A DNA stretch of 32,699 nucleotides, taken from positions 1 to 32,699 of the forward strand of contig CAVZMI010000030.1 in assembly GCA_963776275.1 (NCBI GenBank). Direction: 5' to 3'. The translations under genes and the position numbers were made by a program. The stretch comes from Ignavibacteriota bacterium. GTDB lineage: Bacteria > Bacteroidota > Ignavibacteria > UBA10030 > CAVZMI01. The notes under the pieces are model-generated. The model saw only the letters and a program-made list of their open reading frames with translations. It was not told the origin of the DNA and ran no database searches. Of the stretch, positions 1 to 32,699 are shown in pieces (positions within the stretch are counted from its first letter, which is position 1; each line of letters starts with the position of its first letter).

Positions 1-434
1 ATAAACAACATCGGGACGCAAAAAACGCGCTGACCCCGATAAATCCCACTGGAGTACGTGGGCCCGTAAAGAACACGGAAACATCGGGGCAAGCGGAATG
101 AGCCCGCCTACGTTACAAAGCAAACTTCCGCCTTCGTTTCACTGCGGCGGACGAGTCGGCGGACAAGCGTGGTACGTTAAGCATGGCTTGCAACGGTTTA
201 ATATATTTTGAAGGCTATCAGCGTGAACTTGTTTCGTTATCAACAATTTGAACGTTTGTAATGCCGCAGCTCCCGCTTCAGTCCGTCTCGACAGAGTCGA
301 GACGAGACCTCGACAAAGTCGGGCGGGATACTCGATTCGACCACAATTTGATTGGACAACATCAAATTTGTCGAATCGGGATTATTTATCCGCCGGAGTG
401 TTGTTTACGAAGGCGGAGCCGCCATCCGTTAGGC
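1..434 (+). repeat. attC site 0 (5' end outside window), expanded by nested palindromic inserts
   Basis: Ends GCCGCCATCCGTTAGGC (R' 428-434). Shares GCTGAC..GGAATGAGC, TACGTTAAGCATGGC and GCCGCAGCT motifs with the other long attC sites. Confidence 0.85.
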
Positions 435-463
435 ATCAAAAACAATCAAGGAAGGAGCAGGTC

Positions 464-1087
464 ATGAAACGATTATATGGTCTTTTTGTTTTATTAATCG
501 TTCTTGTCTCATGTACCCAAAACGCCCCTAAAGTACTTCTCTTCGTACGGGATGGATCTCCACATTTAGGGTACATGCTCAACAAAGAAGTCGGTACCAT
601 GAAAGAAATACTCGAACAATCCGGTTTCAAAGTTACGATTGCGACAATATCCGGAGAAGTTTTAAAAACGGATTCGATATCTGTAACGCCTCATATTAAG
701 TTAGGCAATGTAAATATTGCTGATTATGCGGGATTCATTTTACCATGCATGGCCAGCGATTCCACACATTCAGAAACAGTATCTTTTATCAAAGAAGTGG
801 TAAAACAAGGGAAACCCATAGCGGCTCAGCTCGGTTCAGTAGTGACTCTGGCCCGAGCAGGCGTTCTTCAGGGTAAGAAATTTGCCTTTCCTGAAGGGAA
901 AGACATAAATGCGAGTATGTATCCAGAGTTTAATGGTAGCATTTATAGTGGAAAAGGTGTTATTCAAGATGGGCTCATTATTACCTCTGGAATCTGTCCC
1001 TGGATGGCAAAAATGCCGGGTTATCAGGATGGTACTGATGAACTTACTCGAGCATTAATCAATACGATAAAGGCAACAGCTAAATAG
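464..1087 (+). CDS. DJ-1/PfpI (class I glutamine amidotransferase-like) family lipoprotein, cassette 1
   Basis: ATG 464 after AAGGAAGGAG RBS. Lipobox-like LVSC. DJ-1-like segments (ADYAGFILP, GKPIAAQ, LARAGVLQGKK, VIQDGLIITS). The ORF-track extension to 248 runs through the attC. Confidence 0.8.
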   Translation: MKRLYGLFVLLIVLVSCTQNAPKVLLFVRDGSPHLGYMLNKEVGTMKEILEQSGFKVTIATISGEVLKTDSISVTPHIKLGNVNIADYAGFILPCMASDSTHSETVSFIKEVVKQGKPIAAQLGSVVTLARAGVLQGKKFAFPEGKDINASMYPEFNGSIYSGKGVIQDGLIITSGICPWMAKMPGYQDGTDELTRALINTIKATAK

Positions 1088-1150
1088 AAATACCTAATGT
1101 TTAATTTAGTTGAAAAATATTTATTTACATCATTACTTATGTTTATTTAT

Positions 1151-1274
1151 GCCTAACACCCGCATCAAGGTGGACGCGACCCAACCTCGCGATTTTTTAA
1201 AGTTGACAATACGCAGCCAAGAAAGTAACAGAATTTAACTTTGTGGGTCGCGCCACTTATGCTTGTCGTTAGGC
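1151..1274 (+). repeat. attC site 1 (124 bp, canonical, no inserts)
   Basis: R'' GCCTAAC 1151-1157 and R' GTTAGGC 1268-1274. The arm GCATCAAGGTGGACGCGACCCA pairs with TGGGTCGCGCCACTTATGC, with extrahelical bases. Confidence 0.92.
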
Positions 1275-1318
1275 GGCAAAACATTAATATGACAGAAGCG
1301 TAAAAAGCATCTAACGTA

Positions 1319-1618
1319 ATGGAGAGATTTGAAATTGCAGTTCAATCTCTAGCGACCGGACCTGGTGACGTCCGTTCTCGTTTAGAAAATGCTTTTTTGT
1401 CTATCGTTGTATTCCAAGAGAATGATTTGCCTAAAGAAATTCAAAAGGATTTCTCTTGGGTTGTGAAAAGTCTAACAAAAAAAGAATCTCGATATCTTAA
1501 TGAAGGATCGCTTCATTCTACATTAGCGCAAATAAAGAATGTAACTGGCTCTAAGATCGCTAAAAGAATTTTTGCCATGTATAAAACAATAATAAGACTA
1601 AAATCACAAGACAAATAA
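1319..1618 (+). CDS. Hypothetical protein, cassette 2
   Basis: 99-aa ORF that fills the space between attC1 and attC2. An in-frame upstream ATG at 1289 is followed by TAA at 1301-1303. Confidence 0.7.
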   Translation: MERFEIAVQSLATGPGDVRSRLENAFLSIVVFQENDLPKEIQKDFSWVVKSLTKKESRYLNEGSLHSTLAQIKNVTGSKIAKRIFAMYKTIIRLKSQDK

Positions 1619-1628
1619 CGGTTTTGCT

Positions 1629-1923
1629 GCCTAACCAGCAACTCAAGCTGACCGAATAAGCCCGCCTGCCTGCCGGAGGCACGCAGGCAGGCCTACGTTA
1701 AAAGGTAAACTTCCGCCTTCGTTTCACTTCCGCCTCCGTTCCACTACGGCGGACAGGCCGGCGGACGAGTCGGAGGGCGATCGCAGTCCGGTAGATGGTC
1801 TTTGAAACCATTCAAGAAGGTTGTGTTATGCCAATCCAGATAACATACTTGAATGAATCGACTAATAAGCAGCAAGCAATTGGGATGTTATGCGGGCAAA
1901 AGTAATAACTCCGCATGTTATGC
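1629..1923 (+). repeat. attC site 2 (left arm intact, right arm atypical)
   Basis: GCCTAACCAGCAACTCAAGCTGACCGAATAAGC left arm, then nested inserts. The family right arm is missing; three GTTATGC candidates lie at 1825, 1887 and 1917, so the end is uncertain. Confidence 0.65.
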
Positions 1924-1955
1924 GGATCAATCTAATTATTGTTTGGAGTATCAAA

Positions 1956-3500
1956 ATGAAAATACTAATGGTTCTATTAACGCTCCTATTGAACACACAA
2001 ATGTACGTTGATTCATTAGCTCAAGAAATGCCCTTCGTCTATGGAGTTGAAAACACGGGCGCGGACTGTCCGAAACCGCCTTTGCCTACATTCAACCAGC
2101 TCCCGACCATCAAAGTCCTACCCGACCCGTTCGAGTGGGCCGATAGCAGCGGTCGCATCTTGAACCTCTCCGATTGGCGGTGCCGGCGTGCCGAGATCGG
2201 CGCTGAGATCCAGCAATACGAGCTTGGGACCAAGCCAGCTCCTCCGGACAGCTTGGAAGCCAGCTTCTCTGCTGATAGCGTACTCACAGTGACCATAGTA
2301 GTGGGTGGAGACACACTCACGCTGACTTCGAAGATCACACTCCCAGATGGGTACGGCCCCTTCCCGGCCGTGATCGGTGTGGGATTTTTTCCGACGGGTA
2401 GTCTCCCACCCGACATCTTTACCAGTCGCCAGATCGCGACCATCCAATACACGGAATCGCAAATAACGAACGCTTGGTCAAACGTACGCGGCGATGGACC
2501 CTTCTTCAAACTTTATCCGGATAAAACAAGGAGCAAATTTGTCGCCTGGGCCTGGGGCATCAGCCGCATCATCGATGGGTTGGAGAAGTGCCCTGAAGCC
2601 AACATCGATCTCTCGCATCTGGCCGTGACCGGCTGCTCCTATGCCGGTAAAATTGCGCTCTTTTCCGGTGCGTTTGACGAGCGCATCGCGCTTACTATTG
2701 CGCAGGAGTCTGGTGGCGGGGGGTACACGGCCTGGCGCGTCACGGAGACCCTGAGCGGGAGCAGGGAAACTCTGAGGAACGCCCAAGGTCAAGCCTGGTA
2801 TTACTCGGGCCTCTCTCAATTCAACAACGCAGTTACAAAACTACCTTACGATCATCATGAGGTGATGGCAATGGTGGCGCCCCGCGCGTTGTTCGTGACC
2901 GGTAACCCCGATTATGAATGGCTGGCAGATGAATCCGGACACGTCGCGAGTAAGGCTGCATATGAGGTCTGGAAAGCTCTTGGGGTACCAGACAGGTTCG
3001 GCTTTTCTATTGTCAGTGGACATAGCCACTGCCTACTCCCGGATAGCCAGAGACCAGAGGTGATAGCCTTTGTGGAAAAGTTCCTCCTTGGGGACACGAA
3101 CGCGAATACAGACATATCGACCAGTCCATACAATACCGACCTTTCCCCCTGGATTACGTGGGATACACCTGAATTGGTTAATGATATGCCATCTTCTATA
3201 GGTAATTCTGAAAAAGTGATTGACCGATTCGCTCTTAAGCAAAATTACCCTAATCCTTTTAATCCAACTACAACGATACGATATTCGATAAGTTCACCAG
3301 AAGAGGTTTCAATTAAAATATATGATGTTTCTGGTCAGCTCGTTAAAGAAATTAGCAAAAATCAGAATCAAGCCGGGGAATACGAAGTTGTTTGGAATGG
3401 CAAAAATAATTTTGGCGAAAGAGTTACCTCCGGCATTTATTTTTACCAACTTGTGGTTGGTAATCATTCTGAAGCGAAGAAAATGATATTACTAAAATAA
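1956..3500 (+). CDS. Secreted CE15 (glucuronoyl esterase family) esterase with C-terminal FlgD-Ig/T9SS-like sorting domain, cassette 3
   Basis: Signal peptide, LPDPF, AWAWGISRIID, catalytic GCSYAGK, AFDERIALTIAQESGGGG, LPYDHHE and C-terminal QNYPNPFNPTTTI...SGIYFY. Start 1956 follows GGAG. Confidence 0.9.
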   Translation: MKILMVLLTLLLNTQMYVDSLAQEMPFVYGVENTGADCPKPPLPTFNQLPTIKVLPDPFEWADSSGRILNLSDWRCRRAEIGAEIQQYELGTKPAPPDSLEASFSADSVLTVTIVVGGDTLTLTSKITLPDGYGPFPAVIGVGFFPTGSLPPDIFTSRQIATIQYTESQITNAWSNVRGDGPFFKLYPDKTRSKFVAWAWGISRIIDGLEKCPEANIDLSHLAVTGCSYAGKIALFSGAFDERIALTIAQESGGGGYTAWRVTETLSGSRETLRNAQGQAWYYSGLSQFNNAVTKLPYDHHEVMAMVAPRALFVTGNPDYEWLADESGHVASKAAYEVWKALGVPDRFGFSIVSGHSHCLLPDSQRPEVIAFVEKFLLGDTNANTDISTSPYNTDLSPWITWDTPELVNDMPSSIGNSEKVIDRFALKQNYPNPFNPTTTIRYSISSPEEVSIKIYDVSGQLVKEISKNQNQAGEYEVVWNGKNNFGERVTSGIYFYQLVVGNHSEAKKMILLK

Positions 3501-3501
3501 C

Positions 3502-3910
3502 GCCTAACCAGCGGCTCAAGCTGACGCAAGGAGTCCGCGTACGTTAAGCATGGCTTGCATAGGTGAAGTGCAAATTTGTAAGCCAGAGGCTTATGAGCCT
3601 TTGGCTCAAAAATGAAGTGAATGAACCCGTCTCGCCGATGGCGAGACGAGGCTCGACTTCGTCGGCTTATTTCGTGTAGTACATTTTGAAAGTTATCACC
3701 TGCCTGTCGACTTGTCCGCTGAAACGAAGTGTAAGCGGAAGTGCCTTCGGCACGCAGACCCGCCTTAGTCCGGAGGACGTCAGCGGAGCAGTACTTTAGT
3801 ACGGCGGGCAGGCAGGGTGCGGCAGCGCGTTGTTTGCGTCCCGCGCTTTCGTGCTTTTTACGCCCCACGCTCTTTGAGGGGTTGCGAGGCTTAGCCGCCA
3901 TCCGTTAGGG
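3502..3910 (+). repeat. attC site 3 (409 bp)
   Basis: R'' GCCTAAC 3502 directly after the stop codon. GCGGCT(C)AAGC pairs with GCTTAGCCGC. R' GTTAGGG 3904-3910. The interior holds several GC-rich hairpin inserts. Confidence 0.88.
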
Positions 3911-3953
3911 CGTATTTTTATGAGTCCAGAAAATATCGAAATAATGTAAACGA

Positions 3954-4358
3954 ATGTCTCTTCGTCAGAAAATATTCTATGCAATATGTAGCATACTCGG
4001 AATGCTACTAATTATGATTGCACATGTTGTGCGTCCTTTCCTATATGGAAAATCAAATGCGGTTGTTTTTATTTTTGGATTATTGCCAAATTTGGCGGCG
4101 GCATTTTCTATACCTTTTCCAATTATGTTTTTCTGTATTCAATCACTCCGCTTTAAAATACGTACAAAAATGTTTTCCTGGCTGTTTATTCTAATTGTAA
4201 TCATAAGCATGGGTGGATTATTCATCTGGGAAGTAGTGCAAAAATTAATTTGGGATATGCCTTTTGATAACAATGATATCTGGGCAACAGGAATTGGTGG
4301 TGTATTATCCATTCTTGTTTACATCCTATTATTGAGTCCTAAAAAAAATACTGCCTAA
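3954..4358 (+). CDS. Small integral membrane protein (about 4 TM), cassette 4
   Basis: 134 aa with four hydrophobic stretches and an FDNNDI motif. The stop codon lies within R'' of attC4. Confidence 0.8.
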   Translation: MSLRQKIFYAICSILGMLLIMIAHVVRPFLYGKSNAVVFIFGLLPNLAAAFSIPFPIMFFCIQSLRFKIRTKMFSWLFILIVIISMGGLFIWEVVQKLIWDMPFDNNDIWATGIGGVLSILVYILLLSPKKNTA

Positions 4359-4612
4359 CCAGCAGTTCAAGCTGACGGTTGAGAGTTGGTTACGAAATTC
4401 ATGGCGAGTAGAGGTTCGGTGTTTAATAAAAAGCTTTTCAGAATGAACTTGGTTCGTTTAGTACTATTTTGAAAGTTTTCAACGCCGCAGCTCCCGTTTT
4501 GCGGGATCCTCGATTCGACCACAATTTGATTGGACAACATCAAATTTGTCGAATCGGGATTATTTATCCGCCGTAGTGTTGTTTACGTAGGCGGAGCGCC
4601 CATCCGTTGGGG
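4353..4612 (+). repeat. attC site 4 (260 bp), L' box interrupted by about 100 bp of hairpins
   Basis: GCCTAACCAGCAGTTCAAGCTGACGG ... GCCGCAGCT[insert]AGCGCCCATCCGTTGGGG. Confidence 0.85.
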
Positions 4613-4666
4613 CGCAGCGCTTTTTGTAATAATAGAAGTTATATGACATTTTAAAAAAATCAAAGT

Positions 4667-6295
4667 ATGAGACAAAACTTTTTCTATATATTATTTTTTT
4701 TCTGCAATGTATTAGCACATTCCCAGACTAACGAAGTAGCAAAAATAGACATACTTTTTAAACACTGGAATACATTAATTACTCCAGGATGTGCTGTCGG
4801 TATAATCAAGGACAATAAAGTAGCATTTACAAAGTGCTATGGTATGGCAAATCTTGATAATAATATATCGATCAATAATAATACGAAGTTTATAACTGCA
4901 TCTCTTACAAAACAATTTACAGCTTATTGCATTGCTATTCTTATTTCTCAAGGGAAATTGAGCTTAGAAGATGATATAAGAACATATCTTCCAGAATTTC
5001 CTTATTCAAAAGACACTTTGAGAATTAAACACTTAATATATCATACAAATGGATTACATGATTATAGCGCCTTAATGAGCATATGTGGTGATTCATATGA
5101 TGATTTAAACTATGAGCATATGATAAAAGAGAAAGTTTATTCTATATCAGTATCAAAATTTAAGCCCGGTGAAAAGTTTGAATATAGCAATAGCGGTTAC
5201 TATTTGCTTTCTGAGATAATTGAACATGTCTCTCAATTACGAATTGATGAATTTGCTCGAAAATACATCTTTAGTCCGCTTGGGATGAATGATACATTTT
5301 TTTATACGAATCCAAGAGCAAAGAGCAATAATATGGCCGTTAGCTATACACAGAATATTTTCGGAGATTATCAAAAACAGTACTCAACTACCCCACCATT
5401 TGGGTCAGGGAATTTAATTTCTACTTTACATGATTTATTATTATGGGAGCAGAATTTTTATAACGGCAAATTATCTAAAAACAAACTCAACTATTTGATT
5501 TTAAAGCAAGGGGTTTTGAATAAAGGCGATACCATTGATTATTGTTTTGGTTTAAAAATTGGAAAACATAAAGAGCTGAAAATCATTTATCATTTTGGCG
5601 ATTATAACTCATTTGAATCAGTTATTATTAGGGTTCCCAAATATAAATTATCAGTAATAATACTTGCTAATGATAAAATAGCAAAAACATACTTTGACAA
5701 TTATTCTTTGGCCGACAAGATAATAGATATATTTCTAGACCAGAGTTCAAATCCTAAGATCCCTGAAAACAGATTTAAACCATTTAGTTCGGAAGAATCA
5801 ATTAAAAAATATATTGGAGTGTATAAATCAAAGAATGGAATTACATCAATAAGCTATGATGAAGGGCAATTGAAATTAAGTCATTCATGGGGAAATTGGT
5901 ACTATTCAATTTTCCCAACCTCAGATAGTGTCTTTTGTGATGAGTATGATTTTGAATATACTTACAAATTTAAAATAAATGATAATAAAGATGTAATGGG
6001 ACTGTGGACTCAACATACAGGTTATATAGAAAAGATAAATGCTGATAGTGTTTTAAAATTATCAAATGATTACAGCGGAGCCTATTATTCAAAGGAATTA
6101 AATACAGTTTATAAGTTATACCAAGAAAAAGGAAAAATATATTGTAAAATCAACAGCAAGGCTTCGAAAGAATTAATAATTACAGGAAGGGATACTTTTA
6201 GATTAGATAAGAACGTTATAAAGTTAATTCGTAATGATTCAAAAATTATTAATAGAATTGAAGTGAATAATGAATATGTGTTTAAAAAATTGTAA
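4667..6295 (+). CDS. Serine hydrolase, beta-lactamase/AmpC-like fold with C-terminal extension, cassette 5
   Basis: Signal peptide, PGCAVGII, SxxK (SLTK), YSN (FEYSNSGY) and HFG motifs. Very AT-rich. Confidence 0.88.
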   Translation: MRQNFFYILFFFCNVLAHSQTNEVAKIDILFKHWNTLITPGCAVGIIKDNKVAFTKCYGMANLDNNISINNNTKFITASLTKQFTAYCIAILISQGKLSLEDDIRTYLPEFPYSKDTLRIKHLIYHTNGLHDYSALMSICGDSYDDLNYEHMIKEKVYSISVSKFKPGEKFEYSNSGYYLLSEIIEHVSQLRIDEFARKYIFSPLGMNDTFFYTNPRAKSNNMAVSYTQNIFGDYQKQYSTTPPFGSGNLISTLHDLLLWEQNFYNGKLSKNKLNYLILKQGVLNKGDTIDYCFGLKIGKHKELKIIYHFGDYNSFESVIIRVPKYKLSVIILANDKIAKTYFDNYSLADKIIDIFLDQSSNPKIPENRFKPFSSEESIKKYIGVYKSKNGITSISYDEGQLKLSHSWGNWYYSIFPTSDSVFCDEYDFEYTYKFKINDNKDVMGLWTQHTGYIEKINADSVLKLSNDYSGAYYSKELNTVYKLYQEKGKIYCKINSKASKELIITGRDTFRLDKNVIKLIRNDSKIINRIEVNNEYVFKKL

Positions 6296-6312
6296 ATAAA
6301 AATATAGCTGCG

Positions 6313-6701
6313 CCCTAACCAGGCGCTCCCCGTTAGAAAGCGGCGGGATTCTCAATTCGACCACAACTTACCTGTAAAACGGTAAGTTTGTCGAATTGGA
6401 ACAAGCTGACCCCGACAAAGAGCATGTCGGGGCAGGCGGAATGAGCATGCATATGTTAAAGAGCAAACTCCGGCGGACAAACGTAGTACGTTAAGCATGG
6501 CGAGCATAGGTTTAGAACAAATATGAAAGTTATCAGTGCCGCAGCTCCCGCTTTGCGGGATCCCTGCCTGCGTGCTGTAGGAACTACGGCAGGTAGGCTC
6601 GATTCGACCACAATTTGATTTGAAAACATCAAATTTGTCGAATCGGGATTATTTATCCGCCGTAGTGTTGTTTACGAAGGCGGAGCGCCCATCCGTTAGG
6701 C
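6313..6701 (+). repeat. attC site 5 (389 bp), both L'' and L' interrupted
   Basis: CCCTAACCAGGCGCTC[insert]AAGCTGAC[insert]GGAATGAGC ... GCCGCAGCT[insert]AGCGCCCATCCGTTAGGC. Confidence 0.85.
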
Positions 6702-6847
6702 CGCTTGCGCTTTTAAGATAGAAATTTGCTTCGATGGAAAATACGAGATATATTGACGCCAAAGGGAGAGAAAATAGATACCCCGATTTACATTTCGCAT
6801 TGAATTTATTAATAGTAGTGCATGTTTAACACATAAATTAAAAACAA

Positions 6848-8441
6848 ATGAAAACTAATTATTTGTTACTAATCATTCTTGGAAGCCTGTTTGTGGCATC
6901 CACATTTGCACAAAGCAATTCCAATAACAAATCCATATTACAGGAACGGGTTATCAGCCTTGATTTTAATAAAATCAAAGGGAACTTCACTACAATGTTT
7001 AAAGAATGCATTGGTGCCGGCCGCGCTAATGAAGGATTACGGGCGGATTGGCAACAACAACTGGCCTTTGTAAAGAAGGAATGCGATTTCAAATATATCC
7101 GCATGCACGGACTGTTAACAGACGATATGGGCGTTTACAGGGAAGATAAAAATGGAAATCCGGAATATAATTTTCAGTACATCGATGTTTTATATGATTA
7201 CCTTCTGAGTATCGGGATGAAACCTTTTGTTGAATTAGGATTCATGCCGGATGCACTGGCTAGTGGCAATCAAACCATTTTCTGGTGGAAGGGAAACGTC
7301 ACGCCACCTAAGGATTATAAAAAGTGGGAAGACTTAATCCGCAATCTTACCCTTCATTTCACTGAACGCTATGGTGCAGATGAAGTAAAGACCTGGTATT
7401 TTGAGGTTTGGAACGAGCCTAACCTGAGTGGTTTCTGGGCGGGAACGCAAGAGGAATATTTCAAATTGTATATGTATACCGTGAAAGCCATAAAAAGTGT
7501 AAACAAAGAATATCCGGGTTGGCGGACCTGCTACTGCCGGTGCCGCTTGGGTGCCTGAAATGATCGACTTCTGCAGTAAAAATGCGCTCCCTCTGGATTT
7601 TATCAGTACCCATTCTTATGGAGTCAAACAAGGATATCTCGATGAATTTGGAGTTTCAGGTACAGTCCTTGACAAAAATCCTATGAGCGTCAGCGGTGAT
7701 ATTCTGAATTCGCGTAAACAAATTGCAAGTTCCTCTATGCCAAATTTGGAACTACATTATACCGAATGGAGTTCATCCTACACACCCTTTGATCCAATTC
7801 ACGACAGCTATCATCAGGCTGCCTATGTGCTGGAAAAAATTAAACAAGTCGGAAATGCAGCGAATTCAATGTCATATTGGGTATTCACAGATATTTTTGA
7901 AGAAGCGGGACCGCGCTTTACACCTTTTCACGGCGGATTCGGATTGCTGAATTACCAGGCCATCAACAAACCAGCCTTCTATTCCTTCAAGTTCATGAAT
8001 ATACTCGGAAACATAGAGTTGATTAATACTGATACATGTTCTTGGGCATGCAAAAATGCAAAGGGCAACATTCAGTTACTTTTCTGGGATTTCACCAACA
8101 CACATCCCGGAGATTCTGTGAATAATCAAGTGTATTATATTCGCGATTTGCCAGCTAAATCAAAAGGGAAAGTAAAGATAAGTATATCAGGGATCCCGGA
8201 AGGTACCTATGCGCTTGAAATATATAAAGTAGGTTATCATATAAACGATCCATATTCTACTTATCTTGCGATGAACAAGCCAAAGCAACTTACTAAACAA
8301 CAGGTTGAGCAAATAAAGAAATTGAATGACGGTTCTCCTGTTTCTAATGAAATAGTAAAAGTGAAAACTGATGCAGCATTTTTAAAAGAACTGGATCTTC
8401 GTGAAAATGATGTTTTCTTATTGAATATGATTAAACAATAA
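6848..8441 (+). CDS. GH39 beta-xylosidase-like glycosidase, split by a +1 frameshift near 7514-7518, cassette 6
   Basis: Signal peptide, YIRMHG, KPFVELGFMP, WNEP (acid/base) in the first ORF and YTEW (nucleophile) in the second. Removing one base restores EYRVGGPATAGAAWVPEM and gives about 530 aa. Confidence 0.9.
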
Positions 8442-8574
8442 TGCAATTAAAAACCAACCACTATTTTTGAATAAGGCATAGATTTTTTTAAAATGAGTTT
8501 GAGATTAATAAACGGCACTTAACAACAGCTCATACGCCATGCGGGACGAGGATTTCAGGTAACTTTATCTAGCG

Positions 8575-8821
8575 GCCTAACCAGTCGCTCCCCGTTAGAA
8601 AGCAACGGGATTCTCAATTCGACCACAACTTACCTGTAAAACGGTAAGTTTGTCGAATTGGAACAAGCCCGCCTCGCCCCGCGATAATAGCCTTGTCATG
8701 CAAGGCGGGACGGGCTGACGGAATGAGCGCCCGCCTTCGTTGAAAAGCAAACTACGGCGGACAGGTCGGCGGGCAAGCGCCGGAGCGTTATTTACGAAGG
8801 CGGAGCCGCCATCCGTTAGAA
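8575..8821 (+). repeat. attC site 6 (247 bp), with inserts and most of the central family core lost
   Basis: GCCTAACCAGTCGCTC[same insert as attC5]AAGC... and GAGCCGCCATCCGTTAGAA end. Confidence 0.85.
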
Positions 8822-8916
8822 CGCAAAAATAACATTGCGTTGTTACACGGGTTTGCGGATATTTTCAAACCTTACACATAAATACAATATTAGCATCATC
8901 TTTTAAAGGCTTCAAA

Positions 8917-11331
8917 ATGGAAAACACAAAACTATTATCAGTTATTATTCTCATTTCAATTTGTACTTCATTATTATTGGGGCAAACATTTCAAAAAGAA
9001 TCGGATGGTATAGAGTTTAATGCATCGAATAACACAAATGGAATTAAAAAACTTAAGTTAAAGGTATTGAGCGACAACATTATTCAAGTAATTGTAACAC
9101 CTTCGAGTAAGTTTTCCATGCGCGGAAGCCTGATAATTACTGAAAAGTTGTTGACATCGCCAGTTTGGAAGGTTGAAGAGAACGGTAAAAACATAGTATT
9201 GTCAACTGCATCGGTTTCAGTTCGTATTGATAAACTTACTTCGAACCTTGAGTTTATTAAAAAAGATGGACAAATGATTCTGGCTGAAAGTGATAGGATA
9301 GTTAATAAGGCTAAGGTTGTTGGTGAAAATTGTTTCAATATCAAGCAATCATTTCAATATACGTTAGGCGAAACATTATATGGTTTAGGAAGTTTCCAGG
9401 ATGCCGATATTGCTTTAAATGGTAAAAAAATAACATTATTGCAAAAAAACCGCGACGATGTTGTACCGGTTATTATTTCTACCAATCATTACGGATTGAT
9501 TTGGGATAATTATTCCTATAGCGAGTTTAACGACACAAGGTGTAACTATTACCTGTGGTCAGAAGTAGCCGATGAAATCAATTACTTTTTCATTTATGGT
9601 GAGAATATCGATACAATAATTTCTGGATACCGCAAATTAACAGGTGTTGCGCCCATGTATCCCAAATGGGTCTATGGTTATATACAATCGAAGCAAAAAT
9701 ACAATACTCAGGATGAAATAGTTTCCATAGTAAAAGGGTTTCGCGAAAGGAAGTTCCCGCTTGATGTAATTGTTCAGGATTGGCAATACTGGCCTGATAA
9801 TCAGTGGGGACAAAAATCGTTTAACCGGAAGAATTATCCGAACCCCACTAAAATGGTAAATGATATTCACGATATGAATGCAAAGGTAATTATATCAATT
9901 TGGCCCAACATGACCAAAGGAACACCCAACCAGGTTGAGCTTGCCAAAATTAACGGGTTGCTGAAAGACAAGGAACATTTGAATATACTTATGCCCGAAG
10001 CAAGGCAAATGTATTGGAAGCAGGCTGACGATAGTCTTTTTTCTACTGGTATCGATGGCTGGTGGGCCGATTGCTCGGAAGGATATGACTCCGATTGGAC
10101 TTCTCCATTTTTTAAAATGTCCAATGTAAAATCGAATGAAGTAAATTCCGGTAATTTAAAATGGCTGATGAACAGTGGGCGTTATATCAATATTTATGCG
10201 CTGATGCACACCAAAGGCTTGTACGAAGGGCAACGATCAACACCCTCTCATAAAAGGGTTTACATTCTCACGCGTTCATCTTTTGCGGGAATGCAAAAAT
10301 ACGGGGCAAGTTATTGGACTGGCGATGTATCGGCCAATTGGGAGGAATATCGTATGCAAATACCCGCAGGTTTAAATTTTTGCATGACAGGGATTCCTTA
10401 TTGGACAACCGATATAGCCGGATATTTTATCAAACACGAACCGGGTTGGTGGTTTTCAAATGGTGTATTTGAAAAAGGTCAGGAAGACGAGGGATTTAAA
10501 GAACTTTATACGCGTTGGTTTCAGTTTGCAGCATTCTGTCCATTGTTCCGTGCGCACGGAGCTGATTTTTCCCGAGAACCCTGGGCTTTTGGAACTCCCG
10601 AATCGCGGACTTATCGTACATTGCTCAAATTTACCAACCTGCGTTACAGGTTAATGCCATACATCTATTCAATGGCATGGAAGATAACCAACGAGAATTA
10701 CACCCTCATGCGCGCTTTACCATTCGATTTCATGAATGATTCTGCAACCTATAATATCAATAACCAGTACATGTTTGGTCCTTCAATTATGGTAAATCCG
10801 GTAGTTAAACCAATGTACTACCATACCAACAATGTTAAAATAGATTCATCGGATTACAAAAGTGAAGTGTATTTGCCCAAAGGCGCACAATGGTTCGATT
10901 TCTGGACAGGCAAGCAATATGATGGTGGCCAAAATATTAAAGCAGATGCATCTTTCGAAACCATGCCCTTGTTCGTTCGGGCAGGTTCAATTATCCCATT
11001 CGGGCCTTTTATTCAATATTCAACAGAAAAAACCGATCCTCTCGAAATCAGGATTTATACAGGTTCCGATGGTGAATTTAGCCTGTATGAAGATGAAAAC
11101 GATAATTACAGTTATGAAAAAGGTGTTTATTCATTAATCTCATTCAAATGGGACAATGCCCAAAAAATATTAACAATTAGTGATAGAAAAGGTGATTTTC
11201 CCAGTATGCAAAAAAATAGGACATTTAATGTCGTAATTGTGAGTGATAGTAAAGGAAAGGGTGTTGAAACTACAGAAATACCTACAACAACTATTCAGTA
11301 CGTTGGTAAAAAGATGGTTGAAATATTTTAA
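8917..11331 (+). CDS. GH31 glycoside hydrolase (alpha-xylosidase-like), cassette 7
   Basis: Signal peptide, PLDVIVQDWQYW, GWWADCSE nucleophile region, WTGDV, PYWTTDIAG, RWFQFAAFCPLFRAHG and a C-terminal LYEDENDNYSYEKG domain. Confidence 0.93.
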   Translation: MENTKLLSVIILISICTSLLLGQTFQKESDGIEFNASNNTNGIKKLKLKVLSDNIIQVIVTPSSKFSMRGSLIITEKLLTSPVWKVEENGKNIVLSTASVSVRIDKLTSNLEFIKKDGQMILAESDRIVNKAKVVGENCFNIKQSFQYTLGETLYGLGSFQDADIALNGKKITLLQKNRDDVVPVIISTNHYGLIWDNYSYSEFNDTRCNYYLWSEVADEINYFFIYGENIDTIISGYRKLTGVAPMYPKWVYGYIQSKQKYNTQDEIVSIVKGFRERKFPLDVIVQDWQYWPDNQWGQKSFNRKNYPNPTKMVNDIHDMNAKVIISIWPNMTKGTPNQVELAKINGLLKDKEHLNILMPEARQMYWKQADDSLFSTGIDGWWADCSEGYDSDWTSPFFKMSNVKSNEVNSGNLKWLMNSGRYINIYALMHTKGLYEGQRSTPSHKRVYILTRSSFAGMQKYGASYWTGDVSANWEEYRMQIPAGLNFCMTGIPYWTTDIAGYFIKHEPGWWFSNGVFEKGQEDEGFKELYTRWFQFAAFCPLFRAHGADFSREPWAFGTPESRTYRTLLKFTNLRYRLMPYIYSMAWKITNENYTLMRALPFDFMNDSATYNINNQYMFGPSIMVNPVVKPMYYHTNNVKIDSSDYKSEVYLPKGAQWFDFWTGKQYDGGQNIKADASFETMPLFVRAGSIIPFGPFIQYSTEKTDPLEIRIYTGSDGEFSLYEDENDNYSYEKGVYSLISFKWDNAQKILTISDRKGDFPSMQKNRTFNVVIVSDSKGKGVETTEIPTTTIQYVGKKMVEIF

Positions 11332-11486
11332 GCTGATAAGTTATGAAGAATAGAATAAAATGTCCGCTAACATCGGCCCATACTGAATGCAGGGTTCGGC
11401 GGTTTGTAACAGCGGAAACATTTGCAACCGCGAAAACTCTCGCTGCTATAGCAGAGAACTGTTAAATAACATTTTCACCGTTTGCG

Positions 11487-11821
11487 TTCTAACCAGCGGC
11501 TCAAGCTGACCCGACTACGTCTTGAGAAACAGACTTCCGCCTCCATCCGCCGCCGGTGGATTCCGGCGGACAGGCTCGCCTCGCTCCGCTCGGCGGAGCG
11601 GGTCGTCGAGGCCAGGCCGAACGAGCGCCCGCCTTCGTGCTTTGCACTTCGGCGAGTAAATGGGTACATTTTTCATGGCTAATAGTGGGTTATCGTACAT
11701 TAATTAGGTTTATAGTATATTCAATTTAAGTGGTAATCAATTTAGTGTTGAGAATAAACTTGTTTCGCTTGGTGCAAGTTGCGAGTAATAGTTGCCGCAG
11801 CTTAACCGCCATCCGTTATGC
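11487..11821 (+). repeat. attC site 7 (335 bp)
   Basis: TTCTAACCAGCGGCTCAAGCTGAC[insert 11511-11617]CGAACGAGC ... GCCGCAGCTTAACCGCCATCCGTTATGC. The L boxes are intact. Confidence 0.88.
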
Positions 11822-11888
11822 AATAACTTTAGATTATAGATAATTAATGATTATTTTTTTTCGAACATCTAAATGAAGGGAGGATTTA

Positions 11889-13449
11889 ATGAATCAATCC
11901 ATTACTAAAGTCGAACGTACGAAGGTTCTTCCGGTCAACCGTTATCACAAATCAGATTCCGTTCCCTTTTCGGTTTTTGACATTAATAAGGCTCCTCTGA
12001 AGGATCTTGTATCAAAATTCAAAATAAGCACTGGCGCCGCAAAGGCGGTTATATCTGCAAGGAGAAGAAATAAAATCAACGTCTCAACTGAAATCTTGAA
12101 TCTCAAAGAATTGCGGCATCGTGATTTGGAGATTTTGCGGAGATGTGGTTATGGCAAAAATAACTTGAAATTTGCTATAGCCGATGTGCAGCCCGATAGC
12201 AATTATATTTATAGTTATAGACCTTTTGCGCTTAAAATTTCTGTCTTGAATCCATCCTTAAGAAGACTATTGTTGGTATCGGCGAAAGTTTTTTGGAAAG
12301 GAAAGCCCTTTATTGTAGAAAAAGAAATTTCTCAAGCCGAAATAGAGCAGGGCAGCATATTGCTGAACTTCAATGAGAAGCAGACATTACCCCCTAGACC
12401 GGCGGCATTTCATGTCGATATATTTGATAGTGAAGGTGGGCAGAGTTCATTTAAAGTAACTTGTGTCGTCTTACCTTCCAATCCATTGTCGCTCTACCTT
12501 GCGCCGGAGATATATAAGGTGACCGGTACGTACAGTCTTAGAGGATACTATGATTCAGGGACAAATAATTTTGTCACCGTGGTGAAAATTTCAATTTTTA
12601 ACGGGAATCCTTTCAGCGTTGCCATATCACGCTACATTAAATGGGAATATTGGGACGGTGGTGTCGGTGGTTCACTCATTGAATCCAATACCCACGATCT
12701 CGGTGGTAATTTTACCATCGGTGCAAATAATACGTGGAGCATTGATCTCTATTTTACTTCACCTCCCGGAAGCGGTATCTATAATACGTATCAAAATAAA
12801 GAAGATATGACGGTAAAAATTGAGATGAACAGTACTGACGGGACCATTATTAACGATACGATTACTGCAAGGGTGATGCTTGCCTTTGGTGTCGACATCA
12901 CTAGGGTCGCAAGCGATACATTCGTCGGACAAGAATATACCGATCTCTATGATGCCGTTGATGTAACAAAAACAATTTATGAAGCCCGAGATATCACTAT
13001 CAGAGATATTGGCAGGTATTATATTACGGACAGTGATGCAGGTAGTTACAAATATATTAATTCTGATTCTGAATGTCACAATTTGTTTAATGATTGGACG
13101 TGCTACGACCCAACTGGTTTCAATATCGATGTTTTTATCGCACACGATTTTGTTGGTGTGAGCTTCGATGGACTTGCTGGTAGCATCCCCTGGACCGATG
13201 AGTGACTCGGGAAGTAATAGCGGAGTCGTGGCTGATAAAACCGGGTACGTCGATGGTTCAGGAACAAAAAGGCTCTCGGTTGATTATCTAGGAATGCTAG
13301 TCGGACATGAAGTTGGACATTACCTTGGTCTCGTTCATATCTCGGAAGCCGGGAATCTGATGCTTGCGAGCAGCGGAACAAATGATACGAACTTAAATTA
13401 CGATCAATATAGAACCATTATGGGTTATGGTCGTGTATTTATCTTTTAA
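11889..13449 (+). CDS. Multidomain protein: N-terminal ComEA-like helix-hairpin-helix, beta-rich middle, C-terminal metzincin Zn-protease; +1 frameshift at CCCC 13187-13190; cassette 8 gene 1
   Basis: FDINKAPLKDL...ISTGAAKAVISARRR follows the HhH pattern. HEVGHYLGLVH (13306-13338) plus a GNLM Met-turn. Removing one C joins the two ORFs as AGSIPGPMS (about 519 aa). GAAGGGAGG RBS. Confidence 0.75.
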
Positions 13450-13467
13450 AAAAAGGAGAATAAGCAA

Positions 13468-14115
13468 ATGGCTATACCACTTACCCCGATAGCTGGCAAA
13501 GAAGTAAAATTCATTCTTAATGAACCGGCAAAAGAAATTAAAGGTGGACTTGAAAGAGAATCTACACTTATTTCAAGAGAAAAATACAAACAGATATTAG
13601 TAAGAGAACACCTTAACAAGATATTGCTTAATCATTGCAGTAATGAAGAAATTGCAAAAATGCTAAGGCCTGAACATGAACCCATACTTCACAAAATCTG
13701 CCTTGAAAGTGTTACAACAGGCTCACATCCTATGATAAGAAAAAAAGCTATTTTGGCACTTAGACATTATTTTACAAAAGAGAGTATAAACTTACTAACA
13801 GAACTTGCCATTAGTGGTGAAGATGAATATATAAGGAGCAATGCACTAGGCTCTCTCTCTGCTTTTAAAACGGCATTTTCAGTTCCTTTGCTGATAGAAG
13901 CACTAAAAGACACTTCGGATATGGTAAAGAATTCTGCGAGGGTGGGACTTAAAAATGTTATTTTGGATACCGAAGGTAAAAATGTACTGATAGCAGCGAT
14001 GAAGAAAACAAAAAATATTCAGCTTAAAAAAGAACTGAAAGAAATAATTGAAGGAAAGATACAAAAGAGCAAAAAGCCACTATCTAAACCACGACATGCA
14101 AAAAAAGACAAGTAA
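13468..14115 (+). CDS. HEAT-repeat protein, cassette 8 gene 2
   Basis: HEAT/PBS-like repeats (IRKKAILAL, EDEYIRSNALGSL, LIEALKDTSDMVKNSARVGL). AAGGAG RBS. No attC separates it from the upstream gene. Confidence 0.82.
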   Translation: MAIPLTPIAGKEVKFILNEPAKEIKGGLERESTLISREKYKQILVREHLNKILLNHCSNEEIAKMLRPEHEPILHKICLESVTTGSHPMIRKKAILALRHYFTKESINLLTELAISGEDEYIRSNALGSLSAFKTAFSVPLLIEALKDTSDMVKNSARVGLKNVILDTEGKNVLIAAMKKTKNIQLKKELKEIIEGKIQKSKKPLSKPRHAKKDK

Positions 14116-14119
14116 TGTA

Positions 14120-14190
14120 GCCTAACAAATGCTTCCACATAACGCTCCTTTCGCCAAGTTTGATCGAGCGGGTAAAGTACGCCGTTAGGT
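14120..14190 (+). repeat. attC site 8 (71 bp, short type)
   Basis: R'' GCCTAAC 14120-14126, inner CGCTC/GAGCG stem and R' GTTAGGT 14184-14190. Confidence 0.8.
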
Positions 14191-14236
14191 AGCCAATCTA
14201 TCACAGGCTTGTCAACAGAGCGAAGAATGCGAGGAA

Positions 14237-14746
14237 ATGATGATTCACCCATTGGTTACTCAGTTGCAGTTCACCCGTAGCGAGTTCGTGCGCTGTTTTG
14301 AAGGAGTGCCTCCCGAAGATGCGTGCCGTCGCCTGGAGTCGATGAATTGTCTGAGCTGGATCGTCGGTCATCTGGCATGGCAAGAGCACTTCTTCTGGGT
14401 ACAGATGGCTCAAGGTCAGAACATTGCCTCTGGCTTGCGTCAACTCGTAGGCTTTCGCCAACCAGCCAGTACACCACCTTGGGATGAGATGTGGACTTTG
14501 TGGCACGCTATCACCAAGGCAGCCGACGTGTACCTGTACGGGCTGAAACCGGAAGAGATGAACACCCACTTCGTATGGGAAGGCAACCCCATAGCGGAGA
14601 ACGTTGGCATTTTACTCTTGAAAAATATCTATCACTACTGGTTTCATCTTGGCAAAGCCCATGCGATACGTCAGATGCTGGGACATACCGATCTGCCAGT
14701 GTATGTTGGCAATATGCCCAACGTGAGATTTGCGCTCGAGGGATAA
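14237..14746 (+). CDS. DinB/YfiT-family protein, cassette 9
   Basis: MNCLSWIVGHLAWQE and HYWFHLG His motifs typical of the DinB four-helix fold. GAGG RBS. Confidence 0.88.
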   Translation: MMIHPLVTQLQFTRSEFVRCFEGVPPEDACRRLESMNCLSWIVGHLAWQEHFFWVQMAQGQNIASGLRQLVGFRQPASTPPWDEMWTLWHAITKAADVYLYGLKPEEMNTHFVWEGNPIAENVGILLLKNIYHYWFHLGKAHAIRQMLGHTDLPVYVGNMPNVRFALEG

Positions 14747-14761
14747 TGGAGGCGATTGGCT

Positions 14762-15310
14762 GCCTAATCAGCGCATCCCCGAAAAAAGAATTTGGGGCAG
14801 GCAAGACCCGATAGATCCTACTGGACCCCACAATCCCACATATCCCACAAACAACGTGGGACCGTAAAGAACACGAAACGTGGGACGTGAAGAACACGGG
14901 AGAAGGGGATGTAATTTGCATGTCGAGTGTCGATCATCAAAAGTCATGGAGTCCCGTAGGGACGGAATCTTGGTAGAAAACGCAAAACAAAATCCATTGA
15001 GCTCCGTCAGGGGCGGAATCTTGAAATATGTACCATGCATAAAAAGATTCCACCCCTACGGGGTTATGATATTTATGTGAAAGCGAATACTACCAAGATT
15101 TCACCTCTATGAGTCGTAGACCCCATCGGGGTTTGGTAATTTCGAAGGTGTACGATATGTGATCTCTACGAACCCTTCTTATAGAACATGGAACCATATC
15201 GGGGCAGGCCGAATGAGCCCGCCAAAAGATTCCGCCAGTCCCGTACAGAGCACGGGACGTAAAGAACACGAAAACGGCGGACGCACGAAACGCGAAAGCA
15301 TGGTGGGCAA
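14762..15310 (+). repeat. Degenerate terminal attC site 9 filled with nested repeats
   Basis: Mutated R'' GCCTAAT. GATTGGCTGCCTAAT complements GTTAGGTAGCCAATC at 14184 (13/15). Family motifs CGAATGAGCCCGCC and AAGCATGG are present; no right arm or R' was found. Confidence 0.65.
14951..15113. repeat. GTAG-type REP cluster (two forward, two inverted units; REPIN-like)
   Basis: GTCCCGTAGGGACGGAATCTTGGTAG (14951), GCTCCGTCAGGGGCGGAATCTT (15001), inverted AAGATTCCACCCCTACGGGGT (15044) and inverted CTACCAAGATTTCACCTCTATGAG (15090). Confidence 0.75.
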
Positions 15311-15388
15311 TGAAAAAATATTTCCTTCCCTCATATACAGGACCCGCGAGCGAGGGATGCATCATGTAACTGCTTTCAATCCTTCATA

Positions 15389-15426
15389 TAATAACGCTTG
15401 ACATTAATAACGGGAAGTGTTATTAT
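15389..15426 (+). promoter_or_regulatory. Sigma70 promoter of higBA with overlapping palindromic operator
   Basis: TTGACA 15398-15403, 17-bp spacer, TATTAT 15421-15426. Inverted repeat TAATAAC-N7-GTTATTA at 15405-15425 and a further TAATAAC at 15389. Confidence 0.8.
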
Positions 15427-15431
15427 ACCAT

Positions 15432-15713
15432 ATGATAAAGACCTTTAAGAATAAAGAAACAGAAAAAATATATGACCGTGAGTACTCGAAGAAGTTGCCA
15501 AGCGATATTCAGAGAATCGCAATGAGAAAACTATGGATGCTTGATGCAGCCCCTGATATTTATTCTCTTCGAGTTCCTCCTGGTAATAGGCTGGAATCGT
15601 TACACGGAGCTCGCGAGGGGCAATATAGTATCAGAATAAACGATCAATGGAGAATATGTTTTCGATGGCATGATGGCAATGCCTATGACGTTGAGATAAT
15701 CGATTATCATTAA
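15432..15713 (+). CDS. higB: HigB toxin (RelE/ParE family)
   Basis: MIKTFKNKETE..., LRVPPGNRLESLHG.REGQYSIRINDQWRICFRW...VEIIDYH. The toxin precedes the antitoxin. Confidence 0.95.
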   Translation: MIKTFKNKETEKIYDREYSKKLPSDIQRIAMRKLWMLDAAPDIYSLRVPPGNRLESLHGAREGQYSIRINDQWRICFRWHDGNAYDVEIIDYH

Positions 15714-15724
15714 GGAGAGAAAAA

Positions 15725-16027
15725 ATGTCCACAAAAAAAATACAGCCGATCCATCCAGGAGAAATTCTTAAGGAAGAGTTCTTGGATCCGATGGGAATTT
15801 CTCAATATCGCCTTGCGAAAGATATCAATGTACCAGCAAGAAGGATCAACGAAATCGTCCATGGAAAACGCTCGATCTCCGCTGATACCGCATTGAGATT
15901 ATCGCGGTATTTCAAGGTGTCTCCCATCTTCTGGATTAATTTACAGGCGCATTATGATATCGAGATTGCGCGAGACAAATTATCATCAAGACTCGACAGG
16001 GAGATTAAGGTATATGCTGCCGCGTAA
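15725..16027 (+). CDS. higA: HigA antitoxin (HTH-XRE)
   Basis: PIHPGEILKEEFL, RINEIVHGKRSISADTALRL and FWINLQ motifs. Confidence 0.95.
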   Translation: MSTKKIQPIHPGEILKEEFLDPMGISQYRLAKDINVPARRINEIVHGKRSISADTALRLSRYFKVSPIFWINLQAHYDIEIARDKLSSRLDREIKVYAAA

Positions 16028-16111
16028 ACGAACGTGGTAGAAATACATTCCATCTTCGGGAATTTCTCGGCGTTTTTTGTGTTCATATATTTAGTGATTT
16101 AATCGATATCT

Positions 16112-17014
16112 ATGAATTCTAACAATACAAAAATACCTGAGATTGCACGCCGCCCACCCTGGCTGAAAGCAAAATTACCGGGCGGACAAAATTACGCTCA
16201 TCTACGTTCCATTATCGACACATATAAATTGAATACGGTATGCGAGGAAGCACGGTGTCCTAATATGGGCGAATGCTGGAACGCCGGAACCGCCACATTC
16301 ATGATTCTCGGAGATATATGCACACGAAGCTGTACGTTCTGTGCGGTGAAAACCGGACGTCCCACATTGCTCGATACCGATGAACCACGGCGTGTTGCCG
16401 AGACGATCAAATTGATGGGAATCAAGCATGCCGTAATTACATCGGTAAATAGAGACGAACTGGAGGATGGGGGGGCAAGGATTTTTGCCGAAACAATCCG
16501 CTCGGCACGGGAAATCGTGCCTGTACTCCGGATCGAAGTGCTGATCCCCGATTTCCAGGGTGATGAAGATGCCCTCAACATTGTTCTGGACGCCAAACCC
16601 GATGTTCTCAATCATAACGTCGAGACGATTTCTCGCTTGTACCCGACAGTCAGACCGCAGGCGAAGTACGATCGTTCACTCCAGCTTCTCGACCGTGCTA
16701 AACGCCGTAATGCCGTCACCAAATCAGGTGTCATGGTAGGTCTCGGAGAGGAGTTTGATGAAATTGTAGAGGTCATGAAAGAACTCAGAGAAGTAAATTG
16801 TGATATTATTACAATCGGTCAATACCTCCAGCCTACGAAGAATCATCATCCCATTATTCGTTATGTCCCCCCCGAAGAATTCCTGAAATTCCGGGAGATA
16901 GGATACTCGATGGGCTTCAAGCATGTCGAATCCGGTCCGCTTGTACGCAGCTCATACCACGCGGAACAGCAAGCTGGAGCGCATACTGCAAATATTTCCT
17001 CGGAAAATTCTTGA
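16112..17014 (+). CDS. lipA: Lipoyl synthase
   Basis: [20 protein letters not shown] and RSSYHA motifs. Confidence 0.98.
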
Positions 17015-17039
17015 CTCTAAGCCCAAAAAGTGCTAAATT
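17011..17039 (+). promoter_or_regulatory. Putative sigma70 promoter of the rplM operon
   Basis: TTGACT, 17-bp spacer, TAAATT with an extended TGn. Confidence 0.6.
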
Positions 17040-17089
17040 TAAAGGCTATTGAAATCTTTGTTGTAATTCATCGGAATAGAGGCCTAAAA

Positions 17090-17536
17090 GTGTTAAAAAA
17101 TGCAGGGAAAATCACACGCTTTCTGAGAGAAGAAGAGATCGCAAAGAAATGGTATGTCGTTGATGCAGAGGGGCAGATACTTGGCCGGATTGCAAGCCGG
17201 ATTGCACACCTTCTCCGCGGAAAGCATAAACCCGAGTTCACCCCCAATGCCGATGTCGGTGATTTTGTCATCGTCATTAACGCCGATAAGGTGCGCCTGA
17301 CGGGGAAGCGAGCAGAGCAAAAAGAATACTTCCACTATACCGGATACCCGGGTGGAGCGGTATTTGAATCGTTCAAAGAAGTGATTAAAACAAAACCAGA
17401 ACGCGTTGTTGAGCATGCCGTGAAGGGGATGATTCCTCATACGAAATTAGGCCGACAGATTTTCAAGAAATTGAAGGTATATGCAGGCCCATCACATCCG
17501 CATGCGGCACAGAAACCAGAACAATTTACGATTTGA
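17090..17536 (+). CDS. rplM: 50S ribosomal protein L13
   Basis: [29 protein letters not shown] and HPHAAQKP motifs. Probable GTG start at 17090 after AGAGG. Confidence 0.97.
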
Positions 17537-17547
17537 CAGGAGACTTA

Positions 17548-17934
17548 ATGCATCAGGTTATCACAGTTGGACGCCGGAAAACTTCCGTTGCGCGCGTTAA
17601 AGTAGTTCAGGGCTCAGGGACTATTATTGTGAACAATCGTTCGCTCGAAGAGTTTTTCCCTCTCGCAACGCTTCGTCAGGAAGTAACTACTCCCCTCAGA
17701 TTAACCAACACGACATCGAAGTACGATATATTTGCCAATGTCGAAGGTGGCGGATCGACAGGTCAGGCAGGGGCAGTCAGGCTCGGAATCGCTCGTGCTC
17801 TTGTGAAACTCGATGATGATCTTCGCACGTCGCTTAGAAATGCAGGACTTATCACACGCGATCCACGAATGGTAGAACGAAAGAAGTACGGTCAGAAGAA
17901 AGCCCGCAAGAGATTCCAATTCTCCAAGCGGTAA
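17548..17934 (+). CDS. rpsI: 30S ribosomal protein S9
   Basis: [20 protein letters not shown] and [12 protein letters not shown]...QFSKR motifs. Confidence 0.98.
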
Positions 17935-17950
17935 TTGTATATATAATCAA

Positions 17951-18190
17951 GCATACTTCCTGATTTTGTCGGAAGTGCTCATATGTGCTGAATCCCCCCC
18001 GATATCCAGTCCCTGCCTGCCCGCCGACGTCCTCCGGACTAAGGCGGGCCTGCGTGCCGGAGGCACTCCGGCCGGCAGGCGCTATAACGGCCCGTCCACC
18101 GGGCCTAAAAGGAGAGGCGGAAGTCGGAATCGGGATTAAGCAATAGAGTCCTGACAGAGCGTGACGGAAGTAGAAGGCGGCAACTAAAAA
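17951..18190 (+). promoter_or_regulatory. Structured rpsB leader (probable S2 autoregulatory RNA) carrying an inserted repeat
   Basis: Long-range pairs TACTTCC 17954 / GGAAGTA 18166 and TGCTGAATCCC 17986 / GGGATTAAGCA 18132, located upstream of rpsB. Confidence 0.55.
18011..18080 (-). repeat. Palindromic mini-element of the same family as in attC3
   Basis: 18026-18066 is the reverse complement of 3741-3781 (39/41). CCCTGCCTGCCCGCCG also matches the reverse complement of about 3802-3817. Confidence 0.9.
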
Positions 18191-18204
18191 CTAAAGGACA
18201 CAGC

Positions 18205-18975
18205 ATGGCACGGGTAGAACTTACCGAATTACTCTCCGCGGGGTCGCATTTCGGACACCTCACTCGCCGTTGGAATCCAAAGATGAAACCTTTTATTTTC
18301 ATGGAGCGGAACGGTATTCATATTATCGATCTGAAAAAAACACAGGAGCAAATTGAAACGGCGGCGAACGCTCTTTCCAACATCGCTTCCGAAGGAAAGC
18401 GCATCTTATTTGTGGGAACAAAAAAGCAGGCGCAGGATGTGCTCGCCGAAGAAGCAAAGCGTTGCGGTGCGTCGTACGTCACAAAGCGCTGGCTCGGGGG
18501 CATGCTCACAAATTTCAGCACGATCAGGAAAAGTATTAAACGGCTTACCAATATTGAAAAGATGGAATCCGACGGAACTTTCGATAAGATTACAAAAAAA
18601 GAAGGACTCCAGCTCTCACGTGAGAGAGACAAGCTGCAATCGGTGCTCCAGGGCATTATCGATCTTACACGTCTCCCCGGCGCTCTGTACGTTGTGGATG
18701 TGAAGAAAGAGGCAATCGCCGTCAAAGAGGCAAAGAGACTTGGAGTTCCGGTATTCGCTATCGTCGATACAAATTGCGATCCTGAACAAATCGATTATAT
18801 AATTCCGGCGAACGATGATGCGATTAAATCGATCCAGGTGATTACAAAAGCGATTTCGGATGCCGTACTTGAAGGTCGTGAACGCGCGCGTGCGCATCAA
18901 CTTGAAGATAAAGATGATACTGCAGCAGAACAGAAAAAACTGGCTGAAGAAGAAAAACAAAAAACAGAAGTATAA
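18205..18975 (+). CDS. rpsB: 30S ribosomal protein S2
   Basis: [33 protein letters not shown] and IPANDD motifs. Confidence 0.98.
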
Positions 18976-19003
18976 ATCTTTTTCGTGAAAGCGATATAAA
19001 AGT

Positions 19004-19603
19004 ATGGCAGGAATTTCAACAGAACTTGTGAAAGCAATCCGTGAACGAACCGGCGCCGGAATGATGGCCTGTAAGCAAGCCCTCGAGGAAACCAACGGCG
19101 ATATGGAAAAAGCCATCGAGGTCTTGCGAAAGAAGGGGGCAGCGCTGGCGGCGAAACGTGCATATAGAGCGACAAATCAGGGCGTTATTGAAGCATATAT
19201 TCATGCCGGAGGGCGAATCGGCACACTTGTCGAATTAAATTGCGAAACGGATTTTGTAGCAAAGACTCCGGAATTTCGCACGCTGGCTCACGATCTTGCG
19301 ATGCAGGTGGCTGCGATGAGCCCGATCGTTGTCTCACGCGAACAGCTTGAACCTGCACTCGTCGAACATGAGAAAGAAATTTATAGGACTCAGGCGCAAA
19401 ATGAAGGAAAACCCGCCCAGGTGATTGAGAAAATTGCCGAAGGGAGGATGGAAAAATTCTGTCAGGAAAATTGTTTATTGGAGCAGAGTTTCATTAAGGA
19501 TTCCAGCAAAACAATTAAGGATCTTTTAAACGAAGCTGCCGGAAAGATGGGAGAGAATATCAGTATCCGACGGTTCCATCGATTCCATCTCGGAGAGGTA
19601 TAA
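19004..19603 (+). CDS. tsf: Elongation factor Ts (short form)
   Basis: RERTGAGMMACKQAL and ELNCETDFVA motifs; 199 aa. Confidence 0.97.
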   Translation: MAGISTELVKAIRERTGAGMMACKQALEETNGDMEKAIEVLRKKGAALAAKRAYRATNQGVIEAYIHAGGRIGTLVELNCETDFVAKTPEFRTLAHDLAMQVAAMSPIVVSREQLEPALVEHEKEIYRTQAQNEGKPAQVIEKIAEGRMEKFCQENCLLEQSFIKDSSKTIKDLLNEAAGKMGENISIRRFHRFHLGEV

Positions 19604-19631
19604 TAGCGATTGTATGGAGGGATGATGAACA

Positions 19632-20385
19632 ATGGCACAGCCGATTTATAATAGAATTCTCCTGAAACTCAGCGGCGAGTCGCTCATGGGGAATAAGGAG
19701 TTTGGAATTGATCACACAATCATGCGGCATTATGCCGAAGAAATCAAATCGGCGCGTGATTTAGGCGTCCAGATTGCGCTTGTCATCGGCGGCGGGAATA
19801 TTTACCGGGGAGTAGCCGATTCATCCGATGGAATAGATAAAGTCACGGGCGATCATATGGGGATGCTCGCAACCGTCATTAATTCCCTTGCACTCCAGAA
19901 CACATTTGAAAAGTATGGCGTTTACACCAGACTGCTCTCGGCCATCAAAATGGAACAGATCTGTGAACCGTTCATACGCCGTCGTGCGATCCGCCATCTT
20001 GAAAAAGGTCGGACGGTGATTTTCGGGGCGGGAACGGGAAATCCGTATTTTACTACCGATACCGCTGCAGCGCTTCGTGCAATCGAAATTGAAGCCGACG
20101 TTATCATAAAAGGAACACGCGTAGACGGGGTCTACGATGCCGATCCGGAAAAATTTCCCGATGCGTTTCGCTTTCAGGAAATTTCATATTATGACGTTCA
20201 TAAAAAAAGACCTCCGAATCATGGATATGACTGCCATAACCTTATGCCGCGAAAATAATCTCCCCATCATTGTCTATAATATGACGAAAAAGGGGAACCT
20301 GAAACGGCTGCTGCTGGGCGAGGGGATTGGAACAAAAGTATACGACCTGCAGGTGAAACCGCTGCAGGAACAAATACCACAATAA
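19632..20385 (+). CDS. pyrH: UMP kinase, +1 frameshift near 20193-20208
   Basis: [17 protein letters not shown] and [10 protein letters not shown] motifs. The C-terminus [15 protein letters not shown]...IGT lies in the next frame. Confidence 0.95.
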
Positions 20386-20409
20386 CTCCAGCAACAATAG
20401 GAGTATGCT

Positions 20410-20967
20410 ATGGTCTCAACTATTTTAAAAGACGCCGAACACAAAATGCAGAAGGCGGTCGAGGTTGTGCGGCAGGAACTAGTTAAAATCCGGACAGGTA
20501 AAGCTACAACGGCATTACTCGACGGTATAAAGGTAGAGTATTACGGCACCATGACGCCTCTGAATCAGGTTGCAAATGTGAGCACACCCGACGTTCACAC
20601 CATCACGGTACAGCCATGGGAAAAAGCCATGGTAGGCCCGATTGAAAAAGCCATCCAGGCAGCAAATCTCGGATTGAATCCCATTGCCGGCGCCGATGCA
20701 CTCCGTGTACCGATTCCGCCGCTGAATGAAGAACGGCGGAAGGAACTCGTGAAGCTTGTGAAAAAGTTTGCGGAAGAAGGAAAAATCGCGGTTCGGAATG
20801 TACGACGCGATGCAATTGAACATCTGAAGAAATCTGAGAAGGCCGAACATTTCTCGGAAGATGAACGTAAACGCGGCGAACAGGAAGCTCAAAAATTGAC
20901 CGATAAATATATCAAAGAGATCGACAATCTCGTAGTGCTGAAAGAAAAAGAAGTGTTGGAAGTGTAA
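20410..20967 (+). CDS. frr: Ribosome recycling factor
   Basis: IRTGKA, LGLNP, PPLNEERRKEL and VRNVRRDA motifs. Confidence 0.98.
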   Translation: MVSTILKDAEHKMQKAVEVVRQELVKIRTGKATTALLDGIKVEYYGTMTPLNQVANVSTPDVHTITVQPWEKAMVGPIEKAIQAANLGLNPIAGADALRVPIPPLNEERRKELVKLVKKFAEEGKIAVRNVRRDAIEHLKKSEKAEHFSEDERKRGEQEAQKLTDKYIKEIDNLVVLKEKEVLEV

Positions 20968-20990
20968 AAAAGGTCAGGTAAAAAATAATG

Positions 20991-21023
20991 GAGCCTCATT
21001 CTATAAAAAGAATGAGGCTTTTT
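20991..21023. terminator. Rho-independent terminator between convergent genes
   Basis: AGCCTCATTCT-ataaaa-AGAATGAGGCT stem followed by a T-tract. Confidence 0.85.
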
Positions 21024-21080
21024 ATATAGCGTTGTGTCGAAGGTATCACAAAATAATTAAATCCAGGAAACTCACCGTTA

Positions 21081-21404
21081 TCAACGAATTCTTTTATGCA
21101 TCCTCTTCCGGTTTTTTCTCCCAATTAAAACAAGCGCGAAAGAGGTTTTTTCAATATTTCTTGTGCTAGGTTTATATCGCCTGTACTTCAGCCGGCGGCG
21201 GAGTCGCTGCTCGACCTCATAGGGTATATCGGGTGATTGAAGTATGAGTTTCCGGATTTCACGCCTGATTCGTGCATAAGTCTCCAGACGTTGTTTCCCT
21301 TCAGGCGTTTCCATTATAGAAACAGGAAATCCTTCAACTTCGTCGTTATTACCTTCATTATCAAAAAGAACGCTTAAAGCAACATGATAGCGAAAATGAT
21401 TCAT
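21081..21404 (-). CDS. Hypothetical basic protein, possible anti-sigma-like partner
   Basis: AAGGAGGG RBS 7 nt before ATG 21404. Lies downstream of the ECF sigma factor. ALSVLFDNE resembles the anti-sigma N-terminal LSxxxDGE pattern. Confidence 0.55.
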   Translation of the reverse strand: MNHFRYHVALSVLFDNEGNNDEVEGFPVSIMETPEGKQRLETYARIRREIRKLILQSPDIPYEVEQRLRRRLKYRRYKPSTRNIEKTSFALVLIGRKNRKRMHKRIR

Positions 21405-21518
21405 AGGCATTCCCTCCTTACTCTGATAGCACCACTCCAACAAATTTTTAAGAATATCATTGTAATATTTTTAGTTGGAGTGGTACTGTGGCCCTGTCGT
21501 TTGTAAGAATTGAAATTG

Positions 21519-22046
21519 TCAGGACCCTAGTGAATGTAATGCAATCCTTAGCTTCTCGCGTGCACGGAAGAGGCGGACTTTCACGCTAGCAAGCGTTGCA
21601 CCCGTCAGATCAGCAATTTCCTGATAGGAAAACCCCTGGATCTCCCTCAGGATAATGATCTCCCGCTGTTCCGGCTTGAGTGCATCGAGCGCCTTTCGAA
21701 GTTCCTCACGATGATCAACTGTATCGTAGGAATTCGTCGGTGAAACGAGATCCTCAACCTCGTCGACCGAAGGGTGTTTGCGTATCCGCCTCAGGGCATC
21801 GTAACAGAGATTCCGTGCTATACGGAATATCCAGCCGCTCAGGCTGCCGGTTCCACGGAAACTTGCCATTTTCTCATGCACGCGGATAAATGTTTCCTGA
21901 AAAATATCTGACGCAAGATCCTTATCTCCGACAATTTTCAGACAGTACAGCCATACCTGGCGTTTGTGGCTGTCGTATAATTGTTCAAATGCCTTTTCGT
22001 CCCCCTGATAGAGACGAAGCACAAGCTCAGAATCATTCTGATACAA
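21519..22046 (-). CDS. ECF RNA polymerase sigma factor
   Basis: GDEKAFEQLY, DIFQETFI, WIFRIARN and GFSYQEIA...VKVRLFRAR motifs. TTG start after GGGAG. Confidence 0.93.
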   Translation of the reverse strand: MYQNDSELVLRLYQGDEKAFEQLYDSHKRQVWLYCLKIVGDKDLASDIFQETFIRVHEKMASFRGTGSLSGWIFRIARNLCYDALRRIRKHPSVDEVEDLVSPTNSYDTVDHREELRKALDALKPEQREIIILREIQGFSYQEIADLTGATLASVKVRLFRAREKLRIALHSLGS

Positions 22047-22292
22047 GTGTTGTTCTCCCGACGATTATCAAGCAACTGTGGATATTGACCTATCGTCCCA
22101 TGAAGGACGAACGAAAGGTGGGGATTGTTACTGCAGCCCACCGAGATTCTATAATCTCAGTAGCAAGGGGTAAAGTGCGGATTTTCCTTTATTTTTATGA
22201 GGTTTTAATAACTCCTTGAATAACATACGAAATTCTATTGTAGATGTCAAGAGAAAAAATGGAAAGAGAGAAAAGAATAAGATCAAGGTCAA

Positions 22293-22360
22293 CCCTTCGA
22301 CTCCCCCTCGACTCGCACTTCCCAAAAAACGGGAAGTACTCGCTCGGGGTCGCTCAGGGC
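22293..22360. repeat. Nested REP-like palindrome
   Basis: CCCTTCGACT[CCCCCTCGACTCGCACTTCCC-AAAAAAC-GGGAAGTACTCGCTCGGGGT]CGCTCAGGGC. Confidence 0.7.
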
Positions 22361-22617
22361 GAGGGTCAAGATTAAGAAATGTCATATTTATGTCTATGAC
22401 GATGGAAACCTTAAAAAACGCAAAAAGCCCTGCGTCTTCACTGTTCGAATGAACTGAATAGTGCTCCTTATGTCCAGACCGAAGAAGAAATGTTGAAGGA
22501 AGAAAAACGGTTTGCTGAAATTTCAGAAAAAATGGCAGCTATACTTGATTATCTTGATAAAATATAGCTATCTCTTTCTTCCAGAAATATTTTCGGAGAA
22601 GGAAACCATTTGTCATT

Positions 22618-23826
22618 TTACTTTGAATGATTTCCCTTCATCACGATCTCGTGCGTATCGAGTGCAATCACAAGCTCTTCATTTGTGGGAATCACAAGGG
22701 CGGTAACACGCGAACCGGGCGTTGTTATGATTTTTTCCTTTGCCGCGGACGTGTTCGCCGTCTGATCAACGGTAATGCCGAGGAATTCGAGTCCTTTGAG
22801 TGACGCAGTCCGGATATCGGACGAGTTCTCGCCGATTCCTCCGGTGAACACAATTGCATCCAGTCCGCCCATAGCGACAGCGTATGCTCCGATGTATTTT
22901 GCCACCCTGTAAGCAAAAATATCGAATGCAAGTTTTGCCCTCTTGTTTTCCGCCATTTCAGATTGGATTTCGCGCATATCGCTGCTCACACCGGAAATAC
23001 CGATCAATCCGCTGTGTTTATTCAACAGCGTGTTCGCATCGGAAATTGTAAGACCTTCTTTCGCCATGACATACAGTATGATCCATGGATCCAGATCACC
23101 GGTACGGGTGCCCATCAGGAGTCCTTCGAGCGGAGTAAAGCCCATCGTCGTATCAATCGACACGCCGCCGTCTACAGCCGCCATACTGCATCCGTTGCCA
23201 AGGTGGCATGTGACTGTTTTCAATTCCTTGATGGATTTCTGCAGCAGCTCCGCTGCACGCTGCGAGACATATCGATGCGAGGTACCGTGAAATCCATATC
23301 GCCTTATTTTGTATTCACGATAAAGAGAATAAGGAATTCCATATACATATGCCTTTGGAGGCATCTGCTGGTGGAAAGCGGTATCAAATACAGCGATCTG
23401 CGGAGTCGTCGGCAGATGGATCATACAGGCTTGAATACCACGAAGGTTGTGCGGGTTATGGAGCGGAGCCAGTTCGATATTATCCTGAATTCCTTTCAGG
23501 ACATCCGGCGTAATGAGCATGGACTGTGTGAAAGTCTCACCGCCGTGGACAACCCGGTGACCGATGGCGTGAATCTCGGATTTTTCCATGATCACGCCGT
23601 GCTGTTTGTTCAAAAGAACAGCGAGGATATATTCGATTGCCGTTATGTGATCGAGGATGTCTCCGGTAATTCTTATTTCATCACCATCGGATCGTTTATT
23701 TGTCAGCAGTGCACCATCCATACCGATGCGCTCGACGATTCCCTTGGTGAGAACGGTCCTGCTATCGGTTTCTATGAATTGATATTTGACGGATGAGCTC
23801 CCGCTGTTCAGAACAAGAATTTTCAT
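22618..23826 (-). CDS. ackA: Acetate kinase
   Basis: LVLNSGSSSVK, GHRVVHGG, APLHNP, RRYGFHGTSH, CHLGNG and PTNEE motifs. Confidence 0.97.
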   Translation of the reverse strand: MKILVLNSGSSSVKYQFIETDSRTVLTKGIVERIGMDGALLTNKRSDGDEIRITGDILDHITAIEYILAVLLNKQHGVIMEKSEIHAIGHRVVHGGETFTQSMLITPDVLKGIQDNIELAPLHNPHNLRGIQACMIHLPTTPQIAVFDTAFHQQMPPKAYVYGIPYSLYREYKIRRYGFHGTSHRYVSQRAAELLQKSIKELKTVTCHLGNGCSMAAVDGGVSIDTTMGFTPLEGLLMGTRTGDLDPWIILYVMAKEGLTISDANTLLNKHSGLIGISGVSSDMREIQSEMAENKRAKLAFDIFAYRVAKYIGAYAVAMGGLDAIVFTGGIGENSSDIRTASLKGLEFLGITVDQTANTSAAKEKIITTPGSRVTALVIPTNEELVIALDTHEIVMKGNHSK

Positions 23827-23849
23827 GATTGCTTTCTATCGAAAAGAAA

Positions 23850-24788
23850 TTAATGAATTCGTTTTCCGTTATTATCGTACGCAAAAAATCCCTTGCCATT
23901 TTTTTTCCCGAGCTTGTCTTCGCGGACGAGCTGTTGGAGGAGGGGAGAAGGGCGATATTTCGATTCCCCGAGCTCATTGAACAGTGTCTCCATCCATGCC
24001 AGAACCTCGTCGAGTCCCATCGTATCTGCCATTTCAAGCGGACCCATCGGAAGATTGTATCCGAGTTTCATCGCCTGTTCGATTCCTTCGGCTGTCGTAA
24101 CTCCCTGCATCAGGACGTTCATCGCCTCGTTCAACATCGGAATAATGATTCGCGTCGTCACAAACCCCGGATAATCAAATACTTCGATCACCACTTTTCC
24201 CAGTCGTTCCGCGAAGCCTTTTACCAGCTGGAAGGTATCGTTCGACGTTTTTGTTCCACGGACGAGTTCGACCACCGGTATTTTCGGAACGGGATTGAGG
24301 AAGTGCATACCGATAACTTTTTCTTGCCTTGCCGTAACTGCAGCAATTTTTGAAAGGCTGAGCGTTGATGTATTTGATACGAGAATTGCAGCGGGTTTGC
24401 AGAATTGATCGAACATTTGAAAGACTTTTTTCTTGGATTCAAAATTTTCGTCGACCGCTTCGATCAACAATCCGCAATCGCGGATCTCATCTGGTGAAAT
24501 TGTTCCGTGAATGCGGGAGAGGAGCGATTTTTTATCGGCTTTCGTCATCGCCCAGCGTTGGATTTCTCTGTCGAGGTCGATGCCGAGAGTTTCAAGCGTT
24601 TTTGCGAGCCTTTCTTTGCTGATTTCCAGTGCAACGACATCGATGCCGGCAGCAGAAATTGTCTGCGCAATTCCACGTCCCATGATACCAAGCCCGACAA
24701 CCGCAACCTTGTTTATTCGTCCCGTGTCACTCGTTTTAAACGACGACTCGCCGACAATATCTTCTATTTTGAGCTTTGCTTCTGACAT
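23850..24788 (-). CDS. 3-hydroxybutyryl/3-hydroxyacyl-CoA dehydrogenase
   Basis: GLGIMGRGIA Rossmann motif, SNTSTL, GMHFLNP, PMGPL and LGKKNGKGF. Confidence 0.92.
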   Translation of the reverse strand: MSEAKLKIEDIVGESSFKTSDTGRINKVAVVGLGIMGRGIAQTISAAGIDVVALEISKERLAKTLETLGIDLDREIQRWAMTKADKKSLLSRIHGTISPDEIRDCGLLIEAVDENFESKKKVFQMFDQFCKPAAILVSNTSTLSLSKIAAVTARQEKVIGMHFLNPVPKIPVVELVRGTKTSNDTFQLVKGFAERLGKVVIEVFDYPGFVTTRIIIPMLNEAMNVLMQGVTTAEGIEQAMKLGYNLPMGPLEMADTMGLDEVLAWMETLFNELGESKYRPSPLLQQLVREDKLGKKNGKGFFAYDNNGKRIH

Positions 24789-24792
24789 AATG

Positions 24793-25611
24793 TTAAAAAT
24801 CTTTCCTGTTAAAAATGATGATTGCAAGAATGAGTGCTGCAATTCCGGATGCAGCTGAATAATAAACCGGTCCAGGCGTCATTGATCCACCGGAAATAAG
24901 TCGCATTGTATTTGACTGAAGATCGCTGATTTGAGGTAATGCATAGTATAAACCGTCGATAATTTTTTGTGCATAGCTGTTCTCGATGAATCCATAGAGT
25001 AAACGCTGACGATGATATAAAATATTATCGAGAATAAAAATATAGATGAATGATAGCATTATCACGAAACCGGAACTGCGGAAAAGAATAGCGAGCAGTG
25101 TAACAAAGCAATAGATTACTGCATAACTGAATGTAAGCGTCACAAATGTATACAGGAATGGAATGCTCCATATTCCCGTCTTCATTCCAAATACTATCCA
25201 GAGACCACCGACGGCATAGAGTAGGTTCAGAGCAATTGCGGCAAGTGCCCCAAGATATTTTCCGAGGAGGATGAACGGACGGCCTATCGGTTTCGAGAGA
25301 TAAAGATCGATCGTACCGCGGGTCATCGTATCCGGAAGAATTCCTGCCGTTGCAATAATACCGAATAGTATAAGCCCGATAAATCCTGAAGAAATAAGAC
25401 CGGCCTGAAACCATGCAAGATACTTCGGGGCTATATCTTTTGGTATGGCATTTCCGAAAAGCGAGAATGTCGCGGTCCCCCCAACCGTTACACTCTGGAA
25501 GATAAAAGACAACACAAGGATGGTAATGGTGGACATACCAAAATAAAAGAGCAGCGTTCCCTTAGAGATCGTCTGACGTAACGTATCGATAATGATTGCA
25601 GAAATTTTCAT
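24793..25611 (-). CDS. ABC-2 type transporter permease
   Basis: Multi-TM protein with GTIDLYLSKPIGR...LGKY motif; overlaps the ATPase stop codon. Confidence 0.88.
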   Translation of the reverse strand: MKISAIIIDTLRQTISKGTLLFYFGMSTITILVLSFIFQSVTVGGTATFSLFGNAIPKDIAPKYLAWFQAGLISSGFIGLILFGIIATAGILPDTMTRGTIDLYLSKPIGRPFILLGKYLGALAAIALNLLYAVGGLWIVFGMKTGIWSIPFLYTFVTLTFSYAVIYCFVTLLAILFRSSGFVIMLSFIYIFILDNILYHRQRLLYGFIENSYAQKIIDGLYYALPQISDLQSNTMRLISGGSMTPGPVYYSAASGIAALILAIIIFNRKDF

Positions 25612-26543
25612 TGAGGCAACTCTGATTTAATAAGTGAAATAAACGATTCTTCTAGAGTTGTCCTGTGAGGGATAATAGATTCAATCTCCATGCCGTGTCT
25701 CCTGAGAATATCGATGGCCTTGTTAAGATGCGCGGCATCTCCGGCCTGTAGAAAGATCTCGTGATCCCGCTCTGTCAGTATGAGAGAATTCGAACGTAAT
25801 TCCGTTTCAATTTCAGAAGAAATCGGTGTACTGGTTTTAATGATATATTCTTCAGGATTCTGCGTCAGGTCGTATATCGATCCGGTCTTGATGAGGACGC
25901 CTTTATTTAAAATTCCTACCCTGTCGGAAATCAGCTCAACTTCCGAGAGGAGATGAGAGTTTAAAAAAACTGTCTTCCCGTTGTCACGGATTCGGCGCAG
26001 GACATCACGAATTTCTTTTCGGCCGATCGGATCAACGCCATCCGTCGGTTCGTCGAGAAAGACGATTTCGGGGTCGTTCAGCAAAGCTTGAGCGAGTCCG
26101 ATTCGTTGAAGCATTCCTTTCGAATATTTTTTTATCTTCGTCCGGCTCCACTGTGATATATCGACAAGTTTCAACAATTCATTAATTCGTGGCCCGAGTT
26201 CACTCTTATTCAATCCGCTTAATTTGCCGAAAAAAGAGAGTACTTGCTCTCCGGTAAGGTATGCCGGATAACGATGGTTTTCGGGGAGATACCCGATTTT
26301 TTCTTTTATGGTATAATCGGAAATCGGACGGTCGAGCAGCGTGGCGCTTCCCGAAGAAGGGAAAATAATACCGAGAAGAAGCTTGATAAAAGTGGTCTTC
26401 CCGGCTCCATTCGGGCCGAGAAGTCCAAAAATTTCTCCCTTTTCAATGGAAATACTTGTGGGTTCGAGAGCGTGTATATGCTGTCTTCCGAAAAGGCCAC
26501 TATGGTAGGTCTTCGAAAGGCCTTCTGTAACAATAACTGACAT
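25608..26543 (-). CDS. ABC transporter ATP-binding protein
   Basis: GPNGAGKTT, YSKGM, FLDEPT and NSH motifs. Confidence 0.95.
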   Translation of the reverse strand: MSVIVTEGLSKTYHSGLFGRQHIHALEPTSISIEKGEIFGLLGPNGAGKTTFIKLLLGIIFPSSGSATLLDRPISDYTIKEKIGYLPENHRYPAYLTGEQVLSFFGKLSGLNKSELGPRINELLKLVDISQWSRTKIKKYSKGMLQRIGLAQALLNDPEIVFLDEPTDGVDPIGRKEIRDVLRRIRDNGKTVFLNSHLLSEVELISDRVGILNKGVLIKTGSIYDLTQNPEEYIIKTSTPISSEIETELRSNSLILTERDHEIFLQAGDAAHLNKAIDILRRHGMEIESIIPHRTTLEESFISLIKSELPQ

Positions 26544-26586
26544 CCTGATCCTATACTAAGTGGTGGAAAGTATACCGAGTTTTTCC

Positions 26587-26736
26587 TTGACTTTCAAGTA
26601 GAATCCCATTATTTTTAAGCAATAAATTGAAGATTTTGTGTTTCAAAGGAACCTAAAAAAAGGACAATTCGTTGTATAAGGTGACTGATAGAAGTCATTT
26701 TTTTTGAGCTAAAATAGGACTGTAATGGTCGGAGAT
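26587..26736 (+). promoter_or_regulatory. Putative promoter and IscR/Rrf2-type operator
   Basis: TTGACT-N17-TATTTT at 26587-26615. ATAGGACTGTAATGGTCGGAGAT (26714-26736) resembles the IscR type-1 GACT-N5-AGTC core and overlaps the RBS. Confidence 0.45.
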
Positions 26737-26741
26737 TCATT

Positions 26742-27149
26742 ATGCTACGGTTATCCAAAAAAGTTGAGTACGGAATTATTGCAATCCGCCATATTGCGAC
26801 TCAGCATATGCACGGTACGGTGACAACCGCGAAGGAGATTGCCGACATATACGATATCTCGTACGAGCTTCTTGCCAAAGTTTTGCAGAGGCTCGCGAAA
26901 GAGAGATTGATATCTTCTTACCAGGGTGTACACGGGGGTTACACTCTTGCCGGAGATGCTAGTTCAATTTCGATCTCCTCGATCATCAATGCGATTGAAG
27001 GATTCTCGCCGGCTATCGCTCAATGTATTTCGGACAAGGCGGGGAAATGCGAGATTTTCGAGAGTTGTACGATCAAAAATCCGCTTGGAAAGATCCAACA
27101 TAATATAAATGAAGTATTCGAAAAAATGACGCTTTCAGAAATTATCTGA
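26742..27149 (+). CDS. Rrf2-family regulator (IscR-like, three C-terminal Cys)
   Basis: LSKKVEYG, GVHGGYTLA and C-x7-C-x5-C motifs. Confidence 0.92.
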   Translation: MLRLSKKVEYGIIAIRHIATQHMHGTVTTAKEIADIYDISYELLAKVLQRLAKERLISSYQGVHGGYTLAGDASSISISSIINAIEGFSPAIAQCISDKAGKCEIFESCTIKNPLGKIQHNINEVFEKMTLSEII

Positions 27150-27158
27150 GTGAGGGCG

Positions 27159-28355
27159 ATGAAACTCCCTGTATATTTCGACAACCATGCGACAACGCCG
27201 ATGGACGATCGTGTCTTCGATGCCATGGTGCCGTATTTCAGAGAGAAGTTTGGAAACGCGGCAAGTCATGCCCATGCATATGGATGGGATGCTGAAGCGG
27301 CAGTAAACGTTGCACGAAAAGAAATTTCCGCTTTAATAAATGCTTCACCTGAAGAAATTACTTTTACAAGCGGTGCAACAGAGTCGAATAATCTCGCACT
27401 CAAAGGCGTCGCCGAGGCATATCACGAAAGCGGTGGACATATCATTATTGCTGCCACCGAGCATATATCCGTTCTGGATACTTGCCATTTCCTGGAAAGG
27501 AAGGGTTTTATTGTTAAGGTTGTTCCGGTCGATCGTGACGGATTTGTCCATATAAAAAAAATCGAAGAGGTAATCACTCCGAAAACTATCCTCATATCCA
27601 TCATGATGGCAAATAATGAAATCGGCACGATTGCACCAGTTGCACAAATCGGAAGCCTTTGTGTATCACGGGGAATTCTATTCCATACAGATGCAGTGCA
27701 GGCAGCTGCATATCTCCCTATCAATGTGAGAGGAATGCATATAGATCTTTTATCGCTCAGTGCCCATAAAATGTACGGACCGAAAGGGATCGGAGCACTC
27801 TATATCCGTCGCCGGCATCCGCGTCTTGTTCTCATTCCTCAAATTCATGGCGGCGGTCATGAAGGAGGATTCCGTTCGGGGACACTGAACGTCCCCGCAA
27901 TTGTAGGATTCGGAAAAGCGGCGGCTATTGCAAAGGAAGAGCTCTATTCTGATAGTGACAGACTCACTCATCTGCGCGACCGCTTCATCTCGGGATTGCT
28001 CGAAAGGATCGAAGATATTCGATTAAACGGGCACTCGCTGCAGCGCCTACCAAATAATGTCAACGTCACGATTGCAAACGTCTCTGCCGATATGCTTATG
28101 ATGGAACTTAAAGATATTGCATTTTCATCGGGATCTGCATGCAGCAGCTCAAATCCCGAACCGTCTCATGTACTTCAGGCTCTCGGATTGGAAGAGGCCG
28201 AAATCAATTCATCGATCCGTATCGGTCTCGGCCGCTTCACCACCGAAGAAGAGGTTACTTATGGAATCCAGAGAATATCCGAGGTGGTAGTACGATTACG
28301 ACAATCACATAGTCATCCACAGAAAAAAAACGTATCGACGCAGGTACTTCTATGA
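27159..28355 (+). CDS. iscS: Cysteine desulfurase (group I, IscS/NifS)
   Basis: YFDNHATTP, FTSGATE, HTDAVQ, SAHKMYGPKG and SSGSACSS motifs. Confidence 0.93.
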   Translation: MKLPVYFDNHATTPMDDRVFDAMVPYFREKFGNAASHAHAYGWDAEAAVNVARKEISALINASPEEITFTSGATESNNLALKGVAEAYHESGGHIIIAATEHISVLDTCHFLERKGFIVKVVPVDRDGFVHIKKIEEVITPKTILISIMMANNEIGTIAPVAQIGSLCVSRGILFHTDAVQAAAYLPINVRGMHIDLLSLSAHKMYGPKGIGALYIRRRHPRLVLIPQIHGGGHEGGFRSGTLNVPAIVGFGKAAAIAKEELYSDSDRLTHLRDRFISGLLERIEDIRLNGHSLQRLPNNVNVTIANVSADMLMMELKDIAFSSGSACSSSNPEPSHVLQALGLEEAEINSSIRIGLGRFTTEEEVTYGIQRISEVVVRLRQSHSHPQKKNVSTQVLL

Positions 28356-28687
28356 AAGAGCAATTAGAATATGTCATCAATAATCAGACCGAGGTTTTAT
28401 ACTTCTTGAAATCACGATATCCGTTATATCACTGTTCAAATATTTTTTTGCGTGATGTTCAATTCGGTCTTATCCTATATTTTCAGAAGAAGCACCGCAA
28501 ACTCAGGAATCGTGATGCGGAAGAAGTTGCCCGCGGATTTTTAGATTATCTTAACAAGCTTAAAATAGTACATCAACTTGATCATCAAACATGGTGGCTG
28601 AATTATCCCGATTTCCAGGTAAAACCGGTTACGAAAAAACCGCCTTTGAGGAAAATACAAACAGCGGCGCCGCATTCGGCAGTGTAA
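28352..28687 (+). CDS. Hypothetical protein within the Fe-S operon
   Basis: 111-aa ORF translationally coupled to iscS (ATGA overlap). Confidence 0.75.
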
Positions 28688-28736
28688 TCACGGGGAATGC
28701 GTTCAATTATATTCAGAAGAGGAAGACAGAAAAAAT

Positions 28737-29543
28737 ATGGCCAAGACACTAGAAATAAAAAATCTCCATGTAGAGGTTGACGGGAAGGAAATTTTAAAAG
28801 GACTTTCACTTTCAATTGAAAAAGGTGAAATACACGCTATCATGGGACCGAACGGTTCCGGTAAAAGCACACTCGCAAATACATTGATGGGGCATCCGGG
28901 ATACACTGTGACAAAAGGCGAGGTTAGCTTCAAAGGGCAGAATATTCTCGACTTGAAGGCCGATGAACGGGCCGTAATGGGGATGTTTTTAGCATTCCAA
29001 TACCCGCAGGAAATACCCGGTGTAACGCTTTTTAATTTCTTGCGGACTACAACGAATTCGCTTAGGAAACGGCGTACGGGCGAGGATGTCGGCAGCGATC
29101 GGAAGATTGCAGCCTCATCGTTACGCGAGTTTAACAAGAAAATCAATGAAAAAATGAGACTCCTCGAGATGGATCCTGCGTTCAGCTCGCGATATCTGAA
29201 CGAAGGATTCTCAGGCGGTGAGAAGAAACGCGCCGAGATATTACAACTGGCAATGCTGGAGCCTGAGATGGCGATTCTAGATGAGACAGATTCCGGACTC
29301 GACATCGATGCGCTGCGCATCGTGGCGAATGGTGTAAACAGTCTTATCGGACCCCAGATGGGCGTTCTCGTCATTACGCACTACCAGCGATTGCTGGATT
29401 ACATCAAGCCGCATTTTGTCCACGTTCTTGTTGATGGAAGACTTGTGATGTCTGATGGTCCGGAGCTTGCGGTGAAACTCGAAGAAAAAGGATACGATTG
29501 GGTTAAGGAAGGATCGCTCTCAAGCGTTCCGGCACAAGGATAG
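28737..29543 (+). CDS. sufC: Fe-S cluster assembly ATPase SufC
   Basis: [28 protein letters not shown] and [12 protein letters not shown] motifs. Confidence 0.97.
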
Positions 29544-29558
29544 GAAGGGGAAAAAACA

Positions 29559-30971
29559 ATGAATCAAAAAACGATAGATATTCGCGGTAGGGAGGCCTAT
29601 AAAGAAAAATATGGTTTCAACGACGCCAATGAGTTCGTTTTTCGTATGGAAAAAGGACTCTCGCGGAAAGTTGTCGAAGAGATTTCGAAACTCAAAGATG
29701 AACCGGAGTGGATGACGAAATTCCGGCTCCGTGCGCTTGAGTTCTTTTATAAAAAACCATTACCCGGCTGGGGCGGCGATCTCTCGACATTGGATTTTGA
29801 TAACATCTATTATTACATAAAACCTTCCGACGGAAAAGGAAGAACATGGGATGATGTGCCGGCGAAAGTAAAGAAGACATTCGACCGATTGGGTATTCCG
29901 GAAGCCGAAAAAAAATTTCTCGCAGGAGTCGAAGCGCAGTATGACTCTGAGAGCGTGTACAGCAGTCTGAAAGGCGAGTGGGAAAAACTCGGCGTCATCT
30001 TTTGCAGCACGGATGAGGCGCTTAAACGATATCCCGATATTGTCCGTCAATATTTCGGGACGGTTATTCCACCGGCCGATAATAAATTTGCGGCTTTGAA
30101 CAGCGCGGTATGGAGCGGGGGATCGTTCATCTACGTCCCTGAAGGAGTCCACGTTGATATCCCGCTGCAGGCGTATTTCAGAATTAATTCTGAAAATGCC
30201 GGCCAGTTTGAACGTACGCTAATCATCGCCGAAAAGGGAAGTACACTCCATTATGTCGAGGGTTGTACGGCTCCGACATATGCGGTCGATGCACTGCACA
30301 GCGCCGTTGTCGAAATTATTGTCAAGGAAAGCGCGCGTGTTCGATATACGACCATCCAGAATTGGTCTGATAATGTGTACAACCTTGTTACCAAACGGGC
30401 GGTTGCGTATAAGGATGCAACAATGGAATGGGTCGATGGCAATATAGGCAGCAAGCTGACGATGAAATATCCGGCCATCTATTTGATGGACAAGGGTGCT
30501 CACGGCGAAGTGCTCTCTCTGGCATACGCGGGAGATGGACAGCATCAGGATACCGGCGGGAAAGCCGTTCACATTGCCCCGCATACATCGTCAATCATTA
30601 CATCGAAATCGATCAGTAAGGGAACCGGACGCGCAAGCTATCGCGGACTCGTGAAGGTGCATAAGAATGCTGCCGGTGTCAAGTCGAGCGTTAAATGCGA
30701 TGCACTGCTTCTAGACGAGGCTGCTCGCAGCGACACATATCCGACAATCGAAGTCGACGAGCAGAGCGCCCGGATCGGACACGAAGCGACGGTCAGCAAA
30801 GTGGGAGAGGAGCAGCTCTATTATCTTGAGAGCCGCGGATTGAGCGAGGAAGAATCGACGGCATTGATTGTCAGCGGATTCATCCAGCCTATCGTTCGCG
30901 AGCTGCCGATGGAATATGCCGTCGAGCTTAATCGCCTCATTGCCCTTGAGATGGAAGGATCGGTGGGTTAA
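29559..30971 (+). CDS. sufB: Fe-S cluster assembly protein SufB
   Basis: [32 protein letters not shown] and LEMEGSVG motifs. Confidence 0.97.
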
Positions 30972-30992
30972 TTAGAGAACGGAGTAGCGACG

Positions 30993-32273
30993 TTGGATAA
31001 TGAAAATATAAAAGTAGATAAGGAAACAATCGATACGGCTAATGCCGCCTATGGGATATTCAATCGTGAAGCAATCGAACGGTTTTCCCGCGATAGGAAT
31101 GAACCACCGTGGATGCTAGCAAAACGTTTGCGGGCATGGACAATTTACTGTGAAATGCCCGGGCAGGTTGGGAATACGACACTGCCGCCGTCCCGCCGGC
31201 TCGATATTCGTGAATTGAGAATTCAGGATTTTTCCGGACCATTGCTTGAGAACACAGAGAGTATTCGGAACACTGCCTTCTCCGATCTTTTTCATCAGGG
31301 AGTGATTTTTACGACGTTATCAGAAGCTTTACATAATCACACAGGACTTGTTGAAAAATACTTCATGACGGAATGTGTGCAGCTTAATGACAGCAAATTT
31401 ACAGCTCTCCATGCGGCTTTCTGGAATACGGGATCGTTTTTATATGTTCCAAAGAATATGAAGATTGATGTCCCGATAGAGAACAATATTTTTACGGGAT
31501 CTGAAGAAGATATATTATTCCCCCATACACTTATAATCGTGGAGGAGGGCGCATCAGTAACATTTATCGAGGCATCTTATTCGGATACAGAGGATAAACA
31601 GGCCTTTGTGGACGGTGTTGTGGAGATTATAGCCGGTCCCGGTGCGACAGTCAATTATATAAGTACTCAACTATTCGGAAACAACACCTATCATTTTGCA
31701 TTCAAAAAGGCAATTGCTAAAAAGGACAGTACAGTGAATTGGCATGAAATCGGTATCGGAAGTAAAATTTCGCAATCGAACATTCGATTGATTCTCGACG
31801 AAAGTGGAGCCACAGGCGAGATGCTCGGTGTCTATTTCCCGCGTGATCATCAGCAAATGGAATATAATACGCTTCAGGTTCATGCGGCGCATCACACGAA
31901 GAGCAATTTGCTTTATAAAGGGGCGCTTCAGGAGAAGGCAAAAACGGTATTTAACGGCATAATCCAGGTCCATAAGGGTGCACAGCGTACTGATGCATAT
32001 CAGGCCAACAAAAATATTCTTTTAAGCAATGATGCACACGCCGATTCGATCCCGACACTGGAGATCGAGGCGAATGATGTGCGCTGTACTCACGGCGTGA
32101 CGGTCGGCCCTATTGACGAAGAAGTTTTATATTATCTTATGAGTCGCGGATTGAATCGCGATGAGGCCACCCGGATGCTTGTTGTTGGTTTCCTTGTCCC
32201 GATCATCGACAAGATACCGGTTGAAAAGACCCGTGAAGAAGTCCGTGAACATATTGAATCACGTATAGGATAA
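30993..32273 (+). CDS. sufD: Fe-S cluster assembly protein SufD
   Basis: SNLLYKG, GAQRTDAYQ, PTLEIEANDVRCTHG and YYLMSRG motifs. Confidence 0.93.
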   Translation: MDNENIKVDKETIDTANAAYGIFNREAIERFSRDRNEPPWMLAKRLRAWTIYCEMPGQVGNTTLPPSRRLDIRELRIQDFSGPLLENTESIRNTAFSDLFHQGVIFTTLSEALHNHTGLVEKYFMTECVQLNDSKFTALHAAFWNTGSFLYVPKNMKIDVPIENNIFTGSEEDILFPHTLIIVEEGASVTFIEASYSDTEDKQAFVDGVVEIIAGPGATVNYISTQLFGNNTYHFAFKKAIAKKDSTVNWHEIGIGSKISQSNIRLILDESGATGEMLGVYFPRDHQQMEYNTLQVHAAHHTKSNLLYKGALQEKAKTVFNGIIQVHKGAQRTDAYQANKNILLSNDAHADSIPTLEIEANDVRCTHGVTVGPIDEEVLYYLMSRGLNRDEATRMLVVGFLVPIIDKIPVEKTREEVREHIESRIG

Positions 32274-32275
32274 TC

Positions 32276-32632
32276 ATGATCGACATTGGAATCAAGGCTG
32301 CAACAATTGATGAATTTGGATCAAAGAATTGGAAAGCAGTTCGAGTTGAAGGAAATCGTGTGCTTATTGTGAAACTCGATGACGGATACCATGCAATCGA
32401 TGAGCTCTGTTCGCATGAGGAAGAATCGCTTGCGGGAGGATTCATCGATGGCGTGGAAATCGAATGTCCTCGACATGGGGCAATGTTCGATATTACTACA
32501 GGCGCTGTTCGGTCGCTTCCTGCTGTCTGTCCTTTGAGGATTCATCATGTTACAGTCAGAGGAAATGATATTTATATTTCGATCGGTTCGTCTCGCTCAA
32601 AGCCGGAAGCTTATGCGCCTCTTGCGCAATAG
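32276..32632 (+). CDS. Rieske-type [2Fe-2S] ferredoxin
   Basis: CSH ... CPRHGAMFD motifs. Confidence 0.92.
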   Translation: MIDIGIKAATIDEFGSKNWKAVRVEGNRVLIVKLDDGYHAIDELCSHEEESLAGGFIDGVEIECPRHGAMFDITTGAVRSLPAVCPLRIHHVTVRGNDIYISIGSSRSKPEAYAPLAQ

Positions 32633-32644
32633 AAAGGAATAGAT

Positions 32645-32699
32645 GTGTTCGACATTACGAATATACGGAAAGATTTTCCAATTTTAAGTAGGGAATTCA
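32645..32699 (+). CDS. sufS: SufS-type cysteine desulfurase, 5' fragment
   Basis: GTG start after AAAGGAA. Translates (M)FDITNIRKDFPILSREF, the typical SufS N-terminus. Truncated by the window end. Confidence 0.7.
   Translation, partial: MFDITNIRKDFPILSREF

Follow-up and report, generated by a model that had tools for sequence, protein, structure and literature searches.

Hairpin-expanded attC sites in a probable sedentary chromosomal integron array of an Ignavibacteriota bacterium

Overall structure of the array

The window, i.e. the whole stretch of 32,699 nucleotides that was analysed (contig CAVZMI010000030.1), probably contains, at positions 1–15310, the distal part of the cassette array of a sedentary chromosomal integron, with attC sites expanded by hairpins. 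To judge by the genomes with which the attC family is shared and by the type IX secretion tail of one cassette product, the host probably belongs to the class Ignavibacteria of the FCB group. The ORF list and the family scans of the window give co-oriented ORFs, each with an attC site behind it, which is the layout of an integron-type cassette array (Table 1). The first base of the contig falls within the array, inside attC0, so that only the 3′ part of this site is present, while the array end immediately precedes a HigB/HigA-like pair. An attC site usually totals about 57–141 bp. The boundaries and lengths given in the preliminary description for attC1 and attC3–attC8 were exact, as was the value of >434 bp for attC0, and the spacing from site to site reaches ~3 kb. 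In our reading, a clade-wide attC type having a long variable region and a normal length of about 150–195 bp has grown to 247–409 bp or more in this genus through the insertion of small GC-rich hairpin modules of about 25–75 nt, at times one within another.

Five cassette blocks are shared with a sister species (G001) at 93–98% identity but stand there in a different order, and the array of G001 terminates at the same chromosomal junction as that of the window. The DJ-1 cassette has a second copy at C4:1345-2194 with 96.7% identity across 851 nt; the homology is limited by the two R′ boxes, and the upstream attC differs between the copies. The changed order of such similar cassettes, together with a duplicate having exact R′-box limits, points to fairly recent recombination of the integrase type.

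Table 1. Cassettes, attC sites and hairpin modules of the array
Feature	Position	Strand of site or cassette	Remarks
attC0	1..434	+	3′ part only; ends GTTAGGC 428-434
attC0 hairpin CCCCGAT..ATCGGGG	about 34-90	+	with nested REP-like unit
attC0 REP-like module A	about 124-165	+	copies also outside arrays
attC0 module X′	272-381	+	first loop contains nested hairpins
attC0 module Y	385-416	+	
attC0 L′/R′ end	417-434	+	AGCCGCCATCCGTTAGGC
Cassette 1	435..1150	+	DJ-1/PfpI-family ORF 464-1087
attC1	1151..1274	+	124 bp; conventional attC, other family, module-free
Cassette 2 ORF	1319..1618	+	99 aa; without family match
attC2	1629..1890	+	about 262 bp; family 5′ arm
attC2 GC-rich REP-like modules	about 1660-1795	+	
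Cassette 3 ORF	1890..3500	+	glucuronyl esterase domain and type IX secretion sorting tail
attC3	3502..3910	+	409 bp; copies of modules outside arrays
attC3 inserts	about 3580-3609; about 3628-3666; 3827-3888	+	
attC3 insert	3699-3816	+	CCTGCC..GGCAGG hairpin enclosing two more nested hairpins
Cassette 4 ORF	3954..4358	+	134 aa, hydrophobic; without family match
attC4	4353..4612	+	260 bp
attC4 module X′	4493-4559	+	inserted behind GCAGCT
attC4 module Y	4563-4594	+	
Cassette 5 ORF	4667..6295	+	542 aa; Pfam Beta-lactamase (PF00144) serine-hydrolase family
attC5	6313..6701	+	389 bp
attC5 5′-arm module X	6328-6401	+	behind GCGCT
attC5 small hairpin	6411-6435	+	
attC5 module A remnant	about 6447-6484	+	
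attC5 module X′	6547-6648	+	nested hairpin 6564-6597
attC5 module Y	6652-6683	+	
Cassette 6	6848..8441	+	glycoside hydrolase family 39 (GH39); two overlapping ORFs, 6848-7558 and 7551-8441
attC6	8575..8821	+	247 bp; AT-rich centre deleted
attC6 module X	8590-8663	+	behind TCGCT
attC6 46-nt hairpin	8669-8714	+	
attC6 A-type module	8727-8776	+	
attC6 Y remnant	about 8777-8803	+	
Cassette 7 ORF	8917..11331	+	glycoside hydrolase family 31, 804 aa
attC7	11487..11821	+	335 bp
attC7 GC-rich block	about 11512-11657	+	about three hairpin modules, directly 3′ of 5′ arm
Cassette 8	11889..14115	+	ORFs of 438, 93 and 215 aa; 215-aa ORF has HEAT repeats
attC8	14120..14190	+	71 bp; conventional short attC, other family
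Cassette 9 ORF	14237..14746	+	169 aa; NCBIfam scan without match
Degenerate terminal site, then REP-like cluster	14762..15310	+	CCTAATCAGCGCATCCCCG...; array end

The scaffold and its family

The common scaffold that had been proposed for the giant sites was confirmed, with its motifs occurring well over chance and with repeat families (D1–D12) connecting the attC sites. TACGTTAAGCATGGC gives 3 matches against 0.05 expected, the 3′ arm 1 match against 0.00 expected (≤3 mismatches), and CTAACCAG and CCATCCGTT occur 6 times each on the + strand of the contig. An insert-free copy of the scaffold, 193 bp long, is present in the same genome (C23:148819-149011). In a relative (G024), at least 130 sites of the scaffold family lie beside intI, and nine scaffold-matching sites of 162–164 bp adjoin a full-score integron integrase. 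In the consensus fold of these nine sites, the R boxes pair, the central spacer stays unpaired and a C and an A bulge out on the top strand; compensatory changes occur in 13 of its 34 pairs. Judged by homology and covariation, the scaffold family is genuine attC, with a baseline length of about 150–195 bp. It was thought at first to be host-specific, which did not hold, because the family spreads across the order and beyond: the 5′ arm pattern was found in 19 of 41 sampled genomes of the order, and a species-wide genome collection yielded at least 118 stretches with it, most of them belonging to MAGs labelled Ignavibacteriota or Bacteroidota.

Several R′ boxes of the window depart from GTTRRRY (GTTGGGG, GTTATGC). 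The site attC2, left unsized in the preliminary description, has a degenerate 3′ arm terminating in GTTATGC, and its right end was placed where the homology to G001 begins (window 1881).

Hairpin inserts and their nesting

Set against the 193 bp insert-free scaffold and the nine G024 sites, the extra length of the giant sites indeed consists of discrete GC-rich hairpins, partly nested. The modules measure about 25–118 nt and contain no ORF. An alignment of C4:1-340 with the scaffold shows clean inserts of 30, 35 and 102 nt, and nesting is seen in the alignments of attC3 with C4:1-340, of C4:2985-3272 with attC4, and of attC5 with attC4. In attC7, the remainder of the site is AT-rich scaffold and 3′ arm without interruption. 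Two G001 cassettes provide orthologous sites, with flanking DNA being 95–98% identical: the orthologue of attC6 lacks both X and the 46-nt hairpin, its sequence there being TCGCT/CAAGC/TGAC, and that of attC5 is without X′, the nested hairpin and Y, with GCAGCT running uninterrupted into TAGTGCCCATCCGTT. As had been described, attC1 and attC8 are module-free; not one of their 125 and 71 bases, respectively, is covered by dispersed-repeat 13-mers, a zero that chance also predicts because the sites are so short. The modules fall into two classes, namely dispersed REP-like families, and X and Y, which are restricted to attC in this genome.

It might be argued that short-read metagenome assembly misjoined repeats and thereby produced the giant sites as artefacts. 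The assembly is a metagenome-assembled draft in 38 contigs whose contamination amounts to 5.3%, contigs C30 and C4 each begin within an attC, and contigs from four runs bridge no giant site. Moreover, the window's own sequence was absent from the public runs searched, so the giant sites are without read confirmation. However, the same modules occupy the same positions in expanded sites of independent assemblies, namely a site of ~319 bp in G001, X-bearing sites in G002 and G005, and sites of 218 bp (L046) and 262 bp (L065) from other MAGs, and the insert boundaries are clean in an otherwise collinear scaffold. We therefore regard misassembly as highly improbable.

Modules X and Y

X is a two-hairpin module and Y a hairpin, both lying inside the L boxes at fixed positions. 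All seven copies of X in this genome are within attC in a single orientation, and neither X nor Y was found outside attC sites there. The X hairpin is kept in 7 genomes, with compensatory changes in 7 of its 15 pairs. The subtypes of X are arm-bound in this genome and in G002, with copies of the CTTACC type in the 5′ arm and copies of the TTTGAT type in the 3′ arm. These arm-bound subtypes and the restriction of X and Y to attC can be explained by inheritance or gene conversion just as well as by transposition.

Rather than being mobile elements, X and Y might be structural components of an attC subfamily that are specific to the lineage, copied at cassette formation or through gene conversion, with their presence or absence among orthologues reflecting recombination between attC variants. 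Besides the distribution of X just given, this would agree with the 96% identity that attC5 and attC6 show at their 5′ ends across 97 nt including the flanks (family D6), and with the mismatched halves of attC4, as expected after recombination in shared modules. On the other hand, X-like two-hairpin units exist outside attC elsewhere in the order, flanked by tRNA 3′ halves in G017 and adjoining tRNA genes in G005, G026 and G031, and the attC of the orthologous GH39 cassette in G001 has a clean empty X site. X also lies behind GCT on the same strand at both positions, with a target duplication of at most 1 nt, which is how single-strand Y1 transposons insert. Weighing these points, we consider the non-mobile account quite possible, if somewhat doubtful.

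REP-like families and their enrichment

The REP-like families have copies both inside and outside the arrays, those outside making up 9 of 14 full-length copies for module A, 4/6 for F3, 3/6 for F4, 7/8 for F6, 8/9 for F7 and 10/12 for F9; nearly all shuffled-seed controls gave 0 matches. The modules of attC7 also have many copies outside arrays. Nine Y1_Tnp matches were found in the genome. Two ORFs tested exceed the IS200/IS605 cut-off and fall under the cut-off of the REP-associated model. The Y1 transposase genes are flanked by REP-like clusters that match modules of the window, and the terminal REP-like units of the array match repeats beside a broken Y1 transposase gene (C28:53606-53944). 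The REP-like modules are presumably moved as folded single strands by these Y1 (IS200/IS605 or RAYT-type) transposases, the putative mobilising enzymes.

Regarding the suggestion that attC sites may be a hotspot for tiny elements, the enrichment is modest, from 1.4-fold to 4.6-fold by unbiased measures. The 13-mer repeats cover 264 of 2281 attC bases against 41465 of 508508 bases of other intergenic DNA (1.4-fold). With 7 hairpins in the 2281 bp of attC, the density of GC-rich hairpins is raised 4.6-fold, or 1.7-fold if a conservative upper bound is taken for comparison, and 64 of the 908 intergenic regions of at least 200 bp have an equal or higher density.

Folding, integrase and continued function

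Closure of the R/L stem, which the proposed attC nature of the giant sites called for, was obtained for attC3 and attC5 but not for attC4, attC6 and attC7. On the bottom strand of attC3, the stem is closed with a bulged G and the modules protrude as side hairpins (z −3.48), and attC5 likewise has a closed stem with side hairpins (z −5.81). In the minimum-energy folds, the stem is open in attC4, which has non-complementary L boxes, and in attC7 (z −1.86), and the ends of attC6 are unpaired. The insert-free 193 bp site is barely structured (z −0.31). Since the modules are self-folding, closure of the R/L stem about a multi-branched centre is possible in principle, so that at least some expanded sites may still recombine, provided that the integrase tolerates the inserts.

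The lack of an IntI in the genome had been named beforehand as evidence against the integron interpretation, and intI was indeed not found in this assembly. Against TIGR02249, the two highest-scoring proteins are recombinases without model positions 181–235 (237.7 bits against the 265-bit cut-off), tblastn of the assembly with the integrases of relatives gave at most 34% identity, and G001 has no integron integrase match at E ≤ 1e-40. The absence is not decisive, since the contig begins inside the array. Of the 12 loci listed from relatives, 8 have the integrase gene no more than 1 kb away from a contig end, and the absence here may accordingly be an assembly gap.

Alternatively, the window could hold a decaying attC cluster that has lost its integrase and is no longer under selection, with the hairpins being neutral clutter, such as accumulates in any non-coding DNA of this repeat-rich genome, of no special relation to attC. 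This would be in line with intI not being found in this assembly or, at E ≤ 1e-40, in the sister species, the low repeat enrichment and the 64 intergenic regions of equal or higher hairpin density, the open stem in three of five sites, the aberrant R′ boxes, and the GH39 cassette broken into two ORFs. Against it speak the cassette order, which differs between the sister species despite the high identity, the duplicate bounded exactly by R′ boxes, the possible assembly gap at intI, and the confinement of X and Y to attC at fixed L-box positions, which is unexpected of neutral clutter. Decay appears rather unlikely to us, and an expanded sedentary integron is the reading we prefer.

Comparison with known systems

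As in sedentary chromosomal integrons such as those with the Vibrio VCR, a homogeneous, clade-typical attC family stands behind co-oriented cassettes, and the sites share R″/R′ cores, bulged L boxes and a variable centre. The difference is that the baseline of the window's family is 150–195 bp, its sites measure 247–409 bp and inserted hairpins make up their centre as a mosaic; the variable region spans 20–100 nt in the attC description given by Cury et al. (2016). With the CALIN (clusters of attC sites that lack an integron integrase), as defined in the same description, the window has in common several attC sites on one strand and the absence of IntI nearby or in the assembly. Its assignment is uncertain, however, as the start of the contig falls within the array, and its sites are spaced by up to ~3 kb; the clustering rule for such sites is 4 kb (Cury et al. 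2016).

IS1111-attC insertion sequences and group IIC-attC introns are mobile and target attC in one orientation (PMC11187229, PMC3001079). They share the attC location with the window modules. They are kilobase-sized and encode their own transposase or reverse transcriptase, in contrast to the modules, which are small, ORF-free and often nested. The modules resemble REP/BIME/REPIN elements in being short GC-rich imperfect palindromes whose numerous copies in extragenic DNA cluster close to Y1 transposase genes. REPs are known to insert within other palindromes (Di Nocera et al. 2013), and the REP transposase acts on folded single strands, like IntI (PMC8266576). The window families differ in their modest copy number of 5–14 per family and in the IS200/IS605 type of the two transposases scanned. 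REP-like units inside attC sites were not reported in the literature searched.

Detection by covariance models

That a size-limited model would miss such an array was correctly foreseen: R1, a covariance model built from normal-sized (163-nt) members of the family, does not recover a single one of the 247–409-nt sites in the window whole. Its top match in the window is attC1 (19.4 bits, E 0.0055), and its match to attC8 is weak (9 bits, E 1.3). If these two alone were picked up, the 13 kb between them would exceed the 4 kb clustering rule and they would stay unjoined. Hairpin expansion probably makes the array invisible to standard integron finders. On shorter sites, the scores of R1 are 41–58 bits at 150 nt and 22–36 bits at 195–240 nt.

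Organization of the cassette array

Between positions 1 and 14746 of the window, every long ORF lies on the + strand and is followed by one attC site (Table). The sites attC0 and attC2 to attC7 share a family scaffold, whose common motifs occur far above chance, while attC1 and attC8 belong to other families. On reading the sequence, the site boundaries and lengths of the preliminary description were all found to be exact; its interpretation as an integron-type array with nested inserts was also right, given the co-oriented ORFs each followed by an attC site and the alignments to insert-free sites presented below. The finding is one of integron attC sites enlarged by REP-like hairpins and by hairpins restricted to attC sites.

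Table. attC sites and cassette products of the array
Feature	Position	Length	Description
attC0	ends 434	over 434 bp	contig begins within site; read from sequence
attC1	1151-1274	124 bp	read from sequence
attC2	1629-1890	about 262 bp	degenerate 3′ arm; right end set at start of homology to the sister species G001
attC3	3502-3910	409 bp	read from sequence
attC4	4353-4612	260 bp	read from sequence
attC5	6313-6701	389 bp	read from sequence
attC6	8575-8821	247 bp	read from sequence
attC7	11487-11821	335 bp	read from sequence
attC8	14120-14190	71 bp	read from sequence
Cassette product			DJ-1/PfpI protein
Cassette product	1890-3500		glucuronyl esterase with type IX secretion tail
Cassette product	4667-6295	542 aa	PF00144 serine hydrolase
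Cassette product	6848-8441		GH39 enzyme, broken into two overlapping ORFs (overlap about 7551-7558)
Cassette product	8917-11331	804 aa	GH31 enzyme
Cassette product			HEAT-repeat protein

Several cassette ORFs have no family match, and a search of positions 1-16200 with all Rfam families at E ≤ 1 gave zero matches. The esterase, PF00144, GH39 and GH31 cassettes are unusually large (1.6-2.4 kb); these four encode hydrolases, of which three are carbohydrate-active and one bears a sorting domain for type IX secretion. Directly past the end of the array lies a HigB/HigA-like toxin-antitoxin pair (15417-16027, judged from the translated sequence), and the junction sequence after the last attC site is the same in G001 (G001:C23:14675-14773).

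The window is an entire contig (C30, 32,699 bp) from a draft genome of 38 contigs (96.4% complete, 5.3% contamination). In public reads, a fraction of at most 0.15 of the sampled words was present in any of 20 runs. Contigs built from four of the runs covered the cassettes and never bridged the giant sites, and the short joints in these read-derived contigs, for example from 3698 to 3889, resemble other, insert-free family sites. The public-read data weigh neither for nor against the window assembly.

The long sites belong to a widespread attC family

All six complete family sites begin with YYCTAAC and end with GTT plus four bases, three of the R′ boxes (GTTGGGG, GTTATGC and GTTAGAA) departing from the strict consensus GTTRRRY. 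The same scaffold is found in another genome of the order, G024, where nine sites of 162-164 bp lie divergent to an integron integrase (437 bits, against a cut-off of 265). In the consensus fold of these nine sites the R boxes are paired, the spacer is unpaired, 13 of 34 pairs show compensatory changes, and a C and an A are bulged on the top strand, corresponding to G and T on the bottom strand. By homology and by this consensus structure, the family sites of the window are true attC sites.

At least 130 family attC 5′ arms lie on the G024 contigs C3-C7 (e.g. L021 1-5894), adjoining the intI gene at C3:8176-9117, whose reading frame contains a single TAA; the arrangement suggests that this order harbours a very large sedentary integron.

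The preliminary description had taken the family to be host-specific, and this is contradicted by its distribution. Of 41 genomes sampled from the order, 19 contain the 5′ arm pattern, and G024 alone has 130 matches. A species-wide collection has the pattern in at least 118 stretches, most of which come from MAGs carrying the label Ignavibacteriota or Bacteroidota. Across 161 family sites in 80 loci of other genomes, 109 measure 150-159 bp, 17 measure 190-199 bp and 7 measure 200-269 bp. For this tally the 3′ arms were called by a plain 3′-motif rule, a rule of complementarity to the 5′ arm having failed at 100 of 206 sites, and ten sites with an apparent length of at least 350 bp were left out, eight of which extended beyond a 3′ arm of variant sequence into the cassette that follows (the other two being L084 and L105). 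Since only 7 of the 161 reach 200-269 bp, the expansion is concentrated in the genus of the window and its near relatives. The window sites (247-409 bp) exceed the usual attC size, for which Cury et al. (2016) give a variable region of 20-100 nt. Giant sites formed by fusion of two attC sites after cassette loss were also considered, and rejected: no CTAACCAG or CCATCCGTT motif is present internally, beyond the site ends.

attC sites function as folded single strands. In bottom-strand folds of attC3 (z -3.48) and attC5 (z -5.81) the R/L stem is closed, a G is bulged and the modules form side hairpins. For attC4, attC6 and attC7, the structure of minimum energy leaves the R/L stem open. R/L pairing with extrahelical bases, proposed as the mark of genuine attC folding, is seen in the G024 family consensus, attC3 and attC5, but not in the folds of those three sites. 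An insert-free site of 193 bp in the same genome (C23:148819-149011) is barely structured (z -0.31).

Hairpins inserted into a common scaffold

Natural insert-free homologues, namely the G024 sites, the G001 orthologues and the 193 bp scaffold copy at C23:148819-149011, which is devoid of GC-rich hairpins, served as the reference for the insert-free scaffold. Aligned to the 193 bp copy, the other sites resolve into a collinear scaffold plus clean inserts; the site at C4:1-340, for instance, carries inserts of 30, 35 and 102 nt. Nesting is evident at several places. A CCTGCC..GGCAGG hairpin is 35 nt long in C4:1-340 and 118 nt long in attC3, where two further hairpins lie inside it. Hairpin Y, one of the modules found in L boxes, contains the 31-nt module A in the site at C4:2985-3272, and module X′ of attC5 contains a 34-nt hairpin; both nested elements are absent from attC4.

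Comparison with the sister species G001 provides empty counterparts of individual sites. The attC site of the GH39 cassette (98% identical) reads TCGCT/CAAGC/TGAC in G001, the slashes marking the points where the window has the 74-nt module X and a 46-nt hairpin. For the PF00144 cassette (95% identical), GCAGCT runs unbroken into TAGTGCCCATCCGTT in G001, at which place the window carries 137 nt made up of X′, a nested hairpin and Y. G001 sites bear other modules instead, one of them being about 319 bp long. Because orthologous sites differ in this way, the comparison suggests that the module content, both the REP-type hairpins and the attC-restricted mini-element, changes more quickly than the coding sequence around it (cassettes 95-98% identical).

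REP-like families and their enrichment in attC sites

A module census by nhmmer, in which single short seeds were insensitive (6 of 12 matching only themselves), was followed by one with blastn-short and shuffled-seed controls. Six of the hairpin families are REP-like short, imperfect extragenic palindromes with 6-14 full-length copies each, at least half of them outside the arrays (copies in arrays and outside: A, 5 and 9; F3, 2 and 4; F4, 3 and 3; F6, 1 and 7; F7, 1 and 8; F9, 2 and 10). Among the 908 intergenic regions no shorter than 200 bp, 226 have a repeat cover of at least 10%. Nine Y1_Tnp matches (Y1 being the IS200/IS605-type transposase class) are present in the genome, and clusters of window-type hairpins lie beside Y1 genes. 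Y1 transposases are encoded at, among other places, C23:193121-193588 and C27:40145-40600. Two intact Y1 ORFs were scanned, and both pass the NCBI IS200/IS605 model; with the REP-associated model (80-bit cut-off) one scored 37.9 bits and the other gave no match.

The proposal that this attC family is a hotspot for such elements is unproven: by measures independent of the attC modules themselves, the enrichment is only modest. 13-mers with at least four copies outside the arrays cover 264 of 2281 attC bases (11.6%), as compared with 8.2% of the crude intergenic bases (41465 of 508508) and 4.1% of the whole genome. The same 2281 bp of attC sequence contain 7 perfect GC-rich hairpins (3.07 per kb), against 0.67 per kb in crude intergenic DNA; the gene caller, which takes the longest non-overlapping ORFs of at least 90 aa, places spurious ORFs over GC-rich repeats (e.g. 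3464-3901, - strand), so the intergenic denominators are rough and a conservative upper bound of 1.78 per kb is therefore also given. In 64 of the 908 intergenic regions the hairpin density equals or exceeds that of the attC sites. Nothing can be concluded from the lack of modules in attC1 and attC8, which together measure only 195 bp. The repeated use of the same scaffold positions could reflect either targeting or common descent.

Module X in the L box

Module X comprises two hairpins, a small one (CCCG..CGGG) and, after it, a larger one whose conserved foot is TCGATTCGACC..GGTCGAATCG. All seven copies in this genome lie in attC sites, in a single orientation, and none was found elsewhere in the genome. 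They occupy just two distinct positions, five copies following GCAGCT in the 3′ arm and two following GCGCT in the 5′ arm; at both, the two hairpins come after GCT with a junction ambiguity of at most 1 nt. IS200/IS605-derived miniature elements are marked by a hairpin at either end, by the lack of inverted terminal repeats and of a target duplication, and by insertion 3′ of a fixed short target in one orientation; X may be an element of this kind, but no full-length parent with matching ends is seen in this genome. On the family fold the 5′-arm point falls at the bulged base, and the 3′-arm point within about 2 nt of the position opposite. X occupies the same positions in G001, in G002 (same family), in G005 (another genome of the order) and in two other MAG loci, and its pairing is kept by compensatory changes at 7 of 15 pairs (15 copies, 7 genomes). 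The 12-13 copies of Y likewise all lie in arrays.

Two-hairpin units that resemble X and share its conserved foot were observed outside attC sites, between repeated tRNA 3′ halves in G017 (L188, G017:C28:7805-7996) and beside tRNA genes in G005, G026 and G031 (L169, L172 and L174). As these units adjoin tRNA genes or halves in all four genomes, the X family is not bound to attC sites everywhere.

It is conceivable, though we rate it as rather unlikely, that X is a new attC-specific miniature invader: a non-autonomous two-hairpin element of ~70 nt, inserted by a single-strand (Y1/HUH-type) transposase 3′ of GCT, at or no more than 2 nt from the position of the L-box extrahelical base, in either arm. 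Such an element would exploit the single-stranded hairpin state used by IntI, and the REP-like families would then nest in the enlarged site; if so, two hairpin-based mobile systems would thereby be coupled, and current detection tools would systematically overlook Ignavibacteria arrays. For further work, the L-box module X offers the best handle.

In the 5′ arm, module X starts with CCCCGTTAG (6328-6337 and 8590-8599), which together with the preceding CTAACCAG mimics a 25-nt R″...R′ mini-site. R1, a covariance model for which the nine G024 sites were the input, gives R″...R′ mini-matches at 6313-6337 and 8575-8599 that use a CCGTTAG internal to the module.

Integrase and indirect evidence of cassette recombination

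An integron integrase gene had been expected upstream on the contig or elsewhere in the genome. A profile search of this assembly gave none above the TIGR02249 cut-off, and tblastn of the IntI proteins of relatives against this genome reached 34% identity at best. The upstream end of the array, where attI and the Pc promoter would be sought, lies beyond the start of the contig, so intI may have escaped assembly, and its lack here is not decisive: contigs C30 (the window) and C4 both begin inside an attC site, and in relatives the integrase gene lies less than 1 kb from a contig end in 8 of the 12 loci listed. G001 likewise has no integron integrase match at E ≤ 1e-40, while G002 has a full-score one; 13 of the 41 sampled genomes, this genome being included in the sample, carry intI above the cut-off.

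The top TIGR02249 matches in this genome are two near-identical recombinases without model positions 181-235, the intact copy scoring 237.7 bits. These IntI-like tyrosine recombinases without the IntI extra domain lie at C22:9542-10312 (L001 1471-2694) and C23:235729-236553 (L002 1135-2070). In the C22 copy a 127-aa ORF cuts the recombinase close to the C-terminus. Judged by eye, this ORF has a GIY-YIG-like motif at its N-terminus, and its end resumes the recombinase C-terminus; it may be a homing-endonuclease-type insertion.

The DJ-1 cassette has a second copy at C4:1345-2194 (96.7% identity over 851 nt), with homology limited by two R′ boxes and a different upstream attC site in each copy. 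G001 has five of the cassette blocks (93-98% identity); their order is not that of the window, although the series stops at the same junction with the chromosome, and the matches between the window and G001 begin at R′ boxes. The DJ-1 duplicate and this shuffling are indirect evidence, drawn from sequence comparison, pointing to recombination of the integrase type.

Detectability and relation to known systems

Integron surveys depend on the clustering of sites within 4 kb and on attC models with a size ceiling, which in IntegronFinder is 200 bp by default. That size-limited models would miss this array was borne out with R1, which is made from normal-sized members: it scored 41-58 bits on family sites of about 150 nt in other genomes and 22-36 bits on sites of 195-240 nt, and with filters off it recovered none of the 247-409 nt sites of the window whole. 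The sole match in the window at E < 0.01 was the unrelated attC1 (attC8, E 1.3). Cury et al. (2016) define CALIN and cluster sites within 4 kb; if attC1 and attC8 alone were detected, 13 kb apart, they would not be joined under this rule. Complete integrons are known from Chlorobi and Ignavibacteriae according to the IntegronFinder 2.0 paper. Arrays like this one, with cassettes of up to 2.4 kb and secreted carbohydrate-active enzymes, are probably under-counted outside Proteobacteria.

REPs inserted within other palindromes are described by Di Nocera et al. (2013), and a parallel between TnpA-REP and IntI, both acting on folded single strands, is drawn in PMC8266576. In the literature searched on attC sites with REP/RAYT, miniature inverted repeats or palindromes, no REP-like or miniature element is reported inside attC sites. 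Unlike IS1111-attC elements and group IIC-attC introns, which carry a DEDD transposase or a reverse transcriptase, the inserts of the window are 25-118 nt long and ORF-free. In this naturally occurring series, sites have up to five additional hairpins, of which two lie in the L box, and the expanded sites together with their insert-free orthologues form a panel for gauging the structural load that an integron integrase can bear.

Another family of long intergenic repeats, of about 200 nt (ggcagctc..gttagggctgccgtttgattatt...), recurs between co-oriented ORFs at C23:126000-145000 of the same genome (L156 and L157) and may represent either a further class of long attC sites or some other element.

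Follow-up and report, generated by a model that had tools for sequence, protein, structure and literature searches.

Can integron cassettes be locked in place by short pieces of DNA that settle in their recombination sites? The question is raised by a cassette array of an Ignavibacteriota bacterium, of which a stretch of 32,699 nt (contig CAVZMI010000030.1), hereafter the window, was analysed. The first-pass annotation had proposed that inserts land exactly in the L'' and L' boxes of several attC sites, making these recombination-dead and fixing two hydrolase cassettes. The inserts are real and the L boxes are their main targets; other fixed positions are hit as well, and the anatomy of the inserts differs from that first described. 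As judged from predicted attC folds, the window does hold an integron cassette array, which runs off base 1; array starts are visible in relatives. These relatives are six GTDB Ignavibacteria/Bacteroidota MAGs, and their loci were chosen for carrying one of the inserts, element A, so that the invasion frequencies given below are biased upward. The features of the window are:

1–434 (+): attC0, read from the sequence, left end outside the window; inserts in L'' (to base 28, matched to a site of the SPRUCE 29 MAG), after GCTGA (34–93), after ATGAG, and A and B in L'
272–382 (+): element A with nested hairpin in L' of attC0, 111 nt
385–417 (+): element B (TTTA tail and hairpin) in L' of attC0
464–1087 (+): DJ-1/PfpI cassette gene, also in SPRUCE 29 (93%)
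1151–1274 (+): attC1, other attC type, uninvaded, right spacer of 6 nt (fold and alignment)
1629–1800 (+): attC2, left arm alone; L'' clean, followed by nested hairpins; right arm absent
1956–3500 (+): CE15 glucuronoyl-esterase-like cassette gene with T9SS-type tail
3502–3910 (+): attC3, right arm with 118-nt and 64-nt inserts; 7-bp L box still pairs (0.67)
3825–3888 (+): 64-nt compound insert of attC3, at GCA^GCTTAG, within the stem between the extrahelical bases
4353–4612 (+): attC4, L' with A (4493–4560) and B (4563–4595); point changes in L'' and R'
4667–6295 (+): serine hydrolase (PF00144) cassette gene, below every NCBIfam beta-lactamase cut-off
6313–6701 (+): attC5, A-left at 6328–6401, tailed hairpin at 6410–6436; in the right arm, A-right with nested hairpin (6547–6649) and B (6652–6684)
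6848–8441 (+): GH39 cassette gene in two frames, break at about 7510
8575–8821 (+): attC6, A-left at 8590–8663, second insert in the L stem at 8669–8715
11487–11821 (+): attC7, L boxes clean, hairpin inserts behind L''
14762–14900 (+): degenerate invaded left arm (half-site) with a 25-nt CAGG-tailed hairpin (14777–14801) at the same L'' junction
18012–18080 (+): compound tailed hairpin in the rpsB leader, the clear copy outside the array

The long-attC family has a right spacer of 8 nt, against the five to six usually reported (PMC5027507). The pyrH gene also has a frameshift at a homopolymer, which points to read errors, and frameshifts were therefore left out as evidence of decay.

Anatomy and junctions of the inserts

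The right-arm block of attC0, attC4 and attC5, which splits L' by 146, 103 and 138 nt, respectively, had been described as one element of 100–145 nt. This is ruled out: relatives carry each of its two parts alone, so that the block consists of two separate elements, A (two hairpins, 68–111 nt) and B (a tailed hairpin, 33 nt), with a native TA between them. The block of about 75 bp reported in L'' of attC5 and attC6 is confirmed as a near-identical 74-nt block, and the two L'' regions share 96% identity over 97 nt. Several features had been overlooked: the insert in L'' of attC0, the second insert of attC6, the half-site at 14762, and a central deletion in attC6, where the left hairpin is fused to a remnant of a compound B and the inner half of L' is gone. 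The site attC3, once called intact, is not: its 64-nt insert lies just past the 7-bp L', in the 6-bp stem between the extrahelical bases (as a whole, this insert is no strong hairpin, z about 0). The description of attC7 as intact holds for its L boxes.

The inserts fold far better than shuffled sequence (z of −5.2 to −7.0 for A and −3.1 for B), and in the stem of A 7 of the 22 pairs are changed on both sides, with three conserved bulges. In the window and the six MAGs, each of the 19 copies of A is found in an L box, 14 in L' and five in L''. Outside the bases searched for, these copies are 86% identical, and they form two subfamilies, A-left and A-right (92% identity within, 70% between); a covariance model of A finds no further copy in 192.5 kb. 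An assembly artefact is ruled out by the same junctions in six independent MAGs and by the compensatory changes. Two GTDB hits (L002 and L003), devoid of the inner stem and of low model score, were discarded as chance matches. By itself, the 12-mer core at two mismatches is at chance level (5 found, 3.7 expected), so that the evidence for the inserts lies in the long shared blocks. The inserts are non-coding and measure at most about 240 nt, nesting included. Rfam gives no match at gathering scores in the window and, at E up to 1, none in 1–9000; attC4 and attC5 likewise have no blastn match, to plasmids and phages, respectively. Promoter and terminator scans over 1–12000 are at chance level (34 vs 33; 14 vs 11), which leaves a terminator role unsupported.

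Where exactly do the inserts land? The L'' junction is GCT^CAAG or GCTC^AAGC, a 1-nt ambiguity; the former is preferred because other insert families at this site point there, and it lies directly 5' of the top-strand partner of the first extrahelical base. This one junction is used by at least five hairpin families, and 25 of 41 left arms are invaded at it (24 found by regular expression, one more by reading). CAAG stands 3' of 19 of these 25 inserts (21 by regular expression, two being internal matches), which share one repeated site; the other junctions have just the pyrimidine in common. The two most-hit junctions are symmetric L-box halves, CAAG in L'' and TAAG on the bottom strand of L'. 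Read hairpin-first, inserts land 5' of a pyrimidine, with a variable 5' and a constant 3' flank, and in 46 of 47 hits the tail has a purine on its 5' side. Some fixed positions beyond the L boxes are also hit (after GCTGA, ATGAG and TTATCA), and hairpins nest in each other. An IS110 relic, with filled and empty T^CAAG sites, displays the same junction outside any L box.

The comparison of filled with empty sites reveals no target duplication, a duplication of 1 nt still being possible for A. An origin of the tails from a 4-nt duplication is ruled out, since at most junctions they are unlike the flank. Tailed hairpins, searched with a motif taken from the attC copies themselves, occur 36 times in the 11.6 kb of attC and 10 times in 141.5 kb of DNA elsewhere (shuffled mean 0.69); the non-attC, non-ORF DNA, a small sample of 29.7 kb near the arrays, holds two. 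Among the 36, the tails are CTTG (11), CCTG (11), TTTA (10), CATG (2) and others (2); the pattern was limited to such tails, and by reading no GTAG or CGTC foot was seen. The strand bias of G-T pairs in these hairpins is uninformative on the strand of folding. Automatic arm alignment is trustworthy near the L boxes alone, and the arm and junction counts come from pattern searches plus reading.

Repeated insertion or copying

Do identical inserts in different cassettes imply that an invaded attC was copied, as first suggested? The shared nested compounds do show copying or arm swapping. Other observations fit repeated insertion better, namely the several families per junction and the assortment of A and B. 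Lying only 2 nt apart, these two occur in all four combinations (8, 6, 7 and 8 of 29 classed arms, out of 38). The B tails TTTA, CCTG and CTTG are each seen both with and without A, as are four of the eight repeated flank haplotypes, and A-bearing backbones are not significantly more alike than the others (61% vs 59%, p 0.17). A clade of A-bearing backbones is rejected (p-AU 1e-4), and so is one of B-bearing backbones (2.5e-6), on a weak tree in which 2 of 20 branches are well supported. Since the backbones with A alone, B alone, the two together or none of them do not form clades, recurrent targeted insertion is favoured over a single insertion followed by copying, and we infer that insertion was recurrent. 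Recombination within attC can also break monophyly without new insertions.

That each insert arose once, its invaded arms being then copied to new cassettes or spread by gene conversion or recombination, is doubtful, albeit the least so of the alternatives. Unrelated cassettes carry identical nested compounds, and A-left and A-right are each tied to their own arm, as would be expected from single origins plus copying. One CE15 gene, common to the window and SPRUCE 29 (94%), has different attC bodies in the two genomes, with similarity that stops at L''. On the other hand, the four A/B states with shared tails would require crossovers within 2 nt, one junction is used by several unrelated families, the flank haplotypes are mixed, and the IS110 relic uses the same junction.

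The explanation preferred here, with a probability of roughly 0.55, is the recurrent insertion of small single-stranded DNA hairpins into attC. Several non-autonomous families (20–110 nt, longer if nested) would enter the attC sites, single-stranded or folded, of one long-attC family in Ignavibacteria-like genomes, leaving no target duplication. Insertion would be repeated, recombination between attC repeats would reassort the invaded arms, and the repeated hairpins would seed deletions. As a result, arrays devoid of an integrase would decay through parasitism, with the locking of cassettes as a side effect. The mobilising enzyme is our guess: an HUH enzyme (TnpA-REP or IS91-like) acting in trans, none being present among the ORFs of the window or the 97 ORFs of the related loci.

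A more elaborate version, in which minimal single-stranded DNA parasites home to L boxes via YAAG and the folded attC, leave precisely, and so act as reversible cassette off-switches, is unlikely. It would fit two SPRUCE 29 sites with the same nested B, one with A and the other with an exactly restored L', as precise excision would produce.

Predicted folding and the lock question

As for the lock, right and left inserts behave differently in predicted folding. With the backbone of attC5, the R and L boxes pair with a probability (pfold) of 0.68 without inserts and 0.70 with the left insert alone; right-arm A by itself lowers it to 4.7e-4 and B by itself to 3.8e-7, and for the site as found it is 1.9e-10. 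Right-arm inserts thus lower the probability of a recombinogenic fold 10^3- to 10^9-fold, and the left insert is neutral. Clean sites are themselves modest (0.004–0.67, four sites), and attC4, which also carries point mutations, folds poorly even with its inserts removed (1.3e-5). Predicted folding supports the first-pass claim of dead sites for the right-arm inserts, whose disruption of the 7-bp L stem most likely stops recombination by IntI, and its alternative, extruded side arms, suits the left insert, which at least thermodynamically would be tolerated: the stem stays paired and a branch is placed beside the extrahelical G. For the GH39 gene, fixation by attC6 is less straightforward, because the gene is followed first by the truncated left arm of a site of a different attC type (from 8517), and attC6 is not simply its site. 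No integrase was found in the window, among the 97 ORFs of related loci or adjoining any visible array start, and no mobilising enzyme either; cassette locking is therefore a prediction of the folding model.

Might the invaded sites still recombine, through an adapted host integrase or with the insert ends as a substitute stem? Beyond the neutral left insert, the R box of attC5 remains paired (0.87), with pairing also between the ends of A-left and those of B. R' is unbroken in all 35 right arms checked, with GTT intact in 32, and the loss of extrahelical bases is not invariably fatal in the attI x attC assays reported (PMC5027507). Excision by attC x attC is reported to be more dependent on these bases than attI x attC recombination (PMC2727003). 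Such tolerance is nonetheless quite unlikely: the right-arm values of 1e-4 to 1e-10 are at or below those described with low or undetected excision (PMC5371416), and deletion has removed an arm from attC6 and from several related sites. R-box decay in invaded arms is no more than a trend (7 of 22 vs 1 of 18, p 0.054). Least probable of all is that the host selected locking so as to hold useful cassettes. Intact carbohydrate-active and hydrolase genes are flanked by invaded sites, and L boxes are hit with R boxes spared; yet small unknown ORFs and stubs are flanked in the same way, the array starts seen are without an adjacent integrase, and hairpins within hairpins, in the IS relic and in the rpsB leader have nothing to lock.

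Comparison with known mobile elements

Mobile DNA at a set attC position has precedents: IS1111 members are reported to target attC in this way (PMC11187229, PMC3001079). Like the inserts, ISKpn4, ISPst6 and ISPa21 of the IS1111-attC group are fixed in position; they are, however, described as full-length elements that have their own DEDD transposase and guide RNA and lie near one attC end, whereas the inserts are non-coding hairpins of 20–110 nt in the L boxes. Could these be miniature derivatives or footprints of such RNA-guided IS110/IS1111 elements? IS110-family transposases do occur in the same arrays of the relatives, as separate elements at the R''/spacer junction. That position is different, the ends are unrelated, the covariance model of A finds nothing in the IS110 copies, and a dozen junctions would need as many guides, all of which makes the derivation improbable. 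Group IIC-attC introns likewise target attC as structured DNA (PMC3001079); the inserts differ in position and size, have no intron RNA (no Rfam match), and the window holds no reverse transcriptase.

Most likely, by analogy, the inserts are REP/IS91-like non-autonomous single-stranded DNA hairpins in decaying integrase-less arrays. With REP elements and their TnpA-REP (RAYT) they share a tetranucleotide at the foot of a short hairpin, and some REP families are reported within other palindromes (PMC6006769, PMC3733652). B-type elements have such a foot and A does not; the tails CCTG, CTTG, TTTA and CATG are not the REP tags GTAG, GTGG or CGTC, no RAYT gene was seen among the ORFs, and the inserts are concentrated in attC rather than being abundant in the extragenic DNA sampled near the arrays. 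IS91 is described as causing no target duplication, with CTTG, GTTC or CTCG as target and a palindrome plus tetranucleotide at terIS (bioRxiv 10.1101/2025.01.24.634351). The inserts also lack a duplication, and the L'' junction, a single repeated site, is CTTG on the bottom strand; their own tail adjoins the target tetranucleotide, whereas in IS91 it is at the far end, and many other junctions are used. They are single or double hairpins with no ORF, hence without a transposase or an oriIS/terIS pair.

Classical MITEs have terminal inverted repeats and a target site duplication; the inserts have no duplication, and the tailed ones are asymmetric. IS200/IS605 derivatives (PATE) have a fixed tetranucleotide 5' of the left end, the reverse of the flanks seen here. 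The miniature L-box form was not found in the literature consulted; the supplementary repeat tables of PMC3733652 and PMC6006769 could list these hairpins.

Clusters of attC without an integrase (CALINs) have been proposed to be degraded integrons, and integrons are reported in Ignavibacteriae (bioRxiv 10.1101/2022.02.28.482270). The present arrays resemble CALINs in their co-oriented cassettes with attC and no neighbouring intI, a status shown for the relatives, whose array starts are visible; they differ in that decay would proceed here via position-specific hairpin invasion. Repeated hairpin insertion probably cripples many attC sites and helps to freeze and erode the arrays, which would explain concretely how arrays can cease to shuffle and turn into CALINs with their genes kept. 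The left inserts offer natural attC variants in which a branch stands at the extrahelical base, a geometry absent from the assays described in the papers cited. Programs that search for attC would probably miss invaded sites, and arrays of this lineage may be undercounted. Nested inserts can serve as lineage tags on attC arms, making the copying of attC onto new genes testable by sequence comparison. Finally, the compound hairpin of the rpsB leader has one unit in common with an attC3 insert, and, with one case each, the junction behind the invaded attC0 is common with SPRUCE 29, while that behind the clean attC1 has changed.

Hairpin inserts in one attC family

The cassette array spans approximately positions 1-16000 of the window, with co-oriented genes separated by attC sites, and continues past base 1. 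Its genes include DJ-1/PfpI, a CE15 gene with a T9SS-type tail, a PF00144 serine hydrolase, GH39, GH31, HEAT, DinB and higBA, and housekeeping genes (lipA, rplM, rpsI, rpsB, tsf, pyrH, frr and suf) lie downstream; no integrase gene was found in the window. The majority of the attC sites form one long family (L'' GCTCAAGC, L' GCTTAGC), in which a 6-bp stem separates two extrahelical bases. The right spacer, L' to R', is 8 nt in all long-family sites and pairs in part with the left spacer; PMC5027507 gives five to six nt as usual. Judging from the relatives carrying element A, the two-hairpin insert described below, the host is probably Ignavibacteria-like. Other features of the array and of the genes downstream are the following.

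Window 1820-1930, 8517-8574 and 11366-11486: what is left of a second type of attC, along with very short cassette stubs, lying between genes and long-family sites
Window 15417-16027: higBA toxin-antitoxin pair, closing the array and adjoining lipA-rplM-rpsI
Window 14930-15190: cluster of another REP-like repeat (inverted repeats containing GTAGG), within what remains of the last attC and ahead of higBA
Window 7510 (GH39), 13190 (11889 ORF) and 20200 (pyrH): single-base frameshifts at short homopolymers

These frameshifts are probably long-read errors, so single-base details of the window call for caution.

Several miniature hairpins invade this attC family lineage-wide at fixed bases. The first-pass annotation had reported a near-identical block in the L'' boxes of attC5 and attC6, where each indeed holds one of 74 nt; it was also correct that right-arm blocks split L' in attC0 (146 nt), attC4 (103 nt) and attC5 (138 nt). 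The blocks are 91-96% identical to one another over ∼100 nt and fold with z-scores of -5 to -7 against shuffles. What it had taken for one right-arm block is two elements, A followed by B (a 4-nt tail plus a hairpin), with the native TA retained between them, and attC3, described as intact, has two inserts, one of 64 nt just past L' and one of 118 nt deeper in the arm. The inserts are real and extend beyond those first noticed, with additional ones in L'' of attC0, the L stem of attC6 and a half-site at 14762.

Most inserts other than A consist of a 4-nt tail (CCTG, CTTG, TTTA or CATG) and a GC-rich hairpin. A pattern derived from the inserts themselves matches 36 times in 11.6 kb of attC DNA versus 10 times in the remaining 141.5 kb, shuffled attC DNA giving 0.69; with a looser pattern, a purine lies 5' of the tail in 46/47 matches, which include repeated junctions and are not independent. 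At least five hairpin families fill the L'' junction GCT^CAAG, which is occupied in 25 of 41 left arms (24 matched a regex and one was a mis-anchored row); this frequency is upper-biased, as loci were picked for carrying A. The L' junction of B is its opposite-strand symmetric partner, and the L'-to-R' stretch is unbroken in all 35 right arms checked (three more degenerate arms set aside). Among 420 YAAG motifs in non-attC, non-ORF DNA, one was seen to hold an insert, within an IS110 relic for which an empty counterpart exists, so the targeting is not explained by sequence alone.

Scanning GTDB once with the A core gave 12 loci, of which two are chance matches. The remaining ten (three overlapping) come from six Ignavibacteriota or Bacteroidota MAGs, and all ten distinct true matches lie in L'. 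Reading added four copies and the window has five, which brings A to 19 copies: 14 occupy L' and five L''. A covariance model of these copies gave no further match in 192,507 bases. The copies form a left and a right subfamily (92% identity within, 70% between). Of the 22 pairs in the long hairpin, seven have changed on both sides; 95.7% of cells are paired and three bulges are conserved, the covariation control being inflated by kinship of the copies. One-sided changes are few, and all preserve top-strand pairing. GC skew is positive along window 1-21000; should this reflect the leading strand, it would be the attC top strand that is exposed at the fork.

Predicted folding and recombination

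Are the invaded sites recombination-dead, as first proposed? The predicted probability of the recombinogenic fold (pfold, as defined in PMC5371416, with DNA parameters) upholds this for right-arm inserts and not for left A. On the attC5 backbone, pfold is 0.68 without inserts and 0.70 with left A; right A lowers it to 4.7e-4 and B to 3.8e-7, and the natural site has 1.9e-10. For 15 natural sites, impossible pairs were removed from the constraints, which raises some values: pfold is 0.004-0.67 in four with clean L boxes, 0.009 in one with a left insert only, 9e-7 in one that combines two left inserts with R'' damage, 1e-5 to 4e-4 in five with a single right insert, and 1e-3, 2e-9, 2e-9 and 2e-10 in four with both. 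attC4 folds poorly even without inserts (1.3e-5), and in attC3 the 7-bp L box persists (0.67) while the 6-bp stem no longer forms in full (8e-7). On these models, right-arm inserts likely abolish recombination.

The junction behind invaded attC0 is common to the window and SPRUCE 29, a related MAG sharing cassettes, while that behind clean attC1 differs, and R'' is damaged in 7/22 invaded versus 1/18 uninvaded arms (p 0.054); both agree, indirectly and thinly, with such a loss. Against a blanket lock count the R box of attC5, still paired (0.87), and the recombination of some attC sites with attI without extrahelical bases (PMC5027507); for attC x attC excision, these bases are needed (PMC2727003).

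Probable repeated insertion, with copying

Identical inserts had been read as implying that invaded sites were copied or homogenised. In right arms, 2 nt separate A from B, yet all combinations occur: among the 29 of 38 arms classed by regex, eight carry both, six A alone, seven B alone and eight neither, reading turning one A-only arm into both. Three B tails are found both with and without A, as are four of the eight recurring flank haplotypes (15 in all, among 26/28 arms). Backbone identity is 61% for A-bearing sites versus 59% for others (p 0.17; 23/25 rows, two partial rows left out), and a clade is rejected for A-bearing sites (p-AU 1e-4) and for B (2.5e-6), on a weak tree. Since A and B assort, haplotypes are mixed and backbones are not clades, these sequence comparisons favour repeated insertion or precise loss.

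Copying occurs as well: nested compounds are found again on unrelated cassettes, the CE15 attC body differs between two genomes, and the centre of attC6 is lost at a repeated hairpin end common to a compound B. The similarity of the CE15 attC between genomes stops at L'' (window 3502-3525 versus ∼12470-12560 of the SPRUCE 29 locus, L006), and the SPRUCE 29 site has two L'' boxes in tandem, which suggests recombination at L''.

A candidate mover and neighbouring elements

What moves the hairpins? REP, IS91, IS200/IS605 derivatives (PATE), MITEs as classically characterized, IS1111-attC and group IIC introns each have at least one defining feature that the inserts lack. Small hairpins in attC L boxes gave no report in the literature searched, which covered few subscription papers. 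HUH single-strand systems (PMC6006769; bioRxiv 10.1101/2025.01.24.634351) rely on absence of duplication, fixed polarity, a tetranucleotide beside the hairpin, bulges and structured targets. The inserts match in these, with conserved bulges, and purely by analogy an HUH enzyme acting in trans would be the likeliest mover. Neither an integrase nor an HUH enzyme occurs among the 97 ORFs of the true loci, several with the array start visible; these ORFs include IS110 transposases and a group II intron RT. Other elements, in the loci of relatives (L numbers) and in the window, are listed below.

L012 10595-11990; L001 6272-7714 and 2467-4149; L011 (minus-strand copies): IS110-family elements
L001 and L004: IS110-family relics
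L004 13440-15440 and L011 minus-strand end: group II intron with RT, top strand
Window 22285-22370: nested palindromic repeat between an ECF sigma gene and ackA, of a family differing from the attC inserts

The IS110-family elements and truncated ends lie at the R''/spacer junction of the long attC family, antisense to the array, and one 1.44-kb element occurs twice in one MAG (97% identity). The group II intron, with two copies in one MAG, abuts T9SS-tail cassette genes at their stop codon, a layout unlike that of bottom-strand IIC-attC introns. Beyond the array, EF-Ts is a short form of 199 aa (window 19004-19603).

Follow-up and report, generated by a model that had tools for sequence, protein, structure and literature searches.

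Predicted hemicellulose-active enzyme genes carried as cassettes in a variable attC array of an Ignavibacteria-type bacterium

Layout of the array and its surroundings

The window, by which we mean the whole 32,699-nt stretch of DNA analysed here, appears to be an entire contig whose 5' edge lies inside an attC site (A0). Positions 1 to ~15,400 were occupied by nine attC-bounded cassettes, all on one strand, including those of a CE15, a GH39 and a GH31 gene, and ten attC sites or remnants were clustered within 15 kb, all in the + orientation with their R''/R' cores 3' of the genes. The other six cassettes, which are unrelated to sugars, encoded (all +) a putative lipoprotein of the DJ-1/PfpI family (464..1087), a 99-aa protein with no assigned function (1319..1618), whose Atlas matches were hypothetical proteins only, a 134-aa hydrophobic, membrane-protein-like product without a family (3954..4358), a D-aminopeptidase-like serine hydrolase of the beta-lactamase fold (4667..6295; 29% GC, signal peptide), which scored under every curated beta-lactamase cut-off shown, a zincin-motif protein together with a HEAT-repeat protein (two genes, 11889..14115), and a DinB/mycothiol-S-transferase-family protein (14237..14746). 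The array ended at a higBA toxin-antitoxin pair (15417..16027, +) preceded by a sigma70-type promoter (11/12, at 15398-15426), after which the core genes lipA-rplM-rpsI-rpsB-tsf-pyrH-frr followed. The GC content of the cassette genes ranged from 29 to 56% as compared with 44-50% for the core genes, and the contig contained three +1 frameshifts, in GH39, in the zincin gene (at 13191) and in pyrH.

No tyrosine-recombinase match was obtained among the window ORFs scanned (overlapping sets of 18, 9 and 41, out of 127 ORFs of at least 60 aa) or among the ORFs around 23 close GH31 loci; the expected integrase side of the array is the contig end cut within A0. Likewise, no attI was seen in the window, the proximal end of the array falling outside the contig. 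An Rfam scan of 1-16,200 returned 0 matches, and PADLOC run on 13 proteins gave no convincing defence match. Sigma70-type sites in the array were at chance level (47 vs 42.4 ± 6.7 in shuffles), and a Bacteroidetes -7 motif was enriched (41 vs 25 ± 4.6) but lay mostly on the minus strand within genes, and was uninformative.

The three enzymes and their relation to PULs

The CE15 glucuronoyl esterase gene (1956..3500, +) was assigned by a Pfam GCE_fung match (E 3e-76), and the top PDB match of its product was PrCE15 (8TRX, E 7e-123). The Ser-His-Glu triad and the G-x-S-R/Y-x-G-K motif were present, with GCSYAGK, QESG and GHSHC aligning with 8TRX and 3PIC, and the enzyme was of the canonical CE15-B subtype, having Tyr for Arg in the nucleophile motif and the Cys/Glu/His pattern as in PrCE15. 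It differs from PrCE15 in being bacterial, cassette-borne and furnished with a T9SS/FlgD-type C-terminal domain, and its GC content was split between the catalytic part (56%) and the tail (34%).

The GH39 beta-xylosidase-type gene (6848..8441, +) was broken near 7510-7516 into two ORFs (6848-7558 and 7551-8441). Four-letter read-through of the frameshift gave an open frame from 0/7 words, and the C-terminal half was searched separately. The N-terminal piece resembled the GH39 beta-xylosidases 6YYH, 1PX8 and 2BS9 (E 6e-69), from which the window enzyme differs in bearing a signal peptide and in being frameshifted in the assembly; the catalytic motifs WNEP (acid/base Glu) and YTEW (nucleophile Glu) were both present, one per piece. 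An intact 530-aa protein (P0121) was 97% identical to it, and 29 plasmid records matched, each at <60% identity. The frameshift is probably an assembly error: the same kind of +1 error occurs in pyrH and in the zincin gene, which makes a true pseudogene less likely.

The GH31 gene (8917..11331, +) encoded an intact alpha-xylosidase-like enzyme of 804 aa with an invariant catalytic Asp pair (D385/D470). Its top PDB matches were BoGH31A and CjXyl31A (5JOU, 2XVG, 7KMP; E 4e-171), and the -1 subsite residues D288, D385, R453, D470, D499 and H547 were aligned with the residues listed in PMC4967831. Unlike BoGH31A, however, it gave no Pfam match for a PA14 domain, its residues 207 to 213 spanning positions 212-367 of BoGH31A, and lacked an equivalent of Trp513 and aromatic +1 subsite residues. 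Because both the PA14 domain, which builds the positive subsites in BoGH31A, and the Trp513 equivalent are absent, the xyloglucan-oligosaccharide subsites are missing, and the enzyme may act on shorter or different alpha-xylosides.

These assignments bore out the enzyme families given in the initial annotation, as well as its cassette sizes (1615, 1880 and 2672 bp from R' to R'' for CE15, GH39 and GH31, respectively) and its signal peptides, judged here by hydropathy from a hydrophobic stretch followed by Gln at each start. Its description of all three as secreted held for CE15, the sole one with a T9SS-type tail, but not for GH39 and GH31, which have no export tail and look periplasmic from their sequences.

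The enzymes are of the same kinds as those of Bacteroidota PULs, such as the B. ovatus xyloglucan locus with BoGH31A. In contrast to such loci, the array had no TonB-dependent receptor, SusD, endo-glycanase or PUL-type regulator among the scanned window ORFs, its genes were set apart by attC sites, with unrelated cassettes in between, and its enzymes act on different polysaccharides, the linkages addressed being the lignin-glucuronoxylan ester (CE15), the beta-xyloside (GH39) and the alpha-xyloside (GH31). The array as a PUL was rejected, the SusC/D pair being absent beside the CAZymes. The three CAZyme cassettes are not a complete degradation system, GH39 and GH31 being predicted exo-glycosidases dependent on imported oligosaccharides, and a new glycan-degradation strategy is not demonstrated by them. 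The best reading is that the enzymes supplement PULs; the proposal that the array is an alternative to PULs was not supported, and that of an actively shuffled toolkit is unproven.

attC sites and cassette ends

Among the sites (all +), A1 (1151..1274) was canonical, having 124 nt, 5/6-nt spacers, a fold z of -4.5 and a pfold of 0.26. The CE15 gene's own site A3 (3502..3910; 409 nt, 5/8-nt spacers, z -4.9, pfold 0.67) and the GH31 gene's own site A7 (11487..11821; 335 nt, pfold 4e-3) also folded on the bottom strand into a hairpin in which the L boxes paired and extrahelical bases were present, whereas A2, A4, A5 and A6 did not. In A3 and A7 both the R and L boxes were paired (L box 7/7 with an extrahelical base in A3; 7/7 with one G-T and both extrahelical bases in A7), the extrahelical bases lying at the positions described previously (PMC2727003). 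A2 (1629..1893) retained R''/L'' with no matching 3' half, and A4 (4353..4612; 260 nt) had an interrupted L' and mismatched halves (pfold ~1e-10). In A5 (6313..6701; 389 nt, canonical pfold 8e-4), L'' was split by a 74-nt palindromic insert (6329-6402) and L' was interrupted too, with the R box pairing kept (P 0.92); the GH39 gene's own site A6 (8575..8821; 247 nt, pfold ~3e-11) carried the same insert at 8591-8664 (72/74 identical). The contig start truncated A0 (1..434; R' at 428), a member of the long family with an interrupted L' box, and A0, A4 and A5 had in common a 111-nt module (91-95% alike). The short attC-like A8 (14120..14190; 71 nt) was no more stable than its shuffles, and the degraded terminal site A9 (14762..15330) contained palindromic repeats and lacked R'. 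The pfold values assume the canonical IntI geometry, which the cognate integrase may not require. Hairpin density was weakly raised in the attC regions (3.5 per kb vs 2.05 elsewhere), and A7 had 0 matches among plasmids.

The match of each cassette end with its own partner (positions 5-14, nine cassettes) was equalled or beaten in just 11 of 362,880 permutations. As the initial annotation had noted for GH39 and GH31, their R'/R'' complementarity was extensive, with 11 and 13 consecutive bases, respectively. The GH31 flanks scored 13/14, with no score above 11 among the 66 of 79 GTDB loci having both flanks, and only 1/4,422 swapped flank pairs reached 13. Complementarity was weak for the zincin-HEAT cassette and for the CE15 cassette, whose 5' boundary was degenerate (best R' candidate 1887, alternative 1917; at 1887, core 7/8 bases but 3/10 scored positions beyond the core). 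Together with the variable content described below, the nine-cassette array and this own-partner matching supported the view that the CE15, GH39 and GH31 genes are genuine cassettes of a variable attC array.

A3 to A7 (247-409 nt) lie outside the known attC range of 57-141 bp (PMC5371416), only A1 and A8 falling within it; such excess length counts against a canonical attC, not against a site that works like one. The loss of extrahelical bases lowers attC x attC excision 130-490-fold (one site) or abolishes it (both) (PMC2727003), and cassettes of at least 1.5 kb are excised more poorly beside a low-pfold site (PMC5371416). Abnormal site length and the palindromic inserts that disrupt several L boxes make single-cassette excision doubtful here. 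Nonetheless, the near-perfect ends of GH39 and GH31 and the almost identical A5/A6 insert suggest that already-interrupted sites were active recently, and so speak against locked cassettes. The cassettes had been called shufflable; this is unproven, since no integrase was seen and at least one of the attC sites flanking every CAZyme cassette is structurally damaged.

Array turnover, origin of the cassettes and rival explanations

A related MAG (L002) shared window positions 11809-14886 (97.4% nt), i.e., the last two cassettes, with an intact 519-aa counterpart of the zincin protein; it had the same attC family, yet 0/7 of the window's upstream cassettes. In this one comparison cassette content thus varied between close relatives, and the shared end with different upstream cassettes indicates that array content turns over. 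L002 possessed its own GH31 allele and a GH67 (alpha-glucuronidase) gene adjoining its array, a unit with only an attC 3' half, the 5' flank being cut by the contig start. Its GH31, 77% identical (aa) to that of the window, was placed on a separate, non-sister branch in a quick tree, which ruled out its being the same cassette. In A4, A6 and the L002 site ahead of the shared block, the 5' half was of one type and the 3' half of another.

Regarding provenance, CAZyme or SusC/D neighbours were found at 19/23 close GH31 loci (GH31 being the family whose context was examined), with two relatives (L016, L019) directly behind SusC/SusD, while attC-like flanks were found at just 1/23 by scanners of low sensitivity. 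The window GH31 grouped with a Bacteroidales GH31 of an arabinose/CAZyme cluster (L001; SH-aLRT 95, quick tree). Of the home-made scanners, one picked up A1 and A3 alone, along with 2 chance matches, and a relaxed version (<=200 nt) A1, one clear site in L003 and noise, so that neither was sensitive enough to establish attC absence in relatives.

We consider it probable that the locus corresponds to the distal end of an integron-type array, sedentary and chromosomal, whose CAZymes were captured from a PUL-type pool and supplement PULs. The host would be an uncultured Bacteroidota/Ignavibacteria-type bacterium with its integrase, if any, beyond the contig break, and the CAZymes would have been gained one by one from the accessory-enzyme pool of PUL-like clusters in related soil/sediment lineages and given the host's own attC family. 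With neither integrase nor attI seen, entry by integrase recombination is inferred from anatomy alone. CE15, exported by the T9SS, would cut lignin-glucuronoxylan esters outside the cell; after oligosaccharide import by transporters presumably encoded elsewhere, GH31 and, provided that its gene is intact in vivo, GH39 would trim alpha- and beta-xylosides, respectively, in the periplasm, the cassettes adding strain-variable debranching to a PUL-based system. The L-box inserts may now make single-cassette excision inefficient, such that cassettes would be retained more than shuffled.

The earlier model, in which a hemicellulose toolkit, maintained and rearranged by an active integron, serves in place of SusC/D PULs, draws on the three of nine cassettes directed at xylose-containing hemicelluloses, the independent GH31 and GH67 of L002 and the fresh end complementarity, but seems improbable given that importer, endo-enzyme and integrase were not found in the window, GH39 and GH31 look periplasmic, a neighbouring attC is damaged at each CAZyme cassette, the L002 unit has an attC 3' half only beside a cut 5' flank, and the promoter signal is not above chance. 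Rather unlikely is a relic array without integrase activity, in which homologous recombination between long near-identical attC sites moves passenger or domesticated CAZymes: the cassette-specific complementarity of 11-13 bp, a mark of circular intermediates, has barely drifted, A1 and A3 still fold well, and the contig breaks within an attC, so that the integrase end is merely missing, although the mixed-type halves, the 111-nt module, the degraded terminal sites and the unseen integrase would fit it. That the repeats are intergenic palindromes or terminators, or that mis-assembly joined unrelated genes through them, is highly improbable; the excessive site lengths, the empty Rfam scan and the three frameshifts agree with such a view, but generic palindromes cannot give rise to the R''-spacer-L''...L'-spacer-R' order, the extrahelical bases and the specific end matching, and 3 kb of the array and its site family recur in the independent L002 assembly.

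The array resembles sedentary chromosomal integron arrays/CALINs, such as Vibrio superintegrons and Xanthomonas arrays, in its same-strand cassettes, in the attC with R/L boxes and extrahelical bases after each gene, in an attC family typical of the host, in a cargo of mixed GC rich in signal peptides, in its toxin-antitoxin pair and in its variable content. It differs from them in attC length, in the palindromic L-box inserts and in the L'-R' spacer, which measures 8 nt (6 nt in canonical A1) and pairs in part with the 5-nt spacer. The cargo also differs, the CAZyme genes measuring 1.5-2.4 kb and belonging to a depleted category: a metagenome survey gave a median cassette gene of 402 nt and an odds ratio of 0.158 for COG carbohydrate metabolism (PMC7370490), in line with the initial annotation's remark that such large cargo is atypical. 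CAZyme genes are an unusual class of integron cargo, and our literature search found no paper specifically on CAZyme cargo in integron cassettes. The mobility of Bacteroidota CAZymes is usually attributed to whole PULs or conjugative elements. We raise tentatively, as a doubtful possibility, that a Bacteroidota/Ignavibacteria integron with a non-canonical attC family repeatedly moves 2-5 kb hemicellulose-debranching genes from PULs into cassettes; its instances would be CE15, GH39 and GH31 in the window and, independently, GH31 plus GH67 in the relative. If so, integrons would be an overlooked route by which soil/peat degraders exchange CAZymes and tune their substrate use at the strain level, and the reported carbohydrate depletion would partly be a detection bias. 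The proposed family (250-410 nt, with 8 nt between L' and R' and inserts tolerated in the L boxes) would probably be missed by standard covariance models, and its long, insert-laden sites point to a blind spot of current attC surveys.

As regards cassette genesis, these 2-3 kb CAZyme cassettes with relatives among PUL genes show that cassettes can arise from ordinary chromosomal genes whose origin is known, and the donor context is directly comparable with the cassette form. Within the GH39 cassette we tentatively identified a 5'-half remnant (R''/L''-like) of a second attC type (8517..8545, +), and within the GH31 cassette a degenerate inner attC-like site (11365..11467, +) folding no better than shuffles; such second-type remnants in two cassettes hint at re-packaging.

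Cassette ends and gene content of the array

The first 15.4 kb of the window comprised nine cassettes holding ten same-strand genes, which encode, in order, DJ-1/PfpI, a 99-aa unknown protein, CE15, a 134-aa hydrophobic protein, a serine hydrolase, GH39, GH31, a zincin-motif and HEAT pair, and DinB, followed by higBA and then by core genes from lipA on. Every cassette gene had a core on its 5' side and an inverse core on its 3' side. Beyond the core, at positions 5–14, the two ends of each of the nine cassettes matched at 8, 9, 3, 8, 9, 8, 9, 4, and 9 of 10 positions, a total reached by only 11 of 362,880 re-pairings of the cassette ends. The 5' end of the CE15 cassette was weak (3/10), and the consecutive matching end bases numbered 11 in the GH39 cassette and 13 in the GH31 cassette. 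The cassettes of the window are real.

Among the neighboring cassettes, the serine hydrolase cassette (4667–6295, 29% GC) encodes a secreted-type protein with a beta-lactamase fold, best matched by D-aminopeptidase and scoring far under the beta-lactamase cut-offs. The two-gene cassette at 11889–14115 (8319–10543 in L002, a MAG labelled Bacteroidota with a related array) pairs a HEAT-repeat protein with one of 519 aa whose C-terminal part carries a zincin motif; the latter had no signal peptide, and its main part had no family match. The higBA promoter (15387–15427) overlaps a 13-bp inverted repeat that is likely a HigA operator.

The content of the array varies between relatives. L002, whose host kinship to the window was taken from the common block and the site family, with housekeeping genes absent from its flank, matched window 11809–14886 at 97.4%, covering the zincin-HEAT and DinB cassettes with the same attC family. 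None of the remaining window cassettes occurred in the 8.2 kb upstream of this block, and DinB was followed by a further cassette-like gene in L002 versus higBA in the window. The start of L002 carried its own GH31 (77% identical to that of the window) and a GH67 alpha-glucuronidase, then a 3' half-site of the attC family; no 5' half was evident in a 5' flank ending at the contig start, and this pair is an unproven candidate cassette. A second attC 3'-end type occurred twice in L002 (6340–6450 and 5440–5530), loosely like window 1795–1830.

The initial annotation, which described CE15, GH39, and GH31 as large integron cassettes, was right in this respect, although it missed a frameshift in GH39; these CAZyme cassettes are real and unusually large, and their array is variable. 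Published cassette genes have a median of 402 nt and a carbohydrate COG odds ratio of 0.158 (PMC7370490), and cassettes of about 2 kb are given as the largest known (PMC4889954). Signal peptides are enriched in cassettes (16.1% versus 6.8%; PMC10661359; also PMC10963911), and Bacteroidota integrons are already known (PMC8618304). The core integron of Saccharophagus degradans is described as holding almost only unassigned genes (PMC2386152), and a permafrost preprint counts 154 CAZymes on mobile elements, which include 551 integrons, with no breakdown beside these counts (10.1101/2025.02.12.637893); integron-borne ones may be listed in its supplementary tables. Searches of open-access full text, in which subscription journals are mostly missing, turned up no paper whose main subject was integron cassettes encoding glycoside hydrolases or CE15, nor any devoted to the attC type of the window. 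There is partial precedent.

Properties of the three enzymes

CE15 (1956–3500) was closest to PrCE15 (8TRX), with which it shares the Tyr-for-Arg motif described for that enzyme (PMC11345330), and ends in a T9SS/FlgD-type tail that would likely direct its export. The gene was chimeric in composition, the catalytic part having 56% GC (GC3 63%) and the tail 34% (GC3 26%). One relative at 93% had an unchanged domain layout, and many others were found at 57–83%, the named ones coming from KSB1, Bacteroidales, and Ignavibacteria.

GH39 matched solved beta-xylosidases, but its two catalytic motifs were separated by a +1 frameshift (within 7500–7520); intact relatives of 530 aa were 97% identical, and about 20 clusters reached at least 85%. 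The zincin gene likewise had one extra base (at 13191) relative to L002, and pyrH (19632–20385), a gene that is normally essential, was frameshifted near 20197, its profile coverage being split into 1–187 and 178–232. Three +1 shifts, one of them in pyrH, favor assembly error.

GH31 was closest to BoGH31A and retained the catalytic and -1 subsite residues; it lacked PA14 and an equivalent of Trp513, which in BoGH31A are reported to bind extended xyloglucan oligosaccharides (PMC4967831). Both GH39 and GH31 had cleavable-type signal peptides (Q23 being invariant in the GH31 alignment), with neither tail nor lipobox. In Bacteroidota, this combination usually denotes the periplasm. The two enzymes are thus predicted to be periplasmic and to rely on importers encoded elsewhere, so that the description of all three as secreted is plausible for CE15 and overstated for the others.

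Structure of the attC sites

The attC sites, designated A0–A9 from 5' to 3', are non-canonical. A1 was a canonical attC of 124 nt, whereas A3–A7 measured 247–409 nt, against described lengths of 57–141 bp (PMC5371416). In A3 and A7, the sites of CE15 and GH31, all seven L-box positions were paired around the extrahelical base, and A7 had a second extrahelical base 7 nt further, within the reported spacing of 6–8 nt (PMC2727003). The L'-R' spacer was 8 nt in the long sites, in part paired with the 5-nt spacer, and 6 nt in A1. L' was interrupted in A0, A4, A5, A6, the last being the site of GH39, and in one L002 site, and A2 had lost its matching 3' half. A 74-nt palindromic insert was common to A5 (6329–6402) and A6 (8591–8664), identical at 72 of 74 positions and directly following the extrahelical base of L''.

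Fold stability against 30 shuffles gave z values of -4.5 (A1), -4.9 (A3), -3.1 (A4), -6.9 (A5), -6.2 (A6), -1.9 (A7), and -0.3 (A8). When the R and L boxes were forced to pair, pfold, calculated for canonical IntI geometry, was 0.26 for A1, 0.67 for A3, 4e-3 for A7, 8e-4 for A5, and about 1e-10 or lower for A4 and A6. In model integrons, loss of the extrahelical bases at one site lowers excision 130–490-fold and loss at both abolishes it (PMC2727003), and cassettes of at least 1.5 kb beside a low-pfold site are excised more poorly (PMC5371416). By these rules, easy single excision would be expected of none of the three CAZyme cassettes. Against this expectation, the fresh complementarity of the ends and the insert common to A5 and A6 suggest recent copying or use of the interrupted sites, which a cognate integrase might also recognize in another way.

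Short palindromic elements, sometimes nested, sat precisely where L'' has its extrahelical base and at the position of L' that faces it, also in the 3' halves of A0, A4, A5, and A6, and may represent targeted insertion into folded attC sites. Similar mini-elements outside the array (17990–18090 and 22290–22370, of which the one lying between rpsI and rpsB resembles the A2 insert at 78%) indicate that they are genome-wide. A cluster of imperfect inverted repeats at 14960–15130, similar to REP-type elements, breaks up the terminal attC and is absent from the corresponding place in L002. In the GH39 and GH31 cassettes alike, short remnants resembling a second attC type were tentatively recognized after the stop codon and ahead of the host-type site, the inner site of the GH31 cassette folding no better than shuffles; a similar remnant lay at the GH31 of L009.

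GH31 relatives and origin of the cassettes

Scanning GTDB genomes with a 60-sequence GH31 alignment produced 530 hits, of which the best 79 loci were considered; 23 of these are close (62–79%). A quick tree built from 24 rows, with three distant rows as outgroups and L019, L023, and L060 excluded as broken or partial, placed the window GH31 with a Bacteroidales locus (L001; SH-aLRT 95) and not with L002, which points to separate acquisitions. Other CAZymes, sugar-catabolism genes, or SusC/SusD lay near GH31 in 19 of the 23 close loci, directly ahead of it as SusC/SusD in L016 and L019. The other four were L014, among housekeeping genes, L015, without context, L002, and L003, a Bacteroidales locus whose GH31 is flanked by two degenerate attC-like repeats that are nearly identical, with one more attC, a well-formed one, in the same region. 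In a flank test that located gene starts only crudely in distant loci, the window GH31 scored 13/14. Both flanks were available for 66 of the 79 loci, including 16 of the 23 close ones, and none of these scored above 11, which 103 of 4,422 swapped flank pairs reached. Together with the locus contexts, this indicates that the cassette state is the exception and that the usual home of this GH31 is a PUL-like cluster with differing neighbors. Syntenic relatives lacking attC flanks, which the initial annotation had named as counter-evidence, were half found: GH31 relatives lacked such flanks, yet were not syntenic with the array.

The account we consider most likely, and probable overall, is that accessory debranching genes of PUL-like clusters were packaged as cassettes, that an integrase inserted these into a chromosomal array, and that they would at present supplement host glycan systems while the sites decay. 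A relic array remodelled through homologous recombination is unlikely. An active toolkit in place of PULs, as initially proposed, is improbable. The window ORFs scanned (overlapping sets of 18, 14, 9, and 41 of the 127 ORFs of at least 60 aa) gave no match to an integrase, a TonB-dependent receptor, SusD, or an endo-glycanase. As the window, which appears to be a complete contig, starts inside an attC, the integrase end of the array lies outside view. That the array is an artefact is very improbable. The observations of the initial annotation were thus largely right and its interpretation half right, the array being no PUL substitute and shuffling of the CAZyme cassettes hypothetical.

Several features of the GH31 loci may be added. 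The attC-like sites of L003 (1262–1393, 3974–4100, and 6992–7122) have a long, partly paired L'-R' spacer, a geometry that may be common in Bacteroidota. L014, a MAG labelled Bacteroidota, matched window 25,900–26,889 in DNA at about 70%. This match, the DNA match of L002 in the array, and the T9SS-type tail suggest a Bacteroidota/Ignavibacteria-type host. The CAZyme clusters downstream of GH31 in L012 and L020 end beside a sequence that looks tRNA-like by eye, as an integrated island would, and L017 (Mangrovibacterium) carries two GH31 genes (1670–4123 and 6946–9366) in one CAZyme cluster.

Follow-up and report, generated by a model that had tools for sequence, protein, structure and literature searches.

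The metzincins are mostly extracellular proteases controlled by their own propeptides. Enzymes of the M12B group are secreted, with a signal peptide and a prodomain, and the adamalysins possess an Asp after the third His of the zinc motif (HExxHxxGxxH). Fragilysin and the matrixin zymogens are kept latent by an N-terminal prodomain and are also secreted. The archaemetzincins (M54) are metzincins without signal peptides and of unknown function; they are single-domain proteins of about 170–190 amino acids, lacking helix-hairpin-helix (HhH) domains, sandwich domains or a HEAT partner. Integron cassettes, according to one preprint, have been reported to encode phage defence (bioRxiv 10.1101/2024.07.02.601719).

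The window, i.e. the whole 32,699-nucleotide stretch of DNA analysed, contains a two-gene unit which was compared with each of these. The structural comparisons employed an AF2 model (pLDDT 92.2, pTM 0.80) of the protease from metagenome locus L060, which is 98% identical to that of the window. The best fold match of the catalytic domain is to the adamalysins/reprolysins (M12B; atrolysin C, ADAM-8, ADAMTS-5), with which HExxHxxGxxH and the Met-turn are held in common. Using VIA-align, model residues 326–519 gave Z-scores of 14.8–18.4 against 13 adamalysin/ADAM/ADAMTS entries, well above unrelated entries; among these were atrolysin C (1dth; Z 18.4, rmsd 2.9 over 181 residues) and ADAM-8 (4dd8; Z 18.0). 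Sequence identity, however, is just 11–16%, the residue after the third His is V, L, I or T, the N-terminal architecture is entirely different, a signal-like N-terminus was seen in 0 of 46 proteases, and there is a dedicated HEAT partner. Weak Pfam matches to Reprolysin_2, 3, 4 and 5 occur among family members. The window-type protein of L060 lies below the gathering scores (Reprolysin_3, 21.2 vs. 22.4; Reprolysin_4, 19.1 vs. 22), the window's C-terminal piece alone scores 22.6 vs. 22 with Reprolysin_4, and a few relatives pass, e.g. P0004 (Reprolysin_3, 27.0). Matches in the ESM Atlas were confined to generic reprolysin-like clusters with scores under 0.9.

NCBI names P0004 a matrixin (M10A). 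Peptidase_M10 was matched at E<=0.01 in 40 of 46 members, mostly below the cut-off (20.9–23.5 bits vs. a gathering score of 24), through an alignment which covers the zinc motif region only, and fold similarity to the MMPs is only Z 9 (MMP-9, 9.1). Fragilysin (9xvw, 7pnd) shows Z 13–14, the best being 14.1, and proMMP-9 shows Z 9, with the segment from zinc motif to Met-turn aligning by sequence. No cysteine-switch motif of the matrixin-type zymogens was seen in the family, and what may be the prodomain here would be a HEAT solenoid specified by a separate downstream gene. In a clade in which the two proteins are fused, the partner lies N-terminal to the protease, where the fragilysin and matrixin zymogens have their prodomain. 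Ulilysin scored Z 13.2. The archaemetzincins share with the family a metzincin fold without an export signal (Z 13.1 to 2x7m, 11.9 to 3zvs), whereas the NCBIfam archmetzin model gave 13–17 bits against a cut-off of 145.

The partner core is like that of PBS-lyase-type HEAT proteins and the alphaRep scaffolds, as judged by HEAT_2 and alphaRep structures; in contrast, the partner family is set apart by a conserved N-peptide, a basic tail and its strict pairing with a metzincin, and it scored far below cut-off against the NCBIfam models NblB and CpcE. With 519 and 215 amino acids the two proteins are of atypical size for a type II toxin-antitoxin pair. The first-pass annotation had not recognised this architecture, and the databases agree: the family matched no model in NCBIfam, and neither protein matched a system model in PADLOC-DB 2.0, which returned chance-level matches (ThsB, E 0.001–0.006 over 40 residues; HEAT-ARM_XIII, E 2e-4). 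Full-text searching found no paper on a metzincin-HEAT pair, and a word search of the available text of preprint 10.64898/2026.03.17.712381 found no mention of protease or peptidase.

The two genes and their cassette

The features of the unit, all on the + strand, are as follows.

11484..11821, +, long attC of the preceding GH31 cassette (R'' region GCGTTCTAAC at 11484; L'-R' end ...GCTTAACCGCCATCCG/TTATGC)
11889..13449, +, gene for a predicted 519-aa multidomain metzincin, read in two frames in the assembly (11889–13205 and 13168–13449)
11889..12164, +, N-terminal segment and four-helix HhH-like domain, residues 1–92, strongly basic (AF2 model, HHH_3, hhalign)
12165..12875, +, two predicted beta-sandwich domains, residues 93–197 and 198–329 (VIA-align, Foldseek)
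12876..13449, +, predicted metzincin catalytic domain, residues 330–519 (VIA-align, zinc motif, Met-turn)
13191..13191, +, extra T shifting the frame by +1 (window vs. L060; the X1 contig is without one base there)
13468..14115, +, gene for the predicted 215-aa HEAT partner (Pfam HEAT_2, AF2 model, Foldseek)
14117..14190, +, candidate short attC, GCCTAAC ... GTTAGGT (the array's own R''/R' boxes, 4 nt past the partner stop)

The open reading frames at 11889–13205 (438 aa) and 13168–13449 (93 aa, frame +1) are pieces of one gene, since in homologues of 513–520 amino acids the sequence FDGLAG.IPGP... continues through the break without interruption. At 13191 the window shows CCCC-T-GGACC against CCCCGGACC in L060, and the contig of sequencing run X1 is also without the extra base. 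The L060 gene (L060:4602–6161) is intact and specifies 519 amino acids, in agreement with the earlier proposal that repair of a single frameshift would yield a protein of about this size. A Shine-Dalgarno-like GGGAGG lies upstream of the gene. A four-letter read-through of the break (CCCT as proline) was dropped, CCCT being found in frame at codon 26 as well, and the intact L060 homologue was taken as the protease reference instead. Two DNA sequencing runs (peat metagenomes, contigs only) carry related sequence, neither being the window's exact strain, and no RNA sequencing runs carrying the module were listed.

The T at 13191 could be a real mutation, truncating the protease before its zinc site and leaving the HEAT gene as part of a dead remnant without a working partner. 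The two-frame reading in the assembly would agree with this, as would the splitting of a second cassette gene, GH39, at about 7511, and cassettes which lie silent in an integron array can decay freely. Both breaks, however, are of one type: a T is added at a site which is CCGG in L060, whose copies of both genes are intact. This looks like a systematic read or assembly error. The window and L060 otherwise differ by just 52 mismatches and 2 gaps over 2792 aligned bases, and both reading frames are fully open downstream of the break. A dead remnant is, in our estimation, unlikely; judging by L060, the organism itself probably carries an unbroken copy, and the frame break probably arose in assembly.

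The attC-type sites of the array all lie in + orientation and are confined to the first 16 kb. The site at 11484–11821 has conserved left and right ends common to five other sites in the array, and its R'' region matches, as reverse complement and at 10/10 positions, the opening 10 nt of the cassette to which it belongs, at 8815; comparing R'' with the cassette's own first bases gave 10/10 also for the cassette starting at 6695, and 9/10 for those at 428 and 4606. The left crossover of the module's cassette (G/TT) is at 11815–11817. Identity to L060 begins exactly at CCATCCG/TTATGC, the attC upstream of this point being different, and the order of cassettes differs between the window and the near-identical L060 with breakpoints at the CCATCCG/TT box. 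By this comparison the left boundary of the cassette is solidly placed as a recombination point. The right attC is a weak candidate: 14117–14190 consists of R''/R' boxes only, folds no better than shuffled sequences (z 0.0) and is complementary to the cassette start at just 7 of 10 bases, and similarity to L060 continues through it up to 14886. In a whole-element fold of a 343-nt attC the ends did not pair; what supports the attC call is therefore its sequence signatures and the comparison between strains.

Like described integron cassettes, the module thus lies in a co-oriented array with attC-type sites and a cassette order which varies between strains, and the earlier placement of the two genes in one cassette is supported, its right-hand site being weak. 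It differs in that the cassette is about 2.4 kb with two genes, which looks large, in that the neighbouring attC sites are 250–400 nt long, and in that neither the contig nor the rest of the genome yielded an integron integrase above the NCBIfam cut-off; the strongest TIGR02249 match genome-wide, on contig C22, scored 137.6 bits vs. 265. The array may be an attC cluster without integrase, or may continue on another contig. No Rfam families were found in the window, nor promoters or terminators scoring above shuffled sequences in 11300–14300.

Domains of the protease and its HEAT partner

The protease had been described, from the letters alone, as having a ComEA-like HhH N-terminus, a beta-rich middle and a C-terminal HExxHxxGxxH motif with Met-turn, and as lacking a signal peptide. 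The last three of these descriptions hold, and the first probably applies to the family rather than to the window protein. In the AF2 model the HhH-like domain comprises helices at residues 37–42, 48–60, 66–71 and 77–86. The N-domain carries a net charge of +11 in L060, the median across the family being +8.5. Pfam HHH_3 was matched at E<=0.01 by 11 of 46 family members (best 7.8e-10), P0083 exceeding the cut-off (33 vs. 27), and hhalign of the family against the ComEA-type HHH_3 domain gave a probability of 76% (E-value 2.2e-5). At the same threshold HHH_3 matched neither the window ORF nor the L060 protease. By profile comparison, the HhH assignment probably holds for the family and not for the window's own sequence, the hairpin being degenerate in the window's clade.

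The beta-rich middle was modelled as two beta-sandwiches, in which the motifs most specific to the family (VLPSNPLSL, WxFWDGGVGG, SPxGSGI and KEDMT) are situated. In VIA-align the first (93–198) resembles FnIII/CBM-like folds and the second (198–330) ApaG/Spo0M-like folds, both with Z 9–10, while Foldseek matched this region to RbmA and transglutaminase barrels.

The zinc motif HEVGHYLGLVH is specified by 13306–13338 and the Met of the Met-turn (the last residue of NLM) by 13360–13362. H473, E474, H477, G480 and H483 are shared by all 46 relatives; position 491 is Met in 41 and Leu in five, with NLM lying 6–8 residues past H483 and aligning with the Met-turn of MMP-1 and fragilysin. By zinc motif, Met-turn and modelled fold the protein is a member of the metzincin clan with a zinc site predicted to be intact, and the invariant motif together with the atrolysin C-like fold suggests that the large subunit is an active enzyme. 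A crude Kyte-Doolittle test revealed a signal-peptide-like hydrophobic N-terminus in 0 of 46 proteases, homologues having been checked because signal peptides among them would have marked ordinary secreted enzymes, and in 0 of 34 partners. The protease is, from this absence, predicted to be cytoplasmic.

The partner gene starts 18 nt past the protease stop, with GGAG upstream, and its product matches Pfam HEAT_2 (39.5 bits, cut-off 27.7, E-value 6.8e-10), which confirms the HEAT protein reported earlier at this position; the Lys-rich tail then described was recovered as a basic tail at residues 196–215, the tail charge being positive in 26 of 34 partners. The AF2 model (pLDDT 83, with low confidence at residues 1–36 and 196–215) shows ten helices, forming five HEAT-like repeats, in residues 41–195. 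Residues 1–40 are modelled as disordered and constitute a conserved N-peptide, F..NEP..I.GG..R.S; all 34 partners have R30 and R46, and 94% have S32. Foldseek matched the model to alphaRep and designed HEAT/ARM proteins (alphaRep E-value 1.8e-4, TM 0.5–0.7 by target). HEAT_2 above cut-off and the alpha-solenoid fold of the model identify the partner as a HEAT repeat protein. No DNA-binding Pfam domain was matched in it.

Pairing, fusion and distribution

The proposal that the two genes form a unit was examined by gene neighbourhood at 59 loci, at 52 of which the sequence extends 300 nt or more past the protease. The next gene is the partner ORF in 51 of these 52, at distances of -83 to +88 nt, mostly 4–27 nt, and in the 52nd (L109) the partner sequence is fused in frame after a deletion, so that co-occurrence is upheld. 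A conserved third gene was looked for around the loci and none was found. The three refuting observations named in the first-pass annotation (homologues which do not co-occur, an N-terminus other than HhH, secreted homologues) were all checked, and none overturned the proposal. For 26 complete pairs, kept at <95% protease identity, the distances of protease and partner are correlated (Mantel r 0.84, reached by 0 of 2000 permutations), a correlation which would arise from simple co-inheritance as well. The partner diverges more, its mean identity over these pairs being 29% vs. 49% for the protease.

In a sister clade partner and protease are present in one polypeptide of 650–860 amino acids. 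Of the hits to P0190, 28 of 32 are 652–863 amino acids long and carry HEAT_2. P0190 residues 11–204 align with the partner profile (probability 98.1, E-value 7e-14), including the F..NE motif, and residues 368–791 with protease residues 94–519 (probability 99.9); of the fused proteins checked, at least two (P0190 and P0192) lack either a match to Pfam HhH or an aligned HhH region. A further variant, P0219, has the order HHH_3, HEAT_2, metzincin. The first-pass annotation had offered substrate, inhibitor or sensor as roles for the HEAT protein. In the fused forms the partner precedes the protease in the chain, in the manner of a prodomain, which favours a bound role as regulator or inhibitor over that of a mere substrate.

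The family is rare, with about 130 homologues and 80 representative clusters among 1.84 billion proteins, and the pair occurs patchily in several bacterial phyla, a range which rests on at least five full-length genome loci and the source names of homologues. Among 400 further genomes from the phylum none contains it, and the viral contigs searched gave no relatives. Transposases flank the module in L065, L067 and L075, and many neighbouring genes are ordinary metabolic genes.

Possible functions of the pair

The reading which we prefer, tentatively and with a probability of about 0.45, is that of a self-contained mobile two-gene module encoding a cytoplasmic two-subunit protease, with the HEAT subunit as a prodomain or regulator in trans and probably a role in conflict. 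A conflict role (abortive-infection or toxin/antitoxin-like) is chosen over housekeeping because the family is rare, patchy and mobile. The HEAT subunit would bind the protease and serve as a prodomain in trans, its N-peptide perhaps lying in the active-site cleft and its solenoid docked on the sandwich or catalytic domains; bound in this manner it would keep the protease latent or choose its target. A signal would then remove or cleave the partner. Nucleic acid recognised by the HhH domain together with the basic tail could provide this signal, and so could a foreign protein captured on the HEAT surface. The freed protease would cut cytoplasmic proteins.

As a defence or abortive-infection module, the latent metzincin would be freed when foreign nucleic acid or a phage protein displaced the HEAT partner, and would destroy host or phage proteins. 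We regard this as rather unlikely: the link to defence suggested earlier was pursued with PADLOC, which gave no system model, clear restriction-modification neighbours are present in only 2 of 46 loci scanned (L070, L097), and viral contigs contributed no relatives. It is improbable that the pair is instead an interbacterial toxin, carried by secretion or injection machinery into competing cells, with a HEAT immunity protein protecting the producer. Gene order, toxin first and then immunity, and the faster evolution of the partner would fit, and genes of toxin-delivery type do adjoin the pair, namely a T6SS Tle1-like gene (L090), two eCIS_core proteins (L092), a TcdB_toxin_midC protein (L061) and an RTX protein (L079). 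Such neighbours, however, are found in only four of 46 loci scanned, the 46 members examined have neither a signal peptide nor a Pfam trafficking-domain match, and covalent fusion to the partner in 28 of 32 sister-clade members is hard to square with delivery of an active toxin.

Another role considered was that of an accessory DNA-associated protease, e.g. one removing proteins stuck or cross-linked to DNA, with HhH domain and basic tail as tether and the HEAT protein as adaptor; it would be a functional analogue of the DNA-dependent metalloproteases. The basic charge of the HhH-like N-domain and of most partner tails is consistent with it, as are the lack of an export signal, the recurrence of HhH in the fused P0219 and a ComEA-like HhH gene directly after the pair in L002. 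This role appears distinctly improbable, given the very rare and patchy occurrence of the family, including its absence from the 400 genomes of the phylum, the travel of the module as a cassette, the degenerate hairpin of the window's clade and the fused P0190 and P0192, in which the HhH region was not recovered.

For the preferred reading, a protease held by its HEAT subunit, the module is easy to test because it is small (2.3 kb, two genes). The proteins are in any case unusual among metzincins in having no export signal, a DNA-binding-type domain and a separate HEAT protein which is sometimes fused. Were the defence version of the reading true, the pair would supply the first immune effector built on a metzincin, as well as the first HEAT protein known to serve as a protease prodomain. 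Rarity, mobility and integron location make the pair a reasonable candidate for a conflict system missed by current defence catalogues and, if the HEAT subunit is a prodomain in trans, it would represent a new mode of control for metzincins.

The split protease gene

The source genome is 3.70 Mb in 38 contigs; the window spans the full length (32.7 kb) of one of them, C30. The metalloprotease and its HEAT-repeat partner are specified by the following reading frames, with a Shine-Dalgarno-like sequence 5' of the protease gene and of the partner gene.

ORFs of the protease-partner pair
11889-13205, plus strand, ORF of 438 aa, first piece of the protease gene
13168-13449, plus strand, ORF of 93 aa in the next frame, second piece of the protease gene
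13468-14115, plus strand, 215-aa HEAT ORF (partner gene), beginning 18 nt past the protease stop

A search with the 438-aa piece returned 130 homologues at E<=0.001, the majority 513-520 aa in length; the best outside match (75% identity) has 519 aa. In the alignment the first piece stops at FDGLAGSIP and the second resumes with PGPMSDSG, where intact homologues read FDGLAGGIPGPMNDSG, and the two ORFs are halves of a single gene. A metagenome locus with 98% DNA identity to the window, L060, contains an uninterrupted 519-aa protease ORF. The sole difference between the two at the break is one extra T at 13191 (CCCC-T-GGACC versus CCCCGGACC), a base also missing from a contig of the public sequencing run X1. 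The repaired length of 519 aa, the single frameshift and the HEAT gene 18 nt downstream had all been proposed in the first-pass annotation, and agree with these results.

The window's other split gene, a GH39 (6848-7558 and 7551-8441), also carries one extra T (at about 7511) and is intact in L060, the sequence of which is CCGG at both break sites. That two like indels share this 4-nt motif suggests a systematic error in the reads or the assembly, perhaps at a methylated site; the shared motif and the intact metagenome copies stand against a real inactivating mutation of the protease at 13191, which is doubtful.

Domain structure of the protease and the HEAT protein

The L060 protein was folded with a 46-sequence alignment (pLDDT 92.2, pTM 0.80). 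Structure comparison of the predicted model identified residues 326-519 as a metzincin catalytic domain, with best fold matches among adamalysins and ADAMs, namely atrolysin C (Z 18.4), ADAM-8 (18.0) and ADAMTS-5 (16.8), and lesser ones to fragilysin (14.1), ulilysin (13.2), archaemetzincin (13.1) and MMPs (9.1). In its modelled fold the protease resembles the adamalysin-type metzincins. It falls outside M12B and M10A: the Reprolysin and Peptidase_M10 models score mostly under their gathering scores, the residue after the third His differs, and there is no signal peptide, in line with the first-pass annotation: a crude hydropathy test on the 46 proteases detected no signal-like N-terminus. Archaemetzincins likewise carry no export signal, but the protease lies far below the cut-off of their model. 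The zinc motif is the only part that sequence models detect, PDB sequence matches being at E 0.002 or weaker. Residues H473, E474, H477, G480 and H483 are unchanged in 46/46 proteases, the Met-turn Met is kept in 41/46, and both tyrosines of a YDQY motif are invariant. The invariant zinc-site residues argue that the family is under selection as an active enzyme.

The model further contains two beta-sandwiches, FnIII/CBM-like at residues 93-198 and ApaG/Spo0M-like at 198-330 (Z 9-10 for both), in which the most family-specific motifs of the 46-sequence alignment sit; Foldseek matches for this region were RbmA and transglutaminase barrels. Residues 37-86 form four helices. The ComEA-like helix-hairpin-helix (HhH) N-terminus claimed earlier finds support in the family, in which HHH_3 matches 11/46 proteases (best 7.8e-10) and the profile aligns to a ComEA-type HhH domain (prob 76%, E 2.2e-5), and none in the window-type sequence. 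Because the latter has no Pfam match for this region, the HhH appears degenerate in the window's clade. Charge is unevenly spread: the N-domain is strongly basic at +11, against a median of +8.5 in the family, whereas the catalytic domain is strongly acidic at -15 (median -12).

The partner is matched by Pfam HEAT_2 at 6.8e-10. Its AF2 model, built from 34 sequences (pLDDT 83), has ten helices at residues 41-195, with low confidence at 1-36 and 196-215, and its core is similar to alphaRep and designed HEAT/ARM scaffolds (Foldseek). The N-terminal stretch is disordered in the model, yet among the best-conserved parts: F15, N18, E19, P20, G26 and G27 each occur in 62-82% of sequences, S32 in 94%, and R30 and R46 are invariant. 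A basic tail is present in 26/34 partners. Three partners (L001:6540-7121 and L003:6519-7073, both from Actinomycetota genomes, and L079:6156-6716) have part of the HEAT region absent and Cys-rich tails (HDCCCD, HDGCCCDD, CCCIKLPR) replacing the basic one.

The cassette array

An array of integron cassettes in a single orientation takes up the first 16 kb of the window; after it come the core genes for lipoyl synthase (lipA), rplM, rpsI, rpsB, tsf, pyrH and frr. Three large genes of the array (glucuronyl esterase, GH39 and GH31) specify carbohydrate-active enzymes and form cassettes up to 3 kb, and the last unit, directly before the core genes, is a HigB/HigA-type toxin-antitoxin pair.

Array order and attC-type sites
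First 16 kb, plus strand, in order: DJ-1/PfpI, 99-aa ORF, glucuronyl esterase with T9SS sorting tail (1890-3500), 134-aa ORF
Continuing, plus strand: beta-lactamase-family hydrolase, GH39 (6848-8441), GH31 (8917-11331), protease pair, DinB-family protein, HigB/HigA (15417-16027)
1623-1800, plus strand, attC-type site with conserved R''-L'' and L'-R' ends
3502-3910, plus strand, the same
4347-4612, plus strand, the same
6310-6700, plus strand, the same
8569-8822, plus strand, the same
11484-11821, plus strand, the same
14756-~15400, plus strand, the same

The inter-cassette repeats are 250-400 nt long, more than is usual for attC sites, lie on the plus strand throughout and are confined to the first 16 kb of the contig. 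They have GC-rich interior blocks in common, as well as conserved ends (GCCTAACCAGCGGCTCAAGCTGAC left, GC..AGCCGCCATCCGTTAGGC right); the two ends are reverse complements of each other, though imperfect ones, like R''-L'' and L'-R' of an attC. ORF calls within the repeats (3464-3901, minus strand, for one) are probably spurious. For GH39 and GH31 the opening 10 nt of the cassette (G|TT...) are the reverse complement of the R'' region in its own attC at 10/10 positions, and for two other cassettes at 9/10, the classic footprint of circularising cassettes. A 16-nt inverted repeat at 11357-11475 (arms 87 nt apart), just past the GH31 stop and inside that cassette before its long attC, may be a terminator or the remains of an attC.

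An attC-bounded unit had been proposed for the pair, and its left end stands. L060 has window 11809-14886 and 6682-8506 in reversed order. The match between the two begins precisely at CCATCCG|TTATGC, and the attC that precedes this point in L060 is another one; the protease cassette therefore starts at 11815/11816. The 3' end is less clear: a candidate site at 14117-14190 has the array's R''/R' boxes, but its fold z versus shuffles is 0.0, it complements the cassette start at only 7/10 positions, and similarity to L060 extends past it into the DinB gene, which is unlinked to the pair at other loci.

No integron integrase above the NCBIfam cut-off was found in the source genome. The best TIGR02249 matches, below cut-off, are two tyrosine-recombinase genes (C22:9542-10312 and C23:235729-236553), neither matching model positions ~181-234. 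The CCATCCGTTAG R' box recurs on contigs C4 (328, 1345) and C23 (133-151 kb, 334-338 kb).

Pairing, distribution and proposed mechanism

The protease loci gathered came to at least 5 from genomes and 54 from metagenomes, of which 52 extend >=300 nt past the protease stop; the remaining 7 end too soon to judge pairing. The next same-strand ORF matches the partner HMM in 51/52, at gaps of -83 to +88 nt, mostly 4-27 nt, so that the co-occurrence expected of the two genes is borne out. The 52nd (L109:960-2156) is a decayed copy in which protease residue ~294 runs directly into partner residue ~76 through a deletion that keeps the frame. Several loci being near-duplicates, 26 complete pairs remained at <95% protease identity; in these, protease distance rises with partner distance (Mantel r 0.84, 0/2000 permutations), the partner being more divergent (29% versus 49% mean identity). 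No third gene is conserved beyond near-identical loci. In an Acidobacteriota MAG a ComEA-like HhH gene (L002:7168-7674, HHH_3 at 1.7e-22) directly follows the partner.

Proteins of 778-804 aa, in which HEAT_2 lies around residues 120-200 and the C-terminus is a metzincin, came out of an exhaustive search with a profile of the sandwich region. In one of these fused forms, P0190, residues 11-204 match the partner profile (prob 98.1, E 7e-14), with the F..NE motif and a basic stretch past the HEAT region, and residues 368-791 match positions 94-519 of the protease (prob 99.9). Searching with P0190 gave 32 proteins, 28 of them 652-863 aa with HEAT_2. With four sources and contigs as long as 928 kb behind them, the fused proteins are a real, recurrent clade, and they strengthen the evidence that the pair is a unit. 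Since one member, P0219, reads HHH_3 - HEAT_2 - metzincin, the HhH module travels with the system even where domain order changes.

The family is small and patchy across taxa. Of 1.84 billion proteins searched, those matching at E<=0.001 fall into 80 representative clusters, 51 of which reach <=1e-10. Among the names given for sources of homologues are Bacteroidota, Saprospiraceae, Larkinella, Kitasatospora, Actinomadura, Nocardia, Gaiellaceae and a Thorarchaeota-labelled MAG. Genome loci are from Pseudarthrobacter, Agromyces, Acidobacteriota, a Proteobacteria MAG and Acidimicrobiia. The source genome has a single protease copy; 400 other sampled genomes of its phylum have none, and the viral contigs searched gave no relative. 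Neighbours (131 ORFs at 46 loci, seven near-duplicate loci dropped) are heterogeneous, many being ordinary metabolic genes. Others are transposases (L065, L067, L075), restriction-modification genes (L070, L097), a TIR-PASTA protein (L005), an nSTAND1 NTPase (L086), a T6SS Tle1-like lipase (L090), two eCIS_core proteins (L092), a TcdB_midC protein (L061) and an RTX protein (L079), which lend a flavour of variable or conflict regions and are not statistical evidence. PADLOC and NCBIfam models matched neither protein, a full-text literature search found no paper on such a protease-HEAT pair, and NCBI labels relatives only 'matrixin family metalloprotease', 'HEAT repeat domain-containing protein' or hypothetical.

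We propose, at a probability of about 0.45, a cytoplasmic protease held by a HEAT protein that binds it like a prodomain supplied in trans, is released by a trigger and serves in conflict. The partner N-peptide would lie in the protease cleft and the solenoid would dock on the enzyme body, keeping the protease latent or directed until a trigger freed its activity. Since the HhH domain and the partner tail are basic, nucleic acid may serve as trigger or tether; sensing of a protein by the HEAT surface is equally possible. Fragilysin and MMP zymogens follow a similar prodomain logic, but the putative prodomain here is a HEAT protein from a separate gene. The facts under this proposal are the family-wide intact zinc site, absence of an export signal, obligate pairing, correlated divergence, recurrent fusion with the partner N-terminal, the conserved unstructured partner N-peptide and mobility. 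Set beside them, an exported toxin (the protease) with the HEAT protein as its immunity protein is improbable, and a DNA-associated accessory protease slightly more so.

For the trans-prodomain proposal, rarity, patchiness and location in a cassette argue for an accessory conflict role; defence is a hypothesis, and its specifically anti-phage version is unlikely. The pair forms a real and conserved protease module of two genes (in some cases one), as yet uncharacterised, whose architecture combines known parts in a new way.
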